Source of the DNA: Oscillospiraceae bacterium
Lineage (GTDB): Bacteria; Bacillota; Clostridia; Oscillospirales; CAG-272
NCBI GenBank assembly: GCA_015065455.1
Contig: SVQI01000001.1
Location: 61,090 to 125,089 of the forward strand
Reading direction: 5' to 3'
DNA: 64,000 bases
Shown here: positions 1-64,000 of the stretch, in pieces
How the letters are laid out: every line of letters begins with the position of its first letter
Position numbering within the stretch: the first letter of the stretch is position 1
The notes under the pieces: model-generated
What the model saw: only the letters and a program-made list of their open reading frames with translations
Told to the model about the DNA's origin: nothing
Database searches by the model: none
Position numbers and translations under genes: made by a program

Positions 1-302
1 AAGGCGGTTTGGTAAGAGCTTACACCGCAGCGGCAAAGGGCGCAGCAGAAAATGCGGATATTATAACCTATACCGAGTACACCGAATTTGAGATAGTTTG
101 CGGTTACGGTGATTTTGAAAAAATCAGGTATGAATGTCAGTTTTTCGACATCATTGAGGACGGAATTGATTACAGCGATAACGTTACGCTGAAATTGGCA
201 ATAAAAACTCCCTATTTTGAAACGTTTAATACCAAACTCCGCGAATTAAGCGCGGGCAAAATAAACGCCGAAATAACCGGAGAAAGATTTGATAAAATAT
301 AA
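1..302 (+). CDS. 3' end of a possible IMPACT/YigZ-family protein (C-terminal domain); the 5' end lies outside the window
   Basis: The reading frame enters from the window edge and stops at 300-302, followed by a hairpin plus T-run. The family call rests only on resemblance to the YigZ C-terminal domain as I remember it. Confidence 0.35.
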   Translation, partial: GGLVRAYTAAAKGAAENADIITYTEYTEFEIVCGYGDFEKIRYECQFFDIIEDGIDYSDNVTLKLAIKTPYFETFNTKLRELSAGKINAEITGERFDKI

Positions 303-303
303 A

Positions 304-334
304 ATGTAAGCAGAAAAATGCTTACATTTTTTTG
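304..334 (+). terminator. Intrinsic terminator
   Basis: ATGTAAGCA-gaaaaa-TGCTTACAT followed by TTTTTTT. Confidence 0.7.
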
Positions 335-340
335 TAACAG

Positions 341-546
341 CACAAGAGGGGCTTTTTGAAAAAAGCCCCTCTTAAACTCCCCAAAAACTTTAATCGAATA
401 ACCCGTCTTCCGCAGACAAAGGAGGGTGCCGAGGGAGGAAACCCCTCGGTCGTTTTAGGGGTAGGGGGTTACGGGGGTGGGGGAATCGAAACCCTCACCC
501 CCGTATGCCTTCTTTGGTTACTTTCTTGGCACGCAAGAAAGTAACG
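341..546 (+). repeat. Mosaic intergenic repeat, locus A (module H then module S)
   Basis: The H-type hairpin AGAGGGGCTTTTT/AAAAAGCCCCTCT plus a ...AAAACTTTAAT tail, then an S module ending in the invariant hairpin at 517-545. Shares modules with the nine other loci. Confidence 0.85.
411..546 (+). repeat. Module S copy 1 (candidate structured RNA unit)
   Basis: Hairpin 1 is CCGAGGG/CCCTCGG. The G-rich hairpin CGGGGGTGGGGG-aatcgaaa-CCCTCACCCCCG has one G-T pair. The invariant GTTACTTTCTTG-gcacg-CAAGAAAGTAAC lies at 517-545. Confidence 0.7.
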
Positions 547-748
547 AAGAAAAAGAAAAAACGAATGATTTATACCAATTATAAATCTTGCACAAAGACT
601 CTAACCATTTTTTATGACAATCTTCTTTTTTATCCTCGGTTTTATTCAAATTTTTTTAAAAAAGAGGATTTTTTTGTTTTTTTGCGTATATTATATATAC
701 AATCTTTTTAAAGTTTTTGATATGATATAATTTAGGCTGGGTGATTTT

Positions 749-1750
749 TTGAAGAATATTCGTGAATATATGTATGCAGAAGAAAGACTGACTTTGTCCG
801 AATTTGCCTTTTTAACCGAAAACACCCGAGGCAGAGAAAAACCTATTCCGCCTTGCCTTATTCGTACAGAGTTCGGCAGAGACAGAGACAGGATTACTCA
901 CAGCAAGTCCTTTCGCCGACTTATGCACAAAACTCAGGTTTTCTTGGGTCCCGAAGACGACCATTACAGAACCCGTATGTCGCACACCCTTGAGGTAACG
1001 CAGATTGCAAGAACAATTTCACGAGCTCTGCGCCTTAACGAAATGCTTACCGAGGCAATAGCCCTCGGCCACGACCTCGGCCACACACCGTTCGGTCACG
1101 CTGGCGAAAGAGTTCTCCAAAGATGCTATTCCCCGGACTTTTCCCACTACAAACAGTCGTTGCGAGTTGTCGAAAAGCTTGAAAACGACGGCGAAGGGTT
1201 AAATCTTACCTGGGAAGTGCGCGACGGAATAGTTAATCACACAGGAAAAAACTTAGCATCAACACTTGAAGGCGTCGTTGTTAAATTTGCCGACCGAATC
1301 GCTTATATTAATCACGACATTGACGATGCGGAAAGAGCAAAAATACTTCGCCCCGAGGATATTCCGAAAGAGCTTCGCGACGTTCTCGGAAATTCGAGCA
1401 CCGAAAGAATTGCAAGTATGGTTTCTTCGGTCGTTAACGCGAGCGAGGGCAGAAACCAAATTACAATGGAAGACTACGTTCTTGACGCAACCAATAAGCT
1501 TCGCGAATTTATGTTCCAAAACGTTTACACCAACCCAATCGCAAAGGGAGAAGAAGCAAAGGTCGATATAATGCTCGAAAAACTGTATGAGCACTTTGTT
1601 AAACACCCCGAAGAAATGGGCCCCGAATATAAAAAGCATCTTGAAAACGAGGGCGTTGAACGAATCGTGTGCGACTATATCGCAGGAATGACTGACAGAT
1701 ACGCTTTGGCTAAGTATAAAGACATTTTCTTGCCGAAAATGTGGAAATAA
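749..1750 (+). CDS. dgt: dGTP triphosphohydrolase-like HD-domain protein
   Basis: HD-domain motifs HTLEVTQIART and GHDLGHTPFGHAGE are present, and the gene sits just upstream of dnaG-sigA. The start is TTG at 749; an alternative ATG lies at 770. Confidence 0.8.
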   Translation: MKNIREYMYAEERLTLSEFAFLTENTRGREKPIPPCLIRTEFGRDRDRITHSKSFRRLMHKTQVFLGPEDDHYRTRMSHTLEVTQIARTISRALRLNEMLTEAIALGHDLGHTPFGHAGERVLQRCYSPDFSHYKQSLRVVEKLENDGEGLNLTWEVRDGIVNHTGKNLASTLEGVVVKFADRIAYINHDIDDAERAKILRPEDIPKELRDVLGNSSTERIASMVSSVVNASEGRNQITMEDYVLDATNKLREFMFQNVYTNPIAKGEEAKVDIMLEKLYEHFVKHPEEMGPEYKKHLENEGVERIVCDYIAGMTDRYALAKYKDIFLPKMWK

Positions 1751-1794
1751 TTCTTTTTTACAAAAATTTATAAAAAAGAGAAAGGAGGAGAGTT

Positions 1795-3537
1795 ATGCTG
1801 ATACCGCCCGCAGTGATTGAAGAAATCAAATTCAGAAACGATATTGAATCGGTCGTTTCTGCCTACGTAAACTTAAAACCCGCAGGCTCAAACCTGATTG
1901 GACTTTGTCCTTTCCACAGCGAAAAAACTCCCTCTTTTACAGTTTTTAAAAATACGCAAACTTGTTACTGCTTCGGTTGCGGCTCGGGCGGAGACGTCGT
2001 TACTTTCATAATGAAAATGGAAAACCTCGACTACGTCAGCGCTCTTGAGTTTCTTGCAAAACGAGTAGGAATTACTATTCCCAGAAATTCAAACGACGAG
2101 CAGAGACAGGTTCGTTCAACAAGAATTCTTGAAATGAACAAGTCAGCGGCAAAATTTTTCCACAGCTGTCTTATATCGGAATCGGGCAAGGAAGCGCTTG
2201 AATATCTCAAAAAAAGAAAATTCTCCCCTGCCCTTATAAAGCATTTCGGCATTGGCTTCGCTCCGAACAGCTTCGACGCACTTTATAAACACCTTAAATC
2301 ACAAGGCTTTACCGACAAGGAAATGATTTCGGGCTTCCTCTGTAAAATGAGCCAAAAAACGAACAGGCCTTTTGATTTGTTCAGAAACAGAGTTATTATC
2401 CCCATTATAGATACCAAGGGCAACGTTATCGCTTTCGGCGGACGCGTACTTGACGACTCGCTCCCCAAATATTTGAACTCAAGTGATACGCCCGTTTTCA
2501 AAAAATCAAAAAATTTGTTTGCTCTTAACTACGCAAGGCGCGATTGCGCTGACAGAATTATTCTGTGTGAAGGATATATGGACGTTATCGCACTTCACGG
2601 TGCGGGATTTTCAAACGCTGTGGCAACCCTCGGCACAGCCATAACACCTGAGCAAGCGCGTATTATGGAAAAATACACAAAAAGCGTCGTTATTGCTTAC
2701 GACAGCGACGAAGCGGGACAAAGGGCGGCTGACAAGGCGTTTAAGCTTCTCGGTGAGGTAGGTCTTGACGTTAAGATACTGAAAATGACGGGAGCAAAGG
2801 ACCCCGACGAATATATCAAAAAATTTGGCCCCGAAAGATTTAAGAGATTGCTTGATGAAAGCAAGACGCATTTTGACTATAAATTTGAATCGATACTTTC
2901 AAAGCACGACGTATCGCAGACCCCCGAAAAGCTCAAGGCTTTGAGTCAGGTAACAGACGTTATTGCGAACGTTGCTTCGGCTGTCGAACGGGAAATTTAT
3001 ATTGCCAAGGTTTCCGAAAAGCTCGACGTTACAAAAGACAATCTGAAACACGACGTTGACAAAAAAATAAGACAGCAAATAAAAGAAAAACAAAAAAACG
3101 AAAGCAGAAAGATAATGCTTGAAAGCGCAGGCTTCGGCGACAGGATAAACCCCGATTATGCAAAGAACGTCAGGGCAGCTTCTGCTGAAGAATCCATTCT
3201 CAGCATTATTCTCACTTATCCCGAGCTTTTGAAAAAGGTTAAAGACGGAACGGCAGAGCTTTGTGCCGACGATTTCTTTACCGCTTTCGGCAAAAAGATA
3301 TTTGAAAAGAGCATTGAATTATACAGCGACGATATTTCTTTTGATTACGGTCTTCTCGGAAGTGAATTTACACCCGATGAGATGGGCAGAATTACCGCCA
3401 TTGTACTGAAAAGAAATAAGCTTTCTCAAAACGGTGAGCAAGAGCTTTACGACTGCATAAAAGTTCTGAAATCTGAAAAAGAAAAACAGACAGCGTCACT
3501 TACGGATATTATAAACGCAAGAAGAAACAAGCAATAA
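1795..3537 (+). CDS. dnaG: DNA primase
   Basis: Zinc-finger motif CPFHSEKTPSF...CFGCGSGGD and TOPRIM motif EGYMDV are present. AAAGGAGG lies upstream of the ATG. The gene precedes sigA, as in the conserved operon. Confidence 0.95.
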   Translation: MLIPPAVIEEIKFRNDIESVVSAYVNLKPAGSNLIGLCPFHSEKTPSFTVFKNTQTCYCFGCGSGGDVVTFIMKMENLDYVSALEFLAKRVGITIPRNSNDEQRQVRSTRILEMNKSAAKFFHSCLISESGKEALEYLKKRKFSPALIKHFGIGFAPNSFDALYKHLKSQGFTDKEMISGFLCKMSQKTNRPFDLFRNRVIIPIIDTKGNVIAFGGRVLDDSLPKYLNSSDTPVFKKSKNLFALNYARRDCADRIILCEGYMDVIALHGAGFSNAVATLGTAITPEQARIMEKYTKSVVIAYDSDEAGQRAADKAFKLLGEVGLDVKILKMTGAKDPDEYIKKFGPERFKRLLDESKTHFDYKFESILSKHDVSQTPEKLKALSQVTDVIANVASAVEREIYIAKVSEKLDVTKDNLKHDVDKKIRQQIKEKQKNESRKIMLESAGFGDRINPDYAKNVRAASAEESILSIILTYPELLKKVKDGTAELCADDFFTAFGKKIFEKSIELYSDDISFDYGLLGSEFTPDEMGRITAIVLKRNKLSQNGEQELYDCIKVLKSEKEKQTASLTDIINARRNKQ

Positions 3538-3581
3538 AACATTTTGTTTAAAAATATAATTAATATACAGGAGTAACGAAA

Positions 3582-4877
3582 ATGGTTGAAGAAAAGAAAA
3601 AAGAAACCAAGAAAAAAGCTAAAGCTGTCGAACCGGAAAACGAAGCCGAGTTGGAAGCTATGGCTGACGCTCTCCTCGGTGAAACACCCAAGAAAAAGAG
3701 AGCTCCCAGAGCAAAAAAAGAAAAAACCGAAGAAGTTCCATCTTCCGAATTGTCTGCTGAAGAAAAGACAGACGAAAACGGAGAAAAAGGCGAAAAGAAA
3801 TTTAACCTCAAAGAGCTTGTTGAAAAGGCAAAGCAGAAGGGCACTATTTCAAACGCCGAAATTATGGAAGAGCTTGAAGACGTAGACTATGACCTCGAAC
3901 AGATAGAAAAGCTTTACGAGGCTCTTGAATCTGCAGGAGTTGAAGTTACAGGCTATCTTGATACGCCCGAGTTTGGAGAGATACAGTCGGAAATCGAACA
4001 GTACGAAAGTGCTGAGGATATGGAAAAGATGCTTTCTCAGGAAGGTCTTTCCATTGACGACCCCGTTAGAATGTATCTTAAAGAAATCGGTAAGGTTCCG
4101 CTTCTCAGCGCAGAACGCGAGCTCGAGCTTGCTGAGCTTATGGCAAACGGAAGCGAAGCTGCAAAACAGGAATTGGTTGAATCAAACCTTCGTCTTGTTG
4201 TAAGTATTGCAAAGCGTTACGTTGGAAAGGGTATGTTCTTCCTCGACCTTATCCAAGAAGGAAACCTCGGTCTTATGAAGGCTGTTGAAAAATTTGATTA
4301 CCGCAGAGGCTACAAGTTTTCAACATACGCTACGTGGTGGATAAGACAGGCTATCACACGTGCAATAGCAGACCAGGCGAGAACTATCAGAATTCCCGTT
4401 CATATGGTTGAAACCATTCACAAGGTAAGCAGAATTTCCCGTCAGCTTCTTCAGGAAAACGGACACGAAGCTACCCCTGAAGAAATCGCAAACGTTATGG
4501 GTATGAGCGCTGACAAGGTCCGCGAAATTATGAAGATAGCTCAGGACCCCGTTTCACTCGAAACACCTATCGGCGAGGAAGAGGATAGCCACCTCGGAGA
4601 TTTTATCCCCGACGATGCTACTCCGGCACCCGCAGACGCAGCTTCTTATACTCTTCTCCGCGAACAGCTTAACGAGGTTCTCAAGACACTCACTCCCAGA
4701 GAAGAAAGCGTTCTTAAACTCCGCTTTGGTCTTGAAGACGGAAGAACCCGGACGCTTGAAGAGGTTGGTAAGGAATTTAACATCACACGTGAACGTATCA
4801 GGCAGATTGAAGCCAAGGCTCTCCGCAAACTTCGTCATCCCAGCCGTTCAAAAAGACTCCGCGATTACCTCGAATAA
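3582..4877 (+). CDS. sigA: Primary sigma factor (sigma-70/SigA) with a K/E-rich N-terminal region
   Basis: Region 2 ([32 protein letters not shown]) and region 4.2 ([30 protein letters not shown]) are both recognisable. Confidence 0.95.
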
Positions 4878-4972
4878 ACCGCACGGTGTCATTTTTAGAC
4901 AAAAATACGACTTAATTTAAATTAAGTTAATATCTCTTTTACAAATTCCCATCAAGAGCAATCAAAATAACC

Positions 4973-5001
4973 TTGACATATTTTAGCTGTTACGCTATAA
5001 T
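4973..5001 (+). promoter_or_regulatory. Consensus sigma-A promoter for the 605-aa lipoprotein gene
   Basis: TTGACA, a 17-nt spacer, then TATAAT (4973-4978 and 4996-5001). Both hexamers are perfect. Confidence 0.6.
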
Positions 5002-5087
5002 ATATGTTGTATGTTTGAATTGTTTTTGGGCATTTGAATAATATACGAAAAAAAGACAATATTCGCATTTTTTAGGAGGAACAGACA

Positions 5088-6905
5088 ATGAAAAAGTCAT
5101 TGTTGGCATTATTTTTAGCACTCGTTATGTGTTTGTCCCTTTTCTGCACAGCTTGTAGCAGTTCTGGTGATGAAGAAAACCCCGACGTTCTTAATACCTC
5201 GGAGTCTGACATCGCACCTATGACTATTACGCTTTACGCTCCGACAAACAGTACGACAACAAAAGATCAGGTAAAGCTCGTTGAAGCTGAATTTAACAAA
5301 GTTACAGAAGCTAAATTCAACACTCACGTTGTTTTTAACCTTATTCCCGAAGATGACTACGAAGAGGTTATCTACTCCAGACTCGAAGGCCTTCGCAAGC
5401 AGGCTGCAGCAGAGCTTGAAGATGAAACAAAGAAACCTAACGTTACTCCTCTTTCCGACAATTCAAAATATCCCGGTATCAAAGACAACCAGCTTGATAT
5501 ATTCTTGGTAAACACCTTTGAAACATATTACGCTTTGGCTACGGGAACATACTATAAGCCCGAAAATAACGAATTACCCGAAGGCGCGCTTTATCCCCTC
5601 GATGAATCACTCAAAGAAAAAACTACTCTTCTTAACTCATATGCATACCCCTACTTGCTCCGCGCAGCAAGAATAGACGACCTTGATACAGGTACACAGG
5701 GTGTATTCGGTGTATTCAACAACACTATTTTTGGTGAATACCAGTACCTTTTGCTCAACAAAGAGCTTGTTGACAAGTACAACTACGACCCCGAAAATAT
5801 GTTTGACCTTTCTTCTATCTCTCTCTTCTTGAAGGAAGTTAAGCAGAACGAAGCAGGCGTAATTCCCTTCCTCGGAGACCTCGAAGCTCCCGTTGAATAC
5901 TTTAACGGTACAAAGTCACTTATCGGCGCTTACGTTGGAAAAGATTATACTTCTTCCGGCACAATTAACGCTACAAGCTACCTTCCCGCAGCAACCGCAC
6001 CCAACAACCTCTTTAACTCAGCTGAGTACAGAGTATGGATGAGAGAATACAACTCTCTCTTTAATGCAGGTTGTTTCGTTGCAAAGACAGATGCAAACGC
6101 TAACTCCAAGTTTGCAGCTACAGTAGTTACAGGCGACGTAACACTTTCTCCCACATACGCTGACGTATACGGAAACTACAAGGTTGACGATTACGGTTTC
6201 AAGTATATTACATACGAAGACGGTGTTGATTACTACGTATCAGTTTACAAAAGACCCGTTGCAAATGACGAAAACGTATTTAAGGCAGGCTATGTTGTAG
6301 GCGGTTACACAGAAGACGCTGACCGTTGTATGGAAATTATTCAGGCGCTCAACACAGACGCTAAGCTCGCTAACCTCTTCATGTACGGTGTTCAGGATGT
6401 TCACTATACACTTAACGTTGACACAAACGTTGTTCACAAGACAACAGATACATATTCGATGGATATCGAAACTGTTGGTAACATGTACTTGCTCAATCCT
6501 TCCGACGATATGGATGAGTATTGGAAATTTATGAGCGCTAACAAATGGCAGAACGCAAAGAATACAAACCTCGAAGCAGTTATGAGTCCCTTCCTTGCAT
6601 TCCACTATGACCCTGAGCAGCCCGCTGAAGACGAACTTGAAGCAGGCAAGGTTTACATCGATATGTCTTTTGAAGAAGTTATGGCTGAAATCGAAAAGCT
6701 TTCTCCTGCATTCTACGAAAAGGCACTTCACTACGTTGAAACTCCCGAACTTCCCTTTGCTGACTACATTAAGACAGTATATACAGAAGTTTCCGAAAAC
6801 GAATACGTAAGTTCTATCGGTAGCTTTGATAAGGGTATGTACAACATGCAGCTTATCTACAAAGAATGGTATCAGGCTCACTACAACGTAAAGCTTGCTG
6901 ACTAA
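5088..6905 (+). CDS. Large secreted lipoprotein, possibly a solute-binding-protein-like fold; function unknown
   Basis: The N-terminal signal peptide ends in ...SLFCTAC-SSSGD, a lipobox-like Cys. There is a strong RBS (AGGAGG), a consensus promoter upstream and a terminator downstream. No transporter genes are adjacent. Confidence 0.6.
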   Translation: MKKSLLALFLALVMCLSLFCTACSSSGDEENPDVLNTSESDIAPMTITLYAPTNSTTTKDQVKLVEAEFNKVTEAKFNTHVVFNLIPEDDYEEVIYSRLEGLRKQAAAELEDETKKPNVTPLSDNSKYPGIKDNQLDIFLVNTFETYYALATGTYYKPENNELPEGALYPLDESLKEKTTLLNSYAYPYLLRAARIDDLDTGTQGVFGVFNNTIFGEYQYLLLNKELVDKYNYDPENMFDLSSISLFLKEVKQNEAGVIPFLGDLEAPVEYFNGTKSLIGAYVGKDYTSSGTINATSYLPAATAPNNLFNSAEYRVWMREYNSLFNAGCFVAKTDANANSKFAATVVTGDVTLSPTYADVYGNYKVDDYGFKYITYEDGVDYYVSVYKRPVANDENVFKAGYVVGGYTEDADRCMEIIQALNTDAKLANLFMYGVQDVHYTLNVDTNVVHKTTDTYSMDIETVGNMYLLNPSDDMDEYWKFMSANKWQNAKNTNLEAVMSPFLAFHYDPEQPAEDELEAGKVYIDMSFEEVMAEIEKLSPAFYEKALHYVETPELPFADYIKTVYTEVSENEYVSSIGSFDKGMYNMQLIYKEWYQAHYNVKLAD

Positions 6906-6921
6906 TTTAAAATAATTACAA

Positions 6922-6955
6922 AGCTCCCCGAAAAAATCGGGGAGCTTATTTTTAT
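6922..6955 (+). terminator. Intrinsic terminator of the lipoprotein gene
   Basis: AGCTCCCCGA-aaaaa-TCGGGGAGCT followed by a T-rich run. Confidence 0.8.
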
Positions 6956-6957
6956 TA

Positions 6958-7203
6958 TAAAACGGGCGGACAAACAAATCCGCCCCTACATAGTTAGGCT
7001 TTATTGTCTTGCTGTGCGTGTTCGAGATCCTTCGCTGCGCCGCCACGATGTCATTCTTGAGCGAAGCGAAGAATCCCGTGGCGGCTTGCTCAAGGATGAC
7101 AAACGAACACGCAATATAACGCGCTCCCGCGTTTTTTTAAAAGAGGCACAGATTGTCAGCTTCTTCGCTCCCGAACTCTTGACACCGCAAAAACTTTAAA
7201 TAG
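6958..7203 (+). repeat. Mosaic intergenic repeat, locus F (modules R, K, degenerate T, truncated H)
   Basis: Near-identical to 23425-23700 over the R and K modules. Lies in the convergent spacer between the lipoprotein gene and rplS. Confidence 0.9.
7015..7113 (+). repeat. Module K copy (orientation a)
   Basis: TGCGTGTTCG ... CGAACACGCA terminal inverted repeats enclose interleaved repeats B-C-D-B'-C'-D'. The C/C' pair is CCGCCACG/CGTGGCGG. Confidence 0.85.
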
Positions 7204-7235
7204 ATAATCATTTATTATTTTTCTATATTATTTTC

Positions 7236-7279
7236 AAAAAATAAAAACCCGATGGAAGATTGTTTCTTCCGTCGGGTTT
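7236..7279 (-). terminator. Intrinsic terminator of rplS
   Basis: Minus strand: AACCCGACGGAAG-aaacaat-CTTCCATCGGGTT followed by TTTTTATTTTTT. Confidence 0.75.
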
Positions 7280-7289
7280 CTTGCTTTGC

Positions 7290-7634
7290 TTAGTCAATAA
7301 GCTCCTTAACCTTTGAATCCTTACCGATCTTGTTGCGGAGATAATAAAGCTTAGCACGTCTTACCTTACCTGATCTGATGATCTCTACCTTTTCTACGTT
7401 AGGTGAGTGAACAGGGAAAGTCTTTTCAACAGCTACACCGTAAGAAATGCGGCGTACTGTGAATGTTTCGGAAATACCGCCGCCGTGTCTTGCGATGATA
7501 GTTCCTTCGAAAATCTGAATTCTTTCTCTTGTACCTTCTTTAATCTTGTTGTGAACCTTTACAGTATCACCAATGTTAAGTACCGGTACTGTTTCTTTAA
7601 GCTGATCATTTGTTAAAGCCTTTACCAAATCCAT
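7290..7634 (-). CDS. rplS: 50S ribosomal protein L19
   Basis: The L19 sequence is recognisable (GDTVKVH..KEG.RERIQ.FEG..IARHGGG..ETFTVR). I moved the start to the ATG at 7634, which has AAGGAGG 8 nt upstream. The longer track ORF (to 7667) lacks an RBS. Confidence 0.95.
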
Positions 7635-7726
7635 TTGTGGCTCCTCCTTATATATACGAACATTCATGCACAGCTAATACAGAGGACTGTTCAAAAATAA
7701 TGCTCCCTACACAGAGAGTCTATGGT

Positions 7727-7754
7727 ATTATACCATACTTTTGGAAAATTTCAA
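7727..7754 (-). promoter_or_regulatory. Putative rplS promoter
   Basis: On the minus strand: TTGAAA, a 16-nt spacer, then TGgTATAAT (extended -10), about 95 nt upstream of the rplS ATG. Confidence 0.5.
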
Positions 7755-7825
7755 GCATACGCCGTTTTTTTTACATTTTGTTCATAATTAACCCCTGCTC
7801 ACACTCTACTTGTTTTAAAAAATAC

Positions 7826-7854
7826 TTGTATATTTAATAATAATATGTTATAAT
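7826..7854 (+). promoter_or_regulatory. Putative lepB operon promoter
   Basis: TTGTAT, a 17-nt spacer, then TATAAT with TG at the extended -10 position (TGTTATAAT). Confidence 0.45.
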
Positions 7855-7901
7855 ATTTAGGATTAGATATTTATTTCGCTTAACAAAAAACGGAGGATAA
7901 T

Positions 7902-9365
7902 ATGAACAAAGACGATTTCAACAAAACTCCTGACAATACAAACGATAACATAAAAGATAAGGAATTGACCGATATACTCAAAAGGCTGTCCGAAATCCTT
8001 GATACTTCAGTCTCTCTTCAGGACGCCATAGACCTCGTAAAGAGAAAACAGGCAGAAGAAGAGGCTTTAAAAAAGCAGGAAGAACAGGTCAACTTCTTTT
8101 TCTCCGAGTCCGAAACAGATACAAAAGACGAGCCGACAAAAGAGGTCGAAAAAGAATCTGCCGATTCTGAAGAAGAGGCTGTTTCCTACGAAGAAGACAA
8201 CTCACCTGCTGAAGAAGTTGTTTTTGAAACGGAAACAGTTACAGCCGAAGAAAAAAGCAATAGCGTTCCTGATTTTTCCGATTACGCTAATTTTATGATA
8301 AACGAAGAAGAACCCGAAGAACAAAATGATTCATCTGAGGATTTGTCTTTCGTTATCCCCCAAAAAGAAAAAGAAGAAGAGGAAAACAAAGAAGAGCCTG
8401 TCTTTGAGTTTTCTCTTAACGACTCAAACGAAGCTTCCGAAACAAAAGAAACACCCGAAGAAGACAATTCGACTTCCAAAATCTTTGACGAGCTTTTGGC
8501 ATGCTTTGAAAACAGAAAGCTTCCCGACGACTTCCGCTTCTCTTCTTTGCAGGATTATTTAACCAAGCAGGAAGAAGCTTCCAAGGAGCAAACCGCTGAA
8601 GAAGAATCGGTAATTGAAGAAACAACGGAAGATTCTGTTTCCAACGACACAGAAACAGAACAGATTACAGAAAATACAGACGTTCAGGAAGAACAGAACA
8701 CGTTTACTCCCATTTATCATCAGAGTCCCGATGAAGATGATGAAATTTTCTCACAAATCTTTTACGAGGCCAAAAAAGACCGCAAAAACAAGGAAAGAGA
8801 CAAGAAAAAGTGGCAAAAAACAAGCGGAGACGGCGCGGCTTTTCTGCGTGGATTCTTTGACTGGGTAGAAATTGTCGTGTTGTCCTCAGCGTTGGCGTTG
8901 CTTATATTCACCTTTGTTATGCGTCTTGCCGTTGTTGACGGAGACTCAATGAACAACACACTCCACGACAAAGAGCTTCTCGTGATATCCGACCTCATGT
9001 ACGAGCCCAAAAACAACGATATTATAGTTTTTAACGCTCCGTCTTATTCAAAAGAGCCTATCGTAAAGAGAATTATTGCAACGGAAGGTCAGACGGTCGA
9101 TATTGACTTTGAAAACTGGATAGTTACCGTCGATGGAGTACAGCTCAAAGAGGATTACGTAAAAAAACTTCCGCAATATATGAAATCTTCAGATATGCAA
9201 TTCCCACTTACAGTACCCGAAGGCTTCTTATTTGTAATGGGTGATAACAGAAACGATTCGCTTGACTCAAGAGACTCGAGAATCGGCCTTGTTGACGAAA
9301 GATTTGTTCTCGGAGCTGTTAAATTCAGACTCTCTCCCTTGAACAAATTCGGAAAGGTCAAGTAA
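7902..9365 (+). CDS. lepB: Signal peptidase I (S26) with an acidic N-terminal extension of about 320 aa
   Basis: The C-terminal third carries GDSMNNTL (catalytic Ser), KRIIATEG (Lys) and GDNRNDSLDSR boxes after a single TM helix (WVEIVVLSSALALLIFTFV). The N-terminal part is D/E/T/S-rich low complexity. Confidence 0.85.
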   Translation: MNKDDFNKTPDNTNDNIKDKELTDILKRLSEILDTSVSLQDAIDLVKRKQAEEEALKKQEEQVNFFFSESETDTKDEPTKEVEKESADSEEEAVSYEEDNSPAEEVVFETETVTAEEKSNSVPDFSDYANFMINEEEPEEQNDSSEDLSFVIPQKEKEEEENKEEPVFEFSLNDSNEASETKETPEEDNSTSKIFDELLACFENRKLPDDFRFSSLQDYLTKQEEASKEQTAEEESVIEETTEDSVSNDTETEQITENTDVQEEQNTFTPIYHQSPDEDDEIFSQIFYEAKKDRKNKERDKKKWQKTSGDGAAFLRGFFDWVEIVVLSSALALLIFTFVMRLAVVDGDSMNNTLHDKELLVISDLMYEPKNNDIIVFNAPSYSKEPIVKRIIATEGQTVDIDFENWIVTVDGVQLKEDYVKKLPQYMKSSDMQFPLTVPEGFLFVMGDNRNDSLDSRDSRIGLVDERFVLGAVKFRLSPLNKFGKVK

Positions 9366-9391
9366 AAAAGCAATTAAGAAAGGACAGAGAA

Positions 9392-10264
9392 ATGCCTTCT
9401 ACACAGATACAATGGTTCCCCGGACATATGGCGAAAACACGCAGACTGATGAAAGAAAGTCTGCCGTCTGTGGATATATTGATAAACGTTCTTGATTCAA
9501 GAATACCGATAAGCTCAAAGAATCCCGAAATTGATACGTTAGCCGAAAACAAGCCCATTTTGACTCTGCTCAGCAAGTCAAGCCTTGCAGACCCTGCATT
9601 TACTGCAAAGTGGAAGAACTACTACAAGGCAAACAACGAAAACTGCCTTTTTATAGACAGCATAACGGGCGCTAATATAAACGAAATAATGCCTATGATT
9701 CGCAACATTCTCCACGACAAGCTTGCACGTTACGAAGAAAAGGGCATGTCGGGAAGAAACATAAAGGCTATGATAGTGGGTATTCCAAACTCGGGAAAGT
9801 CATCACTTATCAACAAGCTTGCCGGCTCAAAAAAGGTTAAGGTCGAAGACCGTCCCGGAGTTACTTTGACAAAGCAGTGGGTTCCGACCTCAATAGGACT
9901 TGACCTTATGGATATGCCGGGCGTATTATGGCCCAAGTTTGACGACGAAAGAATCGGCGAAAATCTTGCTCTTACAGGAGCTATACGCGACGCGATACTC
10001 GACATTGAGGGATTGGCAGTTGCGCTTTGCTCAAGACTCCGCAATCTTTACCCCGAACTTTTGATGACAAGATACAAGCTCACCGAAAAGGACCTTGACG
10101 AAGATATGCAGGATTACGAGGTTTTTGAAGCCATCGGCAGAAAGAGAGGCTTTCTCATCTCGGGCGGTGAAATAAACTACGAAAGAACGGCGACAATGCT
10201 CCTTGATGAATTCAGGGGCGGAAAAATCGGTAAGATAACGCTTGAGATTCCGCCGACCGACTGA
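9392..10264 (+). CDS. rbgA: Ribosome biogenesis GTPase A (YlqF/RbgA)
   Basis: N-terminal IQWFPGHMAK motif and circularly permuted GTPase motifs (GIPNSGKSSLIN, DMPG) are present. Synteny with rnhB. Confidence 0.9.
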   Translation: MPSTQIQWFPGHMAKTRRLMKESLPSVDILINVLDSRIPISSKNPEIDTLAENKPILTLLSKSSLADPAFTAKWKNYYKANNENCLFIDSITGANINEIMPMIRNILHDKLARYEEKGMSGRNIKAMIVGIPNSGKSSLINKLAGSKKVKVEDRPGVTLTKQWVPTSIGLDLMDMPGVLWPKFDDERIGENLALTGAIRDAILDIEGLAVALCSRLRNLYPELLMTRYKLTEKDLDEDMQDYEVFEAIGRKRGFLISGGEINYERTATMLLDEFRGGKIGKITLEIPPTD

Positions 10265-10300
10265 TTTTTTAAACATTTTCTTTAATTTACGAGGTTTCAA

Positions 10301-10909
10301 ATGCTTAACTGGGATTTGGAAAACGAAATAAAGCTGCAAGGATACAACGTTATATGCGGCTGTGATGAAGCGGGCAGAGGTCCGCTTGCGGGCGAAGTTG
10401 CCGCCGCCGCTTGTATACTGCCGCAGGGAATTGAAATAAAAGGCCTTAACGACTCAAAAAAACTTTCCGAAAAGAAAAGAGAGGAGCTTTTTAAGGTCAT
10501 ACAGGAAGCATCGATAAGCTGTGCTGTTGCAACCTGCTCGGTTCAGGAGATTGAAGAATACAACATTCTCGAATGTGCGCTTCTCGCTATGAGAAGAGCT
10601 GTTGAAATGCTTGACGTAAAGCCCGAATTTATTCTTGTTGACGGAAATATAAACAGAGGGTTCAGTCTTCCTTCAAAGGCTGTTATCGGCGGAGATGCAA
10701 AATCGCCCAATATTGCCGCCGCATCCATACTCGCAAAGGTTACGAGGGACAGACTGTGCTATCAGCTCGACGAAAAATACCCCATGTACGGATTTGCAAA
10801 ACACAAGGGCTACGCGACCAAAGAGCACAGAGAGGCAATTTTGAAATACGGCCCCTGCCCCGAACACAGAAGTCTTTTCTTGCGCAAGATTTTAAACAAA
10901 GATGAGTAA
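10301..10909 (+). CDS. rnhB: Ribonuclease HII
   Basis: CGCDEAGRGPLAGEV and LNDSKKLS motifs are present. The size and the position after rbgA both fit. Confidence 0.9.
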   Translation: MLNWDLENEIKLQGYNVICGCDEAGRGPLAGEVAAAACILPQGIEIKGLNDSKKLSEKKREELFKVIQEASISCAVATCSVQEIEEYNILECALLAMRRAVEMLDVKPEFILVDGNINRGFSLPSKAVIGGDAKSPNIAAASILAKVTRDRLCYQLDEKYPMYGFAKHKGYATKEHREAILKYGPCPEHRSLFLRKILNKDE

Positions 10910-11288
10910 TACCACAAGACAAACGGGAAGACAGGGAGAAAATGCCGCGGCAGAGTGGCTTACAAAAAACGGATATACGGTAATTTGCCGTAATTATACC
11001 TCACCTCACGGAGAAATTGACATAATAGCCGAGGACGAAAAATATATTGTTTTTGTTGAGGTCAAATACAGAAAAAATTCCGTATTTCTTTCTAAATACG
11101 GCAGACCCGTACGCGCGGTAAATAAAAGCAAAAAAGAGCATATAATCTATACGGCAAAGCACTACATAAATAAATTCAGCCCAAATAAAAAACCGCGCAT
11201 TGACGTCATCGAAATAATAAGTGACGAGATGGATAACGGGTTTGTTTCTTTAAGCATCAAACACTACAAAAACGCTTTCGGAGAGTGA
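10902..11288 (+). CDS. yraN: YraN family (UPF0102) endonuclease-like protein
   Basis: G.QGE..A..WL...GY.I..RNY....GEIDIIA......VFVEVK.R pattern. The gene overlaps the rnhB stop. Confidence 0.8.
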   Translation: MSNTTRQTGRQGENAAAEWLTKNGYTVICRNYTSPHGEIDIIAEDEKYIVFVEVKYRKNSVFLSKYGRPVRAVNKSKKEHIIYTAKHYINKFSPNKKPRIDVIEIISDEMDNGFVSLSIKHYKNAFGE

Positions 11289-12187
11289 TTACTATTAAAA
11301 TTTTTGATACGCACTGCGATACCGCTTACTATATGCAGGAAGCGGGATTAGGTTTTGACAACCAAGAAACTCACGTATCAAAGCAAAGGTTAGAAAATTA
11401 CGAGGTGTTCGAGCAGATGTTCGCCATATGGTCGTGCCCAAGACGGACACCGGAAGAATGTTGGGAGCATTTCCACGAAGTAAAAAAGCATTTTGACAGG
11501 GAGATTTACTCTCAAAAAAGTGATAGATTTATTCCGCACCTTGCAGTTGAAGGCTGTTCACTTCTGAACAGTGATCTATCAAGAATAGATGCACTTAAAA
11601 ATTACGGAGTCAGAATGATGACTCTCGTATGGAAAGACGAATGCTGTATGGGCGGAGCTCATAATACAAACGTAGGCCTCACCGATTTTGGCAAGGCGGC
11701 TGTCGAAAAAATGTTTGAACTTAACATCGTTCCCGACATCAGCCACGCGTCAGACAAAATGGCTTACGAAACGTTTGAGCTTGCAGATAAATACAATAAA
11801 CCTATTTTCGCAAGTCATTCAAACCTCAGAAAAATCACAAACCACACCCGAAATATGACCGACGATATGTTTTTGTGTCTCATGAAAACGGGCGGTATGG
11901 CGGGGTTAAATTTTTGTTGTGATTTTTTAGAGGATACAGACATAAAAAAAGCCGATATTACTTCAATCATACGCCATCTTGAGCATTATCTTGAGCTTGG
12001 CGGAGAACATAACGTATGCCTCGGCTGTGATTTTGACGGCATAGACGAACTGCCACTGGGAATAGACGGTGTTCACTCCCTCGGCAAACTTTACGAGGAA
12101 TTGAAAAAAATTAATTACAGCGACGCTTTGATTGAAAATATATTTTATAATAACGCTCACAGCTTTTTTCAAAGCTACATAGATTAG
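11285..12187 (+). CDS. Membrane-dipeptidase family (peptidase M19-like) metallohydrolase
   Basis: DTHCD near the N-terminus, then ISHASD and ASHSN motifs typical of M19 as I recall. GTG start overlaps the yraN stop. Confidence 0.65.
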   Translation: MITIKIFDTHCDTAYYMQEAGLGFDNQETHVSKQRLENYEVFEQMFAIWSCPRRTPEECWEHFHEVKKHFDREIYSQKSDRFIPHLAVEGCSLLNSDLSRIDALKNYGVRMMTLVWKDECCMGGAHNTNVGLTDFGKAAVEKMFELNIVPDISHASDKMAYETFELADKYNKPIFASHSNLRKITNHTRNMTDDMFLCLMKTGGMAGLNFCCDFLEDTDIKKADITSIIRHLEHYLELGGEHNVCLGCDFDGIDELPLGIDGVHSLGKLYEELKKINYSDALIENIFYNNAHSFFQSYID

Positions 12188-12235
12188 TAAAATAAAAAAG
12201 ATAAATAATACAACTGATATAAAGAAGGGCAGAAA

Positions 12236-13723
12236 ATGAAAAACATTAACTACATCAGCACAAGAGGAAACACAAATCCCGTATCTTCCGCGCAGGCTAT
12301 TAAGCAAGGTCTTGCCGATGACGGCGGTCTTTTTATGCCGGAAGCTATTCCCTCTCTTACAGAAAAGGATTTTGACGTATTGAAAAAGGCTTCGTATCCT
12401 GAAAGAGCCGCTTACGTTATGTCAAAGTTCCTTACTGATTACACATACGAAGAGCTTCTTGCAGATTGCAAGGAAAGCTATTCGGAAGCTCGCTTCCCCG
12501 GCGGTGCCGCTCCCTTAACAAACGTAGGAAATCTCCGTTTGCTTGAGCTTTGGCACGGTCCTACCTGCGCTTTCAAGGATATGGCGCTTCAGGTTATGCC
12601 GAGACTTCTTTCAAGAGCTTTGGTAAAGACGGGCGAAAAAAGAACTGCTTTTATCCTCGTTGCAACGTCAGGTGATACAGGTAAGGCTGCGCTTGAAGGC
12701 TACAAGGACGTTGACGGAATTAAAATTATGGTATTCTACCCCGTTGACGGCGTAAGTAAGGTTCAGAAATTACAGATGGCAACTCAGGAAGGAAACAACG
12801 TTACCGTTTGCGCTATCAAGGGTAACTTTGACGATGCTCAGAACGGCGTTAAAAAGATTTTCGGAAACGCTGAAACAGCAGAACTTTTAAACAAGAATGA
12901 CCACTTCTTCTCCTCGGCTAACTCTATTAACTGGGGCAGACTCGTTCCTCAGATAGTTTACTATATTTCTTCATACTGCGATATGGTAAACGCCGGCGAT
13001 ATAAATGAAGGAGACGAAGTAAATATATGCGTTCCCACAGGTAACTTCGGTAATATTTTTGCCGCTTATATTGCAAAAATGATGGGGCTTCCCGTTAACC
13101 GCTTTATCTGCGCTTCAAACTGCAACAATATCCTCACCGATTTTATTTCAACGGGTACGTACGACAGAAACCGTGCGTTCCACACGACTATGTCTCCCTC
13201 TATGGATATTCTTATTTCGAGCAACCTCGAAAGACTCCTCTACGTTATCGCAGGTCAGGAAAAGACTGCTTCTTATATGAAGGAGCTTAACACAAAGGGC
13301 GTATATACAGTAGAAAACGAAGTTAAAGAAAAGATTTCTTCTAACTTCTCAGGCTACTTCTGCGGAGAAGAGGATACCGCTAAAACCATTAAAGAAACTT
13401 TTGATAATTACAACTACCTCATTGATACTCATACGGCAGTAGCTGTTAAGTGCGCAAATGAGTATATGAAGGATACCGGAGATAACCGCAAGATAATCGT
13501 TGCTTCAACGGCATCTCCTTATAAGTTTGCATCAAATGTTTACACGTCTCTTACAGGCGAATCTCTTGAAAACGAATTTGATGCACTTAAGGCAACAGAA
13601 AAGCTTTCGGGTACAAATATTCCTACCCCCTTGGCAACACTTGAAAGCAAGGCTGTACGCTTTACTACCGTTATTAACCCCGATGATATGACTAAGGAAG
13701 TTTTAAAAACCATCGGAATCTGA
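12236..13723 (+). CDS. thrC: Threonine synthase (long form)
   Basis: PLP-lysine context PTCAFKDMALQ and TSGDTG are present. The 495-aa length fits the long ThrC class. Confidence 0.9.
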   Translation: MKNINYISTRGNTNPVSSAQAIKQGLADDGGLFMPEAIPSLTEKDFDVLKKASYPERAAYVMSKFLTDYTYEELLADCKESYSEARFPGGAAPLTNVGNLRLLELWHGPTCAFKDMALQVMPRLLSRALVKTGEKRTAFILVATSGDTGKAALEGYKDVDGIKIMVFYPVDGVSKVQKLQMATQEGNNVTVCAIKGNFDDAQNGVKKIFGNAETAELLNKNDHFFSSANSINWGRLVPQIVYYISSYCDMVNAGDINEGDEVNICVPTGNFGNIFAAYIAKMMGLPVNRFICASNCNNILTDFISTGTYDRNRAFHTTMSPSMDILISSNLERLLYVIAGQEKTASYMKELNTKGVYTVENEVKEKISSNFSGYFCGEEDTAKTIKETFDNYNYLIDTHTAVAVKCANEYMKDTGDNRKIIVASTASPYKFASNVYTSLTGESLENEFDALKATEKLSGTNIPTPLATLESKAVRFTTVINPDDMTKEVLKTIGI

Positions 13724-13761
13724 ATTTTACACTGTTTTTTGAAAACTTTTGGGAGGTAATT

Positions 13762-14472
13762 ATGTCACTGTTTGCTCTGTCGGATACGCATTTGTCCCTT
13801 TATAACGACAAGCCGATGGATATATTCGGCAACAGATGGCAGTCCTACGCCCAGAAATTAGACAAAGGCTGGAAGGCAGTCGTTACCGATAAAGATACGG
13901 TGGTGATTGCGGGCGACGTTTCGTGGGGAATATCACTTGAAGAGGCAAAGCTCGACTTAAAATATATTGACAGTCTGCCGGGAAAGAAGATTATTTCAAA
14001 GGGTAATCACGACTATTGGTGGTCAACTGCATCAAAAATTAACAAGTTTTTTGAAGAAAACGGTATTACGACCATCGGTTGTATGCACAATAACGCTTTT
14101 GTTGTGGATAACGTTACCGTTTGCGGAACGAGAGGCTGGTTCAGCGAGGGCAAAAATGCCCCCAGAGAAGCCGATTTTGATAAGATAGTTGCAAGAGAGG
14201 CAGGACGGCTCGAGCTTTCAATAAAAGAAGGATTGAAGCTGTCGGAAAATAACGAAATTGTTGTTTTTCTCCATTTCCCGCCCGTGTATAACGATTACGT
14301 GTGCGACGAGATACTCGACGTTTTACATAAATATAACGTAAAAAGAGTTTTCTACGGTCACATTCACGGCGTTTATAATCTTCCTCAGACGATAAGCTTT
14401 GACGGAATCGAATTTAGCATAACGTCTGCCGACTATCTCAACTTTGTGCCTTTGCTCGTTAACAAATCTTAA
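13762..14472 (+). CDS. Calcineurin-like metallophosphoesterase
   Basis: Motif series SDTHL, GDVSWG, GNHDYWW and GHIHG. Confidence 0.75.
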   Translation: MSLFALSDTHLSLYNDKPMDIFGNRWQSYAQKLDKGWKAVVTDKDTVVIAGDVSWGISLEEAKLDLKYIDSLPGKKIISKGNHDYWWSTASKINKFFEENGITTIGCMHNNAFVVDNVTVCGTRGWFSEGKNAPREADFDKIVAREAGRLELSIKEGLKLSENNEIVVFLHFPPVYNDYVCDEILDVLHKYNVKRVFYGHIHGVYNLPQTISFDGIEFSITSADYLNFVPLLVNKS

Positions 14473-14524
14473 AACATTTTTCGGCAAAATACCCACATTT
14501 CAGTAAATTTTTTTGTATATTCTA

Positions 14525-14553
14525 TTGACTTTTAGAGTGTATGGATATAAAAT
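14525..14553 (+). promoter_or_regulatory. Putative tig promoter
   Basis: TTGACT, a 17-nt spacer, then TAAAAT. Confidence 0.4.
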
Positions 14554-14592
14554 AATATGATAGGAAAAATATTCATTCCGGAGGAATAACAA

Positions 14593-16047
14593 ATGAGTTT
14601 AAAAAACGTAACAAAGACAGAAAAGAACGTTGTGGAAATTGAATTTTCCATCGACAAAAAGCTTTTCGATGAGGAAGTAAGCCGCGTGTATAAGAAGAAC
14701 GTTGCAAGAATGAACGTTCCCGGCTTCAGAAAAGGTAAAGCTCCCCGTTCCATCATTGAAAAGATGTATGGCAAGGGCGTATTCTATGATGACGCTATTA
14801 ACAATCTTCTCCCCGAAGCATATTCCGAAGCAGTTAAGGAATCCAACGAAATCGTTGTAAGCCAGCCCGAATTTGAGGTTGTTTCTATCGACGACAACGG
14901 CGTTGTTCTTAAGGCTAAGGTTTATGTTAAACCCGAAGTTGAAATAGAAGGCTACAAGGGTATCGAAGTTGAAAAGACAGTTCGCAAGGCAACAGCAGAA
15001 GATATCAATAAGGAAATTGAAGCAGCTCGTCAGCGTAACAGCCGTATGATCGATATTACAGACCGCGCAGCTCAGAACGGCGATAACGTTATTATCGACT
15101 ACGAAGGCTTTGCAGACGGCGTTGCATTTGAAGGCGGCAAGGGCGAAAAGCACGACCTTAAGCTTGGCTCCGGTCAGTTTATCCCCGGCTTTGAAGATCA
15201 GATCGTTGGTCACAACATCGGCGACGCATTCGACGTAAACGTTAAGTTCCCCGAAGAATACCACGCTGATAGTTTGGCTGGCAAAGAAGCTGTATTTAAA
15301 GTAGTTCTTCACGAAATCAAGTTCAACGAACTCCCCGAACTCAACGACGAGTTTGCAAAGGACGTTTCGGAATTTGATACACTTGATGAATATAAAGCTG
15401 ACGTTAAGGCAAAAATCCAGAGTAGATATGAGAAGGAAGCTGAAAATCACGTTGAAGAACAGCTTATCGACGCTCTTATCGAAAAGCTTCAGGCTGATAT
15501 CCCCGAAGCTATGGTTGAAACAGAAGCTGAAAACCTCCTCCGCGACTACGACAACAACCTTCGTATGCAGGGTATGAACCTCGCTGACTTCGTTAAGTAC
15601 ACAGGTATGTCCCTCGATACTATGCGCGAGCAGTTCAAGCCCCGCGCTGAACGTCAGGTTAAGACAAGACTTGCTCTTGAAAAAATTGCTGAACTCGAAA
15701 ACATTGAAGTTTCCGAAAACGAAATTGAAGAAGAATTCAACAGAATCGCTGCTATGTACAGCATAGACGTTGAAGAAGTTAAGAAGAGCATCGAAAGCGA
15801 AAACTTGAAGAAGGACCTCGCTGTTCAGAAGGCAGTTGACTTGGTTAAGGCTGAAGCTGTAGTTGCAAAGGCAAAGAAGACAACAACTAAGAAGACAGCA
15901 GCTAAGAAGGAAGAAGAAGCAACAGCTGAAGAAAAGCCCGCTGCAAAGAAGACAACTACAAAGAAGACAACTACAACAACTGCTAAAAAAACAACAACTA
16001 CAACAAAGAAAACTGCTGCAAAAAAGGCAGAAGACAAGGCTGAATAA
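14593..16047 (+). CDS. tig: Trigger factor with a Lys/Thr/Ala-rich C-terminal tail of about 55 aa
   Basis: Ribosome-binding motif GFRKGKAP and a central FKBP-like domain are present, with clpP-clpX downstream. The tail reads KAKKTTTKKTAAKK...KKTTTTTKKTAAKKAEDKAE. Confidence 0.9.
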   Translation: MSLKNVTKTEKNVVEIEFSIDKKLFDEEVSRVYKKNVARMNVPGFRKGKAPRSIIEKMYGKGVFYDDAINNLLPEAYSEAVKESNEIVVSQPEFEVVSIDDNGVVLKAKVYVKPEVEIEGYKGIEVEKTVRKATAEDINKEIEAARQRNSRMIDITDRAAQNGDNVIIDYEGFADGVAFEGGKGEKHDLKLGSGQFIPGFEDQIVGHNIGDAFDVNVKFPEEYHADSLAGKEAVFKVVLHEIKFNELPELNDEFAKDVSEFDTLDEYKADVKAKIQSRYEKEAENHVEEQLIDALIEKLQADIPEAMVETEAENLLRDYDNNLRMQGMNLADFVKYTGMSLDTMREQFKPRAERQVKTRLALEKIAELENIEVSENEIEEEFNRIAAMYSIDVEEVKKSIESENLKKDLAVQKAVDLVKAEAVVAKAKKTTTKKTAAKKEEEATAEEKPAAKKTTTKKTTTTTAKKTTTTTKKTAAKKAEDKAE

Positions 16048-16106
16048 TTTAGCCTGATACTTACTTAGAGAAAGCAGCAGAAATATACAGACAAGGAGAT
16101 ACGAAT

Positions 16107-16691
16107 ATGGCATTGGTACCAACAGTTATAGAACAAACAAACCGTGGCGAAAGAGCGTATGACATTTACTCCCGTTTGCTCAATGACAGAATTATTTTTC
16201 TCAGCGACGAAGTTAATGACACAACAGCATCTCTTGTAGTAGCTCAGCTGCTTTTCCTTGAAGCGCAAGACCCCGATAAAGATATTTCTTTGTATATAAA
16301 CAGCCCCGGCGGTTCAATAACCGCCGGAATGGCTATTTATGATACTATGAACTACATTAAATGCGACGTTTCTACCATTTGCGTAGGTATGGCGGCAAGC
16401 ATGGGTGCTTTTCTCCTTTCCGCAGGCGCAAAGGGCAAGAGATGTGCTCTCCCCAACAGCGAAATTATGATACACCAGCCTCTCGGCGGTATGCAGGGTC
16501 AGGCTACCGATATTAAAATCCACGCAGACCGTATCATTAAGATTCGCGAAAAGCTTAACTCCATTCTTTCGGATGTTACCGGTCAGCCCATTGAAAAGAT
16601 TGAACACGATACCGAAAGAGATAACTTTATGTCCGCAGAAGAGGCGCTTAATTACGGCCTTATTGACAAGGTTATTACAAAAAAGATTTAA
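16107..16691 (+). CDS. clpP: ATP-dependent Clp protease proteolytic subunit
   Basis: Catalytic contexts [11 protein letters not shown] and IMIHQPLGG. Confidence 0.95.
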
Positions 16692-16712
16692 TTTCCGAAG
16701 GGATATACGTAA

Positions 16713-17993
16713 ATGGCAAATAACGACGGCAAGAAAACAAGCGTTATCCGTTGTTCTTTCTGCGGCAGAGACGAAGACTCTGTTGAGTTTCTTATTCCAT
16801 CACCCATTTTAGAGGGCGCTTTTATTTGCAACGATTGTATAGAAACTTGCGGAAGAATAATTGACGACCACAAGGCTTATGCGGGCAAGAGTGATAAGCT
16901 ATCTCTTAAGACTCTCCCCAAGCCCCAACAGATAAAAAAGACTCTCGACGAGTACGTTATAGGTCAGGATGAAGCAAAAAAAGTGCTTTCGGTCTCGGTT
17001 TATAACCACTACAAGAGAATTCTCAGCAAGGAAAACTCCAAGAAAAAAGACTCCGTTGAAATTCAGAAAAGCAACGTTTTGCTCCTCGGACCTACGGGCG
17101 TCGGTAAGACTTTTCTTGCGCAGACACTTGCAAAAACGCTTAAAGTCCCCTTTGCGATTGCCGATGCTACTACCCTTACAGAAGCAGGATACGTCGGCGA
17201 AGACGTTGAAAACATTTTGTTAAGACTTATACAGGCTGCCGACTACGACGTTGAATTGGCTGAAAAGGGCATTATTTATATTGACGAAATTGATAAGATT
17301 TCAAGAAGAAGCGAAAACCGCTCAATAACCCGCGACGTTTCGGGCGAGGGCGTACAGCAGGCATTGTTGAAAATTCTTGAAGGCACCGTTTCAAACGTTC
17401 CCCCTCAGGGCGGAAGAAAGCACCCGAACCAAGAATTTATTCAGATCAATACCGAAAATATTTTGTTTATCTGCGGCGGAGCTTTTGACGGCCTTACCGA
17501 TATTATCGAAAAAAGAGCAGGTAATCAGCTTATCGGTTTCGGAAGCAATATCCAAACTAAAGAAGAAAAAAAGAAACATAATCTCTACAAAGACGTTGTT
17601 TCTCACGATATAGTAAAATACGGTATTATTCCCGAGCTCGTCGGAAGACTTCCCGTCATTGTAGGTCTTGAAGAGCTCGACAGCGACGCTTTGGTCAGAA
17701 TTTTGAAAGAGCCTAAAAATTCTCTCATAAAACAGTATCAGAAGCTGTTTGAGATGGATAAGGTGACGCTTGATTTTGACGAAAAAGCACTTGAAGAAAT
17801 AGCTAAATTAGCTATTGAAAGAAATATCGGAGCTCGCGGACTCCGCTCTATAATGGAAGGCTTTATGACCGACATTATGTACGACGTACCGTCAAGAAAC
17901 GATATCGATACCGTTACGATCACAGAAGATACAGTAAAGAAACTGGATAGCCCAAAATATATACTTAAGCAAAACAAGGGTGAACAGGCATAA
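16713..17993 (+). CDS. clpX: ATP-dependent Clp protease ATP-binding subunit ClpX
   Basis: N-terminal zinc finger CSFCGR...CNDC, Walker A GPTGVGKT and Walker [10 protein letters not shown]. Confidence 0.95.
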
Positions 17994-18015
17994 ATTGTAG
18001 ATTAAATGACAAAAC

Positions 18016-18048
18016 ACCCTCACATTAGCTTTTGTGAGGGTATTTTTT
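18016..18048 (+). terminator. Intrinsic terminator after clpX
   Basis: ACCCTCACA-ttagctttt-GTGAGGGT followed by ATTTTTT. Confidence 0.75.
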
Positions 18049-18086
18049 GGCTGTAATTTCAGTCTTCGATAAGAAGGATTATTATT

Positions 18087-19025
18087 ATGAGTCTAACGAA
18101 CAGAGAAAAAGTGTTGTTTATCGTTAATCCCACTTCGGGAAAAATGACGATAAAAAATGAATTTTTTAAGGTTATTAAGCTTTTTTCCGATTCAGGCTTT
18201 GAGCCGACGGTTCTGACTACCACCAAAGCCGGGGATGCAACACAGTTTGCCAAGGAATACGGGCCGAATTTTGACCGCATTATTTCGTGCGGCGGCGACG
18301 GGACTCTGAACGAAATTGTTACGGGAATTATGGAGCTTAAGCCCGAAGCCCGCCGTCCCCTAGGTTTTATTCCCGCAGGAACGACGAACGACCTCGCCGA
18401 TACTCTGAGAATTCCCAAAAATCCCATGGACGCGGCTAAAGCAATTATTGATAACCCCGCTCTGCCTAACGACGTGGGCGTTTTCAATAACACAAGATAC
18501 TTTAACTATATTGCATCTTGCGGTGCGTTCACAAGCACGTCCTACGCTACACCTCAGAACCTAAAAAATTCACTCGGACATATGGCTTACATACTTGAGG
18601 GAATAAAATCTCTTAACGAAATTAAACCCGTTTATATGAAGATTGAAAGCGAAGAGCTTAATATTGACGGAGAGTTTGTATTTGCCGGCGTTACGAATGC
18701 GCTTTCGGTTGCGGGTATATATAAGTTTGACCCAAGACACGTGGACCTCAGCGACGGAACGTTTGAAGTTATTCTTATACGTATGCCAAAAAACACTACC
18801 GATATTGTGGATATTTTTGTTCAGCTCGCAAACCTCGATAACAGTGAAAATCAAGTTATTTTCTTCCACACGAAGAACGTGACGATTACTTGTGAAGAAC
18901 CGGTTAAATGGACCGTTGATGGCGAATTTGGCGGTAAGCTTGATAAAGTTAATATAAAAAACAATCCCGGCGCTATCAATATTTTTAAACCAAAACCGCA
19001 AGAGAAAAAAGAAGAAAAAAAGTAA
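18087..19025 (+). CDS. Diacylglycerol/lipid kinase family protein (DagK/YegS-like)
   Basis: DAGK catalytic-domain signature CGGDGTLNEIV and the NPTSG N-terminus. Confidence 0.8.
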   Translation: MSLTNREKVLFIVNPTSGKMTIKNEFFKVIKLFSDSGFEPTVLTTTKAGDATQFAKEYGPNFDRIISCGGDGTLNEIVTGIMELKPEARRPLGFIPAGTTNDLADTLRIPKNPMDAAKAIIDNPALPNDVGVFNNTRYFNYIASCGAFTSTSYATPQNLKNSLGHMAYILEGIKSLNEIKPVYMKIESEELNIDGEFVFAGVTNALSVAGIYKFDPRHVDLSDGTFEVILIRMPKNTTDIVDIFVQLANLDNSENQVIFFHTKNVTITCEEPVKWTVDGEFGGKLDKVNIKNNPGAINIFKPKPQEKKEEKK

Positions 19026-19030
19026 AACAA

Positions 19031-19064
19031 GAGAGCGACACAAATTCGCTCTCTTTATTTTTTG
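19031..19064 (+). terminator. Intrinsic terminator after the lipid kinase gene
   Basis: GAGAGCGA-cacaaat-TCGCTCTC followed by TTTATTTTTT. Confidence 0.8.
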
Positions 19065-19404
19065 AGTAAGACGTGAGAATAGCCCCCTACAAATCTTAAG
19101 TTGCTAATAATTTAGACGACCTCATCCGTCGCGCCGCGTTATATAACAATATATATTTAAATATAATGGCGGCACGCCACCTTCTCCCACCGGAGAAGGC
19201 GCAAAATTAGTGCAAATTATAAGTAATAAAAAATATTTTATGAAATCATAAGACAATGATATAAAAACAAAAGACAAAGACTGTACTCTGTGCCTTCTCC
19301 AGTGGAAGAAGGTGGCACACCGCATACAGATTTTGTTTTTACAAATATAAAAAGCAGTGTGACGGATGAGTTCGTCTATCATACCAAATATTTCACTAAT
19401 TTTT

Positions 19405-19590
19405 ACCTCCATCTGACGAGGGAGGTGGCTCGGCAATAAACAGATATACAGTATAACTATTCTTTGTTGCCGAGACGGAGGGAGAGATATACGTTAATTA
19501 TCTGATTGCAATACTGTTTGTTTAAACCGTTCGTTTTTCTCTCCCTCAGTCAAAAACAAGTTTTTGACAGCTCCCTCCTCAGATGGAGCT
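19405..19590 (+). repeat. Module N, complete copy (nested hairpins, MITE-like 18-bp terminal inverted repeats)
   Basis: The outer arms are CTCCATCTGACGAGGGAG and CTCCCTCCTCAGATGGAG. They enclose three hairpins: CTCGGCAA/TTGCCGAG, GACGGAGGGAGAGA/TCTCTCCCTCAGTC and GTCAAAAAC-aa-GTTTTTGAC. Confidence 0.8.
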
Positions 19591-19708
19591 AAAAGATACA
19601 TTTTTAAAAAACCGAGGCGTCGAGGAAGGGGTTCCCCGAAACGCACGAAGTAAGTTTTGGGGGTTCTCGTGTGCGCCGTCCCCTACCAAATTAGGCAATA
19701 CCACTTTT

Positions 19709-19840
19709 GCAAACCAAGGGGGGTACCGAGGGAGGAACGCCCTCGGTCGTTTCAAGGGTTGGGTTCAAAGGGAGGGGAAATCGAAATCCCCGCCCTTTGT
19801 GCCTTCTTTGGTTACTTTCTTGGCACGCAAGAAAGTAACG
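19709..19840 (+). repeat. Module S copy 2
   Basis: Same architecture. The G-rich hairpin is AAAGGGAGGGGA-aatcgaaa-TCCCCGCCCTTT. Invariant hairpin at 19811-19839. Confidence 0.7.
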
Positions 19841-19933
19841 TAAAAAAGCAAAAGACAATATTATCTAATTAAAACGTTTGCTTTCTCTCCCTCAGTCAAC
19901 TTCGTTGACAGCGTCTACTGCGGTTCGGTCACG

Positions 19934-19981
19934 GCTCGAGAATGACAACGCGGCGGCGCAGCGAAGGATCCCGAACACGCA
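19934..19981 (-). repeat. Module K half copy (orientation b)
   Basis: GCTCGAGAATGACAACGCGGCGGCGCAGCGAAGGATCCCGAACACGCA equals the right half of the locus G copy. Confidence 0.8.
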
Positions 19982-20170
19982 ATTTAACGCGCTCTCGAAC
20001 CCTTGACAAAAGGGGCTTTTTAAAAAAAGCCCCTCTTGACTCCCCCAAAACTTTTAATAAAAATTTTTATATTATTATTTTAAAATAATATTTTAATTGC
20101 GCTTTTTGAAAAAAACTCCTTTGAAATCCGCAAAAACTTTAATAAGAATTTTAATTCTTATGCTTTGTGA

Positions 20171-20208
20171 AAACAAAAATCCCCTCTGTTTTGCTCAAAA
20201 CAGAGGGG
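20171..20208 (-). terminator. Intrinsic terminator of the SGNH hydrolase gene (hairpin usable on both strands)
   Basis: CCCCTCTGTTTT-gctc-AAAACAGAGGGG. The minus strand then reads ATTTTTGTTTT. Confidence 0.75.
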
Positions 20209-20221
20209 TATCTTTTATTTC

Positions 20222-21247
20222 TTATTTTGTGTGGGCTCTTATATAGTCTGTAAGCTTATTAACACCCGTTCTGTTAAGGTGAACGCCGTCGGGTGATTCG
20301 CTCGAATCAAGCCAGAGCGTGCCGTCCGCTTTAACAAACGCTTGTGCTGTATCTACAAAATATATTCCGCGCGACTTTGCTATATCAAGCGCCGCTTCGT
20401 TAAACTCCGCCATATGCTCGTTATTCAATCCCGAGCTTGCCTTGGAATGATCCCTTGATAACGGGAATATTGAGTACATGTATATCGCAGCATTGGGATT
20501 TGCTTCCATTATGGCGTCAATCAATACTTCGTAGTGATGCTTATAGGTTGCCGTTGCCAACCAGAACTCGTTTACACCAAGGCATATATATATCTTTCTG
20601 AATTCAGGATGTCTTGCCAACGCCTGAGGCACGGTGTATTTCTGACCGTTTTCTTCAATAAAGTTATTTGTCATCGCGGTGATAACATTAAGTCCCTGAT
20701 ATGCGTAAAACGTAGTGTTCTTTATGTCCCCGTAAAGCTGTAAGCCTTGCGTTCTTGAGTCTCCAACGAACACCGCGTCAGCAAAAAAGCTGTCGTCAAC
20801 CCTCTCCGATCTGTTAACCGGATATTCCGTTACTGTCGGTCTGCCCGTGTTTATTATTGGAGTATCTGTTATGGGCGGTTCTGTCACAGGCGCATCTGTT
20901 ACGGGTGCATCAGTTACAGGCGCGTCTGTAACCGGTGTATTCGTTGTGGGTGTATCCGTTACAGGTGTATTTGTTGTATCGGGTGTTGCCGTCGTTGTAT
21001 CAACTACCGTCGTAGTAGTATCAGTTGTCGTTGTATCATTTACTTCGGGCTGCTTTGTATCCTCGGGATTTCCCGTCGTATCTTCAGGCTTATCCTTTCC
21101 CGTTTCGTCTATCCCCGTTGTGTCCGATGGCTCATTAACCGTCGGTTCCGAACAGCCGGCTGTAAAGCAAACAGTCATCACAAGAATAACTGCAATAATT
21201 ATGTAAAAAAATGGTCTACATACATTTCTTATCTTTTCCATTTTCAC
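20222..21247 (-). CDS. Secreted SGNH/GDSL-family hydrolase with a Pro/Thr-rich linker
   Basis: Signal/lipobox-like N-terminus (...CFTAGCSEP), then a TDTPTTNTPVTDAPVTDAPVTDAP linker. SGNH block I is VFVGDSRT and block V is DGVHLN. GTG start lies after GAAGGAG. Confidence 0.7.
   Translation of the reverse strand: MKMEKIRNVCRPFFYIIIAVILVMTVCFTAGCSEPTVNEPSDTTGIDETGKDKPEDTTGNPEDTKQPEVNDTTTTDTTTTVVDTTTATPDTTNTPVTDTPTTNTPVTDAPVTDAPVTDAPVTEPPITDTPIINTGRPTVTEYPVNRSERVDDSFFADAVFVGDSRTQGLQLYGDIKNTTFYAYQGLNVITAMTNNFIEENGQKYTVPQALARHPEFRKIYICLGVNEFWLATATYKHHYEVLIDAIMEANPNAAIYMYSIFPLSRDHSKASSGLNNEHMAEFNEAALDIAKSRGIYFVDTAQAFVKADGTLWLDSSESPDGVHLNRTGVNKLTDYIRAHTK
20877..20981 (-). repeat. Imperfect tandem 15-bp repeats (about 7 units) encoding the (T/A)P(V/T)TD linker of the SGNH hydrolase
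   Basis: The + strand units are ggttctgtcacaggc / gcatctgttacgggt / gcatcagttacaggc / gcgtctgtaaccggt / gtattcgttgtgggt / gtatccgttacaggt / gtatttgttgtatcg. Confidence 0.7.
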
Positions 21248-21571
21248 TCTGACTCCTTCTAGCCTAACCTTTTAGGCCAATAATTTAGAGACCGCTAAAA
21301 CAGTCCCTTTAACTCATATTATACTCTCTTATTTAATCAAAATCAACTAATTATATCATAGGGAAAATTACAAATTCAATACATTTTAATTTATTTTTCG
21401 ACATTTGTGGATTTTTGGCACTATTGCACAATTTAACTCTTGTTATTTGATGCATATATTACAAACAAAAATTTGCTGTTTTTTCGAAAAATCACTCTGA
21501 AATTTTTTCGTTTTTGCATAACAAGGCGTTGCTTTGCATATATTGTTTTTTGTTTAATATAGGCTTTTCGG

Positions 21572-21600
21572 TTGACAAAAGCTTTTCTTTAATATACAAT
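21572..21600 (+). promoter_or_regulatory. Putative promoter for the nucleotidyltransferase-HAD pair
   Basis: TTGACA, a 17-nt spacer, then TACAAT, about 110 nt upstream of the ATG. Confidence 0.45.
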
Positions 21601-21707
21601 AATTATTATACTACAGAATTTGAAATCGGGTACTGTTTTTTTGCGGTTTGCAAATGATTTTTACCCCGACTTAACTAATATAATTTCAAATAAAGCGAGG
21701 TAATACT

Positions 21708-22640
21708 ATGGAAAATTACTACACCAAACCCGCACTTATAATTATGGCGGCAGGTATGGGAAGCCGTTTTGGCGGGTTGAAGCAGGTTACTCCCCTCGGT
21801 CCTTCAGGTGAACTTATTATCGACTACTCTATCCACGATGCTATGGAAGCAGGCTTTGAAAGAGTAGTATTTGTAATCAAACACCAGATTGAAGATGTTT
21901 TTAAAGAATTTATTGGAAACAGAATAGAAAAAATCATTCAGACAGACTATGTTTTTCAGGAATTGACTGAGCTCCCCGAGGGCTACTCCGTTCCCGAAGG
22001 CAGAGTTAAACCCTACGGCACAGCGCATGCAGTATGGTGCTGCCGTAATATCGTAAAGGGTCCCTTTGTGGTCATTAACTCCGACGACTACTATGGCAAA
22101 GACTGCTTTAAGCTCCTTTACAATTTTATTACAAAGCCCACCAACGACGGCATTAAACACTTGGCTATGGCGGGATATATCCTTGAAAACACTCTTACGG
22201 AAAACGGCTCAGTTTCAAGAGGCGTTTGCGAAATTGACGAAAACAACAAGATCATCAGCATCGAAGAACGTACAAAGATAGAAATAAGAAATGGCACACC
22301 TATGTACACGGAAGACGACGGCAAAACTTGGACAGAGCTTGACAGAAACGCTTACGTTTCAATGAACTGCTGGGGCTATCCTTCCGATATGTTCGGTCTG
22401 TTCGACAAAGAGCTCCGTATTTTCCTTGACGGACTTGACAGTAACCCCTTGAAAGGCGAATTTTACCTTCCCATCATGGCGGACAAGTTGACAAAAGAAG
22501 GCATCGCAGACATTACTGTTCTTCCCGTTTCTGACAGATGGTTCGGAGTTACGTACGCAGAGGACAAACCGATGGTTATGAAAGCCCTTAAGGATCTTGC
22601 AGATAAAGGCGTTTACGCTCAGAATCTGTGGGATAGATAA
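21708..22640 (+). CDS. Sugar-phosphate nucleotidyltransferase family protein
   Basis: N-terminal IIMAAGMGSRFGGLKQ, the G-x-G-x-R nucleotidyltransferase signature. Substrate unknown. Confidence 0.7.
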   Translation: MENYYTKPALIIMAAGMGSRFGGLKQVTPLGPSGELIIDYSIHDAMEAGFERVVFVIKHQIEDVFKEFIGNRIEKIIQTDYVFQELTELPEGYSVPEGRVKPYGTAHAVWCCRNIVKGPFVVINSDDYYGKDCFKLLYNFITKPTNDGIKHLAMAGYILENTLTENGSVSRGVCEIDENNKIISIEERTKIEIRNGTPMYTEDDGKTWTELDRNAYVSMNCWGYPSDMFGLFDKELRIFLDGLDSNPLKGEFYLPIMADKLTKEGIADITVLPVSDRWFGVTYAEDKPMVMKALKDLADKGVYAQNLWDR

Positions 22641-22732
22641 TTTTTTCAAACGATCTTCTTTAACGGAGATGCTTCCCCCAAAAAGCGTCTCCGTTGTTTA
22701 ACATTTCAGCATTTTATCAGGAGAATTAAAAA

Positions 22733-23383
22733 ATGAAATACGAAGCGGTCATTTTTGACCTTGACGGAACACTTTTGAATACGCTTGACGACCTCGCGGA
22801 CAGCCTTAATTACACCCTAAAAAAGAACGGCCTGCCCGAAAGAACGAGAGACGAGGTCAGACTGTTTGTGGGCAACGGAATAAGAAAGCTTATGGAGAGA
22901 GGAGTTCCCACAGGTACAGAGGTTGACGTTATTGACAAGGTCCATTCGGATTTTACAGAGCATTACAAAATACACTGCAACGACAAGACACGACCCTACG
23001 ACTCCGTTCTTGATATACTTGCAAAGCTAAAAAATGCAGGCGTTAAGCTTGCCGTTCTTTCAAATAAAGCCGACTATGCCGTTCAGGATCTGTGCGTAAG
23101 ATACTTTGAAGGACTTATTGACGTAGCGGCGGGGGAAATTATCGGCATACCAAAAAAGCCGTCGCCCGAGGGAGTTTACAATACTCTTGAAAAGCTTGGC
23201 GTTACAGCCGAAAAATGCGTATACATAGGCGACTCTGACGTTGACGTTCTGACGGCAAAAAATTCAAATATGGACTGTATTGCTGTTGACTGGGGTTTCA
23301 GAGACAGAGATGTTCTTGTAAATGCGGGCGCTGAAGTTATTGTATCTTCCCCCGAGAAGCTTTTTGAAGAATTAATTAAATAA
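22733..23383 (+). CDS. HAD-superfamily phosphatase (phosphoglycolate phosphatase/PpaX-like)
   Basis: HAD motif I VIFDLDGTLLNT, motif II SNK and motif III/IV GDSDVD. Confidence 0.8.
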   Translation: MKYEAVIFDLDGTLLNTLDDLADSLNYTLKKNGLPERTRDEVRLFVGNGIRKLMERGVPTGTEVDVIDKVHSDFTEHYKIHCNDKTRPYDSVLDILAKLKNAGVKLAVLSNKADYAVQDLCVRYFEGLIDVAAGEIIGIPKKPSPEGVYNTLEKLGVTAEKCVYIGDSDVDVLTAKNSNMDCIAVDWGFRDRDVLVNAGAEVIVSSPEKLFEELIK

Positions 23384-23394
23384 TTAAGCAAAAA

Positions 23395-23416
23395 GGAGCT
23401 AAAAAGCTCCTTTTTT
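23395..23416 (+). terminator. Intrinsic terminator after the HAD phosphatase gene
   Basis: GGAGCT-aaaa-AGCTCC followed by TTTTTT. Confidence 0.7.
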
Positions 23417-23424
23417 GTTGTTAA

Positions 23425-23700
23425 AAAACGGTCGGACAAACAAATCCGCCCCTACATAGTTAGGCTTTATTGTCTTACTGTGCGTGTTCTAGATCCTTCG
23501 CTGCGCCGCCACGATGTCATTCTTGAGCGAAGCGAAGAATCCCGTGGCGGCTTGCTCAAGGATGACAAACGAACACGCAATATAACACGCTCCCGCGTTT
23601 TTTAAAAGGAGTCCATACAATCAGGAGCTTCGCTCCCGAACCCATACAAAAGGAGCGCTTTTAAAAAAGCGCCCTCTTGACTCCCTCAAAACTTTAAAAA
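23425..23700 (+). repeat. Mosaic intergenic repeat, locus F2 (modules R, K, T-like, H)
   Basis: Aligns with 6958-7203 and 62596-62820. Confidence 0.9.
23481..23579 (+). repeat. Module K copy (orientation a)
   Basis: Near-identical to 7015-7113. Confidence 0.85.
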
Positions 23701-23786
23701 CCAGCATAATATGACCTGTATATCTCTTACATAGTTTTTGATTTATGCATATTATATTATATAATATATAAAAATAATAAAATATA

Positions 23787-23815
23787 TTTACATTGTTGCA
23801 AAAAAGTGGTATAAT
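23787..23815 (+). promoter_or_regulatory. Putative gdpP-rplI-dnaB promoter
   Basis: TTTACA, a 17-nt spacer, then TATAAT preceded by TGg (extended -10). Confidence 0.5.
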
Positions 23816-23889
23816 GAGTATGATTGCAGATTTTATATTCTGCGATGGGTAGATTTGATTTATGAATTTTTACGCTCGGTGAGGTAATT

Positions 23890-25920
23890 ATGCTGAAAAA
23901 ATTAAAAGAAAAACTGCATAACAAGGCGTTTATCAGAAGGTCTGTTACGGTCATTGTTGCCGTTCTCTACATCACAGGCTTTTCGCTCGTTGCCGATAAC
24001 AGCAAGGGTAACCTTTTCTCAAAAGGTGTCATAACGTCAGGATTATTCCTTTTAACACTCCTTGCCACATATTTTGCCTGGAACATAATCGAAAAGAACA
24101 TAATGAAAAAACGGGGAATTGAAATAGAACCCCTTCTCGGCAATATGACGCTTGATATTCTCCCGCGTCTCCATTCTCCCGTAACAATAAGCGATATGAA
24201 CGGCCGTATAATCTGGTTTAACAGGGCATTTACGGTAGCCGCAGGCACAAAAAGCGGATATTTTGGCAAAAACATCGACCAAATATGCAAAAACTCCCTC
24301 GATGACATCATAAACGCTGAGGATTCGGACAGCGGTCTTGAGACTATTGCATTTAACCAATTCTACAAGGTCAAGGCTTATCCCGTTCAGACATCCAACA
24401 AACACTACTGCATAACAGTATGGAACAGCCAAAAGGAGCTTAACGACGCATACAAGCAGTTAAAAGACGAAAACACCGTAGTTGCTTTTATTATGATAGA
24501 CAACCTTGACGAATTGCTTCAGCATATTCAGGAAAAATACCGCGAGGTTTCAAACGAGGTTGCAAACATACTCAACGAATGGACAGAATCGGTCAACGGC
24601 GTTTTAAAAGAATTCCAGAGAGATAAATATCTCTTTATCTTCCACGAAAAATATCTTGATGAATTTATTGCATCAAAATTCTCCATACTCGACAAGATAC
24701 GCGACGTAAGAGTAGGAAGCGGAAGTCTTCCCGTTACCATTTCCATAGGCATATCCTGCACTGGCAACACTCTTGCCGAAAAGGAAAGAGACGCGCAGAC
24801 AGCTCTCGATATGGCGCTTCAGCGTGGCGGCGACCAGGCGGTTATCAAAATCAACAATGAAATGAACTTTTACGGTGGCAGAACGCAGAGCGTTCAGAAA
24901 AAAACCAAGGTTCGTTCAAGAGTTACTGCAAACGAGCTTGTTTCGCACATGGCGTCAAGCGGAAACGTCTTGATAATGGGACACATCAACCCCGACTTTG
25001 ACTGCTTTGGCGCTTGCGTCGGTATTGCGAGAATGGCTATGTTCTGCGGTATCCCTGTAAACATCATTGTTGACACTGAAGACAAAAACATCGCCAAGTG
25101 CTTTGAAAGCTTGAAACACATGCACGAATATAAGCACATGTTTATCGGCTCACACGAAGCGCTCGACCTTATAAACCACGATACACTTCTGTGTATTTGC
25201 GACGTAAACAACCAAAAACAGTTTGCCGCGCCCGAGGTTGCGGAAAGTGTAGAAAGAGTCGTTTACATCGACCACCACAGAAAGACGGCTGAATTCAAAA
25301 TTAAACCCTTGATAACTTATATCGAGCCGTCGGCATCGTCGACCTGCGAGCTTGTTGCCGAATTCCTCGAGCAAACTCTCTCGGCGGGTATGCTTCCTCA
25401 CGAAGAGGCAAACCTCTTGCTTACGGGTATAATGCTTGACACCAACCATTTTTCAAAGAATACGGGTGTGCGCACGTACAGCGCGGGCTGTTATCTTCAG
25501 AACGAGGGCGCAAATCCTCAAATAATACGAGACTTTTTCAAATCCGACCTCGACGACCTTCGCAGAGAGGCTAAATTTGAAACAAACGTTAAGATTTACC
25601 GTAACATCTTTGCAATTACGACTAACTCTTTAAAAGAAAACGGCATATCAGACCCGTCGGACAGAATTGCGGCAGCAAAGGCGGCAGATAAGCTTTTATC
25701 GGTCGACGGAGTTATGGCTTCGTTTGCAATATGCAAGATTGAAAACACCGTGTTTATTTCTGCAAGGTCAACCGGCAAAATAAACGTACAGATGATAATA
25801 GAAAAATTAGGCGGCGGCGGTCATTTTGACGCGGCAGCAACACAGCTTAAGGATACTACCGTTAACGAAGCTCTCACTCAGCTTAAGGATGCTATTGACG
25901 AGTACGCGGACAATCTTTAA
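23890..25920 (+). CDS. gdpP: GdpP/YybT-like membrane DHH-DHHA1 phosphodiesterase (cyclic-di-AMP phosphodiesterase family)
   Basis: Two N-terminal TM helices, a degenerate PAS/GGDEF-like middle, DHH motifs (GHINPDFD, IDHHR) and DHHA1 GGGGH. Conserved position upstream of rplI-dnaB, as for B. subtilis yybT. Confidence 0.8.
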   Translation: MLKKLKEKLHNKAFIRRSVTVIVAVLYITGFSLVADNSKGNLFSKGVITSGLFLLTLLATYFAWNIIEKNIMKKRGIEIEPLLGNMTLDILPRLHSPVTISDMNGRIIWFNRAFTVAAGTKSGYFGKNIDQICKNSLDDIINAEDSDSGLETIAFNQFYKVKAYPVQTSNKHYCITVWNSQKELNDAYKQLKDENTVVAFIMIDNLDELLQHIQEKYREVSNEVANILNEWTESVNGVLKEFQRDKYLFIFHEKYLDEFIASKFSILDKIRDVRVGSGSLPVTISIGISCTGNTLAEKERDAQTALDMALQRGGDQAVIKINNEMNFYGGRTQSVQKKTKVRSRVTANELVSHMASSGNVLIMGHINPDFDCFGACVGIARMAMFCGIPVNIIVDTEDKNIAKCFESLKHMHEYKHMFIGSHEALDLINHDTLLCICDVNNQKQFAAPEVAESVERVVYIDHHRKTAEFKIKPLITYIEPSASSTCELVAEFLEQTLSAGMLPHEEANLLLTGIMLDTNHFSKNTGVRTYSAGCYLQNEGANPQIIRDFFKSDLDDLRREAKFETNVKIYRNIFAITTNSLKENGISDPSDRIAAAKAADKLLSVDGVMASFAICKIENTVFISARSTGKINVQMIIEKLGGGGHFDAAATQLKDTTVNEALTQLKDAIDEYADNL

Positions 25921-25968
25921 GAACTAATCTAAAAAACATCTCTTCAAACGACGAAAGGAGAAAAACAT

Positions 25969-26418
25969 ATGAAGGTTATACTTACACAAGACGTAAAATC
26001 ACAGGGCAAAAAAGGACAGCTTATAAACGTTTCCGACGGATATGCAAGAAACTTCCTTTTTCCCAAGGGCTTGGCTATAGAAGCTGATGCCGGCGCTATG
26101 AACGACCTCAAGAACAAGGAGTCTTCAAGACTTCACAAAATTGAGCTCGAAAAACAGGCGGCAAACGAAATTGCAAAGAAGCTTGAAGCAGTAACTGTTA
26201 AAATACAGGCAAAATCGGGTGTTGACGGCAGACTCTACGGTTCGGTTACGAGCCTCGAAATTGCAGAAACTCTCGAAAAACAGCACGGAATCAAGGTTGA
26301 CAAACGCAAAATTCAGCTTCCCGACCCTATCAGAACGTTTGGCGCTCACACGGTAAACGTTAAGCTCTATACAGAAATCACAGGCAAAATAAACGTTGTT
26401 ATTTCGGATGTAAAATAA
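25969..26418 (+). CDS. rplI: 50S ribosomal protein L9
   Basis: [36 protein letters not shown] is a classic L9 N-terminus. Confidence 0.95.
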
Positions 26419-26419
26419 T

Positions 26420-27763
26420 ATGAACGGTAACGATATTTTAGGCAGAAAGCTCCCCTTTTCGCTTGAGGCGGAGCAATCGGTCATAGGCTCTGTGCTTATC
26501 AACCCCGAATGCTTTGACGATATAGCGCAGATCGTATCAAGCGAGGACTTTTATCTCCCCGAGCACGAGCAGATTTTCTACGCTATGAAGGGAATGTACG
26601 CGTCAAGCAAAACTCTTGACGTTGTAACCCTTGCCGACGAGCTTGTAAAAGAGGGAGTTTATCAGAACACCGACACGCTTAACAATTATATCAGAACCAT
26701 TATTCAGACAGTTCCCTCTGCGGCAAACGTAGTTGACTATGCAAACATAGTTCACGACAAAAGCGTACTCCGTCAGCTCATTGAAGCGTGCGCGAAGATT
26801 ACCGACGACGCGTATTCGGAGCAGGACGAAGTAAAGAACGTACTCGACTCCGCAGAACAGAAAATATTTGATATAGCCTCGGGTAACGAAACCAAGGGCT
26901 TTACCCACATCAGAGAGGTGTTGAAGGTTGCTCTTGACAACCTGAACTTACTTGCAACAAACAGCGAAGAGGCTCACGGACTTGCAACGGGATTTTCCGA
27001 CCTTGACAATACTCTTGTCGGTATGGGAAAAGGCGACCTCATTCTCGTAGGCGCAAGACCCGGTATGGGTAAGACGAGCTTTGTACTTAATATTGCTTCA
27101 AACGTTGCAAAGAAAAGTAAGAAGGCTGTATGTATATTCTCGCTTGAAATGTCAAACGAGGAACTTGTCGCAAGAATGCTGTCGGGAGAAGGTATGGTTG
27201 ACAGCTACAATATCCGTTCAGGCAAGCTGACACCTGAAGACTGGACAAGTCTTGCTCAGGCATCGTCATCACTTGCAGAATGCGATATTCTTATTGATGA
27301 TACCACAGGACTCACCGTTACGGGCATGAGAGCAAAGCTCCGCAGAGTTAAAAACTTAGGCCTTGTAGTAATTGACTACCTTCAGCTTATGCAGAGTGAC
27401 AGAAGAAACGATAACCGCGTTCAAGAGGTTGCGGAAATTTCAAGAAATATGAAAATTTTAGCAAAAGAGCTTCGCGTTCCCGTTATCTGTTGCGCACAGC
27501 TTTCACGTGGACCCGAAAGCAGAACGGACAAACGCCCGATGCTGAGTGACCTTCGTGACTCGGGTGCTATCGAGCAGGACGCAGACGTTGTAATGTTCCT
27601 TTACAGAGACGAATACTACAACACCGACAAGACGGCGCAGAGCGCGGCTGAAATCATTGTCGCAAAGAACAGGCACGGCGCTGTACGAAACGTCGATATT
27701 GGCTGGCTGCCGCAGTATACTAAGTTTATTACGCTTGACAAGACGAATACAGAGCAGGCATAA
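26420..27763 (+). CDS. dnaB: Replicative DNA helicase
   Basis: Walker A GARPGMGKTSF, plus the SLEMS and IDYLQLM motifs. The gene follows rplI. Confidence 0.95.
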   Translation: MNGNDILGRKLPFSLEAEQSVIGSVLINPECFDDIAQIVSSEDFYLPEHEQIFYAMKGMYASSKTLDVVTLADELVKEGVYQNTDTLNNYIRTIIQTVPSAANVVDYANIVHDKSVLRQLIEACAKITDDAYSEQDEVKNVLDSAEQKIFDIASGNETKGFTHIREVLKVALDNLNLLATNSEEAHGLATGFSDLDNTLVGMGKGDLILVGARPGMGKTSFVLNIASNVAKKSKKAVCIFSLEMSNEELVARMLSGEGMVDSYNIRSGKLTPEDWTSLAQASSSLAECDILIDDTTGLTVTGMRAKLRRVKNLGLVVIDYLQLMQSDRRNDNRVQEVAEISRNMKILAKELRVPVICCAQLSRGPESRTDKRPMLSDLRDSGAIEQDADVVMFLYRDEYYNTDKTAQSAAEIIVAKNRHGAVRNVDIGWLPQYTKFITLDKTNTEQA

Positions 27764-27791
27764 TTTATAAATAAAACAGGAAAGATAAAAA

Positions 27792-29168
27792 ATGGCTTTT
27801 AAAACCGTACTTGACAACATTAAAAAAGCGATAGATAATTTTTCCTTGCTTGAAGAAAACGATTCCGTTTTGGTGGGATTTTCGGGCGGCAAGGATTCTG
27901 TCGTTTTGCTGTACGCGCTAAAGACTCTTTCCGACACCTATAAAATTAAGCTCACCGCCCTTCACGTAAACCATAATATAAGAGGCGGAGAAGCTGAAAG
28001 AGACGAATTGTTTTGCGAAAGGTTTTGCAAAACACACAGCATTGATTTTGTATGCAAAAGCGTAGACGCCGTTGCATATTCAAAAACAAACAAAATCGGG
28101 CTTGAAGAAGCGGCAAGAATTCTCAGATACCAGGCTTTTGATGAAGTGGCAAGAGAAAAAGCAATTACAAAGATTGCAACAGCTCACACGTCTTCGGACA
28201 ACCTTGAAACAATTCTTTTTAACGTTATCAGAGGAACGTCAGCCGAGGGAATAAAGGGCATTTCACCCAAGAGAGATAACATTATAAGACCTCTTATTTA
28301 CTGCTCGACCGACCATATTCTATCCGCTGCAAAAATGCTGTCACTGGAATACGTAACCGACAGCACCAATGCCGACACCCAATACACGAGGAACAATATA
28401 AGACATAATATCGTTCCTCTTATCAAAAAAATAAACCCAAAAGCAGAACAAGCCTTTTCAAATCTTGCTGACAGTATAATGCTTGACATTGACTATCTGT
28501 CAAATTGCGCAAACAAAAACACTACAACAGATCCAAAGGAGCTTTCAGAATTGCACCCTGCAATTCTGAGCAGAGTTCTGGTGAATTTTTACAAGGAAAA
28601 GTCAAATAACGCTCAGCTTTCCTCGGTTCACATTTCGGATATGGTTAATTTACTGCAAAACTACGTCAAGTTAAATTGCAAAGAAATAAAAAAACTCTCC
28701 TTGCCGGATAAGATCAATTTTGTAATTACTCCGGAAAGGGTCTATTTTGAAAAGGCACTACCAAAAAAAATTTTAAACAAGCATGTTTTACGTTACGGAC
28801 TTAACGAATTTGAGGAAACGGGCACTGCCGTGTTCATTTCCGACAACAAAGACGACGTAAATGACATATGCTCAAAAAATATTTACAAAATATCTATACA
28901 CTCTACGCTGAAAAATTCAGTTATGAGTGATACAATATTTGTCAGACATAAACAAGATGGGGACGTTTTTTGTTTTTCGAATATGACAAAAAAGGTTAAA
29001 AAAATGTTTAACGAATCAAAAATCCCCCCACCAGAGCGAGAAGCAATACCTGTTTTTTGTGACAGTAAGGGTATTTTCTGGATTCCGGGATTCCCCTTAC
29101 GCGACGATTTAAAAACCAATATAAACGAAAAAAACATTTATCTTTTCTATCTTACACGGGAGAAGTAA
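27792..29168 (+). CDS. tilS: tRNA(Ile)-lysidine synthetase
   Basis: PP-loop GFSGGKDSVVL. Conserved tilS-hpt-ftsH order. Confidence 0.85.
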   Translation: MAFKTVLDNIKKAIDNFSLLEENDSVLVGFSGGKDSVVLLYALKTLSDTYKIKLTALHVNHNIRGGEAERDELFCERFCKTHSIDFVCKSVDAVAYSKTNKIGLEEAARILRYQAFDEVAREKAITKIATAHTSSDNLETILFNVIRGTSAEGIKGISPKRDNIIRPLIYCSTDHILSAAKMLSLEYVTDSTNADTQYTRNNIRHNIVPLIKKINPKAEQAFSNLADSIMLDIDYLSNCANKNTTTDPKELSELHPAILSRVLVNFYKEKSNNAQLSSVHISDMVNLLQNYVKLNCKEIKKLSLPDKINFVITPERVYFEKALPKKILNKHVLRYGLNEFEETGTAVFISDNKDDVNDICSKNIYKISIHSTLKNSVMSDTIFVRHKQDGDVFCFSNMTKKVKKMFNESKIPPPEREAIPVFCDSKGIFWIPGFPLRDDLKTNINEKNIYLFYLTREK

Positions 29169-29169
29169 T

Positions 29170-29718
29170 ATGAATCAGGATATAAAATCGATTCTCATTG
29201 ACGAGAAGGAAATACAACAGATTGTTGAAAGAATATCAAAACAGATTACCGAGGACTACAAAGAACGTGAGTCTAATTTGCTCCTTCTCGGAATACTTAA
29301 AGGCTCGGTCGTATTTATGGCAGATCTTATGAGAAATATCGACCTGCCTTTTGAAATTGACTTTATGAAGGTTTCTTCGTACGGAAATTCATCAAAAAGC
29401 TCGGGAAAATTAAATATTACTCTCGATATAAAGCGCGAAGACCTTTCAAATCTCGATATACTTATCGTTGAAGATATAGTCGACAGCGGAAGAACGCTCT
29501 CTTATCTTACGGAGTACCTTAAACAAAAGGGTGCCCACAGCGTTAACACAGTCACTCTGCTCGACAAACCGAGCAGACGCGAGGTGCAGTTTACTCCTAC
29601 ATACACGGGCAAACAGATTCCTGATGAATTTGTTGTCGGCTACGGGCTTGACTATGCCGAAAAATACAGATATCTGCCCTACGTCGCTATTTTAAAAAGT
29701 GAAGTTTATTCCAAATAA
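29170..29718 (+). CDS. hpt: Hypoxanthine(-guanine) phosphoribosyltransferase
   Basis: PRPP-binding motif ILIVEDIVDSGRTL. Confidence 0.9.
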   Translation: MNQDIKSILIDEKEIQQIVERISKQITEDYKERESNLLLLGILKGSVVFMADLMRNIDLPFEIDFMKVSSYGNSSKSSGKLNITLDIKREDLSNLDILIVEDIVDSGRTLSYLTEYLKQKGAHSVNTVTLLDKPSRREVQFTPTYTGKQIPDEFVVGYGLDYAEKYRYLPYVAILKSEVYSK

Positions 29719-29790
29719 ATTTATGCGAAATTTTAGTTCTTATTGGGCATAATATAGATTATAAAGACAGTTGGTCAATCGGAGGAAAGA

Positions 29791-31878
29791 ATGAACGGTA
29801 AATTAAAAGTTATTATTTTTTATGTTGTTCTTATCGGTGTGCTTATAATTTCCATAGCATCGGTACTGAGCGGCAGTAAATCTGAAGATTATACGTACGG
29901 AAAGATTGTTGAGCTTTTCAAAAACGAACAGGTAGTAAAGTGCAACGTCGGAAACGATAACGTTATTTATATACAAACTACCGAAGGACAGAAGATAACC
30001 TACGAAGTTCGCGACGTCAGCATTTTTTACAACGACCTCAGCGATATTATTTTACAGCAGGTAGAAGACGGCATAATTACGGAATTTGATTATGAGCCCA
30101 TTCAGAAAACTCCCTGGTGGTTGTCATTCTTACCCTATATCATCGTTATGATCCTGTTTGCTGTTTTGTGGATCTTCGTTATGAATCAGGCAACGGGCAG
30201 AGGCGGAAAGATAAACAGCTTCGGCAAATCAAGAGCAAAGCTTTCATCAGCTGACCCCAAAAACAAGGTTTACTTCAAAGACGTTGCGGGCGCTGACGAA
30301 GAAAAACAGGAACTTGAAGAAATTGTTGCATTTTTAAAGGATCCTTCAAAATACGTTAAGCTTGGTGCAAAGATACCCCACGGCGTACTTCTCGTAGGCC
30401 CTCCCGGAACGGGTAAAACGTTACTTGCCAAGGCTGTTGCAGGCGAGGCTGACGTTCCCTTCTACTCAATAAGCGGCTCTGACTTTGTTGAAATGTACGT
30501 AGGTGTGGGCGCATCCCGTGTACGCGACCTCTTTGATACCGCAAAGAAACACCGTTCAAGTATTATATTCATTGACGAAATAGACGCTGTCGGACGTCAC
30601 AGAGGCGCAGGTCTCGGCGGCGGACACGATGAGCGCGAACAGACATTAAACCAGCTCTTAGTTGAAATGGACGGCTTCGGAAGCAACGACGGCGTAATCG
30701 TTATTGCGGCTACAAACAGACCTGACATTCTCGACCCCGCGCTTCTCCGTCCCGGAAGATTTGACAGACAGATCACAGTAAACTATCCTGATATCAACGG
30801 CAGAGAGCAGATACTCAACGTTCATTCCCGTAACAAACCTCTTGAAAAAGACGTTGACCTCAAGAAAATTGCACAGACAACGGTAGGCTTTACGGGAGCT
30901 GATCTTGCAAACCTTCTTAACGAAGCGGCACTCCTTGCTGCAAGAAAGGGCAAGGCTCTTATCGGTATGGACGATATAGAAGAAGCTTCCATAAAGATCA
31001 TTGTAGGCACACAGAAGAAGTCTATGAAGATCAAAGAATCGGAAAAGCTCAAGACAGCGTACCACGAAGCAGGCCACGCTATTATTGCGCACGTTCTTCC
31101 CTCACTTGACCCCGTAAGACAGATTTCAATTATTCCCAGCGGAAATGCATTGGGTTACACACTCAATCCTCCCAAGGAAGATAAATACAGCGTTTATAAA
31201 AACGGTATCAAAGAAGAAATCGCTATGCTCCTCGGCGGAAGAGCAGCTGAAAAGATTATCTTTGACGACATTTCAGGCGGTGCTTCAAACGATATTCAGA
31301 GAGCTACTAACCTTGCAAGAAGCATGATTACCAAGCTCGGTATGAGTGATGATCTCGGCCCCATCGTTTACGGAAGCGAACACGAAAATGATGAAGTATT
31401 CCTCGGCAGAAGCTACAACCAGTCGCGCAACTACTCCGAAGAAACAGCTTCCAAGATTGATGCTGAAATTAAGAAGATAGTTCTTGACGCTTATGAAAGA
31501 GCTCAGCAGATATTGAAAGACAATATCGACAAGCTCCACTTTATCGCAAAATACCTCGTTTCACACGAAATTATCGACGACAAGCAGTTTGAGGCTATAA
31601 TGAACGGCAATCCCACCGAAGAAGACCTCGAAAATATGCTTGAAGAACGCAAAAAGCAGAGCCGTAAGCAGAACGAGGAACAGAGAAGAATAAACGAAGA
31701 AAACGAAAAGAAAGCTTTTGAAGAGGCTGAAGCTAAAAAGGCAGAACAAGGAAGAAACCTTGACGACTCCGACGAGTCAGGCATTGAAGCCTTTGCAAAG
31801 ATGGCTCGCGAAGAAGCTGAAGAAGATCCTTCGCCCGAAGAATCCGACAAAGACAAAGAAGATAACGAGGGTAAATAA
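29791..31878 (+). CDS. ftsH: ATP-dependent zinc metalloprotease FtsH
   Basis: Walker [14 protein letters not shown], second region of homology and zinc site HEAGHA. Two TM helices at the N-terminus. Confidence 0.95.
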
Positions 31879-31956
31879 AATTTGATTTTAAGGGCTACTC
31901 CTACCGTGTGTAGCCCTTAATTTAGGTAATATTATTATTTTTGAGGACATAAAAAT

Positions 31957-32508
31957 ATGGTTGACTTAATGGCACTTGAAAAGCAGTTTTTATCGGCGCA
32001 TATAAGAGAAGGCGTTGTTGCCGTTGATTTTACGATGGGAAACGGACACGATACCCTGTTTCTTTCTAAGGCAATAGGCGAAAGCGGACGTCTTTACGCT
32101 TTTGATATACAGGACCAAGCACTCGAAAACACAAAGGCGCGTCTTGTCGAAAACGACTGCCCCAATAACTACACTCTTATAAAAGCCTCGCATAGCCTTG
32201 TTAAAGACTACGTAAAAGAAAAATTTGACGTAGGAGTTTTTAATCTCGGCTATCTGCCCGGCGGGGACAAGCGTATTACTACCTTACGCGAAACAACGTT
32301 ACCCGCTGTAGACGCGGCGCTCGAATTACTTAACGACGGCGGAATCATACTTATTGCGATCTACCCCGGACACGCAGAGGGCGAAATCGAAGGAAAGCTT
32401 TTGACAGAAAGACTGTCAACGCTTGAAAGAAAACAGATATGCGTAAGCCGTTTTACAATTTTAAATTCACCAACGTCACCCTATTTTATTGCAGTAGAGA
32501 AAAAGTAA
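31957..32508 (+). CDS. YtqB/MnmM-like class I SAM-dependent methyltransferase (tRNA mnm5s2U pathway family)
   Basis: Close resemblance to the B. subtilis YtqB pattern: VDFTMGNGHDTLFL, YAFDIQ, FNLGYLPGGDK and a C-terminal FIAVEKK. Confidence 0.7.
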   Translation: MVDLMALEKQFLSAHIREGVVAVDFTMGNGHDTLFLSKAIGESGRLYAFDIQDQALENTKARLVENDCPNNYTLIKASHSLVKDYVKEKFDVGVFNLGYLPGGDKRITTLRETTLPAVDAALELLNDGGIILIAIYPGHAEGEIEGKLLTERLSTLERKQICVSRFTILNSPTSPYFIAVEKK

Positions 32509-32509
32509 T

Positions 32510-32944
32510 ATGTTAAACGTTAGAATTATTTGTTGCGGAACTCTTAAAGAACAGTATTTAAAAGATGCGGTAAACGAATACTCAAAAAGACTTTCCGCCT
32601 TTTGCAAGCTTACCGTACAAGAAATCAAGGAAGACACGCTGAACGCCGCATTTTCTGCAGTTTCAAGCTTCAAAGGCTGTAAAATTGCTCTCTGCATCGA
32701 GGGTAAGATGCTGTCGTCGGAAGAACTCGCACGGAAAATTGAATCGCTGACCATAAACGGAACAAGCGATATTGCATTTATAATTGGCGGAAGCGAGGGC
32801 ATTTCTCAGGAAATCAAGGATATGTGCGATATTAAGCTGTCTTTTTCAAAAATGACTTTTCCCCATCAGCTTATGCGCGTTATTTTGCTTGAGCAGATAT
32901 ACAGAGCGTTTACCATTATAAACCACAAGAGTTACCATAAATAA
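32510..32944 (+). CDS. rlmH: 23S rRNA (pseudouridine1915-N3)-methyltransferase RlmH (SPOUT)
   Basis: The C-terminal IGGSEG...LSFSKMTFPHQLMRVILLEQIYRA pattern is typical of RlmH. Confidence 0.85.
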   Translation: MLNVRIICCGTLKEQYLKDAVNEYSKRLSAFCKLTVQEIKEDTLNAAFSAVSSFKGCKIALCIEGKMLSSEELARKIESLTINGTSDIAFIIGGSEGISQEIKDMCDIKLSFSKMTFPHQLMRVILLEQIYRAFTIINHKSYHK

Positions 32945-32963
32945 ATTGCGGAGAATACTAACA

Positions 32964-33266
32964 ATGAAGCTCAATTCACATACAAAACAGCAATTAGTCG
33001 GTCTTGCCGTACTTATACTTATTTTTGCTATGACTATTATGTACAGCAAGGAAATTTTTGAATTCACTTTTATTACGCGTCCCGACAAGGTAGGCTCGCT
33101 TAATTCCTCTCAAACAGATGGGGAAAATAACGGCGTTGTTTCTGATACGGAAAACGGTACAGTCGAAACCGATTCTCCCGCTCCCGATCAAACGGAAGCT
33201 CCGACAGAACAGACTTCGCCCCCCGAAACAAACGCCCCCGATAATAACACACCGGAAACAACATAA
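32964..33266 (+). CDS. Small membrane-anchored protein with a Pro/Thr/Glu-rich tail (hypothetical)
   Basis: One TM helix (LVGLAVLILIFAMTIMY) followed by a low-complexity tail. I prefer the ATG at 32964 over the TTG at 32946. No family recognised. Confidence 0.4.
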   Translation: MKLNSHTKQQLVGLAVLILIFAMTIMYSKEIFEFTFITRPDKVGSLNSSQTDGENNGVVSDTENGTVETDSPAPDQTEAPTEQTSPPETNAPDNNTPETT

Positions 33267-33321
33267 TATACTTATTTTTACATATTTGCTAAATTTTGGA
33301 ACTAAAGAAGGTTAGAAAAAA

Positions 33322-35238
33322 GTGAACTATATTGCAGGACAAGCTGATATAGCAGTAATTGGCGCAGGCCACGCCGGAATTGAAGCGGCATTGGCGGCGG
33401 CAAGACTCGGAATGAAAACTATACTTTTTACAATAAATCTTGACGCGGTGGGCAATATGCCCTGCAATCCCTCGATTGGCGGAACGGGCAAAGGCCACCT
33501 CGTTTACGAAATTGACGCTCTCGGCGGAGAAATGGGATATGCGGCGGATTTAGTTACACTTCAGACGCGTACCCTTAATCTTGGTAAAGGCCCTGCCGTT
33601 CACTCAAAGAGAGTTCAGGCTGACCGTATAAAGTACCGCGAAATTATGAAAAAGACTATCGAGAACACAGAAAATTTGTCTCTCATTCAGGCTGAAATAG
33701 TTGACTTTATTACGGAAGAAGAAAACGGCAATAAGAAAATTACCGCAGTCATAACCAATATGGGTGCTGTATGGAATGTAAAGGCGGCAATCGTTTGCGC
33801 GGGTACTTTTTTGAACGGTAAGGTAATTACCGGTGAATGCGCATACGCTTCGGGTCCCGACGGAATGTTGCCTGCAACCAAGCTCACCGACGCTCTTATC
33901 AGAGAGAATATAGAGGTATACCGCTTTAAAACGGGTACTCCCCCTCGCGTACACGCCGACACGGTCGACTTTTCCGAGCTTGAAATACAGAACGGCGACG
34001 AGAATACTTCCCCGTTTTCTTCAAGAACGGATACTGAATACTATAAAAATATAAAGCAGGTTCCCTGCCACGTAGTATATACGTCAGGCATCACACATGG
34101 CATTATAAAAGACAATCTTCACCGTTCGCCCTTGTATTCGGGTGTAATTAAGGGTACCGGCCCCCGCTACTGCCCCAGTATTGAAGATAAAGTCGTCAGA
34201 TTTTCCGACAAAGAACGCCATCAGCTGTTTGTTGAGCCTTGCGGAAAAGACACAAAAGAGCTGTACATACAAGGCTTTTCATCATCTTTGCCCGAGGAAG
34301 TACAGATAAAAATGCTTCACTCACTCAAGGGCTTTGAAAATGCGCAGATGATGAGAACGGCATACGCCATTGAATACGACTGCATTAACCCCACTCAGCT
34401 TTACCCGACGCTTGAATTTAAGTCTATATCGGGACTTTACGGCGCAGGACAGTTTAACGGAACAAGCGGATACGAGGAAGCGGCGGCTCAGGGACTTATT
34501 GCAGGTATAAACGCGGTTTTGAAGATAAGAAACGAAGAACCGCTGATTTTGACACGCGATTCATCATATATAGGTACACTCATTGACGATATCGTAACAA
34601 AAGGCACGAACGAGCCTTACAGAATGATGACCTCGCGCTCAGAATACAGACTTCTTCTCCGTCAGGATAATGCCGACTTCAGACTTACTCCCATAGGCTA
34701 TAAGCTTGGTCTTATAAACGAGGAAAGATACGAGGCATATCTTGAAAAACAGAAATTGATAAACGAAGAGGTCGAAAGAGCATTAAAAACAACGATTTCT
34801 CCGACTGATTTGCTTAACGAAATACTTGAACAAAACGGCACGACTCCGGTCACGACAGGCATTAAATTAGCCGACCTTTTGCGCCGTCCTCAGCTTAATT
34901 ATTCAATCCTTGCCCCCGTTGATAAAACGAGAAAGGAATTGCCCATAGCTATAATGAACTGCGCTGAGGTTATTATAAAATACGACGGATATATCAAAAG
35001 ACAGCTTGCAGAGGTTCAGAAATTTGCCAAAACAGAAGCTATAAAGCTCCCCGGTAACCTTGACTATTCGGAAATTAAAGGACTTCGCATAGAGGCAAGA
35101 CAAAAGCTTAACCAGATAAAGCCTGAAAACATCGGTCAGGCATCAAGAATAAGCGGTGTCAGCCCCGCTGATATTACAGTTTTGCTTATTTACTGTCAGC
35201 AAAACCGCAGACAAAACGAGGTAGACAAAAATGACTGA
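33322..35238 (+). CDS. mnmG: tRNA uridine 5-carboxymethylaminomethyl modification enzyme MnmG (GidA)
   Basis: FAD-binding motif VIGAGHAGIEAA. Length and the following rsmG both fit. GTG start. Confidence 0.95.
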   Translation: MNYIAGQADIAVIGAGHAGIEAALAAARLGMKTILFTINLDAVGNMPCNPSIGGTGKGHLVYEIDALGGEMGYAADLVTLQTRTLNLGKGPAVHSKRVQADRIKYREIMKKTIENTENLSLIQAEIVDFITEEENGNKKITAVITNMGAVWNVKAAIVCAGTFLNGKVITGECAYASGPDGMLPATKLTDALIRENIEVYRFKTGTPPRVHADTVDFSELEIQNGDENTSPFSSRTDTEYYKNIKQVPCHVVYTSGITHGIIKDNLHRSPLYSGVIKGTGPRYCPSIEDKVVRFSDKERHQLFVEPCGKDTKELYIQGFSSSLPEEVQIKMLHSLKGFENAQMMRTAYAIEYDCINPTQLYPTLEFKSISGLYGAGQFNGTSGYEEAAAQGLIAGINAVLKIRNEEPLILTRDSSYIGTLIDDIVTKGTNEPYRMMTSRSEYRLLLRQDNADFRLTPIGYKLGLINEERYEAYLEKQKLINEEVERALKTTISPTDLLNEILEQNGTTPVTTGIKLADLLRRPQLNYSILAPVDKTRKELPIAIMNCAEVIIKYDGYIKRQLAEVQKFAKTEAIKLPGNLDYSEIKGLRIEARQKLNQIKPENIGQASRISGVSPADITVLLIYCQQNRRQNEVDKND

Positions 35239-35956
35239 TTACAGCAACTTGATAAAAGATATATTTTCTGAAAACGGCCTTGACGGTTTGCTTAATACGC
35301 CCGTTTTGGAAAAATTTAACATTCTCATTGACCGTATGCTCACAGTCAACGAAAAAATGAACATTACCTCTATAACAGACGGCGAGGACGTTATTCTCAA
35401 GCATATTGCTGACTCGGCAACGGTAGTAAGATATATACCAAAAAATGCAAAACTGCTTGACGTCGGCACGGGCGGAGGCTTCCCTTCACTTCCAATTGCA
35501 ATTTTGCGCCCCGACGTATCAGTATATGGGCTTGACAGCACCGCAAAAAAGCTTAAATACATTGATGAAACGGCAGAGCTTCTTTCTCTTGATAATTTAA
35601 AAACTATTTCCGGCAGAGCTGAAGTTTTTGGAAAGAGCGTAAATTACAGAGAAAGATTTGACGTTGTTACTGCAAGAGCGGTCGCAAGTCTTAACGTTCT
35701 TACCGAGCTTTGTTTGCCTTTTGTTAAGCTTGGCGGTTTATTTATATCAATGAAGGGCAGTTCAGCGGCTGATGAAATAGCACTTGCAAGAAGCGGCGTT
35801 ATTCAACTTGGCGGAAGCAAATTCGAGGATATTGAGTTTACTCTGCACTATAATGACAAGGTGATGCAAAGACATCTCGTTATCTCCAAAAAAACTAAAA
35901 ACACCCCCGATTCTTTCCCCAGAATATACAGCCGTATTGCAAAAAAACCTTTATAA
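35231..35956 (+). CDS. rsmG: 16S rRNA (guanine527-N7)-methyltransferase RsmG (GidB)
   Basis: SAM motif LDVGTGGGFPSLPIAI. The gene overlaps the mnmG stop by 8 nt. Confidence 0.9.
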   Translation: MTDYSNLIKDIFSENGLDGLLNTPVLEKFNILIDRMLTVNEKMNITSITDGEDVILKHIADSATVVRYIPKNAKLLDVGTGGGFPSLPIAILRPDVSVYGLDSTAKKLKYIDETAELLSLDNLKTISGRAEVFGKSVNYRERFDVVTARAVASLNVLTELCLPFVKLGGLFISMKGSSAADEIALARSGVIQLGGSKFEDIEFTLHYNDKVMQRHLVISKKTKNTPDSFPRIYSRIAKKPL

Positions 35957-35988
35957 GCCTTAATTAATTTACTTTTGTTTAAATTTTA

Positions 35989-36026
35989 AGAATAAAACAG
36001 CTTTTTTCTGTTTTATTCTTTTTTTA
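35989..36026 (+). terminator. Intrinsic terminator after rsmG
   Basis: AGAATAAAACAG-ctttttt-CTGTTTTATTCT followed by TTTTTTT. Confidence 0.8.
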
Positions 36027-36162
36027 TTTAAATTTATTATAATATAGCTCAGCTTAAATTATTTTTCATCAAAACAAATTATTTTCCACCATCTGTTTTA
36101 CGAGAATTTTTTTATTTCCCATATGATAAGATTTTCTTGCTAAAATAAAGGAGGAATAAAAA

Positions 36163-37026
36163 ATGAATACACTTTACAAAAACCCGTTCAGAAGAATTGA
36201 GGCAAACGAAAAAATACCCCCACAACAAAAAAAGGATATGGTCATTACAGTCGAAACCGACAGACTCTTCCCTAACCCGTCACAACCAAGGTTTATATTT
36301 GAGGACGAGCCTTTGCTGCGCCTTGCCGACAGTATACGAAGATACGGGATACTTCAACCGCTTTCTGTAAGAGTGTCCGACCGTAATTCTAACAATTCAG
36401 AACCGTCGTATCAAATTATTGCAGGTGAAAGAAGATGGCGTGCCGCAAGGATAATAGGTCTTAAAGAAGTTCCGTGCATAGTTTTTGACATTGACAGTCA
36501 AAAATCGGCAGAGCTTGCAATAATCGAAAACATTCAGAGAGAAGATTTAAATATTTTTGAGCAAGCGGCTGCTATTGCCTCTCTTATTGACATTTACGGT
36601 CTTACGCAGGAGCAGGCAGCAAAACAACTTTCGTCAAGCCAATCTTATATTGCAAACAAGCTGCGCATTTTGAAGCTTACACCAAAAGAACGTACGGAAA
36701 TTATAAAACACAAGCTTACAGAAAGACATGCCCGCGCGCTTTTAAAGATAGACGACCCCGAAACAAGACTTGAAACTATTGCATACATAGCATCAAAAGA
36801 ATTAAATGTCAGCGCTACAGAAAAATATATAGATTTGCTTTTGTCGCCCAAACAAGAAGAAACTGTCGACAACAGACAGGTTAAGGCTGTATTAAAGGAT
36901 TTAAGATTCTTTTACAACTCGGTCGACAGAGCTGTTTGTATACTGAAAAATTGCGGTATAGGAGTAGTTACCGAGAAAAAAGAAAGCAAAAGCGAAACGG
37001 AAATTACAATTCGCATTCCCCATTAA
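36163..37026 (+). CDS. noc: ParB-family protein, Noc-like paralogue
   Basis: ParB box IIAGERRWRAA plus an HTH region. The position between rsmG and soj matches Firmicute noc. Assigning Noc rather than a second ParB is inference. Confidence 0.75.
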   Translation: MNTLYKNPFRRIEANEKIPPQQKKDMVITVETDRLFPNPSQPRFIFEDEPLLRLADSIRRYGILQPLSVRVSDRNSNNSEPSYQIIAGERRWRAARIIGLKEVPCIVFDIDSQKSAELAIIENIQREDLNIFEQAAAIASLIDIYGLTQEQAAKQLSSSQSYIANKLRILKLTPKERTEIIKHKLTERHARALLKIDDPETRLETIAYIASKELNVSATEKYIDLLLSPKQEETVDNRQVKAVLKDLRFFYNSVDRAVCILKNCGIGVVTEKKESKSETEITIRIPH

Positions 37027-37033
37027 GTTACAA

Positions 37034-37049
37034 TGTTTCACGTGGAACA
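37034..37049. promoter_or_regulatory. parS-like site (15 of 16 matches)
   Basis: TGTTTCACGTGGAACA versus the Firmicute parS consensus TGTTNCACGTGAAACA. It lies between noc and soj. Confidence 0.75.
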
Positions 37050-37079
37050 TTATCCCCCTACCCTTTTGTTTTACGCCAT

Positions 37080-37095
37080 TGTTTCACGTGAAACA
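37080..37095. promoter_or_regulatory. parS site (perfect consensus)
   Basis: TGTTTCACGTGAAACA is a perfect 16-bp palindrome matching the parS consensus, 46 bp from the first site. Confidence 0.85.
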
Positions 37096-37143
37096 TCACG
37101 TTTAGTGCAATATGTAGAATATTGCTGTTGGAAGGATTTTCAG

Positions 37144-37172
37144 TTGACAACAATCACCTTGGCTGATATAAT
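37144..37172 (+). promoter_or_regulatory. Putative soj-spo0J promoter
   Basis: TTGACA, a 17-nt spacer, then TATAAT, just downstream of the parS pair. Confidence 0.55.
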
Positions 37173-37206
37173 AATATAAGTAAGAATTTTCTCGGAGGAA
37201 GCCAAA

Positions 37207-37971
37207 GTGGGAAAAATAATAACGTTTGCCAACCAAAAAGGCGGTGTCGGTAAGACCACGTCCGCCGTAAATATTGCCGCAGAGGCAGGTTTGGCAGGCA
37301 AAAAGGTTTTATTAGTTGACAACGACCCTCAGGGCAACGCGACAAGCGCCGTTGGACTTTTTGACAAACGAAACATAAAATACTCTACGTACAGCACCAT
37401 AATCGAACCCGAAACCGTTCGCAACGCCGTTCACAAAACTGCTTACAAAAATTTGGACGTTATGCCGTCTAATATGAACCTTGCAGGCGCAGAAATTGAG
37501 ATAATTGAGTTCAACGACAGACACAAAAGATTAAAAAACGCGCTTGACCAGATAAAAGACGATTACGACTACATATTTATAGACTGCCCTCCCACCCTTG
37601 GACTCTTGACAGTGAATGCACTCGTTGCATCTGACGGAATTATAATTCCTATGCAGTGCGAATATTTTGCTCTCGAAGGATTGGCACAGCTTTCTGTCTC
37701 AATCAAAAAAGTAAAACAGATGTACAACCCGTCTCTCGAGCTTGTGGGCATACTGATTACTATGTATAACGGCAGACTCAACTTGTCAATTCAGGTTATG
37801 TCGGAGCTAAAAAAATATTATGCAGACAAGCTGTTTAAGACGGTTATTTCAAGAAACGTAAGACTCAGCGAAGCGCCAAGTTATGGAAAGCCGATTAAAT
37901 ACTTTGATAAGTACTCAAAAGGCTCTTTAAGCTACGCTGAGGTTACACAAGAAATTTTCGAAAGAATTTAA
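37207..37971 (+). CDS. soj: Chromosome partitioning ATPase ParA/Soj
   Basis: Deviant Walker A NQKGGVGKTT. GTG start lies after GGAGGAAG. Confidence 0.9.
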   Translation: MGKIITFANQKGGVGKTTSAVNIAAEAGLAGKKVLLVDNDPQGNATSAVGLFDKRNIKYSTYSTIIEPETVRNAVHKTAYKNLDVMPSNMNLAGAEIEIIEFNDRHKRLKNALDQIKDDYDYIFIDCPPTLGLLTVNALVASDGIIIPMQCEYFALEGLAQLSVSIKKVKQMYNPSLELVGILITMYNGRLNLSIQVMSELKKYYADKLFKTVISRNVRLSEAPSYGKPIKYFDKYSKGSLSYAEVTQEIFERI

Positions 37972-37980
37972 GGGGATATT

Positions 37981-38868
37981 ATGGCTAAGGAAAAGGGGTC
38001 AGGCAGAGGTCTTGACGCGATTTTTATTGATAATTATGAAATGGAATCGGACAAAACACAGGGCGTTACCACACTGCGCTTGAGCGATATCGAGCCCGAG
38101 CCGACACAGCCGCGTTCGATTTTTGATCACGAACCGCTTGAAGAGCTTGCATCTTCAATCGCAACACACGGATTATTGCAGCCCATCGTTGTAAGAGAGG
38201 GCGGCAACGGATATTATAAGATTATCGCTGGTGAAAGGCGCTGGAGAGCTTCAAAAATGGCAGGTCTTACAGAAGTGCCCGTTATTATTATTGAAGCTGA
38301 CGACAGAAAAGCCGCAGAACTTTCACTTATAGAAAACTTGCAGAGAGAAAACCTTAACCCAATCGAAGAAGCATCGGCTTTTAAAGCATTGATTGAGGAA
38401 TATGACCTGACTCAAGAGGAAGTTTCTTCCAGAATTGGTAAAAGCAGGTCAGCTGTTGCAAACTCTATGCGCTTACTCGACCTTCCAAAAGAAGTATTGG
38501 AGCTCGTTAAGGGCAACGACCTTTCAGCAGGACACGCGAGAGCCTTGCTTGGCTTGACAAACAGAGCAATTATGCCCGAGGTTGCAAAAAAAGTAATCGC
38601 GAAAGGGCTTTCGGTAAGACTTACCGAGGATTTAGTACGTTCTTTGAACAAAAAAGAGGCTTTTGCAAATAAAGAAGAAGACGTAATCACCGAAGTTTCG
38701 GTTAACTACATCGCAGATCTTGAAAAAAGAGTTGCATCACATATAGGCAGAATCATTAAGATTCGCGAAAAAGGAAAGAAAAAAAGACTGGAAATTGAAT
38801 ACAGCGACAATTCTGACCTTGAAAATATTATCAAAAAGCTTTGCGGCAGTACGTTTTTTGATGATTGA
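37981..38868 (+). CDS. spo0J: Chromosome partitioning protein ParB/Spo0J
   Basis: ParB box IIAGERRWRAS plus HTH. The gene follows soj. Confidence 0.9.
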   Translation: MAKEKGSGRGLDAIFIDNYEMESDKTQGVTTLRLSDIEPEPTQPRSIFDHEPLEELASSIATHGLLQPIVVREGGNGYYKIIAGERRWRASKMAGLTEVPVIIIEADDRKAAELSLIENLQRENLNPIEEASAFKALIEEYDLTQEEVSSRIGKSRSAVANSMRLLDLPKEVLELVKGNDLSAGHARALLGLTNRAIMPEVAKKVIAKGLSVRLTEDLVRSLNKKEAFANKEEDVITEVSVNYIADLEKRVASHIGRIIKIREKGKKKRLEIEYSDNSDLENIIKKLCGSTFFDD

Positions 38869-39377
38869 TGTTTTTTACAGAATCGAGGTATTGTTATATG
38901 ATGATAAAAATTAACCTTCCCGACTTTTCATTTTTTACAAATTACGACCCCCGAAGCCTTACGATGATTTTTTCCGCCTTTCTTATAGGAATCGTTATAG
39001 CATCGGCGGCCACGATATACAGACAGCTTTTCTTAGGCGGAATCGTGCGCAACGTTCTTTCAAAAAAAGCATTATCCATAGACACCGCGCTGACTCTTGA
39101 AGAATTGGGATATAAGAAAAATAATATTTTTATAAAACTTGCACTCCGAAAGAAATCGACGTTCAGAAAGACCGTACACGCCGAAACAAACGAACAAGGC
39201 AAAACGGTATACTACATTCCCGAAGATATCTCGGCAAGAGAAGAAATAAGATTCCGCAAAAAAGGAAACGGAATCGCATGGATAGCAGTGGGAGTTATAG
39301 TTTTCACAGCTGCCGCATTTGCCGCGCTCACACTTGTTCCTTTCTTTTCAGAAGAAATTAAAAACATTATTTCCTAA
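38868..39377 (+). CDS. Hypothetical membrane protein (two TM helices)
   Basis: The ORF overlaps the spo0J stop (TGATG). An alternative ATG at 38898 has a GAGG RBS. TM helices lie near both ends. No family recognised. Confidence 0.45.
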   Translation: MFFTESRYCYMMIKINLPDFSFFTNYDPRSLTMIFSAFLIGIVIASAATIYRQLFLGGIVRNVLSKKALSIDTALTLEELGYKKNNIFIKLALRKKSTFRKTVHAETNEQGKTVYYIPEDISAREEIRFRKKGNGIAWIAVGVIVFTAAAFAALTLVPFFSEEIKNIIS

Positions 39378-39402
39378 CCTACACTGAATCGAGGTATATG
39401 AA

Positions 39403-40239
39403 ATGAACAACAACATTCAAGCAAGAACTCCCACAAGAAGAAAAAGACCACCTCAAAAGAAGTACAACAAAACAGGCAGACTTTTGCTCGTTATGGCGGT
39501 AGCTTCATTGTTAGCAATACTCGTAATATTTATTGTTGGATTTATTATAGGATACAGATACATTACGGTAAAAACAGACGACGGAACTATTAAATATTTT
39601 GGCACCGTTGATGCTACCGGTATGCTGAAAAAAGGCACTCTTTATTTCTCAAACGGAAACAAAGGTCTGGTTGACGGCAAAAAGAGTACAATAACCTATA
39701 CAAACGGCGACGTTTATACCGGCGGATTATCCCAGCTTCAGAAAAACGGCGAGGGAACACTGAAATATAAGAACGGAGACGTTTACGAGGGTGGATTTAA
39801 GGACAATCAGTTCTCGGGAAAAGGCGTATTTAAATACAAAAACGGAGACGTTTACGAGGGCGAATATAAAGAAGGTCTTATGGACGGAGAAGGAAAATAC
39901 ACCTGGTCCGACGGCTCTTCTTACGAGGGTGAATTTAAAGCAAACAAGCGTAACGGCCTCGGAAAATTTACAATAACCGATAGCTCATACTACGAAGGCA
40001 GCTACGTGAATGATGCAAAAGAAGGCAAGGGTAAGTATGTTTTTGAAAACGGCGACGTTTACGAAGGCGACTACAAAGCCGACATCAGAACAGGCAAAGG
40101 CACGTACACCTGGGCAAACGGTGAATGCTATACGGGTGATTTTGTAAACAACGATATGCACGGCTACGGCAAATACACATGGCCAAGCGGCAGAGTCTAC
40201 GAAGGCAAATTCCATCAGGGAAAAATTGTTGTTGAATAA
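39403..40239 (+). CDS. MORN-repeat membrane-anchored protein
   Basis: One N-terminal TM helix, then about 9 tandem repeats of Y.NGD.YEG....G...G.G. Confidence 0.75.
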   Translation: MNNNIQARTPTRRKRPPQKKYNKTGRLLLVMAVASLLAILVIFIVGFIIGYRYITVKTDDGTIKYFGTVDATGMLKKGTLYFSNGNKGLVDGKKSTITYTNGDVYTGGLSQLQKNGEGTLKYKNGDVYEGGFKDNQFSGKGVFKYKNGDVYEGEYKEGLMDGEGKYTWSDGSSYEGEFKANKRNGLGKFTITDSSYYEGSYVNDAKEGKGKYVFENGDVYEGDYKADIRTGKGTYTWANGECYTGDFVNNDMHGYGKYTWPSGRVYEGKFHQGKIVVE

Positions 40240-40248
40240 TAGAAATTT

Positions 40249-40281
40249 AATGCGCTGTTTTAACAAACAGCGCATTTTTTA
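40249..40281 (+). terminator. Intrinsic terminator after the MORN-repeat gene
   Basis: AATGCGCTGTTT-taac-AAACAGCGCATT running into TTTTTT. Confidence 0.75.
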
Positions 40282-40287
40282 TATTAT

Positions 40288-40960
40288 GTTGTCGGGTCGG
40301 AGGGAGAGATAATTGTTAATTATTTGATTGCAATATTGTTTGTTTAAACCGTTCATTTTTCTCTCCCTCAGTCAAAAACAAGTTTTTGACAGCTCCCTCG
40401 TCAGATGGAGCTAAAAGATACATTTTTAAAAAATCGGGACGTCGAGGAAGGGGTTCCCCGAAACGCACGAAGTAAGTTTTGAGGGTTCTCGTGTGCGCCG
40501 TCCCCTACCAAATTAGGCAATACCACTTTTGCAAACCAAGGGGGGTACCGAGGGAGGAACGCCCTCGGCCGTTTGAAAGGGAGGGGTCAAGGGGAGGGGA
40601 GGATCGGAACTCCCTCTCCCCTTTGTGCCTTCTTTGGTTACTTTCTTGGCACGCAAGAAAGTAACGTAAAAAAAGAAAAGACAATATTATCTGTTTAAAA
40701 CGTTTGCTTTTCTCTCCCTCAGTCAAAAACAAGTTTTTGACAGCGTCTACTGCGGTTCGGTCACGGCTCGGCTCTGACATCACACCGTGATGTCATTCAC
40801 TCCCTCGCCGCCGCTTCGCTACCTCGTCAGATGGAGCCGAGAATTACGCGCTTCGCGCGTAAAAAGACACAGAATGTCAGCTTCTTTGCTCCCAAACCCA
40901 CACAAGAGGAGAACTTTTAAAAAAGTGCCCTCTTGACTCCCTCAAAACTTTTAATAAAAA
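40288..40960 (+). repeat. Mosaic intergenic repeat, locus C (5'-truncated N, L, S, N-arm fragment, degenerate K, T, H)
   Basis: 40291-40666 aligns almost base for base with 19466-19840. Confidence 0.9.
40531..40666 (+). repeat. Module S copy 3
   Basis: Same architecture. Invariant hairpin at 40637-40665. Confidence 0.7.
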
Positions 40961-40983
40961 ATATTATATTATTTTTTTCAAAT

Positions 40984-41018
40984 CAAAAGACATTATTCAA
41001 AAGAATAATGTCTTTTTT
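40984..41018. terminator. Hairpin terminator at the 3' end of the XRE-membrane gene (stronger T-run on the + strand)
   Basis: AAGACATTATTC-aaaa-GAATAATGTCTT. TTTTTT follows on the + strand and TTTTGATTT on the - strand. Confidence 0.55.
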
Positions 41019-41022
41019 CTAT

Positions 41023-41631
41023 TTATTTTCTTTTTCCAAGCATAGACCACATAAATATTATCATTTGCCCCGGTATTCCAACCAGAAACAACATCTTTAT
41101 ATCTATGCCAAATACGTAAAACGTCAAATAAAATGCAAGAAGCGTTGACCACACCAATATAGATATAATCATGTAATTCGTTCTCTTGCTGAACCATATA
41201 GAATTAAACACAAGCCACACAATAGCAGAAACCGGTATCGCATACACAAAAGGAAGCATATGCGCGTACATAATCTTCGTCGTTAAATCAAGAATAACAA
41301 ATATTAAGGTTGCAACAAACCACACAAGCGCAACTGAAAGGCTCATTATATCTATCTGCTTGCGCTTTCTCACACTCTCATCTATAATCGGATTCTGTAC
41401 AGCTTTACTGTGCTTTTCCTCAACCAAATAGTCAAGCGTTACGTCAAACAGATCTGCAATATCTTTTAAAACAACAACGTCGGGTATTGATTCTGCCCTT
41501 TCCCATTTAGATACGGCTTTGTCGGAATAATTCAGTTTTTCGGCAACCTGAAGCTGTGTCATTCCCTTTGCCATGCGAAGCTCGGTTATGTTTTTTGCAA
41601 TTATACGCTTCATATCGTACATATCAACCAT
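41023..41631 (-). CDS. XRE-family HTH regulator fused to a multi-pass membrane domain
   Basis: N-terminal HTH_3 pattern (LRMAKGMTQLQVAEKLNYSDKAVSKWERAESIPD) followed by about 4-5 hydrophobic helices. Confidence 0.75.
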   Translation of the reverse strand: MVDMYDMKRIIAKNITELRMAKGMTQLQVAEKLNYSDKAVSKWERAESIPDVVVLKDIADLFDVTLDYLVEEKHSKAVQNPIIDESVRKRKQIDIMSLSVALVWFVATLIFVILDLTTKIMYAHMLPFVYAIPVSAIVWLVFNSIWFSKRTNYMIISILVWSTLLAFYLTFYVFGIDIKMLFLVGIPGQMIIFMWSMLGKRK

Positions 41632-41835
41632 AACTTATCCCCCGTAAAACGTTTTAGTCTGTTCTTCTTATCAATTACACAAACAAACTCTAAAACATAT
41701 TTTACCATACTTTTCACAATAAATCAAGTCCAAAAAATCAGCCTATTAAGCCACTCTCTCTTGACAGTAGAGTTGCCTCTCTACTACTCTACTACACTGT
41801 TTTTAAACAGTATAGCCGTTTACTTCAATAGTAGG

Positions 41836-41864
41836 TTGATATTATTATCCCAGATATATAGAAT
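41836..41864 (+). promoter_or_regulatory. Putative promoter of the acyltransferase/GT8 operon
   Basis: TTGATA, a 17-nt spacer, then TAGAAT. A 7-bp-stem palindrome ACTGTTT-TT-AAACAGT lies at 41796-41811 just upstream and could be an operator. Confidence 0.45.
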
Positions 41865-41908
41865 AAAAGTATATTTTTTAAAAGCCAACCGAAAGGCGCT
41901 ATGCGTTT

Positions 41909-42700
41909 ATGAAAGAAAATACACCCAAAAAAACAATATACTACACCGACGAGCTGAACGACGAATTTTCCAAGGCAATAATAACACCAAAGAAAATTGA
42001 CTCAAGCTGGAAATACGTCGACGACCGTCCGTTCAAAAAATTTACCCACTTCTTTTGGTACAGAATAATTGCTACCCCTCTTGCTTGGGTATTTTTAAAA
42101 ATAAAATTCGGTCATAAGATAATTGGCCGAGAGCTTTTACCCAAGAAAAAGAAAGACAAAAGAAACGGCTTTTTTATATACGGAAATCACACGCAGGATA
42201 TAGCCGATGCTTTGATACCCTCAATGCTCTGCTTTCCAAAAGACGTATACGTAGTCGTTCACCCCAACAACGTTTCAATGCCTTTTCTCGGCAGAATTAC
42301 GCCAAGCATGGGCGCCTTACCGCTTCCCGAGGACATGGGCGGTTTCAGAAATCTGCTTTCTGCAATAAAGAAAAGAGTAAACGACGGAAACGCGCTCTGT
42401 ATTTATCCCGAGGCACATATATGGCCGTACTACACGTCTATCCGCCCCTTCCCTGATGACTCCTTCGGCTATCCCGTCAATCAGAAAAAGCCGGTGTACT
42501 GTTTTACAAACACGTATCAAAAGACAAAAAGCAAAGTAAGGATAGTAACATATATCGACGGCCCGTTTTTGCCCGACGAAACCAAGTCCCGCGCAGAACA
42601 GAAGAAAGAATTAAGAGATATAGTATATAAAACAATGACCGAACGGTCAAAAAACAGCAACATTAAGGTAATCGAATACATCAGGAGAAAAGATAAATGA
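41909..42700 (+). CDS. Lysophospholipid-acyltransferase (PlsC/LPLAT)-like protein
   Basis: YGNHTQDIAD and IYPEAHIW blocks are present. It is a paralogue of the C-terminal domain of the 597-aa protein downstream, which carries NHFNAFD and FYPEQSMW. The H(x)4D box is atypical here. Confidence 0.55.
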   Translation: MKENTPKKTIYYTDELNDEFSKAIITPKKIDSSWKYVDDRPFKKFTHFFWYRIIATPLAWVFLKIKFGHKIIGRELLPKKKKDKRNGFFIYGNHTQDIADALIPSMLCFPKDVYVVVHPNNVSMPFLGRITPSMGALPLPEDMGGFRNLLSAIKKRVNDGNALCIYPEAHIWPYYTSIRPFPDDSFGYPVNQKKPVYCFTNTYQKTKSKVRIVTYIDGPFLPDETKSRAEQKKELRDIVYKTMTERSKNSNIKVIEYIRRKDK

Positions 42701-43551
42701 TAAACATACTGTACGCAGGAAACGATAAGGTTTTCGACGGAATGTTGACTTCCGCATTATCTATACTCAAGCGCACAAAAACAAAAGAGCCCTTTTGTTT
42801 TTACGTTTTCACAATGGACGTTTCCCACATCAAGCCCGAGTATCTACCCATCAACGAAAGACAGCTCTCTTTTTTTGAAAAAGTAATAAAGGAATACAAC
42901 CAAGACAACTCGGTTAAAATAATCGACGTAACCGACCTATACAAAGAAGAATTTGCAAATTGCCCCAACGAGCAGGCATACTGCTCTCCATATACGCTCA
43001 TTCGTCTTTTTGCAGACAAAATAGACTGTATTCCTCAAAAAATTCTGTATCTTGACGCTGACATTATGTTCAACAGAGATATTACTCTGCTCTATAACTA
43101 CGATATAGAAGAATACGAGTATGCTGCTTCTCCCGACCACTACGGCAAATACTTAATCAGCCCCCATTACATTAACGCGGGTGTATTGCTGTTAAATATG
43201 GATATGATAAGAAAAACAAAGCTTTTGGAAAAAGCAAGGCAGCTTATAAAACAGAAAAAACTTGTCTTTGCTGACCAGAGTGCGATTATACGCAGTACGA
43301 CAAAAAAATACGTACTTCCGCAGAGATTCAACGACCAAAAATTTCTTCACAAATGGACGGTTGTCAGACATTTCAGCAAAAGGCTGTTCTGGCTTCCCTA
43401 TCCGCACACGGCAAACATAAAACAATGGCACGTAGACCTTGTGCATACGGTGTTTAAATATCATCAATTTGACGATATTCTTGATGAATACCTTTACCTA
43501 AAGAAGATTTACCAAAAAGAACAGCTCAAACAAGGAGAAAAAGTAATATGA
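42697..43551 (+). CDS. Glycosyltransferase family 8
   Basis: GT8 pattern: the N-terminal NILYAGNDKVF...S.LSIL block, DxD (YLDADIMF), INAGVLLLN and ADQSAI. Start overlaps the previous stop. Confidence 0.75.
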   Translation: MINILYAGNDKVFDGMLTSALSILKRTKTKEPFCFYVFTMDVSHIKPEYLPINERQLSFFEKVIKEYNQDNSVKIIDVTDLYKEEFANCPNEQAYCSPYTLIRLFADKIDCIPQKILYLDADIMFNRDITLLYNYDIEEYEYAASPDHYGKYLISPHYINAGVLLLNMDMIRKTKLLEKARQLIKQKKLVFADQSAIIRSTTKKYVLPQRFNDQKFLHKWTVVRHFSKRLFWLPYPHTANIKQWHVDLVHTVFKYHQFDDILDEYLYLKKIYQKEQLKQGEKVI

Positions 43552-45341
43552 ATAAAGAAATAATTCCGATTTTCTACGCAGTTGACGACGATTTTGCAAA
43601 ATACGCGGCAGTTTCAATTCAGTCATTAACAGATAACGCTGACAAATCAAGAAAATATCATATATACGTTTTGAATTCGGGTATTTCCGAGGAAAACAAA
43701 ACAGCGCTCAAAAAATACGAGAACGAGGTGTTTTCAATTTCCTTTCCCGACGTAACTTCTTGGCTCGATTCGGTTAACGATAAGCTTCCGGTTCGCGATT
43801 ATTATACAAAAACCACTTATTACAGACTGTTTATTCCCGATATGTATCCCGAATACGAAAAGGCTGTATATATCGACAGCGACACCGTTGTCGTCGGTGA
43901 CATATCCGAGCTTTACGATCACGACTTAAGGGATAATTACGTAGCTGCAGCGCACGAACAGGTAATGCTTCAGGAAAAAGTATATGGAGACTACGTAGAA
44001 AAGGTATTAGGCATTGACCGCAACACCTATTTTAACGCGGGCGTATTAGTGCTTAACTGCCATGCATTCAGAGAAAAGCACTTGCTTGTAAGATTTATCG
44101 AGCTTCTATCAGAGTATAACTTTGTTGTAACTCAGGATGAGGATTATCTTAACATTATCTGCAAGGACAGAGTATTATGGGTTAACTCTGCTTGGAATGC
44201 AGAAGTGTTTGGAACTCTCCCCTGCGAAGAAAACGAAATGAAAATAATTCACTACATTATGGTTTCAAAGCCCTGGCACTACGTTGACTGCCGCCTGGGT
44301 AATTATTTCTGGGAATACACATCAAAAACGTCTTTTGCGGACCTTATAAAGAAAGAATTTGAATCATACACAGATGAACAGAGAAAAAATGACTCTGATT
44401 CCTGTAACCGCTTAATGCAATCAGCTATAAATGAAATAAACAGACCCGACAACTATCTGAACCAACAAAGAAAAGCACAAGCACCCGACAGAATAGAGGT
44501 TTTAAGAAGAATTGAAGCGCTTGAAAACTCAGGCGTATTTGATAAAGACGTCGAAGACGACCCGCCGTGTGAAGAATTATCGGCAGACCAGATAGAATAC
44601 GTAAAAAAGACGTTGATTGACAAAGCAAAGACCAAGACCGCTTTTTTTGCAGCAGGACTTTTTGTTAAAAAATTGCTTCGCGATAAACAGATGATAATTA
44701 AAGATATCGTAGGGATAGAGAATTTTAAAGAGCTTAACAGCGGCGCAATTATAACCTGCAACCACTTTAACGCGTTTGACAGCTTTGCTATGCAGATGGC
44801 TTACTACGCATCAGGACAAAAGTCAAGAAAATTTTATAGGGTTATAAGAGAGGGAAACTATATGAGCTTCCCCGGATTTTACGGCTTTTTGATGAGAAAC
44901 TGCGACACACTCCCGCTTTCATCAAGCAAGGCAACGATGATAAAATTTGTTCGCGGCGTAAACGAAATACTGAAGTCTGGTCATTTTATTCTGTTCTATC
45001 CCGAACAGAGCATGTGGTGGAATTACAGAAAACCGAAGCCTTTAAAAGAGGGCGCGTACACGATGGCGGCAAAAAACAACGTGCCTGTTCTTCCCTGCTT
45101 TATAACGATGAAGGATAGCGACGTTATGGGAAAAGACGGATTTTACGTTCAGGAGTATACAATTCATATAGAAAAGCCCATTTACCCTTGCGCAGACAAA
45201 AAGCACAAGGAAAATTGCATCTATATGATGAACAAAAACTACGAAGTGTGGAAGGAAATTTACGAAAGAGAGTACGGTATACCCTTAAAATACACCACAG
45301 CAAAAAAAGAAGAAGCCGAAAACACAGAAAACGCAGGCTAA
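43548..45341 (+). CDS. Fusion protein: N-terminal glycosyltransferase family 8 plus C-terminal LPLAT-like acyltransferase
   Basis: GT8 blocks (IFYAVDDDFAKYAAVSIQSL, YIDSDTVVVGD, FNAGVLVLN, TQDEDYLN), then acyltransferase blocks (CNHFNAFD with H(x)4D, FYPEQSMWW). Confidence 0.75.
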   Translation: MNKEIIPIFYAVDDDFAKYAAVSIQSLTDNADKSRKYHIYVLNSGISEENKTALKKYENEVFSISFPDVTSWLDSVNDKLPVRDYYTKTTYYRLFIPDMYPEYEKAVYIDSDTVVVGDISELYDHDLRDNYVAAAHEQVMLQEKVYGDYVEKVLGIDRNTYFNAGVLVLNCHAFREKHLLVRFIELLSEYNFVVTQDEDYLNIICKDRVLWVNSAWNAEVFGTLPCEENEMKIIHYIMVSKPWHYVDCRLGNYFWEYTSKTSFADLIKKEFESYTDEQRKNDSDSCNRLMQSAINEINRPDNYLNQQRKAQAPDRIEVLRRIEALENSGVFDKDVEDDPPCEELSADQIEYVKKTLIDKAKTKTAFFAAGLFVKKLLRDKQMIIKDIVGIENFKELNSGAIITCNHFNAFDSFAMQMAYYASGQKSRKFYRVIREGNYMSFPGFYGFLMRNCDTLPLSSSKATMIKFVRGVNEILKSGHFILFYPEQSMWWNYRKPKPLKEGAYTMAAKNNVPVLPCFITMKDSDVMGKDGFYVQEYTIHIEKPIYPCADKKHKENCIYMMNKNYEVWKEIYEREYGIPLKYTTAKKEEAENTENAG

Positions 45342-45342
45342 G

Positions 45343-45760
45343 GAGGGTACCGAGAAAAAAACATTTTAACCCCCAAAAAACAAAAAGTATAACCTAACTT
45401 TCCATCTTTTGCAAACCAAGGAGGGTTCCGAGGGAGGAACGCCCTCGGCCGTTTGAAAGGGAGGGGTCAAGGGGAGGGGAGGATCGGAACTCTCCTCCCC
45501 TTTGTGCCTTCTTTGGTTACTTTCTTGGCACGCAAGAAAGTAACGTAAAAAAGAAAAGACAATATTATCTGTTTGAAACGTTTGCTTTTCTCTCCCTCAG
45601 TCATTTTCTAACGAAAATGCCAGCTCCCTCGTCAGATGGAGCCGAGAATTACGCGCTTCGCGCGTAAAAAGGCACAGAATGTCAGGAGCTTCGCTCCCGA
45701 ACCCACACAAAAGGAGCGCTTTTAAAAAAGCGCCCTCTTGACTCCCCCAAAACTTTTAAA
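45343..45760 (+). repeat. Mosaic intergenic repeat, locus D (S with an alternative leader, N right arm, T, H)
   Basis: Starts 2 nt after the stop codon of the GT8-acyltransferase fusion, with no terminator in between. The S module is near-identical to locus C. Confidence 0.9.
45411..45545 (+). repeat. Module S copy 4
   Basis: The G-rich hairpin AAGGGGAGGGGAG-gatcggaa-CTCTCCTCCCCTT pairs fully with one G-T. Invariant hairpin at 45516-45544. Confidence 0.7.
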
Positions 45761-45771
45761 TATTAAATAAT

Positions 45772-45806
45772 ACAAAAAGGAGCTTTTAAAAGCTCCTTTT
45801 TATTTT
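45772..45806. terminator. Bidirectional terminator (serves ymdB on the minus strand)
   Basis: Perfect 26-nt palindrome AAAAGGAGCTTTTAAAAGCTCCTTTT flanked by T-runs on both strands. Confidence 0.75.
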
Positions 45807-45814
45807 TATTCTGT

Positions 45815-46591
45815 TTAGAATTTTATTCTTCTTATGCCCACTATTTTTGTTTCGTTACCTGTCGTGTCAAAATCAAAAATAACACCGCTGAATTCAATTT
45901 CGCCCTCGGCAAACTCAAATCTTACAGGCATTTTCGTTATCATTTTTTCAATAATAATCTCGCTTTTTACTCCAAGAATAGAATTCTTCGGACCGCACAT
46001 TCCAAGGTCGGTTATATATCCGCTCCCCTTTGGCAATATCTGCTCGTCTGCCGTCTGAACGTGAGTATGTGTTCCGAATATTCCGTGTATCCGTCCGTCA
46101 AAATATCTTGCCAACGCATATTTTTCTCCCGTAGCTTCAGCGTGAATATCAAGCAAGGCTACGTCATACTTCCCTTTTTCTCTTTCAAGCACGGCTTCCA
46201 CCGCACCAAAAGGACAAGAAAGACTTTCCATATACACAGTTCCCGACACGTTCATAACCATAACTTTAACACCGGAACAATCAACTACCGTATATCCGTT
46301 CCCTGCCGAACGGCTTGGAAAATTGAGCGGTCTTACAATATACTTGCTCGAGTCAAGAAACTCTCTCAGCGAATTTTTCTGCCAGATATGGTTCCCGCCC
46401 GTTATAACGTCAACTCCATAGTCGAGTATCTGACGCGCCATTTCGGCATCAAGTCCGTTTCCTCGGCTTGCATTCTCTCCGTTTGCCACAACAAAATCTA
46501 TTTTTTCTTGCTTTCGGTAGCTCCACAGCCTTTTTCCAAGCTCCTCAACAGCCAACGGACTGACTATATCGCCAAGCGCCAAAATCTTCAT
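45815..46591 (-). CDS. ymdB: YmdB-family metallophosphoesterase (2',3'-cyclic-nucleotide phosphodiesterase family)
   Basis: MKILALGDIVS, GENASRGNG and GGNHIW motifs. The gene is immediately downstream of rny, as in B. subtilis. Confidence 0.85.
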   Translation of the reverse strand: MKILALGDIVSPLAVEELGKRLWSYRKQEKIDFVVANGENASRGNGLDAEMARQILDYGVDVITGGNHIWQKNSLREFLDSSKYIVRPLNFPSRSAGNGYTVVDCSGVKVMVMNVSGTVYMESLSCPFGAVEAVLEREKGKYDVALLDIHAEATGEKYALARYFDGRIHGIFGTHTHVQTADEQILPKGSGYITDLGMCGPKNSILGVKSEIIIEKMITKMPVRFEFAEGEIEFSGVIFDFDTTGNETKIVGIRRIKF

Positions 46592-46788
46592 ACACTATGC
46601 CCTTCTATTATTTATAAAACAGTTAATATTACCCTAAACAACAATATCACAATCCGCATTCTTGTCTTGCGGACTGTGATACCGTAAAAGTCATATAAAT
46701 ATATATTCAAACGGATTTTTCCGTTCTCTTGTTTTCGTTACGTGCTTTATATAATTATATGTAAATCCCTATCTATTAAATCCGCTTT

Positions 46789-48336
46789 TTATTTAGCGTA
46801 TTCAATAGCGCGGTTTTCTCTGATAACGTGGATCTTTATCTGACCGGGATATTCAAGATTCTCCTCGATCTTCTTAACAACGTCTCTTGCAATAAGAACC
46901 ATCTGTTCGTCGTTAACCTCATTAGGCTTAACCATAATACGAACTTCACGTCCTGCCTGAATTGCGTAAGATTTTTCAACTCCGTTGAAGCTGTTTGCAA
47001 TTTCCTCAAGCTTCTGAAGTCTCTTAATGTAGTTTTCAAGATCTTCGCGGCGAGCACCGGGTCTTGCAGCCGAAATAGCGTCTGCCGCCTGAACTATCAT
47101 AGCTATTACCGAGCGAGGCTCAACGTCGTTGTGGTGAGCTTCAATAGCGTGAATAATTTCTTTGTTTTCCTTGTACTTCTTAGCAAGGTCAACACCGATC
47201 TGTACGTGTGAGCCCTCAACTTCCTGTGTGAGAACCTTACCGATATCGTGAAGCAAGCCTGCTCTCTTTGCAAGAGTGCTGTCAGCTCCGATTTCATCGG
47301 CAATCATACCCGAAAGGTGAGCAACCTCAATAGAATGACGGAGTACGTTCTGTCCGTAGCTTGTACGGTACTTGAGTCTACCGAGCAATTTAACAAGCTC
47401 GTTGTTGAGTCCGTGAACGCCCGTTTCGAATATTGCCTTCTCGCCCGCCTGCTTAATGGTATTTTCAACCTCTTTGCGAGCCTTTTCAACAGTTTCTTCA
47501 ATTCTTGCAGGATGAATTCTTCCGTCGGAAATAAGTTTTTCAAGAGTAATTCTTGCAACTTCTCTTCTGATGGGGTCAAATCCCGAAAGAGTGATTGCCT
47601 CGGGTGTGTCGTCGATAATCAAATCAACTCCCGTAAGCGTTTCAATAGCGCGGATGTTTCTTCCCTCGCGTCCGATAATTCTTCCCTTCATATCATCGTT
47701 GGGAAGCGGTACTACGGATACCGTCGTTTCGGAAACGTGGTCTGCAGCGCAACGCTGAATTGCAAGAGAAATAATATTTCTCGCCTTGTCGTCAGCTTCT
47801 TCTTTAATCTGAGCTTCAATCTCAACGATCTTCTGCGCCGCCTCGTGTTTAACCTCGTCCTCAATTCTCTGAACGAGTTCTCTTTTTGCCTCAGCCGCCG
47901 TTATGCCTGCAATCTGCTCCAGCTTTTCCTGTTGCTGACCGCGGATAACTTCGAGCTGTTCTTTCAGTTCTTCGTTTTCCTTGATTTTACGGTTTAACTG
48001 TTCGTCCTTCTTTTCGAGCGATTCCATTTTACGCTCAAGCGCTTCTTCTCTGGATACTGCGCGACGTTCAAGTCTTGCAACCTCGTTACGTCTTTCTTTT
48101 ATCTCATTATCCAAATCTTTTCTTGAACGAAGAATTTCTTCTTTTGCTTCAATAAGTGCTTCTTTTTTCTTGGTTTCGGCTTCTTTTTCGCCTTCTTCAA
48201 CAATCTTCTTGGCTCTTTCTTCTGCCAAGCCGATCTTAGCTTCGGTTACCCTCTTGCGATAAGCAATACCTAAAACCATACCAACAGCAATACCGACTAC
48301 AAGGGCTACGATTCCAATTATGACTTTAATAATCAT
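46789..48336 (-). CDS. rny: Ribonuclease Y
   Basis: N-terminal TM helix, coiled-coil, KH domain and HD domain (LLHDIGK). I moved the start to the ATG at 48336, which follows AAGGAGG. The track ORF extends 18 codons further without an RBS. Confidence 0.95.
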
Positions 48337-48497
48337 AGTGTAACTCCTCCTTAAGTCAATATCGATATGGGCAAACAAATACCTACCCATATTACATATA
48401 TTTTATAACATTTTACACAATATGTCAATAAACATTTTAACAAAATTTTAATTAATATAATATATATAATAACCAATAATTATTATATATGTACAGA

Positions 48498-48530
48498 CAA
48501 CAAAAAAAGACGTGCAAAATTTGCACGTCT
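48498..48530 (-). terminator. Intrinsic terminator of the lipoprotein gene at 48543-49283
   Basis: Minus strand: AAGACGTGCA-aatt-TTGCACGTCTT followed by TTTTTTT. Confidence 0.75.
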
Positions 48531-48542
48531 TTTCTGTTATAA

Positions 48543-49283
48543 TCAGCCAATTTTTGAGAACGAAAGAGGAAGAATCATCGCCATAACGCCGTTTCCTACG
48601 GAGTCTTCACCCAAATACTCCTTAAGCTCAAACTTATCACTCGAAAGGGTATATGAATATTCTTCATTTCCCAATAAAAGCTTTCCGTCTTTAAACTCGT
48701 ACTTGCCGTTAGATTTTTCATCCAATTCGCCGAGCAATTCGTCCTTATTCAACGATGCGAGCGCCTGCTGCTTAAATGTTTCCTCTGTCAAGTTTGCCGC
48801 AGCAAGAATTTCTTCAAAAGTAGCCGTTGTTCCTGTTGTAGAGTTATACAAATCCACTGTGTACTGCTTCATTCCTGCATAAAACTGGTCCTGAAGGAGA
48901 GTAAACATAGCGTCTGCAGAAGCTTCATCTATATACATAGTAGCCTTACCGTTGTCTGTAAATTCAGCCACCCATTTAAGTGTAAGGTTTTGAAAGTTAA
49001 AATATTTTGCCATATCGCCGAGCTGAGCTGACAACATATCACCAACGAGCTTGCCAAAGTCAAAATCAGCCGACCACTTTCCAACAATAAGCTCAGCTTC
49101 CGTCTTTTCGGTGTTGTCGTCGTTGTTTTTATCTTCGTCTTTGTTTTCATCCTTGTCATTATCTTTGTTTACGTCACTCATTTCCTTGTCGTCATCGTTG
49201 CCCTCGGGCGCCGTACAGCTCACCAAAGAAAACGCGGACAAAAGCATAATTAATACCAAAAGTAATGCAATCAGTTTTTTCAT
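48543..49283 (-). CDS. Hypothetical lipoprotein with an Asp/Asn/Lys-rich linker
   Basis: Signal peptide with lipobox LVSC. The start is set at the ATG at 49283, with AAAGGAGA 7 nt upstream. No family recognised. Confidence 0.6.
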   Translation of the reverse strand: MKKLIALLLVLIMLLSAFSLVSCTAPEGNDDDKEMSDVNKDNDKDENKDEDKNNDDNTEKTEAELIVGKWSADFDFGKLVGDMLSAQLGDMAKYFNFQNLTLKWVAEFTDNGKATMYIDEASADAMFTLLQDQFYAGMKQYTVDLYNSTTGTTATFEEILAAANLTEETFKQQALASLNKDELLGELDEKSNGKYEFKDGKLLLGNEEYSYTLSSDKFELKEYLGEDSVGNGVMAMILPLSFSKIG

Positions 49284-49484
49284 GATAAATCTCCTTTGTA
49301 TCATTATTTGTCAAAGTCGCAATAATAATTACACTGTCTGACACATATAAAGTATACCAAAAAAAGTCTTGTTTGTCAATTAACGACATTATTTTTCATT
49401 ATATAATTGACACGGTAAAAACAATTTGGTATACTTGTTATTGATATAGTATATATAAATTACATTTAAGAGGTAAAATACAAT

Positions 49485-50027
49485 ATGAAGTGGCTTATTG
49501 CATCAGACATTCACGGTTCAGAGTTTTATTGTAAAAAGCTTCTCAAGGCATTCGAGAGAGAAGGAGCCGACAAAATATTATTACTCGGGGACGTGCTTTA
49601 TCACGGCCCGAGAAACGACCTGCCGAAAGACTACGCGCCAAAATCAGTTATTTCTATGCTTAACGCATTAAAAGAAAAAATAATGTGCGTAAGAGGGAAC
49701 TGCGACACCGAGGTTGACCAAATGGTGCTTGAATTTCCCGTCCTTGCCGACTACGCGATTCTTGCAGTTGGCAACAGAATGATTTACGCGACACACGGGC
49801 ACAAGTACGGCCCCGACAAGCTTCCGCCGTTACAGGAAGGCGACGCTTTGCTTTTCGGTCACATCCACGTACCGAAATGCTACACGGAAAATGGAATTTT
49901 AATCTTAAATCCGGGCTCCGTTTCCATTCCAAAAGAAAACTCGGAGCATTCTTATATGATTCTTGACGATAGTAAATTGTATTGGAAAAATCTTGACGGG
50001 GAAGAGTACGACAGTTTTGTCCTTTGA
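49485..50027 (+). CDS. YfcE/MJ0936-family phosphodiesterase
   Basis: Motifs SDIHGS, LLGDVLYHGPRN, RGNCD, THGH and GHIHVP. Confidence 0.8.
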   Translation: MKWLIASDIHGSEFYCKKLLKAFEREGADKILLLGDVLYHGPRNDLPKDYAPKSVISMLNALKEKIMCVRGNCDTEVDQMVLEFPVLADYAILAVGNRMIYATHGHKYGPDKLPPLQEGDALLFGHIHVPKCYTENGILILNPGSVSIPKENSEHSYMILDDSKLYWKNLDGEEYDSFVL

Positions 50028-50049
50028 CCTGCATAATACGGAGGAAAAA

Positions 50050-50670
50050 ATGAAAAAGACAGTTTCAAGAGCAACGTTGGGCAGAGTTCCCGTCTACTTA
50101 AAATGTTTAAAATCATTACCTGAAGATGAAAAATACGTTTCAGCCACAAAAATTGCAACAAAGCTAAAGCTTGGCGACGTTCTCGTAAGAAAAGACCTTC
50201 AGGCGATAAGCGGAGAGGGAAAACCCAAGGTCGGATATGAAAAAAACGAGCTTATAGAAAAGCTCGCCGAATATCTTGAAAACGTAGACAAAAGAAACCG
50301 CGCTGTCATAGTCGGTGCAGGTAAATTGGGGTGCGCTTTACTTTGCTACGGCGGATTCAAAGATTTTGGAGTTGATATAGTTGCCGCCTTTGACAACGAC
50401 GAAAAAAAGGTTGGAACGGTCGTCGGGGGGAAAAATATATATTCTATTGACGAATTTGAAAAATTCTGCACGGAAAACGAAATAAACATAGGAATTATAA
50501 CAGTTCCGTCAGCATTTGCACAAAGCGTGTGTGACAAAATGGTTTCTTGCGGAGTCAAGGCGATATGGAATTTCGGTTCGGCATCGCTCAACGTTCCTGA
50601 AAACATTATCGTTCAGCAAGAAAACCTTGCATTATCACTCGCATATCTCAACGTCTTAATAACAAATTAA
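50050..50670 (+). CDS. rex: Redox-sensing transcriptional repressor Rex
   Basis: N-terminal winged helix (TLGRVPVYLKCL) and Rossmann motif VGAGKLGCAL. The start is set at the ATG at 50050 after GGAGGA. The track ORF start at 49963 overlaps the previous gene. Confidence 0.85.
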   Translation: MKKTVSRATLGRVPVYLKCLKSLPEDEKYVSATKIATKLKLGDVLVRKDLQAISGEGKPKVGYEKNELIEKLAEYLENVDKRNRAVIVGAGKLGCALLCYGGFKDFGVDIVAAFDNDEKKVGTVVGGKNIYSIDEFEKFCTENEINIGIITVPSAFAQSVCDKMVSCGVKAIWNFGSASLNVPENIIVQQENLALSLAYLNVLITN

Positions 50671-50678
50671 AACACGTC

Positions 50679-50772
50679 AATTATTGAAATTTTTTGAAGA
50701 TTCCAAAGGGGCTTTTTTCAAAAAGCCCCTTTGGCGTGGTTTCAGGAGTGGAACTCCTGACATTTTGTGCCT
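50679..50772 (-). repeat. Mosaic intergenic repeat, locus I (reverse orientation; second T hairpin plus H)
   Basis: The reverse complement reads GGCACAAAATGTCAGGAGTTCCACTCCTGAAACCACGCCAAAGGGGCTTTTTGAAAAAAGCCCCTTTGGAATC... This is collinear with GGCACAGAATGTCAGGAGCTTCGCTCCCGAACCCACACAAAAGGAGCGCTTTTAAAAAAGCGCCCTCTTGACTC at 45671-45742. Confidence 0.8.
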
Positions 50773-50776
50773 CTAC

Positions 50777-50808
50777 AAAAAAACAGGAGCATTTGCTCCC
50801 GTTTTTTA
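50777..50808. terminator. Short bidirectional hairpin terminator between rex (+) and the UPF0371 gene (-)
   Basis: GGAGC-attt-GCTCC with an A-run before and a T-run after. The stem is short, so confidence is modest. Confidence 0.5.
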
Positions 50809-52293
50809 TTTATGATAAAGCTTCTTTGTATTATACTGCGGTTCGCAGGTAAGGTCAATTCCTAATTTTCTGTAAACGTCAACGTCAACAGGTGAAAGAA
50901 TAACCGTAGAATGAGCCTGACAGCCTCGCAGTTTTTCAAGCTGTTCCATCGCCAACTTTGCAACGTCCGATGTCGATGCGGAAATCGCAAGCGCTATCAA
51001 AGCTTCGTCCGTATGTAAACGCGGATTATGGTTTCCGAGTGTTTTGACCTTAAGCTCCTGAATAGGTTCTATTGTTTCGGGCGCAATCATCATCGTTTCC
51101 TTCGGCAATTGTGCCAACGCTTTAACTGCGTTAAGAAGCGCGGCTGACGCAGCCCCGAGGAGTTTTGAAGTCTTTCCCGTCACAATAGTTCCGTCGTTAA
51201 GCTCAATAGCAACGGCGGGCTGATTATTAGTCTCTATAGAACGGCTTATCGCACTTTTAACAGTCTTTCTGTCATCTGACGAAATCTTCGCCTGATTCAT
51301 CAAAACCTCAATCTTTTCAATAACAGCAGGCTTTACCTTTCCGTATCTCTGGTCGCACAAAGCGGCAAAATAACGGCGGATAATTTCCTGATTTGAAGCT
51401 TCTCTTACCACCTCGTCGTCAATAATGCAGTTCCCTACCATATTAACGCCCATATCTGTGGGTGATTTATACGGACTTTCGCCCTTTATTCTCTCAAAAA
51501 TCGCATTGAGAACGGGGAATACCTCAACGTCTCTGTTATAGTTTACCGCAGTTTCTCCGTACGCTTCAAGGTGATAAGGGTCTATCATATTTATATCGTC
51601 AAGGTCAGCTGTCGCCGCCTCGTAAGCAAGGTTAAGCGGGTGCTTCAACGGAACGTTCCAAATAGGGAAGGTCTCAAATTTCGCGTACCCCGCCTTTATG
51701 CCCCTCTCATTCTCGTGGTACAGCTGCGAAAGGCAGGTCGCCATCTTTCCGCTTCCGGGACCGGGAGCTGTTACCACAACAAGAGGTCTTTCGGTTTCTA
51801 TATATTCGTTCTTTCCAAAGCCCTCGGCACTCACGATATGCTCAACGTCGTAAGGATATCCTGCAATAGGGCAGTGTATATACGTCTTTATTCCGAGTGA
51901 TTCAAGTCTTTCCTTAAACTTCAACGCGGCGGGCTGGTCATTATACTTGGAAATAACAACACTTCCAACGTAAAGTCCAAACTCTCTGAAAGCGTCAATA
52001 AGTCTCAAAACGTCGTTATCGTAAGAAATACCGATATCGCGTCTTATCTTCATATTCTCTATATCGCAAGAGCTGATAACGATAACAATTTCAACGTCAT
52101 TTGCAATATTTTTGAGCATCTGGAGCTTACTGTCAGGCTTAAATCCTGGCAGAACGCGTGAAGCATGATAGTCGTCAAAGAGCTTGCCGCCGAATTCAAG
52201 GTAAAGCTTACCCCCAAAATCCGCTATTCTCTCTGCAATTTGCTCCGACTGCTTTCTTATATATTCATCGTTGTCAAAGCCTATACGGACCAC
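50806..52293 (-). CDS. UPF0371/DUF1846-family protein
   Basis: The 495-aa length and the N-terminal IGFDNDEYIRKQSEQI pattern match my memory of the UPF0371 family. GTG start lies 9 nt after AAGGAG. Confidence 0.7.
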   Translation of the reverse strand: MVRIGFDNDEYIRKQSEQIAERIADFGGKLYLEFGGKLFDDYHASRVLPGFKPDSKLQMLKNIANDVEIVIVISSCDIENMKIRRDIGISYDNDVLRLIDAFREFGLYVGSVVISKYNDQPAALKFKERLESLGIKTYIHCPIAGYPYDVEHIVSAEGFGKNEYIETERPLVVVTAPGPGSGKMATCLSQLYHENERGIKAGYAKFETFPIWNVPLKHPLNLAYEAATADLDDINMIDPYHLEAYGETAVNYNRDVEVFPVLNAIFERIKGESPYKSPTDMGVNMVGNCIIDDEVVREASNQEIIRRYFAALCDQRYGKVKPAVIEKIEVLMNQAKISSDDRKTVKSAISRSIETNNQPAVAIELNDGTIVTGKTSKLLGAASAALLNAVKALAQLPKETMMIAPETIEPIQELKVKTLGNHNPRLHTDEALIALAISASTSDVAKLAMEQLEKLRGCQAHSTVILSPVDVDVYRKLGIDLTCEPQYNTKKLYHK

Positions 52294-52518
52294 GCTTTTC
52301 CACTCCTTACTCCAAAAATTTCAAAATATTAAAAAAACACTAATTATTATACTACTTTTGTAAAATCGTGTCAATAAAAAGAACACACTTTTGTAAAAAA
52401 AGTTGTATTATAACCCTTTAACGCGTATTGATTTATGCATTCGTTTGTGTTATCATTAATATAGGGTATATATTTAAATTGTATATAATAAAATTTTGCA
52501 AAAAAGGAGGGGGTCATT

Positions 52519-55500
52519 TTGAAAAAAGCAATACTCATACTATCGGCAGTAATATTGCTTATCGCGTGTGTATTTTGTGTTTGCATAAACGCCGAAGATG
52601 ACAAAGCAGACGTCATATACGACATAAGCCCCCTTGCCTTAAAATCCAACACCGATTCTTTTTTGAACAAATTCAACGAAACCAACGAGGGCTGGGACAG
52701 TGAAACAGAAAAATGCAACGTAACGTTGGCAGAAAAAATCGACACCTTCCCATATACTCCCTTAACCGACAACGGTTGCCTTATAGTAAACCAACAAAAT
52801 GCAAAAACCGGAGAAAAAAACTATATATCAAAAACCTTTCCCACCCCTATTGACATGACTAATTACAACACACTCTGTTTTGCAGTAAACTGCAGTAGGG
52901 TTGAGGACTCAAATTACATTTTACTCATCGAGCTTTACTCAAGCAGAGACGTTTTCGCGGTTGATACAAAAATTGACGCTTCGTGTTGGAACGGAGTATT
53001 TGTTGACATTTCCGAGTGGAAAAATAAAAATTCAGTAACAAAGATAAGACTTTCTGTTAGCTACGAAAGTGAAACCGTGCCCGTATCGTTTTTTGAGTAT
53101 TACGTTGACAGCATCGGGCTAATTTCGTCAGACAAAGCAGTAAATAAGGTCAGATTTTCGGCAGAGGATTACGGAATAACGGGCGGTCGCGCCGTTTACT
53201 CGGATAATAAGCTGGACATCACTACCGTTGGCGACGAATTATTTCTTGCATCGATAGGATTTCCCTACCGCGACATCAGCCCTGCAAACTGCCTGAAAAT
53301 AAGATTCGACTCCGAGGGTAACTGCGGACAGATAAAGCTTGTATGCCACACACAAGACGGCAAGGTCAGCGGATATTCGTACTGCAACGTCGATTCGTCA
53401 GGAGAAGGACTTATAGCTTATCTTCCGCTTGATACCAAAAATATATCAGAAATTAACCTTACGTTTGAAGGCAACGGTCTCGGAAAGCTGGCAATACACA
53501 GTATCGAACCATATTCGACGTATATCAGCGGACAAAGCATCACAGGTACAGTCGATACGTGCGCTATCAATGCAAATACTTCAGAGCTTATTATAAGAGG
53601 AAGCATCGACAAAGACAAAGTTTCTGAATATATGCAAAAAGAGATTCGCCTCTTTGCGCACGATTTAAACGAAAACGTTACACCCGACCTTCTCAGCCGT
53701 TCGCAAGAAATTGCAAAAAGCACCGTCAGTTCAAGAGATTTTATTTTCCGAGTAAGCTACGGCAAAGAAGATGACGAAAGACTGTTTTTATACAAAAAAT
53801 ACACTATTGTCGTAAAGGTCGATAACGGATATGAAATAATCGGTCACCCCACGTGCATAACGAACCCCGAAAGCTTTTCGGGCAACTCAAACGATACCCC
53901 CTATAAAAAAAGCGGAAAGGGTATATACGGACAAAGCATATCCTTTATGCAGGAAATGGGCGCATCGGACACAGCCGTGTGGCTCGATATCGGCAAATTC
54001 TTTTCTCGAAAAGAGGGAACCGACAACAAGTTTGAATGTGGCGGAAACATTTTTTATTACAACGCCGAATACGTTCAAAGCATCGACAACATGATAAATA
54101 ATTACACCGAAAAAAATATTGGCGTAACGCTTATCCTTACTGTAAGCGATACGGAAAATGAGGCGCTTAACCGCCTGCTTATCCATAAAGACGCCAACCT
54201 TAACGCGACCTATTGCGCATACAACACCGAAACAAGATCTGGGCTTATGTATTTGCGCGCAGTAACGGAGTTTTGGGCAGAAAAATACGGAAACGGCAGA
54301 GATATCACAAGATTTGTTTTTGGCGACAGCGTAGCTTTGTCAAAAACAAATTACAATATGGGCAACAAAACTCTTGATGAATTTACAGAGGAGTACGCCA
54401 AGGGCTTTCGAACCGTGTATAATGCAGTGAAATCTTATTCGTCAAATATCGGCGTATATACTTATATAGACGATAACTGGGACAGGGATCTACCCTTTGA
54501 TATGTACACGCGTTACGATAACAGAGCATTCCTTGATTCTTTTAACAGATGTATTTCCGATATGGGAAATATAGACTGGGGATTGGCGCATAACCCTTAC
54601 CCGGCTTACGTTGACGATTATTTTTCATATAACGACGCTTCGCTCGAAAGCAACGATGACACCGACAGAGTTTCTTTTAAAAACATCGGCGTTGCGGTGG
54701 GTTATATAAGAAAAGACAGTATGCTTTACAGCAATACCGGCAGAGATTTTATAATAATAGAAAAATCTTTCTTTTCTAACTTGGATAAAAAAACAATAAC
54801 AGCAGACTACGTTTATAACAGCTACCGCGCTATGAATATTTCCGTTTCCGCTTATATAACCGACAGAAGCTGTAACTTTAATAATGCTATGAAGTATATC
54901 GATACTTCACTGTCGCTGTCTGCTACTCACTTTGCTCCCGACGTGCTAGGCGCTTCGTCCTGGGAGGGAATTATTAAAGGATTTTCCGAAGACAATATTA
55001 TAAAAAGAAAAATTGACCTCTCGGAAATTGAATTCTCAAAAAATGAAATAAAAGGAAGAGTTACAGTTTCCGATTTTTCAGACGGCCACCACGGCTGGAC
55101 CAGATACGGCTTTACCGAAAAGATTACGTCAGGAACCAACGTCGCAGATAGAAAAGGGCTGATGACTTTGTCGTTTGGTAATATACCGAACGGAGAATCG
55201 CGCGGAATAGTAAAGAAATTTGATACTCCCGTCGACTTTACGGCTATGCCCATTCTGCATTTTGACGTAAATATTGCATCTCTCCCCGTAAACGTGAATT
55301 ACGCACTGATAAAAGTTGTTATCTGCTCAGAGAACAACACTTATGAAATAACCGGAAGCGTTAAAGAAGCTTCCTGGACAGAGGTTTATTGCGACTTTTC
55401 AGATTTTTCGGACAAAAACAAGGTTGACGAAATAAGAATACTGTTCGTTGCAAACGAGAATTATTACGATAGCCCGCAGGCGCTTATATCGTCTGTTGAA

Positions 55501-55671
55501 GCGCTGTCTTACGAGCACACTTCAAGACAGCTCGAAAATATTTTGACCCCCAGGGACACCGAAAAAGAAATGCTTGATACTGTCAAAGAATATGCATACC
55601 CCATTCTTTCGGGCGTGATAGTGTTGTGTGTTTTGGTGTTTGTGTGGCGCAGAATACCCAAGAAATATTAA
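52519..55671 (+). CDS. Large (1050 aa) surface protein: signal peptide, N- and C-terminal homologous beta-sandwich-like domains, a central domain of unknown function and a C-terminal TM anchor
   Basis: TTG start 7 nt after AGGAGGGGG. N-terminal signal peptide and C-terminal TM (ILSGVIVLCVLVFVW RRIPKKY). The end domains share the pattern GW....K.F.TP.D.T....L.F.VN...A.W..V..D.S....KN.V..IR. Confidence 0.6.
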   Translation: MKKAILILSAVILLIACVFCVCINAEDDKADVIYDISPLALKSNTDSFLNKFNETNEGWDSETEKCNVTLAEKIDTFPYTPLTDNGCLIVNQQNAKTGEKNYISKTFPTPIDMTNYNTLCFAVNCSRVEDSNYILLIELYSSRDVFAVDTKIDASCWNGVFVDISEWKNKNSVTKIRLSVSYESETVPVSFFEYYVDSIGLISSDKAVNKVRFSAEDYGITGGRAVYSDNKLDITTVGDELFLASIGFPYRDISPANCLKIRFDSEGNCGQIKLVCHTQDGKVSGYSYCNVDSSGEGLIAYLPLDTKNISEINLTFEGNGLGKLAIHSIEPYSTYISGQSITGTVDTCAINANTSELIIRGSIDKDKVSEYMQKEIRLFAHDLNENVTPDLLSRSQEIAKSTVSSRDFIFRVSYGKEDDERLFLYKKYTIVVKVDNGYEIIGHPTCITNPESFSGNSNDTPYKKSGKGIYGQSISFMQEMGASDTAVWLDIGKFFSRKEGTDNKFECGGNIFYYNAEYVQSIDNMINNYTEKNIGVTLILTVSDTENEALNRLLIHKDANLNATYCAYNTETRSGLMYLRAVTEFWAEKYGNGRDITRFVFGDSVALSKTNYNMGNKTLDEFTEEYAKGFRTVYNAVKSYSSNIGVYTYIDDNWDRDLPFDMYTRYDNRAFLDSFNRCISDMGNIDWGLAHNPYPAYVDDYFSYNDASLESNDDTDRVSFKNIGVAVGYIRKDSMLYSNTGRDFIIIEKSFFSNLDKKTITADYVYNSYRAMNISVSAYITDRSCNFNNAMKYIDTSLSLSATHFAPDVLGASSWEGIIKGFSEDNIIKRKIDLSEIEFSKNEIKGRVTVSDFSDGHHGWTRYGFTEKITSGTNVADRKGLMTLSFGNIPNGESRGIVKKFDTPVDFTAMPILHFDVNIASLPVNVNYALIKVVICSENNTYEITGSVKEASWTEVYCDFSDFSDKNKVDEIRILFVANENYYDSPQALISSVEALSYEHTSRQLENILTPRDTEKEMLDTVKEYAYPILSGVIVLCVLVFVWRRIPKKY

Positions 55672-55694
55672 TATTTACATCAAAAGTGGTGTGT

Positions 55695-56117
55695 ATAAAA
55701 CAAAAAGTATAACCTAACCTTCCATCTTTCGCAAACGATGGGGGTGCAAAGGGGGTAATCCCCCTTTGTCGTTTGGTGGTTGGGGGTCGAGGGGGAGGAG
55801 GAATCGGAACCTCCGCCCCCTTGTGCCTTCTTTGGTTACTTTCTTGGCACGCAAGAAAGTAACATAAAAAAGAAAAAGACAATATTATTTAGCCAAACAA
55901 TACGTTTTAAAACAAAAAAACGCTCTCGCGTTTTTCAAAGGAGCACAAACAATCAGGAGCTTCGCTCCCGAACCCACACAAAAGGAGCACTTTTGAAAAA
56001 GTGCCCTCTTGACTCCCTCAAAACTTTTAATAAAAAATTATATATTATTTTTTAAGATAATATTTTAATTACGCTTTTTGAAAAAAGCTCCTTTGGAATC
56101 CGCAAAAACTTTTATTA
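55695..56117 (+). repeat. Mosaic intergenic repeat, locus E (S with an alternative leader, partial T, H, H')
   Basis: It shares the leader ACAAAAAGTATAACCTAAC(C/T)TTCCATCTT with locus D. It has the invariant hairpin at 55835-55863 and H modules at 55980-56117. Confidence 0.9.
55731..55864 (+). repeat. Module S copy 5 (most divergent)
   Basis: Hairpin 1 is replaced by the unrelated CAAAGGGGG-taat-CCCCCTTTG. The G-rich hairpin is GGGGGAGGAGG-aatcggaa-CCTCCGCCCCC. Invariant hairpin at 55835-55863. Confidence 0.7.
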
Positions 56118-56120
56118 AAA

Positions 56121-56153
56121 CAAAAAAAGACGGCTGTTTAAACCGTCTTTTTA
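56121..56153. terminator. Bidirectional terminator (serves ackA on the minus strand)
   Basis: AAGACGG-ctgtttaaa-CCGTCTT flanked by A7 upstream and T-rich sequence downstream. Confidence 0.7.
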
Positions 56154-56164
56154 TATTTTTTAAA

Positions 56165-57367
56165 TTAAAGACCTTTTACAAGCTTTTCTGTATCAGATGC
56201 AATTACAAGCTCTTCGTTTGTGGGGATAAGGTAAACCTTAACCTTAGAATCAGGCTTGGAAAGAAGAACTACGTCTGACTGATGGTGAGCCTTTGCGTTA
56301 ACTTCTGTATCAAGCTTGATACCAAAGTTTTCAAGGTTAGAACAAGCTCTTTCGCGAAGCTCGGGGTTGTTTTCACCCATACCTGCTGTGAAGATTACCG
56401 CATCAAGTCCGTCCATAGCCGCTGCATATGAACCAATGTACTTCTTAATCTGGTATGCCAATGTTTCAGCTGCAATCTTTGCTCTCTTGTTGCCCTGAAG
56501 AATAGCTGCTTCAATGTCACGGCTGTCAGAAGAAATTCCGGAAAGTCCGAGGAATCCGCACTTCTTGTTCATATAGTCGCTCATTTCATCGGGAGTAAAG
56601 CCTTCATGCTTCATTATATAAGTTACAATTGCAGGGTCGATAGAACCGCAACGTGTACCCATAAGAACGCCCGCCAAAGGAGTAAAGCCCATACTTGTGT
56701 CGATACACTTACCGCCCTTTACAGCAGAGATGGAAGAACCGTTACCGATGTGGCAAGTAACAATCTTTGTTTCTTCAACAGGCTTATCAAGAAGCTTTGC
56801 AGCTTCTGCAGCAACGTATCTGTGAGAAGTACCGTGAGCACCGTAACGACGAATGTGGTGCTTTTCGTACATTTCATAGGGAAGGCCGTACATATATGCT
56901 TCTTCAGGCATTGTCTGATGGAAAGCTGTGTCAAATACAAGCACCTGAGGTTTGCCGGGCATAGCTTCAAGACAACCCTGGATACCCATAATGTGTGCGG
57001 GTGTGTGAAGGGGAGCGAGGTCACGGCAAAGCTCGAGTTTTGCCAAAACTTCGTCTGTAAGAAGAACGGATTCGGAGAAATATTCACCGCCGTGAACGAC
57101 TCTGTGTCCTACAGCTTCAATTTCGTCCATAGATTTAATACAGCCAACCTTTTCGTCTGTAAGATATCTTACAACAACTGACGTAGCAACTGCATGGTTA
57201 GGCATATCGATTTCTTCAACATACTTTTCGCCATTGAACTTGTGTTCGATTTTACCGTCAATACCAATTCTTTCACAAATACCCTTTGCGAGAACTTCGT
57301 TTGTTGTTGTATCAAAAAGCTGATACTTAAGAGAGGAACTTCCTGCGTTTACAACAAGTACATTCAT
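56165..57367 (-). CDS. ackA: Acetate kinase
   Basis: N-terminal VLVVNAGSSSLKYQLF and the conserved HRYV/GNG blocks. Confidence 0.95.
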   Translation of the reverse strand: MNVLVVNAGSSSLKYQLFDTTTNEVLAKGICERIGIDGKIEHKFNGEKYVEEIDMPNHAVATSVVVRYLTDEKVGCIKSMDEIEAVGHRVVHGGEYFSESVLLTDEVLAKLELCRDLAPLHTPAHIMGIQGCLEAMPGKPQVLVFDTAFHQTMPEEAYMYGLPYEMYEKHHIRRYGAHGTSHRYVAAEAAKLLDKPVEETKIVTCHIGNGSSISAVKGGKCIDTSMGFTPLAGVLMGTRCGSIDPAIVTYIMKHEGFTPDEMSDYMNKKCGFLGLSGISSDSRDIEAAILQGNKRAKIAAETLAYQIKKYIGSYAAAMDGLDAVIFTAGMGENNPELRERACSNLENFGIKLDTEVNAKAHHQSDVVLLSKPDSKVKVYLIPTNEELVIASDTEKLVKGL

Positions 57368-57533
57368 TTGTATAAACCTCCAAAAAAATTATGAAAAAGT
57401 ATTTTATTATTTTACAATTTATGTTATAATAGTATACAACTGTTTTATTGTACCTCATATTCCAAAAAATTGCAAGGTCTTAATGTTATTTTTAACACAA
57501 AAAACATAATTTCGGGAGGGAAAGCTTACCGCT

Positions 57534-58685
57534 ATGAAAATAACCGCCGTTATTTGCGAATATAACCCCTTTCACAAGGGCCACCTTTCCCAAATTGAAT
57601 ATATAAAAAAACAAGACAGCCTTGTTATCTGTATAATGAGCGGTGGCTACGTTCAGAGAGGAGAGCCCGCCCTCTTTGACAAGTACGCAAGAGCTGAGGC
57701 AGCTGTTGTTTCGGGAGCTGATTTAGTAATCGAGCTTCCGTACCCCTATTCGTGCTCGGCGGCAGAACATTTTTGCAGAGCGGGTGTATATATCGCATCA
57801 TCACTTAACGTTGTTGACGAATTATGCTTCGGAAGCGAATCGGGAGACATTGATTACTTAAAGCAGGTAAGCGAGAGACTTTCCTCAGACGAATTTGTTG
57901 CCGCGCTAAACACCGCAAGAAAAGATAAAAACAATAAAGAAAAGCCGTTTGCAGTCTTGCGCGAGGAAGTGTATTCATTTCTTTACGGCGACAAATTGCC
58001 CATTAAACCGAACGACATTCTCGGAATCGAGTATATAAATTCAATAAACTCTTTAAAAAGCAACATTATTCCAGCAACGTACAAAAGAGAAAAGGGCTTT
58101 TCGGCAACCGAATCGAGAAGCTTGATAAAAGAAAGTAACGATTTTTCGATGTTACCCGACGGTTGCTCTGACTTTTTCAAAAACAAAGACAGATACAACA
58201 TAAAGAACATAGAAAGCGCAATTCTCGCATTTTACCGTTCGGCAGATACTTCAAGCCTCGTAAAATGCGAAAGTATGACAAACGGAATGGCGCAGAAGCT
58301 TATAAAATGCGCCAAAGAATCGACATCTTTTGAAGAATTTACAGAAACGCTGTCGTCAAAATCGTATACGAATGCAAGAATAAGACGGGCAATAATTCAC
58401 GGAATGACGGAAGTTTTGCCATATATGCTAAAGACTCCGCCGAAGTTCACTCAAGTTCTGGCTTGTAACGATAACGGCAGAAAGCTTATAAAACAAATAC
58501 AAAAGACGGGAGATATAGAAATTCTCACCAAGCCGTCACACTACAAAAAACTGTCCGAGGAAGCAAGAAATCAGGCGGAATTTGCCATAAAAGCCGAAGG
58601 CCTATTGACTCTGACTTGCAGTAAACCTAAATCTTACGACTATTTTTTAAAACAGACGCCGTTTGTTTTAAATTCAGAAAAATAA
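57534..58685 (+). CDS. tmcAL: tRNA(Met) cytidine acetate ligase family (YlbM/TmcAL, UPF0348)
   Basis: N-terminal nucleotidyltransferase motif ICEYNPFHKGHLSQI. Length fits the family. Confidence 0.75.
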   Translation: MKITAVICEYNPFHKGHLSQIEYIKKQDSLVICIMSGGYVQRGEPALFDKYARAEAAVVSGADLVIELPYPYSCSAAEHFCRAGVYIASSLNVVDELCFGSESGDIDYLKQVSERLSSDEFVAALNTARKDKNNKEKPFAVLREEVYSFLYGDKLPIKPNDILGIEYINSINSLKSNIIPATYKREKGFSATESRSLIKESNDFSMLPDGCSDFFKNKDRYNIKNIESAILAFYRSADTSSLVKCESMTNGMAQKLIKCAKESTSFEEFTETLSSKSYTNARIRRAIIHGMTEVLPYMLKTPPKFTQVLACNDNGRKLIKQIQKTGDIEILTKPSHYKKLSEEARNQAEFAIKAEGLLTLTCSKPKSYDYFLKQTPFVLNSEK

Positions 58686-58722
58686 ATCTTAAATTCTATA
58701 AACTTAAAGGAGATAACCGGAA

Positions 58723-59658
58723 ATGAAAGTTGAAATTATTGACTACAAAAGCTACGGCAGAGCTTTGAGAATTGCAAACGATAAGATTGAAGCTTACGTT
58801 ACACTCGACGTCGGCCCCCGTATTATCGGGTTCAACGTTATCGGCGGCGAAAATATGATGTTTGTCGATGAAAAAGAAATAGGAACGGTTGATGTTTCCT
58901 CACGCTACGGCGAAGGCAAGGAATGGCGTACGTTCGGCGGTCACAGAATGTGGCTCAGCCCTGAAGACAGACCTATGACTTATTATCCCGACTGCGAACC
59001 TATCGAGCACGAAGTTGTAAACGAAAACGGCAAAGCTGTTTGTACTTTTATCCCCCCTGTACAGAAGGTAAACAACGTACAGCATAAGCTCGTTATCACT
59101 ATGGAAGACGGCTCAACAAAGATGACAGTTGACCACTACCTTACAAACAAGGGAAGCGAAACTATAAGAAGAGGTATCTGGGGAATTACGGTAACCGACA
59201 AAGAGGGAATTGCAGTTGTTCGTCAGCCCGAAAGAAACACAAACCTTTTGCCCAACAGACAGCTCGTTTTCTGGCCCTACACAAAGATGAACGACGATAG
59301 ACTTTTGTTCGGCGAAGATTACATCGCAGTTCAGCAGGACCCCGATATGAATCAGGTTCCCGCAAAGATTGGTTACACAAACTTTGAGGGCAAGCTCTAC
59401 TGTTTCAATCACGGTCAGGCTATGAATATTGAATTTGAATCCGACTACGAAAAGGGTGAATACCCCGACTTTAATATCTGTTGCGAAATCTACACAAACA
59501 GAAAGATTCTCGAAATCGAAAGCCTCGGTCATTTGCACGACGTAGAACCCGAGGGAACTATCACACACAGAGAAGTATGGGAAGTTGTTCCTTGCGAATA
59601 TAAGCCTACGCTTAACGAGTCTGAAATCGATAAGGCTATGAAGATGATTTTAGGCTGA
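58723..59658 (+). CDS. Hypothetical protein, possibly a galactose-mutarotase-like fold
   Basis: Good RBS (AAAGGAGA). The FGGHRMWLSPED motif reminds me of aldose-epimerase-like DUF families. Low certainty. Confidence 0.45.
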   Translation: MKVEIIDYKSYGRALRIANDKIEAYVTLDVGPRIIGFNVIGGENMMFVDEKEIGTVDVSSRYGEGKEWRTFGGHRMWLSPEDRPMTYYPDCEPIEHEVVNENGKAVCTFIPPVQKVNNVQHKLVITMEDGSTKMTVDHYLTNKGSETIRRGIWGITVTDKEGIAVVRQPERNTNLLPNRQLVFWPYTKMNDDRLLFGEDYIAVQQDPDMNQVPAKIGYTNFEGKLYCFNHGQAMNIEFESDYEKGEYPDFNICCEIYTNRKILEIESLGHLHDVEPEGTITHREVWEVVPCEYKPTLNESEIDKAMKMILG

Positions 59659-59747
59659 GACTTGATTCAACTTGACAATCCTACCGATTTGTAGTATCAT
59701 AATACGTAATATGTTATTGATACGGTTATATTGAGGAGGCGGAAATA

Positions 59748-60068
59748 ATGAGCGAAGAAAAATACGTTGAAGGACAGAACCTCGTATTCAGAGGCAAGCC
59801 TCTTTTAAGAGAGGGTAACACGTTCTGTTACGGCAGTATGTCCGATAAATACGTTTTGTTTATGATGGTTCTGAGCAACAAAAAGATAAAAGACGAAGAC
59901 GGAAAAGATATTGAAATTCCCGATAAGATAATATTGCAGGTGTTGAATACGGATGCAAAATTACCCCCGCACGAAAGAGTGGTTAAGCAGTTTGAACGTA
60001 ACGGTCTTTTTGACGCGATGGATATCGGTCTTGTTTGGCTTGACCGTCTTAACAAAGAAGAAAAATAA
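59748..60068 (+). CDS. Hypothetical small protein (106 aa)
   Basis: GAGGAGG RBS and a strong terminator downstream. No family recognised. Confidence 0.45.
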   Translation: MSEEKYVEGQNLVFRGKPLLREGNTFCYGSMSDKYVLFMMVLSNKKIKDEDGKDIEIPDKIILQVLNTDAKLPPHERVVKQFERNGLFDAMDIGLVWLDRLNKEEK

Positions 60069-60078
60069 TTATTTTGAC

Positions 60079-60107
60079 AAAAGCCCAATCGGGCTTTTGT
60101 TTTTTTG
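60079..60107 (+). terminator. Intrinsic terminator after the 106-aa ORF
   Basis: AAAAGCCC-aatc-GGGCTTTT followed by GTTTTTTT. Confidence 0.8.
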
Positions 60108-60163
60108 TTCTCTAATTCAAAAAAGTTTTGCAAATTTGACCTCCTTATGAGGAGATAAAATTA

Positions 60164-60262
60164 TGCGTGTTCGATTGTCATCCTTGAGCAAGCCGCCGCG
60201 AGATTCTTCGCTACGCTCGAGAATGACAACGCGGCGGCGCAGCGAAGGATCCCGAACACGCA
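60164..60262 (-). repeat. Module K copy (orientation b, inverted relative to its downstream flank)
   Basis: The 79-nt interior equals the reverse complement of the interior of 62647-62745 at every position I checked by hand. Confidence 0.85.
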
Positions 60263-60343
60263 ATTTAACGCGCTCCCGAACCCACACCAAAGGTGCTTTT
60301 TGAAAAAAACTCCTTTGGAATCCGCAAAAACTTTTAATAAAAA
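60164..60343 (+). repeat. Mosaic intergenic repeat, locus G (K in inverted orientation, then an H/H' hybrid)
   Basis: 60164-60262 is the exact reverse complement of the K core at 62648-62744. The downstream flank AATTTAACGCGCTCCCGAACCC is in the same orientation as at locus H. Confidence 0.9.
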
Positions 60344-60459
60344 TTTTTTATATTATTTTTTCAAAATAATTATCTTTTGTTTTCCTGCGCCGACAGCGTT
60401 TACTCTTAAAAAATTCACATAAAATTTAACAAATTTTAGTGTATTTCTTCCAAAAGGTC

Positions 60460-60488
60460 TTGATTTAAGACAAGATTTGGGATAAAAT
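60460..60488 (+). promoter_or_regulatory. Putative fba promoter
   Basis: TTGATT, a 17-nt spacer, then TAAAAT. Confidence 0.4.
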
Positions 60489-60536
60489 ATATAAGATGGA
60501 AAAAATTATTATTTAAATAAACAAGGAGTGTACATC

Positions 60537-61502
60537 ATGGCATTAGTTACAACAAAAGAGATGTTTAAAAAGGCTTATGAAGGCGGTTACGCTATCGGCG
60601 CTTTTAACATCAACAATATGGAAATCGTTCAGGCTATCACAGAAGCAGCTCAGGAACTCAACTCTCCCGTAGTTCTTCAGGTTTCCGCAGGTGCAAGAAA
60701 GTACGCAAAGCACGAATACCTTATGGCTTTGGCTAACGCTGCTATTAAGGACACAGGCATTGATATTGCTCTCCACCTCGACCACGGCGCAGATTTTGAA
60801 ATCTGTAAAGCATGTATCGACGGCGGATTTACTTCAGTTATGATCGACGGTTCTCACCACTCTTTCGAGGACAACATCGCTGTTACAAAGAAGGTTGTTG
60901 AATACGCTCACGCTCACGGTTGCGTTGTTGAAGGTGAGCTTGGCAGACTCGCAGGCGTTGAAGACGACGTTAAGGTTTCTGCTGAGGATTCTTCTTACAC
61001 TCGTCCCGAAGAAGTTGAAGAGTTCGTAACTCGCACAGGCGTTGACTCTCTCGCTATAGCTATCGGAACAAGCCACGGCGCATACAAGTTTACTCCCGAA
61101 CAGTGCACAAGAAACGAAAACGGCATTCTCGTTCCCCCTCCGCTCCGTTTTGACATTCTCGAAGAAGTTGAAAAGAGACTTCCCGGATTCCCGATCGTTC
61201 TTCACGGCGCATCTTCCGTTTCTCAGGAAGCTGTTAAGGAAATCAACGAAAAGGGCGGAAAAATGCCCGACGCTATCGGTATTCCCGAAGAACAGCTCAG
61301 AAAAGCTGCAGGTATGGCAGTATGTAAGATTAATATCGACTCTGACATCAGACTTGCTATGACAGCAGGTATCCGCAGAGTATTCACAGAGAACCCCTCC
61401 GCATTCGACCCCAGAGAATACCTCAAGGTTGGTAGAGAAGAAGTTCGCAAGATGGTTGCTCATAAGATCGTAAACGTTCTCGGTTCCAACGGCAAAATGT
61501 AA
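60537..61502 (+). CDS. fba: Class II fructose-1,6-bisphosphate aldolase
   Basis: GYAIGAFNINNME, the LHLDHG zinc site and GTSHGAYKF. The start is set at the ATG at 60537, 8 nt after AAGGAG. Confidence 0.95.
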   Translation: MALVTTKEMFKKAYEGGYAIGAFNINNMEIVQAITEAAQELNSPVVLQVSAGARKYAKHEYLMALANAAIKDTGIDIALHLDHGADFEICKACIDGGFTSVMIDGSHHSFEDNIAVTKKVVEYAHAHGCVVEGELGRLAGVEDDVKVSAEDSSYTRPEEVEEFVTRTGVDSLAIAIGTSHGAYKFTPEQCTRNENGILVPPPLRFDILEEVEKRLPGFPIVLHGASSVSQEAVKEINEKGGKMPDAIGIPEEQLRKAAGMAVCKINIDSDIRLAMTAGIRRVFTENPSAFDPREYLKVGREEVRKMVAHKIVNVLGSNGKM

Positions 61503-61529
61503 TCTGCTCCGAGCAACGCTACGTAATTT

Positions 61530-62252
61530 ATGATTTACACCGAAGAATACAGAATCAACAGCCACGACTGCGACCTTAACGGCTTCGCAAGACCGTCAGC
61601 AATTCTTCGTTATATGCACGAAACCGCAAACTTACAGCTAAACGAATACGGACCGTCAAACGACGCTTTAAGAGCAGACGGCAAGGCTTTCATTCTTAGT
61701 AAAATCAACCTCAGTTTCTACTGCGCCCTGAAGGCGTTTGATAGAATAAGGGTGGAAACCTGGGCTTGTGAAAGCCGAGGCGTAAGCTTTTACCGCTGTA
61801 CGAGGGTGTTGAAGGACAACGACCTCGTAGCTGAAATGGTTGGCGTATTTGCTTTGGTTGACATAAATAACAAGAGCCTTTGCAGAGTTTCTGATATCAA
61901 ATTCGGCTTTGACGAAGAATCGACGATGCTCGAGCTTGACCTTCCCGCGAGATTCAGAATACCCGAAGGGGTTGACCTCGCGTTGCAGGGTGAATATACC
62001 GTCAGCTACAGCGATACCGACGAAAATATGCATATGAACAATACGAATTACCTCGATTTGTTCTGCAATTTTCTTCCCGATAATAAGAATAACCGAGTAA
62101 TTACGGCGGTTATTAATTACCAGTCCGAAGCTCCTATCGGAGAAACGGTGAAGATTTATCGCGGAGAAGACGACGACGTGTATTATTTCAGAACGGTTCG
62201 CCACGACGGCGCGGTTAATTCCGAGTCGCGCATTATGGTTGACAGAATTTAA
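61530..62252 (+). CDS. Acyl-ACP thioesterase family protein
   Basis: Double hot-dog size (240 aa) and the N-terminal Y.I.S.D.D..G......IL.Y..E.A pattern. Confidence 0.75.
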   Translation: MIYTEEYRINSHDCDLNGFARPSAILRYMHETANLQLNEYGPSNDALRADGKAFILSKINLSFYCALKAFDRIRVETWACESRGVSFYRCTRVLKDNDLVAEMVGVFALVDINNKSLCRVSDIKFGFDEESTMLELDLPARFRIPEGVDLALQGEYTVSYSDTDENMHMNNTNYLDLFCNFLPDNKNNRVITAVINYQSEAPIGETVKIYRGEDDDVYYFRTVRHDGAVNSESRIMVDRI

Positions 62253-62259
62253 AAATATG

Positions 62260-62296
62260 ATACCGTTGCATTTTTACGTGCAACGGTATTTTTTTG
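62260..62296 (+). terminator. Intrinsic terminator after the thioesterase gene
   Basis: ATACCGTTGCA-tttttac(g)-TGCAACGGTAT followed by TTTTTTT. Confidence 0.8.
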
Positions 62297-62383
62297 CATT
62301 ACGGGCGGATAGCAAAAACCACCCTACTCACAGATAAGGTCAAAGGATAGAAATTGAACAGAGACGAATTTGCACTAACTTTT

Positions 62384-62571
62384 ACCTCCATCTGACGAGG
62401 GAGGTGGCTCGGCAGTCAGCAAATATCAATTTTAATTTATCTTTGCTGCCGAGACGGAGGGAGAGATATGTGTTAGATTTTTGATTGCAATATTGTGTGT
62501 TTAAACCGTTCGTTCTTCTCTCCCTCAGTCATTTTCTAACAAAAATGCCAGCTCCCTCGTCAGATGGAGCT
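62384..62571 (+). repeat. Module N, complete copy
   Basis: Same outer arms (CTCCATCTGACGAGGGAG / CTCCCTCGTCAGATGGAG). The first hairpin is compensated to CTCGGCAG/CTGCCGAG. The third hairpin is replaced by CATTTTC-taac-(A)AAAATG. Confidence 0.8.
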
Positions 62572-62646
62572 AAAAAGTTAGATTATTTCGGGAAAACGGA
62601 CGTATAGCAAAAACGCCCCTACAATTTTAGGGTTTATTGTCTTAAC

Positions 62647-62745
62647 CGCGTGTTCGGGATCCTTCGCTGCGCCGCCGCGTTGTCATTCTCGAGCGTAGCG
62701 AAGAATCTCGCGGCGGCTTGCTCAAGGATGACAATCGAACACGCA
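62647..62745 (+). repeat. Module K copy (orientation a)
   Basis: Same layout. The C/C' pair is CCGCCGCG/CGCGGCGG, a compensated change relative to locus F. Confidence 0.85.
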
Positions 62746-62962
62746 ATTTAACGCGCTCCCGAACCCACACAAGAGGTGCACTTTTGAAAAAGTGCCCTCT
62801 TGACTCCCTCAAAACTTTTAATAAAAATTTTTATATTATTTTAATTGCGCTTTTGAAAAAAGCTCCTTTGGAATCCGCAAAAACTTTAAATAGAAAAATA
62901 TCTTTACATTTTTTTATTAGTATGTTATACTAAAATGAGAGATAATATATATAAAAAAAGGG

Positions 62963-63304
62963 GTGTTACGTGTGGAAAATAACGTTTGCGACAACAAGGA
63001 TATTGCTTTTATTTGCGACGAAATGAAAAGACTTTTTGACATCGAATTGCTCGTTGTTTTCGGCATTAAACGCAGAGAAAAAGACAATGCAGTTACCGAC
63101 CTCGATATTTGCGTCGTTTGCGAACACGATAACAAAAACGCGTGGATTAAAAAAGCTTACCTCGAAATTGACAGCGATATTCCTTTTGATATTTCTCTGT
63201 ACACACCGTCGGAGTGGAACAGCTTAATTGAAAAACCCGAGAGCTTCGCCTCCCGAATTTTGCGAAAGGGGTGTGTAGTTTATGGCAAGACGCAAAACCA
63301 GTGA
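62963..63304 (+). CDS. Minimal nucleotidyltransferase (MNT) domain protein, putative antitoxin partner
   Basis: Pol-beta NTase pattern LLVVFGIKRREKDNAVTDLDICVV. GTG start at 62963, or at 62972 with an AAGGGG RBS 9 nt upstream. Confidence 0.7.
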   Translation: MLRVENNVCDNKDIAFICDEMKRLFDIELLVVFGIKRREKDNAVTDLDICVVCEHDNKNAWIKKAYLEIDSDIPFDISLYTPSEWNSLIEKPESFASRILRKGCVVYGKTQNQ

Positions 63305-63692
63305 CAGCAAGGTTTACACCGATTGGTTGATTTACGCCGAAAACGACCTCCGCGCCGCCGCTCTTCTGCGAAGAAGTCCGCATACGCTTTTGCTTTCCGC
63401 TTTTCATTCACATCAGGCAATCGAGAAAACCATCAAGGCTTTTATGCTTTCAAATAAGGGATACGCGCCCGACGGGCACAATATAATATTTTTGTGCAAG
63501 ATGGCGTCAAGGATAAACGAAGGATTTTTTGACTGGATTGACGAGTGCGTCGCACTCAACAACTACTACGTTCAAACAAGATATCCGCCCGACTTTCCTC
63601 TCGAAATCGACAAGGCAACCGCAAAGAAGCTTTCGATTATGGCGCAGAATCTATATAAATTTACGCTCAACGAGCTTGCTAAATTTGAGTAA
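63282..63692 (+). CDS. HEPN domain protein, putative toxin partner of the MNT
   Basis: HEPN pattern A..DL..A..L.......A.F..HQAIEK.IKAF...G....GHN...L and the C-terminal YYVQTRYP. The gene overlaps the MNT gene by 23 nt. Confidence 0.7.
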   Translation: MARRKTSDSKVYTDWLIYAENDLRAAALLRRSPHTLLLSAFHSHQAIEKTIKAFMLSNKGYAPDGHNIIFLCKMASRINEGFFDWIDECVALNNYYVQTRYPPDFPLEIDKATAKKLSIMAQNLYKFTLNELAKFE

Positions 63693-63773
63693 TTTTTTAA
63701 TATAATTACATCGCGCAAAATATACTTTAACATATAAACTACATTACTTAAAAACATAAAGGAAATCAGAAAA

Positions 63774-64000
63774 ATGAAAATTGAACTTATGAAGGAACAC
63801 ATCGCGCAGGGAAATTTAAACGAAAAATTTGCCGAACTCTACGGCAAGGACCAAATCGAAATCCAGAAGGCAAGATATATCAAGGCGCTTGACGGATATA
63901 TCGCAGAATTCGGAAACAGCGATAACATTCAGATTTATTCTGTATCCGGAAGAAGTGAAATTTCCGGCAACCACACCGACCACAACAACGGTAAGGTTAT
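63774..64000 (+). CDS. 5' part of a galactokinase-family GHMP kinase (runs off the window)
   Basis: My translation from the ATG at 63774 is MKIELMKEHIAQGNLNEKFAELYGKDQIEIQKARYIKALDGYIAEFG...SGRSEISGNHTDHNNGKV. The G.E..G.HTD motif is the GalK N-terminal signature. This ORF is absent from the track because there is no stop in the window. Confidence 0.65.
   Translation, partial: MKIELMKEHIAQGNLNEKFAELYGKDQIEIQKARYIKALDGYIAEFGNSDNIQIYSVSGRSEISGNHTDHNNGKV

Follow-up and report, generated by a model that had tools for sequence, protein, structure and literature searches.

The closest described counterparts of the repeats analysed here are the REP/BIME elements (REPINs) of Proteobacteria, which are linked to RAYT/TnpA-REP, the pneumococcal BOX (boxA-boxB(n)-boxC), RUP and SPRITE elements, and the NIME/dRS3 and Correia elements of Neisseria. 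REP/BIME elements are dense extragenic mosaics of hairpins, in which palindromic units and motifs follow a defined order. They lie at the 3′ ends of transcription units, their stems vary through complementary mutations, and they are lineage-restricted and conserved well beyond neutral DNA. TnpA-REP requires a guide tetranucleotide at the hairpin foot (PMC6006769), and Group 1 RAYTs are present in Clostridia (PMC5581495). BOX elements, which have a Firmicute host, are composites whose modules keep a fixed order, whose middle modules may be missing or duplicated, and whose predicted structures fold strongly; with RUP and SPRITE they occur in the closest sister species and are absent from other relatives, and all three are significantly over-represented between convergent genes (PMC3049150). 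NIME and Correia elements form intergenic mosaic arrays of short repeat units, some with terminal inverted repeats and invertible segments, and are linked to genome rearrangement breakpoints.

These features of the elements recur in ten intergenic loci of the window (the whole 64,000-nt stretch of DNA analysed), all of them copies of a single non-coding repeat family from an uncultured gut-type Clostridia species of the family Oscillospiraceae, to whose species group the repeats are restricted. A preliminary description had compared them with BIME/REP or BOX elements, and their modular, extragenic, hairpin-based, 3′-side and lineage-restricted character supports the comparison: the family is new, its kind is already known, and it is not a new kind of system. 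The R-type modules share with REPs a GT(A/G)G head that directly adjoins the foot of an imperfect, GC-rich palindrome (PMC2817692 Table 1). However, they have no sequence similarity to published REPs, the host belongs to the Clostridia, and hairpins without the GTAG head (K, G, H, L3, N, T, S) account for the bulk of the element. Whereas REPs alternate in orientation within a BIME, the R-type hairpins mostly point one way, and no RAYT gene was seen in the window, in the next 9.7 kb of the contig or in ~330 kb of relatives' DNA. The R, T and N modules resemble SPRITE, a terminator-like repeat (PMC3049150). In contrast to BOX, to which the sequence is unrelated, there are ~12 module types instead of 3, the composite reaches ~750 nt, and it lacks terminal inverted repeats such as those of boxA and boxC. 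NIME is also unrelated in sequence, and its units are bracketed by a single 20-bp inverted repeat (dRS3), whereas the repeats considered here have a collinear order and no common bracket.

Extent of the repeat family

Self-BLASTN of the window returned the ten loci previously described and no further ones, with extents, for loci A to J, of 314–612, 6891–7241, 19113–20221, 23357–23838, 40278–40983, 45377–45824, 50650–50794, 55697–56123, 60164–60386 and 62370–62950. Over the intervals originally delimited, the repeats total 4,192 nt, equivalent to 6.55% of the window (estimated earlier at about 6 percent) and 44% of its 9,475 intergenic nt. Apart from these loci, self-BLASTN detected as repeated DNA in the window only an unrelated parB/noc paralogue pair and MORN repeats.

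Open reading frames within the repeats gave no Pfam match, no tRNAs or tandem arrays were found for them, and they matched nothing in phage, plasmid and viral collections. A search of Rfam returned no family at the gathering score, so that the earlier view of the repeats as belonging to no named family holds at threshold; it is qualified by the REP-like R-type hairpins and by the K module, which matched RF02937 (Clostridiales-2; Weinberg et al. 2017, PMC5737381) at 22–28 bits against a gathering score of 58.6. In four window copies and three sister-species copies, K spans the whole 82-nt model, sharing the GGGGGU lead, the flanks CGUuU-AAGG and AAGGGA, and a GC hairpin of 7–8 bp whose stems co-vary. 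However, the 25-nt insert of the model is just 6 nt in K, and K is one module of a longer repeat.

Placement relative to genes and terminators

When a curated gene map was used, the repeats were found in all six convergent spacers, in four of the ten tandem spacers of at least 100 nt and in none of the six divergent spacers (convergent versus divergent, Fisher p=0.002), and the 32 short tandem spacers were free of them. Every locus lies 3′ of a gene, as had been stated. This rule predicted the occupancy of the 9.7-kb extension, in which a convergent spacer and a 641-nt tandem spacer are occupied and a divergent spacer is empty, bringing the counts to 7/7 convergent against 0/7 divergent (p=0.0006). 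The elements are confined to sites that need no promoter, namely every convergent spacer and some long tandem ones. The bias is that of BOX, RUP and SPRITE, but it is much stronger; BOX is even slightly over-represented between divergent genes. The + polarity noted for nine of the ten loci was confirmed, and extends to 11 of 12 when the extension is included.

A canonical terminator precedes seven of the ten loci, and B, C and E are flanked by terminators on both sides, whereas F, G and H are enclosed by the stop codon and the first terminator. Transcription as 3′ UTR, proposed earlier for F and H, is thus upheld for these two and also for G, and is limited to them because the other seven loci start past a canonical terminator; a mainly RNA-level role is therefore disfavoured. 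On the minus strand the T and N modules score as terminators, and R-type stems double as apparently genuine terminators in contig L041. In SIG632, a metagenome-assembled genome (MAG) of a sister species, the 3′ end of the element faces the convergent gene in 20 of 26 cases; orientation matches the majority gene strand in just 10 of 28 cases in this fragmented assembly, and some of its convergent spacers are empty.

Modular composition

About a dozen hairpin modules make up the family. They form a chain, of which each locus carries a contiguous slice, in the 5′-to-3′ order [P-L]-[R]-[X]-K-G-H-[L3]-[S]-N-T1-[T2] (bracketed modules are optional); a second unit may succeed the first (T1 then K). 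The modules had been described as shuffled, but their order is collinear in 41 of 41 clusters and was never reversed. Inversion affects only S and the core of X. The transitions in these clusters were N-T (23), K-GH (18), GH-N (10), GH-L3 (9), R-K (5) and T-K (4).

All loci are in + orientation except G. Four lie in tandem spacers, 3′ of a terminator. Locus A (341–562; terminator 303–328) comprises T1 (342–394), K (407–462), G (~455–500, with a G4 motif at 458–483) and H (503–546), and its T1-to-K junction is identical to that of the sister-species locus L005 (4050–4170). Locus D (23425–23700; terminator 23391–23414) contains R (23425–23480), S (23481–23579), N (23598–23645) and T1 (23646–23699). 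Locus I (60164–60345; terminator 60076–60101) consists of an S with flipped interior (60164–60262), an N tail (60262–60285) and T2 (60286–60345); 98 nt of it are 100% complementary to 62648–62745, the S of locus J. Locus J itself (62295–62893; terminator 62259–62290) carries a degenerate R (62295–62330), a P-L unit (62370–62587), R (62593–62643), S (62648–62745), T1 (62769–62821) and T2 (62838–62893).

Three loci occupy convergent spacers between two terminators. Locus B (6958–7203; terminators 6921–6947 and 7246–7278) has an R-type REP-like hairpin ending in CTAC (6961–6989), S (7015–7113), N (7133–7176) and a T tail without the T hairpin (7177–7203), and is 95% identical to locus D over 200 nt. 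The longest copy, locus C (19072–20148; terminators 19029–19055 and 20181–20208), begins with an R remnant (19072–19100), a single-copy 266-nt palindrome M (19113–19378) and a P-L four-way unit (19391–19594), continues with X (19590–19700), K (19700–19760) and G-H (19761–19840, G4 motif 19756–19777), and ends with L3 (19872–19935), half an S (19934–19981), T1 (20006–20058) and T2 (20091–20148). Locus E (40288–40960; terminators 40249–40276 and 40985–41016) is collinear with it (90% over 500 nt) and comprises a 5′-truncated L (40288–40411), X (40412–40522), K (40522–40580), G-H (40580–40665, G4 motif 40579–40599), L3 (40698–40850), N (40850–40901) and T1 (40902–40954).

The remaining convergent spacers hold F, G and H. 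Locus F (45343–45760) begins 2 nt past a stop codon, and its sole + strand terminator (45774–45801) is located 3′ of the repeat; K (45406–45460), G-H (45460–45545, G4 motif 45459–45479), L3 (45575–45655), N (45655–45706) and T1 (45707–45760) are present. The only reverse copy, locus G (50679–50772, − strand), is flanked by a stop codon at 50670 and a bidirectional terminator (50782–50803) and is made up of T2 (50681–50734) and N (50736–50772). Locus H (55695–56120), between a stop codon at 55671 and a bidirectional terminator (56124–56152), carries K with a variant stem (55722–55783), G-H (55783–55865), N (55926–55977), T1 (55978–56030) and T2 (56064–56120).

Hairpins and strand preference

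The H core, a 42-nt sequence forming a 12-bp hairpin (TGCCTTCTTTGGTTACTTTCTTGGCACGCAAGAAAGTAAC at 45505–45546, + strand; other copies at 505–546, 19799–19840, 40625–40666 and 55825–55866), is invariant in 15 of 15 aligned copies from two species, and because it never varies it is uninformative on structure; L013 and the high-GC contig L028 contain H-like hairpins whose outer stem is compensated. Pairing holds in 97% of cells of the K and G hairpins, and five pairs have changed on both sides, which none of 500 shuffles reached, although the copies are related and this statistic overstates the number of independent events. The variable L3 hairpin has at least six alternative stems within one scaffold, and R-type hairpins have at least four different stems, in all of which CTAC is invariant. 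Stem maintenance by compensatory change, as first proposed, is thus borne out for K, G, L3 and the R-type hairpins but does not extend to the invariant H; independent events are few because the changes come from a few subfamilies common to both species.

K-G-H is ~10 kcal/mol more stable on the + strand in 15 of 15 copies (G.U 61 versus A.C 4), whereas for N, T and L3 the opposite strand gives the better fold. A conserved long-range helix, in which AAGGAGG pairs with CCUUCUU, encloses K and G, and all four G4 motifs of the window fall in the G module. The S, M and P-L units bear MITE-like terminal inverted repeats. The motif CCCCTAC occurs 9 times against 2.2 expected: R-type or X modules contain six of the sites, all on the + strand, and the G module of locus A a seventh, on the − strand. 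On the minus strand, an R-type module reads as GTAG and a GC-rich palindrome, e.g., GTAGGGGCGGA...TCCGCCC.

Conservation and turnover

The copies are not confined to the window: the family was found at at least 24 places in SIG632 and at one further place in another MAG. Between the two species, identity is 81% in coding sequence and 60% at four-fold sites (2,252 sites), whereas K-G-H copies at non-orthologous loci are 80–94% identical. The repeats are far better conserved than neutral sites. The orthologous spacers of the sister species are still occupied, but by different slices; that of locus G (L025) contains a slice that is much longer and oppositely oriented. Among strains, a short R-type hairpin replaces X in contig L034, and the interior of S in locus J is inverted in contig L032. 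Relatives with 94–98% identical FBA have short spacers and no module matches. Turnover is quick: slices differ between species, strains show swapped or flipped modules, and the spacers of the next relatives are short and empty.

How might these repeats have arisen?

We consider that they are probably a lineage-specific, interspersed mosaic repeat of the REP/BIME/BOX kind, mobile or recombining, and non-autonomous. Such DNA elements would be spread and remodelled in trans, both by a hairpin-recognising enzyme acting on single-stranded DNA, for which a RAYT/IS200-type Y1 transposase is the leading candidate, and by recombination or gene conversion among copies. The sequence and structure needs of the enzyme would account for the invariant H core, the compensated stems and the conserved GTAG head that adjoins variable R-type palindromes. 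We found no gene for a transposase, an integrase or a Y1 enzyme in the window, the 9.7-kb extension or the ~330 kb of relatives' DNA, and the composite has no definable terminal inverted repeats or target-site duplication. Within one species we observed swaps and inversions, and no clean new insertion into a formerly empty site.

An origin in metagenome assembly, by collapse or chimerism of repeats, is barely conceivable. Contigs of other samples do end inside repeats (L002 and many of SIG632), and two MEGAHIT contigs link repeat loci to different genes, but L001, a contig assembled from another JGI sample, matches locus D and part of C at 100% identity, ENA contigs are 97–100% identical across loci, and unique flanks agree between assemblies, which speaks strongly against the artefact considered earlier. 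Diverged copies also exist in a different species, and the window copies are not collapsed duplicates because they differ from each other by 5–40%. It is very unlikely that the repeats are remnants of a known mobile element, whether IS ends, a group II intron, an integron attC or a prophage, as the MITE-like ends of S, M and P-L and a position just past terminators, typical of class C group II introns, might suggest: no Rfam intron or other family appeared even at E<=1, phage, plasmid and viral collections gave nothing, the flanking genes are housekeeping genes rather than cassettes, and the H palindrome GTTAC...GTAAC is the reverse of the attC core arrangement.

G.T wobble stabilises single-stranded DNA hairpins as well. 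The G.U excess of K-G-H thus does not single out RNA, although with the compensated stems, the + strand stability, the helix around K and G, the above-neutral conservation, the repeated sub-threshold RF02937 matches of K (variant stem included) and the necessary co-transcription of F and H with their upstream gene it would suit a functional structured RNA. K-G-H(-L3-N) would then be transcribed as a 3′ UTR or sRNA, which might stabilise 3′ ends, serve as a decoy for an RNase or for ribosomes, or be related to the Clostridiales-2 motif. We regard this as unlikely, given the terminators ahead of seven loci and on both sides of B, C and E, the better folding of N, T and L3 on the opposite strand, and Rfam scores that are all below half the gathering score. 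No conserved promoter lies within or ahead of the element, locus G has an antisense orientation to the gene from which it would be transcribed, and no single RNA is conserved because the loci carry different slices. Somewhat doubtful, by analogy with gyrase/IHF binding at BIMEs, is a domesticated insulator, with one element per convergent junction serving as a two-sided transcription stop (K, R and G on one strand, T and N on the other) or as a DNA-topology site. It would fit the filled convergent spacers, the occupancy kept in sister-species spacers despite changed content, the terminator-like T and N facing the convergent gene, the orientation in SIG632, the G4 motifs of G, and the position of F, G and H before the only terminator. 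On the other hand, the convergent genes at B, C and E have canonical terminators of their own, relatives with a similar lifestyle make do with one bidirectional terminator in spacers of 30–90 nt, convergent spacers without an element occur in the sister MAG, and plainly parasitic repeats and IS elements are likewise over-represented between convergent genes (PMC3049150).

If the repeats are mobile or recombining elements, as we favour, their insertions would survive nowhere but on the terminator side of genes, being harmless there, and some modules may have been co-opted as back-up or primary terminators, namely the R-type ones, and N and T on the opposite strand. The full occupancy of convergent spacers and the conservation above neutral sites would also fit a function for the host, and not just tolerance.

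Results

Exact-seed repeat finding combined with self-BLASTN of the window recovered all ten intergenic loci of the preliminary description, here lettered A to J in coordinate order (A, 341-562; B, 6958-7203; C, 19072-20148; D, 23425-23700; E, 40288-40960; F, 45343-45760; G, 50679-50772; H, 55695-56120; I, 60164-60345; J, 62295-62893). The only other repeated DNA found by the same search was a pair of parB/noc paralogues and the MORN repeats of one gene. As originally delimited, the loci total 4,192 nt and account for 6.55% of the window sequence and for 44% of the 9,475 nt that are intergenic, which bears out the account of a modular intergenic family of about 4 kb, or about 6% of this DNA. 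Nor are the copies confined to the window or created by misassembly, because other assemblies and a sister-species MAG carry the modules, and the repeats are genuine sequence. A 243-kb JGI contig (Ga0257089_10000108) includes the window sequence, a contig of another JGI sample (L001) is 100% identical over locus D and part of locus C, and ENA contigs are 97-100% identical over the repeat loci. Diverged copies of the same modules occupy at least 24 places in the sister-species MAG, 'Oscillospiraceae bacterium SIG632', which has 81% coding identity to the window species and 60% identity at 2,252 four-fold sites; one G-H unit is also present in a third MAG, from Clostridia (L013). The elements show every general property of small interspersed bacterial repeats (PMC3049150), being multi-copy, non-coding, intergenic, limited to a narrow clade, variable among strains and enriched in convergent spacers.

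Every locus was aligned to the longest copy, C. Locus E aligns with it over 500 nt in one piece, loci F and H do so as single gapped alignments, and locus J matches its two ends. When nine directional probes were mapped on the window and on 25 sister-species loci, 41 clusters were obtained, and all 41 follow one grammar, [P-L]-[R]-[X]-K-G-H-[L3]-[S]-N-T1-[T2]; none has the reversed order. The module transitions were N-T (23), K-GH (18), GH-N (10), GH-L3 (9), R-K (5) and T-K (4). Because T-K junctions are found in locus A, at 4050-4170 of contig L005 and in contig L014, repeat units can evidently succeed each other head to tail. The collinear alignments and the single grammar indicate that each locus is a slice of a periodic chain in which some modules are optional. 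The modules had been described as shuffled, truncated, duplicated and inverted; truncation and duplication (T T) hold, but shuffling is contradicted by the collinearity of the 41 clusters, and true inversion is confined to S and to the X core, which is inverted within the G hairpin in many sister-species copies.

All modules consist of one or more hairpins. P-L forms a four-way junction with a closing stem of 18-24 bp (-79 and -92 kcal/mol; z -8 and -9). The 99 nt of S make up a quasi-palindrome that ends in 10-nt inverted repeats. In K-G-H, an AAGGAGG/CCUUCUU helix encloses two hairpins, and the 12-bp H hairpin comes next. The 64 kb hold just four canonical G-quadruplex motifs, against 0.14 expected in shuffles, and every one is a + strand motif of the G module (458-483, 19756-19777, 40579-40599 and 45459-45479). 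Each shares sequence with the 5' arm of the G hairpin, and the four G-runs are kept though the subfamily sequences differ. Locus C also contains module M (19113-19378), which has one copy only. Its 266 nt form a near-perfect palindrome whose 18-nt termini are inverted (TAGACGAcCTCATCCGTC); M folds at -106 kcal/mol (z -13) and was found in none of the sister-species loci. Its weak match to Rfam WsnRNA46 (34 bits vs 65) is probably palindrome noise, and M may represent either a MITE or a gene for a long-hairpin RNA.

In an alignment of 15 K-G-H copies, 97% of cells pair, as against 54-72% when the partners are slid, and five pairs have changed on both sides, a number reached in 0 of 500 shuffles. 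These differences define three or four subfamilies that are common to both species, so that the independent compensatory events are few. The case for covariation is stronger in three other modules: the variable hairpin of L3 has at least six unrelated stems on an identical scaffold, the inner stems of the T hairpin are GCAC/GTGC, GCGC/GCGC, GTAC/GTAC and GGC/GCC, and R-type hairpins have at least four different stems. None of the 12 pairs of H varies. The earlier proposal that stems are maintained by compensatory change therefore applies to K and G, L3, T and the R-type hairpins, but not to the invariant H. Each of the 15 K-G-H copies folds more stably on the + strand than on the - strand, by about 10 kcal/mol (consensus fold, -46 versus -33 kcal/mol), with 61 G.U cells as against 4 A.C cells. 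N, L3 and many T copies have A.C cells on the + strand that are G.U on the - strand, and terminator scoring picks out N and T as intrinsic terminators on the - strand, toward the convergent gene. Fold energy alone is unable to separate RNA from single-stranded DNA.

On a curated map of 55 genes, the repeats occupy all six convergent spacers of the window, none of the six divergent ones, 4/10 tandem spacers of at least 100 nt and 0/32 short tandem spacers. The next 9.7 kb of the contig served as an out-of-sample test: repeats occupy its sole convergent spacer and a 641-nt tandem spacer but not its divergent spacer, and both new copies have + polarity. The combined occupancy, 7/7 convergent versus 0/7 divergent (Fisher p=0.0006), agrees with the observation that every locus lies 3' of a gene and none in a divergent promoter spacer, and 11 of the 12 loci are in + polarity. 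A bias toward convergent spacers is reported for BOX, RUP and SPRITE repeats as well, and has been interpreted to mean that insertions 3' of genes are tolerated (PMC3049150). In the sister MAG, the elements did not follow the strand of the local majority of genes (10/28, with a crude ORF caller and contig-end bias).

A terminator scan revealed that loci A-E, I and J start 10-60 nt past the canonical terminator of the upstream gene, and that B, C and E are flanked by terminators on both sides. Only F, G and H come after a stop codon but before the first (bidirectional) terminator, locus G being antisense to the gene whose transcription would cover it. Transcription as 3' UTR thus fits this minority but not the loci that lie past a canonical terminator. 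A candidate promoter within T (TTGACT) was rejected because it matches at only 9/12 positions and has a poor -10 element; the real downstream promoters lie outside the element, and no conserved promoter was found upstream of K. Two hairpins with the R-type stem GGGCGGA/TCCGCCC and flanking A- and T-runs lie at 13335-13365 and 16607-16640 of contig L041, which covers the 9.7-kb extension, and appear to be working bidirectional terminators of spoIIE and pemK. By analogy with the proposal for pneumococcal SPRITE, this likeness suggests a common ancestry of repeat modules and real terminators.

The repeat family is far better conserved than neutral DNA. K-G-H copies reach a best cross-species identity of 80-94%, with best partners at non-orthologous loci, and the 42-nt H core is identical in 15/15 aligned copies. 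The five spacers comparable with SIG632 are occupied in both species by different slices, and locus G has the opposite orientation in SIG632. In one strain contig (L034), X is swapped for a short R-type hairpin and a second K-G-H unit is added. In another (L032), the 78-nt S interior of locus J is inverted between unchanged flanks (window 62648-62745 vs L032 1391-1487). This interior is bounded by the 10-nt inverted repeats GCGTGTTCG and CGAACACGC, and the S copies of loci I (60164-60261) and J are 100% complementary over 98 nt. The flip is a small-inversion polymorphism, for which hairpin-mediated flipping, gene conversion or a recombinase might be responsible. In more distant relatives (FBA 98%, 94%, 91% and 89% identical), the orthologous spacers measure 30-215 nt, and no module match was found in 8.9 kb of each; these empty spacers place the expansion of the family in the ancestor shared by the window species and SIG632.

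Gene order differs at repeat loci between relatives and strains (L036 5713-5743 vs window 62252 and 45815; L032 996-1700; L034 3440-4966). In contig L036, ymdB-rny and an acyl-ACP thioesterase gene converge directly on each other; in the window, ymdB-rny adjoin locus F and the thioesterase gene adjoins locus J, 17 kb apart. In two MEGAHIT contigs (ENA sample ERZ27248351), loci J and C continue into khpA-rpsP-ffh and a PMT gene, junctions that could be real rearrangements or assembly chimeras.

The genes flanking the repeats are a core housekeeping set of a Clostridia chromosome (dnaG-sigA, rplS, tig-clpP-clpX, gdpP-rplI-dnaB, tilS-hpt-ftsH, mnmG-rsmG-noc-parA-parB, rny-ymdB, ackA and fba). Pfam searches found no transposase, integrase or phage genes in the window or the next 9.7 kb, and neither tRNAs (ARAGORN) nor tandem arrays (TRF) were found in the repeat loci. 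Two ParB-family genes, noc-like and spo0J, lie on either side of parA (36163-37026 and 37981-38868) and have 323 nt of recognisable DNA similarity; together with the upstream mnmG-rsmG, they form a gene set of origin-proximal type. The window lacks dnaA and dnaN, and GC skew gave no signal of replication direction over the 64 kb. Small defence- or toxin-type genes also adjoin repeat loci (window 62963-63692; L041 12247-13020 and 16120-16593). They are a HEPN-domain gene overlapped by a 113-aa ORF, possibly an MNT/HEPN pair, a metallo-beta-lactamase-fold protein that matches the Anti-Pycsar Apyc1 family, and a PemK toxin gene.

An H-stem scan of metagenomes gave three matches, one of which is a true H-like hairpin (L028); L029 (plant-type P450) and L030 (helicase) were rejected as coding-sequence coincidences. 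The H core, CTTTCTTGGCACGCAAGAAAG, with an upstream GTGCC(C)TTCTT box is present at 1000-1060 of L028 (JGI contig Ga0210075_1002775) and at 1530-1600 of L013, with compensated outer stems (GTCACC/GGTGAC; CTAC/GTAG). The L028 hairpin adjoins msrB in an unrelated high-GC organism. The H motif may range more widely than the family of repeats.

Rfam was searched in gathering and E-value modes with the window, three sub-regions and 21 loci, and no match reached the gathering threshold; neither BLASTN against phages and plasmids nor a viral contig scan matched the repeats. The absence of a named family is therefore upheld, with two caveats: a sub-threshold similarity of K to an Rfam motif and a REP-like signature of the R-type modules. 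Seven K copies (window 19700-19775, 40522-40597, 45406-45477 and 55722-55797; L005 4124-4196; L014 409-480; L027 1972-2039), one of them with a different stem, match RF02937 (Clostridiales-2) over its full length at 22-28 bits, the only weak match that recurs; the best score, 27.8, lies below the curated gathering score of 58.6 bits that defines membership. This resemblance in sequence possibly reflects a distant relationship, not membership, and the RF02937 motif may in turn belong, as a module, to related repeats interspersed in the genomes of other Clostridia. Rfam matches to miRNA, WsnRNA46 and BTnc were dismissed as palindrome noise. A group II intron and an integron attC were likewise discarded, having no Rfam support, the wrong core arrangement and housekeeping genes as neighbours.

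The definition of REP sequences as 20-40-nt imperfect, GC-rich, extragenic palindromes in many copies describes the R-type modules, not the whole element. About 30 R-type copies, such as ACGGGCGGA-N7-TCCGCCCCTACA and ACGGGGCGTCGAGGACGTCGCCCCCTACA, occur in the window, the extension and the 25 fetched loci, all of them intergenic. An invariant CTAC stands directly 3' of at least four different stem sequences on the + strand, so that the - strand reads GTAG followed by a palindrome (e.g., GTAGGGGCGGA-N7-TCCGCCC). This arrangement fits the published REP head and body, in which a conserved GT(A/G)G head lies directly 5' of the palindrome foot (PMC2817692, Table 1). CCCCTAC occurs nine times against 2.2 expected, six times on the + strand within R-type or X modules and a seventh time on the - strand in the G module. 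The GTAG is also the tetranucleotide that REP-associated Y1 transposases need as a guide (PMC6006769), and RAYT group 1 is reported from Clostridia (PMC5581495). In a REPIN-RAYT system, a RAYT gene (Y1 transposase, PF01797) occurs in single copy between two inverted REPs. Pfam found neither a Y1 gene nor any other transposase in the fetched loci, the window or its 9.7-kb extension, and tblastn with approximate RAYT and IS200 queries gave no significant match in about 330 kb, a weak match in L012 lying within a 610-aa ORF. As in BIMEs, conserved motifs lie between the R-type hairpins, but here they form a collinear chain, and the hairpins of one cluster do not alternate; they nearly always have the same orientation (L005 6492 and 6558; L019 905 and 971), the only inverted pair being in L017. 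The 5' end (R or P) and the 3' end (T) are not mutual inverted copies, as they would be in MITEs, including BOX and Correia elements, and no target-site duplication was seen at the element junctions when the sequences were read. As judged from these ends, the whole element is thus not a classical MITE. Three sub-modules do have terminal inverted repeats, of 10 nt in S, 18 nt in M and about 24-33 nt in P-L.

Discussion

How might such a family have arisen? The element is non-coding, hairpin-rich, strand-polar and multi-copy; it lies only on the terminator side of genes, is conserved above neutrality, and is remodelled between species and strains. We consider that it is probably a lineage-specific interspersed mosaic repeat of the REP/BIME/BOX kind, as a general classification. 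It would then be a non-autonomous DNA element that was spread and reshaped in trans, possibly by a hairpin-specific single-strand DNA enzyme together with recombination or gene conversion among copies. The GTAG-palindrome modules and the strand polarity make a RAYT/IS200-type protein the best candidate for this enzyme, although our confidence in that specific assignment is low. Selection would purge insertions from promoter-bearing spacers, and some hairpins may have been co-opted as terminators.

The main rivals to a mosaic repeat are a functional RNA family and an insulator maintained by the host at convergent junctions. Both are weakened by the sandwiching of elements between terminators and by the empty spacers of relatives. 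We think it improbable that the elements are a domesticated, strand-specific structured-DNA/RNA system of Clostridia, REP/RAYT-like with a 12-module grammar, in which one copy is kept per convergent junction as a two-sided transcription and topology insulator and the invariant H is the putative site of a conserved protein.

Read as a mosaic repeat, the family is a new example of a REP/BIME-like repeat, a kind of system already known, and is notable for its density, strict grammar, full convergent occupancy, invariant H and strain-level S flip. Such repeats interrupt metagenome assemblies and fall at apparent rearrangement breakpoints. Because they make up 44% of the intergenic DNA, the annotation of sRNAs, terminators and promoters in this clade must mask or model them. 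The flip of the 78-nt S interior offers a compact natural small-inversion polymorphism that can be counted directly in metagenomic reads. The family would place a REP/BIME-like system beyond Proteobacteria, in uncultured Oscillospiraceae. If a matching Y1/RAYT enzyme were found, the REPIN-RAYT partnership would be extended to Clostridia, and the family would provide a clean case for distinguishing tolerated parasites from working terminators or insulators.

Follow-up and report, generated by a model that had tools for sequence, protein, structure and literature searches.

Our analysis of the window, the whole 64,000-nucleotide stretch of DNA studied here, indicated that module K, a 99-bp unit at 7015-7113, is probably a new nested variant of the REP-type palindromic repeats. 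The unit very probably consists of two inverted copies of one hairpin, W, in which the inner copy (W1, made of blocks D and B') is clamped by a C:C' helix and lies inside the loop of the inverted outer copy (W2, made of blocks B and D'). W is a 25-nt quasi-palindromic hairpin, GTCATYCTGAGCGNAGCGAAGRATC, composed of an unpaired tag TGTC, a stem starting with AT, a loop with a GCGNAGC mini-hairpin, and a short tail. W2 is split in its loop by C-W1-C', and an outer 10-bp clamp closes the copies in the window. Because each W pairs with itself (B:D' and D:B') and two clamps are added, K would form one long imperfect nested hairpin, or a cruciform in duplex DNA. As an account of the module as a whole, we consider it likely that K is a non-coding palindromic repeat of the REP type, folded as a hairpin within a hairpin. 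The host is an uncultured rumen/gut Oscillospiraceae ("Ruminococcaceae") MAG, and the features of K in the window are as follows.

7015-7113, + strand: module K, focal copy, type I (C = CCGCCACG); nhmmer 113.9 bits, pattern match, fold of -44.5 kcal/mol as RNA and -28.4 as DNA
7015-7024, + strand: left arm of the outer clamp, TGCGTGTTCG; 10 nt, 100% complementary to 7104-7113
7026-7039, - strand: block B, GATCCTTCGCTGCG, 3' part of the outer copy W2; 10/11 identity to the reverse complement of W1
7040-7047, + strand: block C, CCGCCACG, inner clamp arm; partner C' at 7077-7084, fully paired (100%) in every K copy
7048-7062, + strand: block D, ATGTCATTCTTGAGC, read from the sequence
7049-7075, + strand: inner hairpin copy W1 (D plus B'); tag TGTC, stem ATTCTT/AAGAAT, loop GAGCGAAGCG
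7061-7067, + strand: apex GCGAAGC, an instance of the GCGNAGC DNA mini-hairpin motif, read from the sequence; GCGTAGC in type II copies
7063-7075, + strand: block B', GAAGCGAAGAATC, read from the sequence
7077-7084, + strand: block C', CGTGGCGG, inner clamp arm, from the sequence and the pairing table of K copies
7088-7100, read on the + strand: block D', GCTCAAGGATGAC, read from the sequence
7088-7101, - strand: D' plus A, 5' part of W2 with its TGTC tag (GACA on the + strand); 12/13 identity to the reverse complement of W1
7104-7113, + strand: right arm of the outer clamp, CGAACACGCA; pairs with 7015-7024, from the arm pattern and repeat search
19934-19981, - strand: half copy with clamp, B, C and D, which is one arm of the nested palindrome; nhmmer model positions 1-48
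23481-23579, + strand: K copy, type I; nhmmer, one mismatch in the left clamp
60164-60262, - strand: K copy, type II; nhmmer, interior inverted beside the right-hand flank AATTTAACGCGCTC
62647-62745, + strand: K copy, type II (C = CCGCCGCG); nhmmer

The original prediction had described a 99-bp unit with 10-bp arms around six blocks in the order B-C-D-B'-C'-D'. Re-reading of the sequence at 7015-7113 matched these blocks letter for letter, and an independent repeat search of 7005-7125 agreed, with perfect arms of 10 nt, B:B' (18 nt, 83% complementary), D:D' (14 nt, 93% complementary) and the nested pair GCCACGATGTCATTCTT / AAGAATCCCGTGGCGGC (71% complementary). The arm-gap-arm pattern had two exact matches in the window versus 0.00 expected, and the D motif had nine versus 0.10 expected. 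The window copies represent only two sequence types; the ∼82 kb of this genome that was covered gave 7 loci, or about 6.5 copies, with four sequence variants. Outside this genome, the sample comprises one copy on a related metagenome contig (L015) and two distant homologues (L014 and L146). The divergent L015/L016 copy was reached through protein P0121, which came from a spurious-ORF search with concatenated K translations. The left-clamp mismatch of the copy at 23481 varies among strains, with G in L003. The half copy at 19934-19981 breaks off precisely at the nested-hairpin apex and is joined at GGCTCG to another repeat module, and the same junction module is found at 40740-40770. K was also considered as a coding sequence and rejected: four of its six frames are open only because of the GC-rich palindromic sequence, and both orientations occur.

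Comparison of the outer blocks with the reverse complement of W1 revealed identities of 10/11 for B and 12/13 for D', versus 2/11 and 2/13 in the same-strand control. Both blocks also match the W consensus from unrelated contigs, block B at positions 1 to 14 of its reverse complement, GATYCTTCGCTNCG. The TGTC tag of W1 lies at 7049-7052 and that of W2 at 7101-7098 on the - strand. W1 is GTCATYCTGAGCGNAGCGAAGRATC plus one extra T, a variant that stands alone in viral contigs L017-L020. The 1-nt insertion is present in both W1 and W2; elsewhere, it was seen in four viral stretches, compared to at least 120 with the standard form. Because the inverted copies W1 and W2 are reverse complements, block B, which pairs with D' in the nested hairpin, is also complementary to B', and D is also complementary to D', in the same order. 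The pairings B/B', C/C' and D/D' therefore cross each other, as had been stated, and this crossing complementarity is a consequence of the homology of the inverted W copies rather than evidence of a pseudoknot. A simple tandem duplication of a palindrome, which had been named as a competing explanation of the pattern, gives the wrong block order.

W itself, in its standard form, was found in at least 120 viral contig stretches and also on plasmids of cyanobacteria, Acidobacteria, Bacteroidota and Alphaproteobacteria. Its consensus was drawn from 144 unrelated sites among the matches listed. At these sites, two degenerate stem positions covary (T/A in 88, C/G in 55, T/G in 1 and C/A in 0), and the stems of W1 (ATTCTT/AAGAAT) and W2 (ATCCTT/AAGGAT) differ by the same covariation. 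The loop N is free in the 144 sites listed (C 57, A 49, G 23 and T 15), with the G and A fixed by the search pattern. The stem has 5 to 6 Watson-Crick pairs, G/A mismatches and two GC pairs, and it closes on a GNA triloop. Of 135 unrelated W sites among the matches listed, 118 have a T and 11 a C directly in front of GTC; the tail, C-T-C, has T at +1 in 110 and C at +2 in 81 of the 135 sites listed, and the tail in K is CCC or CTC. Dimers of W in viral contigs, again among the matches listed, had their tags outside (HH) in 28 cases versus inside in 3.

These data bear on the idea that K acts as a double-stranded DNA binding platform, with the four W half-sites as putative operators. Conservation of the W half-sequences alongside variable clamps fits such a platform, as does the location of K between terminators and promoter-like modules. 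However, covariation of the stem positions points to pairing and not to read-out of duplex sequence, the loop follows the GNA rule of single-strand DNA mini-hairpins, and half-sites of the same type are ∼38 bp apart. We regard this explanation as very improbable. The nested arrangement of K was not encountered among the viral matches: no K-like nesting was found around 143 viral W sites among the matches listed, and clamps flanking the viral W sites listed were in no excess over shuffled pairings, so that insertion into the loop does not emerge from these sites as a general process. In the window outside K, no stand-alone W-type hairpins were found, their count equaling the shuffle expectation. 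A search of the full-text literature for the W sequence returned nothing relevant (one irrelevant paper), and W-bearing loci compared with Rfam gave only an unrelated match to Acido-Lenti-1.

Folding of K gave a single nested hairpin as the minimum-energy structure on both strands with both RNA and DNA parameters (z = -3.4 to -5.4), and none of the shuffled sequences folded as well. The helices of this fold are the outer clamp, B:D' (ATCCTT/AAGGAT), C:C' and D:B' (ATTCTT/AAGAAT); the ensemble probability of C:C' was 0.92 to 0.99 in all variants but one. The earlier argument that K is unable to be a simple hairpin is thus unsupported, because the core ATYCTT is common to B and D, which allows B:D' and D:B' to pair as the nested minimum-energy hairpin. 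The alternative stem-loops proposed with it are energetically close: folds forced through D:D' or B:B' were just 2 to 8 kcal/mol worse than the best fold in most copies.

Could K nevertheless be a functional bistable element or a pseudoknot, in RNA or single-stranded DNA, whose crossing complementarity is under selection? The small energy differences are in favor of this explanation, as is the variant at 13120-13218 of L141, in which the + strand minimum-energy fold flips to B:B' with a probability of 0.52 to 0.66. For a pseudoknot in particular, the bare helix energies of the outer clamp, B:B' and D:D' add up to -45 to -47 kcal/mol, similar to the nested minimum before any pseudoknot penalty is counted. 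The K alignment alone separates the models very little, with 96.7% pairing in the nested model versus 94.3% in the crossing model, values that are almost equal. In L015, on the other hand, the alternative folds had a probability of at most 4e-4. A defined RNA is further argued against by the location of K downstream of intrinsic terminators and its occurrence in both orientations, and K had no Rfam matches at gathering thresholds, with only noise at E values up to 10.

Covariation among K copies adds to this comparison. The C:C' helix had been described as compensated on both sides, and it is: CCGCCACG/CGTGGCGG at 7015 and 23481 is replaced by CCGCCGCG/CGCGGCGG at 60164 and 62647, which within the window alone amounts to a single event. 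Contig L015 carries a third compensated state, CCGCCCCG/CGGGGCGG, so that pair 31/65 of the K alignment occurs as A-U, G-C and C-G. L015 also has a compensated pair in the outer clamp (8/92, U-A to C-G). The B:B' helix, for its part, pairs at 88.5% in the K alignment with no double-sided change, and in L015 it has 3 mismatches in 13. For D:D', one pair (44/78) has two paired states, U-A in two copies and C-G in one, a possible two-step compensation that would favor a bistable element; the same pair is unpaired in three copies, and this uncompensated intermediate in type II copies speaks against it. Among the variants, 2 of ∼14 substitutions raise the complementarity between W1 and W2, one in L141 13120-13218 and one in L015. 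These substitutions count in favor of the crossing structures, and they could reflect either selection on the crossing pairs or gene conversion between copies.

The two distant homologues, at 9660-9798 of L014 and 8819-8994 of L146, keep the layout b-C-[d..b']-C'-d'. Their C:C' clamps, TTTTCCCCG/CGGGGAAAA and TTCCCCCCG/CGGGGGGGA, are of other sequence and still fully complementary, and the W2 stem of L014 is compensated as well (ATCTT/AAGAT). B:B' is down to a 4-bp run in both, which is the level of random 15-mers. D:D' persists in both and is made of the sequence-conserved W tag and stem; because tag and stem are conserved in every W, this persistence needs no pairing constraint. The inner W1 stem is weak in both homologues (4 bp only), and a further insert in W1 creates hairpins within hairpins at a third level. 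Both also have a possible duplication of CG where the W2 loop is interrupted. In L014 the outer clamp differs in sequence, and L146 has none; the W parts are conserved in both. Divergent homologues thus keep the nested helices by compensatory change and lose B:B'. Loss of the three complementarities in further copies had been named as what would refute the original prediction; this happened for B:B', but C:C' and D:D' remained. With B:B' lost and D:D' uncompensated in three copies, the crossing helices are not maintained in the way of a structured RNA, and a selected bistable element or pseudoknot is, in our judgment, quite unlikely. In the close relatives L005-L013, L145 and L147, whose GdpP is 74 to 79% identical, no K was found within ∼10 kb of gdpP.

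All K copies are intergenic; intrinsic terminators precede them by 60 to 360 nt, and promoter-like modules follow. Beside one and the same flank, K is found in either orientation. The window contains 43 direct-repeat families, and K is flanked by shared modules, which places it in a mosaic intergenic array. Larger duplicated cassettes of at least 200 nt (families D2 and D10) enclose the copies, and a strain rearrangement has its breakpoint inside a repeat module. Outside the source organism, which is absent from the genome-contig and metagenome-contig collections searched, each collection gave one chance match to K inside a coding region. Nothing matching whole K was found in viral contigs, and BLAST of K against plasmids and phages returned only partial matches to W parts or chance matches.

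The copy at 60164 is the exact inverse of the copy at 62647, with 1 nt different and an identical right-hand flank, AATTTAACGCGCTC. Such a pair might be expected of a site-specific invertible switch, in which the 79-bp interior flips between the 10-bp inverted repeats. The two orientations are found at different loci, though, with different left flanks; where two independent contigs cover one locus (L002/L003, L141/L142 and L143/L144), the orientation is the same in both. In addition, the 79-bp interior is nearly palindromic, so that its inversion changes little, and no recombinase gene was found among the annotated neighbors of K. As neither both orientations at one locus nor a nearby recombinase was seen, we consider a switch of this kind extremely improbable.

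Several of the same features call to mind a classical MITE, in which a transposase acts on the 10-bp terminal inverted repeats and the internal blocks are incidental. The terminal inverted repeats are perfect, the copies are uniformly 99 bp long and near-identical, either orientation is found beside the same flank, and the L015 copy has unrelated flanks. Against a MITE, inspection of all flanks revealed no target-site duplication at any K copy, no transposase, including Y1/RAYT, was found among the 10 ORFs scanned or the Pfam-annotated neighbors, and the scanned or annotated ORFs included no IS related to K. Of terminal inverted repeats, target-site duplication and a related IS, only the first are present. 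The larger duplicated cassettes around K also argue against a MITE, as do the homologues, in which the outer clamp differs (L014) or is missing (L146) while the W parts are conserved. A classical MITE therefore appears unlikely. The nested REP-type repeat is the explanation that we prefer.

Among known repeats, W most resembles the CGTC/TGTC-tagged REPs (Di Nocera, De Gregorio and Rocco 2013, BMC Genomics 14:522, PMC3733652). These have an unpaired terminal tag, CGTC with variants TGTC and CCTC, and many repeats have TGTC in place of CGTC. They fall into four families with stems of 8 to 9 bp that start with A/T at positions 1 and 2, loops of 4 to 5 nt, and an unpaired tail that is mostly CCA; they reach high copy numbers and form mainly tags-outside (HH) dimers (PMC3733652). 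They are sometimes inserted within small GC-rich palindromes, occur in mosaic intergenic arrays with other families, include Neisseria dRS3 in such arrays, and were listed from five phyla, Firmicutes not among these (PMC3733652). W shares with them the unpaired 5' tag, seen in both W1 and W2, the AT stem start and the presence of a short tail, and likewise is mostly intergenic, crosses phyla, has no known dedicated transposase and, among the viral matches listed, predominantly forms tags-outside dimers. Compared by family descriptions rather than consensus sequences, W differs in its 5 to 6 Watson-Crick pairs, tandem G/A and GC-closed GNA triloop. The tail is CTC/CCC in W versus CCA, and the units of K are nested in a loop, whereas the dimers of CGTC-tagged REPs stand side by side.

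REPINs consist of GTAG-type REPs side by side with a spacer and use a RAYT transposase (Bertels and Rainey 2011, PMC3116915). K resembles a REPIN in that two inverted units form a larger hairpin-forming unit, with pairing possible both within and between units. Pairing between the two REPs is nested in a REPIN but crossing in K, where one unit lies inside the loop of the other. K does not have its two inverted REPs side by side, and no RAYT was found among the ORFs scanned or annotated around it. The bacterial MITEs and mosaic repeats (Correia/NEMIS, RUP, BOX and ERIC; BIME and NIME arrays; PMC3733652) are like K in their length of ∼100 bp, terminal inverted repeats, intergenic location, stable stem-loop and modular combination with other repeats. 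K differs from those MITEs in the absence of a target-site duplication and a related IS from what was inspected, and in having conserved internal W parts and nonconserved terminal repeats. The GCGNAGC DNA mini-hairpin and its GNA rule are known from oligonucleotides, phage origins and promoters (review, PMC13037366), a literature that is not about dispersed repeats; the K apex, GCGAAGC or GCGTAGC, is such a mini-hairpin, and the free N of the W loop agrees with the rule. A further possible likeness, at the level of description, is with the small dispersed repeats of cyanobacteria, a different host phylum. These repeats (Elhai et al. 2008) are reportedly 21 to 27 nt long, near-palindromic, seemingly mobile and often embedded in other repeats.

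What follows on the mobility, spread and function of K is inferred and much less certain than the architecture. K would behave like REP/REPIN-type DNA and exert its action in single-stranded or cruciform DNA, not within an mRNA. Its copy number may grow through duplication and recombination of mosaic intergenic cassettes, and a putative hairpin-directed enzyme acting on single-stranded DNA may add to its spread. In the cell, a stable stem-loop between a terminator and the next promoter might serve as an insulator or as a block to exonucleases. A bolder proposal is that the K family serves this Oscillospiraceae clade as a conserved, functional device of single-stranded nucleic acid, which consists of two inverted copies of a cross-phylum REP hairpin kept in place by covarying clamps, presents one tagged hairpin per DNA strand, is the nested analogue of a REPIN for a putative hairpin-directed enzyme, and toggles between a closed nested form and an open form with W1 paired to W2; we think this improbable.

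For the search for structured motifs, K carries a caution. An inverted quasi-palindromic hairpin placed in the loop of its own copy automatically yields complementary blocks in the same order, and such a pattern is by itself no evidence of a pseudoknot. W (GTCATYCTGAGCGNAGCGAAGRATC) represents an undescribed cross-phylum motif whose stem covaries and whose loop follows the DNA mini-hairpin rule. With K, CGTC/TGTC-type REPs would be extended to a lineage of Clostridia, in a phylum outside the list of the 2013 survey. Across the K family, the clamp sequences are replaced through compensatory change and the W parts remain fixed, which bears on how CGTC-type REPs are made and spread; the third-level hairpins in L014 and L146 likewise bear on the origin and spread of these repeats.

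We re-read the sequence at 7015-7113 and found exact agreement with the predicted layout of K, a 99-bp repeat in which two arms enclose six blocks in the order B-C-D-B'-C'-D'. An independent repeat search of 7005-7125 returned perfect arms of 10 nt, a B:B' complementarity of 18 nt (83%) and a D:D' complementarity of 14 nt (93%); it also listed a nested pair, C+D with B'+C'. The arm-gap-arm pattern TGCGTGTTCG-N(60-90)-CGAACACGCA matched the window twice (0.00 matches expected from shuffles), and the D motif matched nine times (0.10 expected). A profile built from the copies identified five K loci in the window, all of them intergenic:

7015, + strand, full K, type I
23481, + strand, full K, type I
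62647, + strand, full K, type II
60164, - strand, full K, type II
19934-19981, - strand, half copy of K, type II

The compensation between C and C' in the original prediction is real; however, because the window copies are of only two sequence types, it represents a single event there. The copy at 60164-60262 is the exact inverse of that at 62647-62745 apart from 1 nt (98/99 identical), and the two have a right-hand flank in common, AATTTAACGCGCTC. They are separated by 2.4 kb and enclose the genes for fructose-bisphosphate aldolase and acyl-ACP thioesterase.

How does K come to carry three crossing pairings (B:B', C:C' and D:D')? At the centre of K, D and B' together read GTCATTCTTGAGCGAAGCGAAGAATC, a variant that was also found standing alone in viral contigs; the small hairpin motif W, GTCATYCTGAGCGNAGCGAAGRATC, is one base shorter and occurs in at least 120 viral stretches. 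When joined, the outer blocks of K, GATCCTTCGCTGCG...GCTCAAGGATGACA, give the reverse complement of W, split at its loop. Compared with the reverse complement of the inner copy (W1), B matches at 10/11 positions and D' at 12/13, versus 2/11 and 2/13 in the same-strand control. K is therefore ordered as the left half of an inverted outer W (W2), C, W1, C', and the right half of W2. Since W1 and W2 are reverse complements of each other, the B:B' and D:D' complementarities arise with the block order unchanged; each W also folds on itself as a hairpin, which gives the pairs B:D' and D:B'. The rare extra base is common to W1 and W2 (this form was seen in 4 viral stretches, versus at least 120 with the standard form), which makes the two mutual closest relatives. 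The crossing layout thus exists, and the construction of K accounts for it.

W is very frequent in unrelated viral contigs (loci L021-L140) and is also found on plasmids from several phyla (H5-H15), among them plasmids of Planktothrix, Calothrix, Oscillatoria, Granulicella, Hymenobacter, Phocaeicola and Novosphingobium. It is depleted within long ORFs (47% of sites versus 84% of random positions). Across 144 sites, covariation between its two degenerate stem positions is nearly perfect (T/A 88, C/G 55, T/G 1, C/A 0), and the implied fold runs from ATYCT/AGRAT through a tandem G/A to GC-GNA-GC. The loop N is unconstrained at these sites (C 57, A 49, G 23, T 15), and W obeys the rule of the unusually stable GCGNAGC DNA mini-hairpin (PMC13037366). 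W has no Rfam entry, and we found no name for the motif; in the window, no W-type hairpins were found outside K. One viral contig (L031, 160-205) carries a clear match to the Acido-Lenti-1 RNA (59.9 bits) ∼200 nt from a pair of W hairpins; this RNA has no relation to W.

A core, ATYCTT, is common to B and D, which allows the pairings B:D' (ATCCTT/AAGGAT) and D:B' (ATTCTT/AAGAAT). ViennaRNA returned the same nested structure on both strands, with RNA and with DNA parameters: from the outside inward, a 10-bp outer clamp, a 6+2-bp B:D' stem, a 9-bp C:C' stem, a 6-bp D:B' stem and a GC(GAA)GC tip. As RNA, nested K had energies of -44.5 to -47.1 kcal/mol (z = -3.4 to -5.4), equalled by 0 shuffles. 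The original statement that no simple hairpin can accommodate all the pairings holds for the three crossing pairs but overlooked this nested hairpin. The half copy at 19934-19981 stops precisely at the apex of the nested hairpin and is fused to another module.

Could K instead act as a functional conformational switch? Forcing D:D' or B:B' cost 2-8 kcal/mol in most copies (ensemble probability ≤0.04), and in the copy on contig L015 alternative folds had a probability of ≤4e-4. The exception was the variant on contig L141, in which a single A-to-G change perfects B:B' and the + strand favours the B:B' fold (0.52-0.66). The helices of the outer clamp, B:B' and D:D' sum to -45 to -47 kcal/mol, the same as the nested fold if no pseudoknot penalty is counted. 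An alternative or pseudoknotted fold is therefore compatible with the thermodynamics of the window copies; a functional conformational switch has a low probability.

Scans for K in species-representative genomes and JGI metagenome contigs gave chance matches only, and further copies were therefore reached via proteins. The GdpP encoded next to K is 100% identical to a protein from an NCBI "Ruminococcaceae bacterium" MAG (Oscillospiraceae), and its other closest relatives, from metagenomes, are 62-91% identical. Contigs L141-L144 extended the same genome by ∼18 kb and yielded one more K (L141 13120-13218, type II with one B' substitution). A search with concatenated K translations led, through one spurious ORF, to a divergent K on a 1.2-kb contig (L015 700-798). 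Two more distant homologues (L014 9660-9798, inverted, and L146 8819-8994) lie upstream of gdpP, in hosts whose GdpP is 71-72% identical to that of the window, and align with K across B, the W1 halves and D'. For loci seen in two independent contigs, the orientation of K was identical in each pair.

Among the six K sequences, nested pairing was kept at 96.7% and crossing pairing at 94.3%, with double-sided changes in three pairs. The outer clamp pair 8/92 changes from U-A to C-G, and the C:C' pair 31/65 takes three states (A-U, G-C and C-G); the D:D' pair 44/78 is U-A in two sequences, C-G in one and unpaired in three. Since pairs 8/92 and 31/65 are common to the nested and crossing models, the six sequences alone do not separate them. 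The L014 and L146 homologues decide between the two. Their clamps differ from those of K yet are complementary (TTTTCCCCG/CGGGGAAAA and TTCCCCCCG/CGGGGGGGA), and the W2 stem B:D' is compensated in L014 (ATCTT/AAGAT). As for the block pairings originally predicted, C:C', which is also nested, has a new sequence with complete complementarity and D:D' is still high, but B:B' has fallen to a run of 4 bp, the level of random 15-mers. The tag and stem that make up D:D' are sequence-conserved in every W, so that its retention follows from the two inverted W copies. Both homologues contain an extra 45-nt insert within W1 with its own GCG(T/G)AGC mini-hairpin, and the C arm of L146 contains an additional 46-nt AT-rich palindrome; with these inserts, the hairpin-in-hairpin arrangement reaches three levels. 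The W2 loop junctions of both homologues read CTGCG / insert / CTYCGCTC, which suggests a possible 2-bp CG duplication.

K is one of many repeat modules that make the intergenic regions of the window a mosaic (for example, 342-394, 20006-20143, 40902-40978, 55978-56116 and 62769-62890); others include a module of 11 copies that combines a hairpin with a TTGACT promoter-like sequence, and the 5-copy module CCTTCTTTGGTTACTTTCTTGGCACGCAAGAAAGTAAC. Intrinsic terminators precede K (6921-6947, 60076-60101 and 62259-62290) and promoter-like modules follow it (such as TTGACA-18-GATAAT at 7179-7208), while the L015 copy is flanked by two terminator hairpins. Either orientation relative to the surrounding genes occurs. 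No target-site duplication was visible flanking the K copies, and a Y1/HUH transposase was absent among scanned or annotated ORFs. In another strain (L142 9200-9280, compared with L141, window ∼62530-62560), the upstream neighbourhood is wholly different, with a helicase gene replacing the fba/thioesterase genes. The breakpoint lies within a repeat module (...CAGATGGAGC) ∼100 nt upstream of K, and the modules thus appear to act as recombination points. JGI annotates a 61-aa gene over K (L143 15220-15405; window 7014-7199), which is almost certainly spurious: the GC-rich, palindromic sequence of K alone accounts for 4/6 frames being open. Tandem coding repeats of 69 nt at 39694-40079 encode a YxNGDVYEG-type (MORN-like) repeat protein. 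Directly downstream of the 62647 copy and its promoter-like modules are two small overlapping genes (62963-63692), the second with a HEPN domain (PF05168), suggesting a toxin-antitoxin-like pair.

W partly resembles the CGTC-tagged REP superfamily (Di Nocera et al. 2013; PMC3733652), in its unpaired tag, its stem starting with complementary A/T, its short tails and the prevalence of tags-outside dimers (28 versus 3 tags-inside for W in viral contigs). In REPs CGTC frequently becomes TGTC, and the base before GTC is T in 118/135 W sites. The stem-loop geometry of W is different, and the five phyla listed in the REP survey do not include Firmicutes. K in turn parallels REPs inserted into small GC-rich palindromes (CCGSSCC...GGSSCGG), the Neisseria CGTC units located in mosaic intergenic regions, and the lack of a dedicated transposase for CGTC REPs (PMC3733652). 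Whereas the units of REP dimers and REPINs lie side by side (PMC3116915), those of K are nested; no K-like nesting or clamps were found around 143 viral W sites. By analogy, the function and means of spread of K may be like those of such repeats. K adds a new, nested form to the REP-type palindromic repeats; its architecture is conserved across a small Oscillospiraceae clade, and it most likely takes the form of a single long hairpin or cruciform that acts at the DNA level.

Follow-up and report, generated by a model that had tools for sequence, protein, structure and literature searches.

Near the left end of the 64,000-nucleotide stretch of DNA analysed here (the window), a GC-rich hairpin is followed directly by the tetranucleotide CTAC, an arrangement that raises the question of whether this unit, which we call R, belongs with the REP class of repeats and whether it implies a transposase of the RAYT type encoded elsewhere in the genome, as the initial annotation of the window proposed. 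REPs are defined structurally by a GTAG or GTGG tetranucleotide lying 0-2 nt from a GC-rich basal stem (PMC6006769, PMC3733652); the stem is of 6-13 bp in one formulation (PMC3733652), and in the other has at least 7 bp fully paired with at least 3 G/C in the first four (PMC6006769). Loops are of 2-5 nt, or the hairpin is long and bulged (PMC6006769), and family GTAG-15 was accepted with loops of 9-15 nt (PMC3733652). REP families often carry alternative complementary residues in their stems and are found mainly downstream of genes and between unidirectional or convergent genes, and a fixed tag beside covarying stems is their defining mark (PMC3733652, PMC6006769); two REPs in inverted orientation form the basic unit of a REPIN or BIME (PMC6006769). 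Repeats with GTAG have been reported in Proteobacteria, Cyanobacteria, Chloroflexi and the PVC group, with Firmicutes unmentioned (PMC3733652). RAYT-like class 2 genes are uncommon beyond a few Gram-negative groups and the IS200-type TnpA is common in Clostridia (PMC6006769), where group 1 RAYTs also occur; abundant REPs go only with groups 2 and 3 (PMC5581495).

The description of the host as a Clostridia-type genome is correct, because the window proteins have identical counterparts in an uncultured Ruminococcaceae/Oscillospiraceae MAG, the window genes are core chromosomal ones (dnaG-rpoD, rplS, tig-clpP-clpX, gdpP-rplI-dnaB, ftsH, mnmG-rsmG and parB-parA-parB), and Spo0A and SpoIIE are encoded on neighbouring DNA. 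The window DNA is also present on a rumen-type metagenome contig of 243 kb.

The hairpin itself lies exactly where it had been placed: GGGCGGA-caaacaaa-TCCGCCC-CTAC at 6964-6989 forms a perfect 7-bp stem with an 8-nt loop and a CTAC tail, and folds at -16.6 kcal/mol (z = -3.7). Read on the opposite strand it is, as claimed, GTAG followed by a palindrome, which matches the structural definition of GTAG-tagged REPs (PMC3733652, PMC6006769). Three further versions reported at 23430-23455, 62303-62327 and 62597-62622 are real, the first being a one-mismatch twin and the other two variants; a fourth, at 19081-19090, keeps the tail ...AGCCCCCTACA but its hairpin is degenerate, and neither covariance model matches this remnant. 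Scanning the window with covariance model R2, filters off, recovers six units at E values from 2e-15 to 2e-3, all on the plus strand (Table 1), and nothing further below E = 0.05; a marginal match at 50774-50807 (E = 0.076) is an ordinary terminator. Two of the six (units 5 and 6) are long-loop forms that the initial annotation missed, with arms GGGACG/CGTCCC, about 55 nt inside the loop, and CTAC. Unit 5 was absent from the training set of the earlier model, R1, but is a row of the alignment (A3) behind R2, so that only its R1 score (26.9 bits, E = 6e-4) is independent. A search with the R pattern at up to three mismatches returns two plus-strand matches in the window plus the hairpin's own reverse reading, where 0.01 would be expected by chance, and a 19-mer spanning loop, arm and tag occurs in the window only twice. 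Degenerate copies are no more stable than shuffled sequence (z = -0.05 to -1.1). Among the 16 plus-strand CCCTAC sites in the window, seven are within the mosaic repeats described below and the others are in genes or other spacers. A survey of the tags flanking every perfect GC-rich hairpin of the window was powerless, with a perfect stem in one R only, and a looser scan for a hairpin plus TAC was swamped by noise.

Table 1. Coordinates of R units, the D2 repeat and mosaic intervals in the window (bit scores and E values from covariance model R2).
Feature	Coordinates	Strand	Parts	Score and remarks
R unit 1 (canonical)	6957..6989	+	A-run + C 6959-6963; stem GGGCGGA/TCCGCCC 6964-6970 / 6979-6985; loop 6971-6978; CTAC 6986-6989	68 bits, E 2e-15
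R unit 2	23423..23455	+	A-run + C 23423-23429; stem GGTCGGA/TCCGCCC 23430-23436 / 23445-23451, one mismatch; CTAC 23452-23455	66 bits; heads D2 copy of 95% identity
R unit 3 (variant)	62296..62327	+	GGGCGG 62303-62308 / CCACCC 62319-62324, 5/6 pairs; loop atagcaaaaa; TAC 62325-62327	29 bits, E 6e-5; different module next
R unit 4 (variant)	62591..62622	+	AAAAC 62593-62597; GGACGT 62598-62603 / ACGCCC 62613-62618; loop atagcaaaa; CTAC 62619-62622	63 bits; heads third D2 copy; mosaic-internal
R unit 5 (long form)	40429..40508	+	GGGACG 40436-40441 / CGTCCC 40499-40504, ~57 nt between arms; CTAC 40505-40508	39 bits, E 1e-7; heads G-rich module
R unit 6 (long form)	19607..19686	+	weaker 5' arm GAGGCG; 3' arm CGTCCC 19677-19682; CTAC 19683-19686	23 bits, E 2e-3; heads G-rich module
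Degenerate R remnant	19063..19090	+	...GACGTGAGAATAGCCCCCTACA	left edge of largest mosaic; tail without convincing hairpin
Mini-palindrome CCTA-N6-TAGG	6987..6998	+	TTAGG 6994-6998, then TTTATTGTCTT	overlaps tag
D2 repeat (200 nt), three copies	6946-7145; 23412-23611; 62578-62777		R in first 30-odd bases	
D2 long imperfect palindrome	7015..7113	+		25 nt past CTAC; one unit with R in at least six loci
D2 closing hairpin and T7 run	7118..7139	+	AACGCG-ctcc-CGCGTT + T7 run	terminator-like on + strand
Mosaic repeat intervals	342-612; 6891-7241; 19391-20195; 23357-23838; 40278-40983			
Mosaic repeat intervals, continued	45377-45799; 50650-50772; 55697-56123; 60164-60386; 62370-62950			

About ten further distinct units were recovered from additional contigs, belonging to this or to related rumen Oscillospiraceae and reached through a spurious 61-aa ORF on the D2 repeat and through the neighbours of window genes, and the site of unit 4 reads GGGCGGA...CGCCC in another sample (L030). 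Model R1, built from nine units, recovered several outside its training set: the two long forms, L012:5453, L020:176, L024:9174, L027:9395 and L029:16603. The units share one plan, in which an A-run and a C are followed by a 6-7 bp stem starting GGG or GGA, an A-rich loop, a 3' arm ending CCC, and CTAC; five or six bases later there is often TTAGG(G/C)TTTATT. The minus strand thus reads GTAG, hairpin, GTTTT(T). Loops are of 5-12 nt, mostly 6-8, and of about 55 nt in the two long forms, and the stem has seven perfect pairs in the 6964 copy and five to seven in the others. Different copies carry different but complementary stems, including GGGCGGA/TCCGCCC, GGACGT/ACGCCC, GGGAGG/CCTCCC, GGGACG/CGTCCC, GGACAG/CTGTCC and GGGCGAC/GTCGCCC.

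This complementarity is reflected in the alignment statistics. Across the 19 distinct rows of A3, an alignment fitted to the covariance model and hence biased toward the structure, 83.6% of cells are paired compared with 71.7% after shuffling, the covariation score is 0.312 compared with 0.132, and none of 500 shuffles reaches either observed value; five of the seven stem pairs show compensatory changes, and shifting the partner columns by one to three lowers pairing to 39-58%. A hand-independent MAFFT alignment of nine units points in the same direction more weakly, with 79.8% paired and covariation equalled by 3 of 500 shuffles. The tag is kept beside these varying stems, with the four nucleotides that follow the stem being CTAC in 13 of 18 rows, CTAT in two and ATAC in one, a count that leaves out L024:1422, an ordinary terminator picked up by the model; the two rows without a tag (GTTT or none) are two strand readings of a single hairpin, L029:16603. 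R is therefore a real, structure-constrained stem-loop repeat tagged by CTAC/GTAG, and the proposal that it is a family keeping its CTAC tail holds.

The family may be numerous in its host, and is restricted to it and its relatives as far as the searches reach. Six units in 64 kb, and seven in approximately 79 kb of unselected sequence, extrapolate to roughly 200 per genome. Exact scans for CAAACAAATCCGCCCCTAC in collections without the host gave chance matches only, in genes of unrelated organisms (5 genome_contigs, 3 metagenome_contigs), and two scans of viral_contigs gave no match; nor did a blastn search with D2 against plasmids and phages. Rfam returned no match at gathering thresholds, and in E-value mode only sub-threshold noise around R. 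D2 is evidently lineage-restricted, since its 61-aa ORF has only six protein clusters (leading to loci L014-L018 and L034), and a relative at 70% identity, whose gene order is unchanged, lacks mosaics at the syntenic spacers, which makes the R family a young one, limited to a narrow clade. In relatives at 82-84% identity the lipase-HAD block is inverted and its spacer is a clean 40 nt. Empty orthologous sites that would define the ends of an insertion were not found among the relatives at 82-84% or 70% identity, neither of which is close enough.

By anatomy, R belongs with the GTAG-tagged, REP-type stem-loop repeats. Like the GTAG-tagged REPs of E. coli and Pseudomonas (families GTAG-1 to GTAG-24; Di Nocera et al. 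2013, PMC3733652), it has an unpaired GTAG at the base of a GC-rich 6-7 bp stem, the minus-strand tag directly abutting the stem, together with subfamilies that have alternative complementary stem residues and a density of about one per 10 kb, and some REP families likewise consist mostly of single units. R is also extragenic, all six window units being intergenic and three of them lying directly past a terminator, and in common with the REPs it is found past genes (several units follow gene 3' ends) and between convergent genes (several units, with four of nine mosaics so placed). It differs from these REPs in its Firmicutes/Clostridia host, in its long A-rich loops, which exceed the 2-5 nt of the short-loop rule (PMC6006769), and in the conserved A-run and C on the far side of the stem. 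Other differences are that R is never free-standing, that its copies are more diverged from one another, and that its only neighbours in the window are head-to-tail, a rare arrangement for REPs. REPIN populations usually cluster round a master sequence, whereas the R copies are diverse, which counts against a REP interpretation, as does the A-run, which is not a REP feature and is better explained by a terminator role.

Self-comparison identifies mosaic repeats totalling about 4.4 kb, or about 7% of the window, a figure that omits MORN-gene repeats caught by the same comparison. Module order varies from mosaic to mosaic, and most of the modules are unrelated hairpins not bounded by R. R either opens a mosaic or heads a module within one, and its right-hand neighbour is one of at least four different modules (D2, a G-rich module and two others). 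In D2 the order is R hairpin, 25-nt spacer, 99-nt imperfect palindrome, and a short hairpin with a T7 run; as DNA the repeat folds at -43.4 kcal/mol (z = -5.8), and its long palindrome is also present flipped at 60164-60262. Mosaics may contain two R-headed modules, as at 62296 and 62591, at 19063 and 19607, and twice each in L012 and L014, and neighbouring units in the window are head-to-tail and 295-560 nt apart. R is, then, the leading edge unit of lineage-specific modular intergenic repeats in uncultured rumen Oscillospiraceae.

Because the sequence that follows R is always of the same types (CTAC-N6-TTAGG...), R may be carried along within larger repeats. In that case R would have no role of its own, being just the opening stretch, a few dozen bases long, of composite repeats (D2 and the G-rich module among them) that would be amplified and rearranged through homologous or illegitimate recombination between their many hairpins, and the likeness to REPs would be coincidental. 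The fixed right-hand context, the differing order of modules among mosaics, and the tendency of contigs from other samples to break or recombine at mosaics are all as this would predict. So are three fusions of D2 with the G-rich module (L012:5780 and the reverse-complemented mosaics of L014 and L018), in which the 3' arm and CTAC have outlasted a lost 5' arm, indicating that the R hairpin is not always maintained. We nonetheless consider it unlikely that R is only a passenger, since covariation in five of seven stem pairs and the presence of one tag beside at least four stem types argue for selection on hairpin and tag together, and since heading at least four different downstream modules would be unexpected for a part of any one of them.

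The left flanks of R have only T-rich sequence in common. The gap from an upstream terminator stem to R is 13-19 nt in five independent loci: R at 6964 is 16 nt past the terminator stem (6921-6947) of a gene encoding a 605-aa protein, R at 23430 is 14 nt past that of a HAD hydrolase gene, R at 62303 is 13 nt past an upstream stem, and the distances in L012 and L014 are similar. The GC-rich hairpin followed on the minus strand by a T-run invites the suggestion that R is merely an intrinsic terminator or RNA-stabilising hairpin of the minus strand at the mosaic edge, whose stem and GUUUU(U) stop transcripts leaving the mosaic toward the neighbouring gene; CTAC would then be kept by common descent only, and the modules would be spread by recombination with no dedicated enzyme. 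A terminator scan scores 6985-6964 and 23451-23434, both on the minus strand, as terminator-like, and 13 of 18 units have at least four A's just 5' of the stem, equivalent to a minus-strand T-run. The copy in L029 has the identical stem GGGCGGA/TCCGCCC without CTAC and begins (from about L029:16610) approximately 17 nt past the stop of a pemK-like gene; as no second hairpin separates the two, it appears to be the sole terminator of that gene. The R model also matches the ordinary terminators at L024:1422 and window 50774-50807, and in L018 an inverted mosaic brings R, oriented as a terminator, to a place immediately before the leader of the following gene. Given the minus-strand hairpin and T-run, the A-run in 13 of 18 units and the L029 copy, R probably can terminate transcripts leaving the mosaic.

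That termination is all that R does is possible but, in our judgement, somewhat unlikely. A terminator needs no tag, and the fixation of CTAC beside very different stem sequences would be left unexplained. R departs from rho-independent terminators in having the GTAG/CTAC tag, in forming a repeat family with shared flanks, and in lying past a gene's own terminator in the opposite polarity; the convergent genes beside it already have terminators of their own, such as 7245-7279 for rplS. The U-run is short (4) in several copies, and the degenerate copies fold like shuffled sequence. No conserved minus-strand promoter that would feed R was found in the mosaic: a TTTAAA-N17-TATATT match is present at 7141-7113 and 23606-23579 but missing from the third D2 copy, and a minus-strand small RNA running from the promoter at 7141-7113 to R was rejected on the same ground. 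A separate point, which counts against the trans-acting protein favoured below, is that two mosaics in L018 run opposite to both flanking genes, so that the orientation of R is not tied simply to transcription.

Immediately beyond the stem, the tag overlaps a short palindrome, CCTA-N6-TAGG, which could itself be the functional site, bound by a dimeric DNA protein. A site-specific recombinase or a nucleoid protein would be the candidate binders, IHF being known to bind some BIMEs, and the mosaics would be hot spots of rearrangement. CCCTA-caattt-TAGGG and its relatives do recur, and the three modelled pairs hold in about 83-85% of cells. Contigs from other samples switch neighbours exactly at five mosaics, and the block at 20222-23383, between two mosaics, is inverted in the closest relatives. 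We regard this explanation as highly improbable all the same, since half-sites of 4-5 bp are very short, the palindrome has essentially no covariation, and TTAGG is less conserved than CTAC across the R units, being absent from several that carry CTAC. An apparent deletion between two D2 copies in L033 is most likely an assembly chimera, because the join spans 16.5 kb of essential genes, and breakpoints at mosaics are consequently weak evidence of rearrangement. Of recombinases the analysis showed a single one, of the large serine type, encoded on one variant contig. An integron attC site, defined by R''/R' core sites (RYYYAAC ... GTTRRRY) on either side of an imperfect palindrome and by arrays of promoterless cassettes beside intI, was also considered and rejected: only two copies have GTTAGGC after the tag, the rest having TTTAGGG, ATTAGGC or ATTAAAC, the flanking genes are core housekeeping ones, and no integrase is present.

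REP-type elements are commonly organised in inverted pairs, and a search for such doublets in the window found none, the six R units being co-oriented and their neighbours head-to-tail. In a BIME, REPs are in alternating orientation with linker motifs between them, and the description of the mosaics as BIME-like is accordingly apt only in part: R does lie in mosaic intergenic repeats downstream of genes, but its units do not alternate and most modules are unrelated hairpins. As in enterobacterial BIMEs and in the NIMEs of Neisseria, mosaics punctuated by dRS3, short motifs occur in variable intergenic order with a tagged hairpin as punctuation; unlike in BIMEs, R is co-oriented and most modules are not bounded by it. 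Doublets are seen in a relative at 82% protein identity (L021, also L020), whose mosaic contains two of them, tail-to-tail and each with a 23-nt spacer. The first reads GGGACG...CGTCCC-CTAC, 23 nt, ATAG-GAGCGGA...TACGCCC, with six mismatches from canonical R, and the second has a long R ending CTAC, 23 nt, and GTAT-GGGCGAC...GTCGCCC. REPIN-like folding of these doublets was rejected, as the two arms fold separately with no single long hairpin; they resemble the pairs of unlike REPs found in BIMEs.

With the REPIN-RAYT systems or REPtrons (Bertels & Rainey 2011; Ton-Hoang et al. 2012; Quentin et al. 2018, PMC6006769) R shares the hairpin-plus-tetranucleotide form of the TnpA-REP substrate, and the inverted doublets of L021, with their fixed spacer, are a further likeness; the differences are that no RAYT was found in the fetched loci, that the window has no doublets, and that those of L021 pair unlike hairpins. 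The subterminal hairpins of IS200/IS605 elements and PATEs are also strand-specific hairpins with an adjacent short motif, recognised as single-stranded DNA, and like R they are strand-biased and in direct orientation, a layout that the head-to-tail pairs at 62296 and 62591, at 19063 and 19607, and in the L012 and L014 mosaics resemble. In R the tag abuts the hairpin as it does in REPs, whereas in IS200/IS605 elements the motif is 10-20 nt away. A PATE is a short element bounded by two such hairpins that inserts 3' of a fixed tetra- or pentanucleotide and makes no duplication, and empty sites that would reveal such a target for R, or its element ends, were not found. The location of all six window units on the plus strand is compatible with strand-specific transposition of single-stranded DNA (PMC6006769).

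A REP-RAYT system is recognised by a tnpA-REP gene (PF01797, HUH-Y1) that has members of the repeat family within about 1 kb, and such a gene was sought in the window, its flanks and the related loci. Pfam lists for the called genes of the window and 10 kb on either side contain none with PF01797, and hmmscan finds no Y1_Tnp domain in ten unannotated ORFs. An E. coli RayT query, used in tblastn and phmmer against 391 kb of partly redundant related loci, has no match; a Y1 gene was not found in L014-L018 or L034, and neither tnpA nor tnpB was seen near R in the loci examined. The lack of a Y1_Tnp or RayT-like gene in the window with its 10-kb flanks or in the other fetched loci counts against a trans-acting protein. 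It is doubtful that a cognate RAYT-type gene exists in this Oscillospiraceae genome, and unlikely that a RAYT-like or IS200-like Y1 transposase encoded at some other place in it acts on the R units.

The explanation that we tentatively favour, with rather less than even confidence, is that hairpin and tag are read together by a trans-acting protein on single-stranded nucleic acid, for which a Y1 transposase is the precedent. One protein would recognise the R hairpin and the adjacent tag jointly, by structure and by sequence. The sole established precedent for such a reading is, to our knowledge, a trans-acting Y1 (HUH) transposase, of either the RAYT or the IS200/IS605 type. An enzyme of the Y1 type would spread R-led modules, preferentially to sites just past a terminator T-run, and as a side effect R would serve as an outward-facing intrinsic terminator at the mosaic edge. 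The family itself, the covariation of its stems, the conservation of its tag, and its position and orientation are established by the data above; the cognate protein, its identity and the mobility of R are what we infer.

What R means depends on which of these accounts is right. If R is only the terminator-like edge of larger repeats, the finding is ordinary. If it is a Y1 substrate, this would be a REP-type system in Clostridia with an architecture of its own, in which head-to-tail tagged hairpins seed modular mosaics just past terminators, make up approximately 7% of the stretch and mark points of rearrangement. In either case the mosaics have practical consequences, as they break or mis-join metagenome assemblies of this lineage and are taken by gene callers for small 'genes'. 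Nearly all known REPs, and the domesticated transposases that go with them, come from Proteobacteria or a handful of other Gram-negative phyla. R is a REP-like variant from a phylum for which no such repeats have been described, distinctive in its long A-rich loops, its A-run flank, its head-to-tail spacing and its place at the head of mosaics just past terminators. A GTAG-tagged family of covarying hairpins in rumen Clostridia would widen the range of REPs, and would provide a second, differently organised case for how such repeats persist.

The mosaics, modular intergenic patches of repeats, are built of hairpin-rich modules of at least eight kinds in variable order, a patchwork that occupies about 7% of the window and in which all modules except one lie on the + strand. 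One module, GTTACTTTCTTG-gcacg-CAAGAAAGTAAC, forms a perfect 12-bp hairpin and occurs five times, and another, the G-rich module (GGGGTACCGAGGGAGGAACGCCCTCGG...), gives repeated matches to the Rfam Clostridiales-2 RNA (RF02937) that are sub-threshold, scoring 28 and 22 bits where the gathering cutoff is 58.6. Gene callers place spurious small ORFs on these repeats, such as a 61-aa ORF at 7014-7199.

Coordinates of repeat elements and of palindromes near par genes
Feature	Coordinates
Mosaic repeats	342-612, 6891-7241, 19391-20195, 23357-23838, 40278-40983
Mosaic repeats	45377-45799, 50650-50772, 55697-56123, 60164-60386, 62370-62950
D2 palindrome, one orientation	7015-7113, 23481-23579, 62648-62745
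D2 palindrome, compared against those copies	60164-60262, 19934-19981
G-rich module matches to RF02937	19711-19775, 45414-45477
Tail-to-tail R-type pairs	L021:561-649, L021:960-1105, L020:96-223
parS-like palindromes	37035-37048, 37081-37094

D2, the 200-nt repeat opened by the REP-like hairpin R, contains a 99-nt imperfect palindrome. The outer arms around it stay the same, GCGTGTTCG ... CGAACACGC, while the palindrome itself lies as 'flip' in some copies and as 'flop' in others. Reverse-complementing 62648-62745 gives a sequence 100% identical to 60164-60261, and 19934-19981 holds half of the palindrome only; mosaics of three loci on other contigs (L012, L014 and L018) are also among the flip/flop sites. 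In contigs from other samples (L012, L024, L027, L028, L030 and L033) the switch of neighbouring genes falls exactly at mosaics, with L012 meeting the window at 19672, and in the closest relatives (L019-L021, compared with window positions 20222-23383) a lipase-NTP transferase-HAD block that sits between two mosaics is inverted. Some of these breakpoints may be artefacts, since L033, in which a 605-aa gene is joined through D2 directly to gdpP and 16.5 kb of essential genes is left out, looks like an assembly chimera.

Between parA and a parB/noc-like gene, the spacer carries two parS-like palindromes, GTTTCACGTGGAAC and GTTTCACGTGAAAC (four strand-matches, 0.07 expected), and a 278-aa protein composed of MORN repeats (Pfam E = 9e-44) is encoded at 39403-40239 by a gene containing 69-nt tandem DNA repeats (39694-39872). 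At 62972-63692 the gene of a small nucleotidyltransferase, which matches Polbeta/NTP_transf_2 weakly, overlaps one with a HEPN domain; together they look like an MNT-HEPN toxin-antitoxin pair. Farther downstream, about 6 kb beyond the window end, is a pemK-type toxin gene (L029:16120-16593), whose apparent terminator is an R-like hairpin without CTAC.

A relative with 82% protein identity (L021, also L020) carries R-type hairpins arranged as inverted pairs, tail to tail; the tags, CTAC ... ATAG in one pair and CTAC ... GTAT in the other, are separated by exactly 23 nt.
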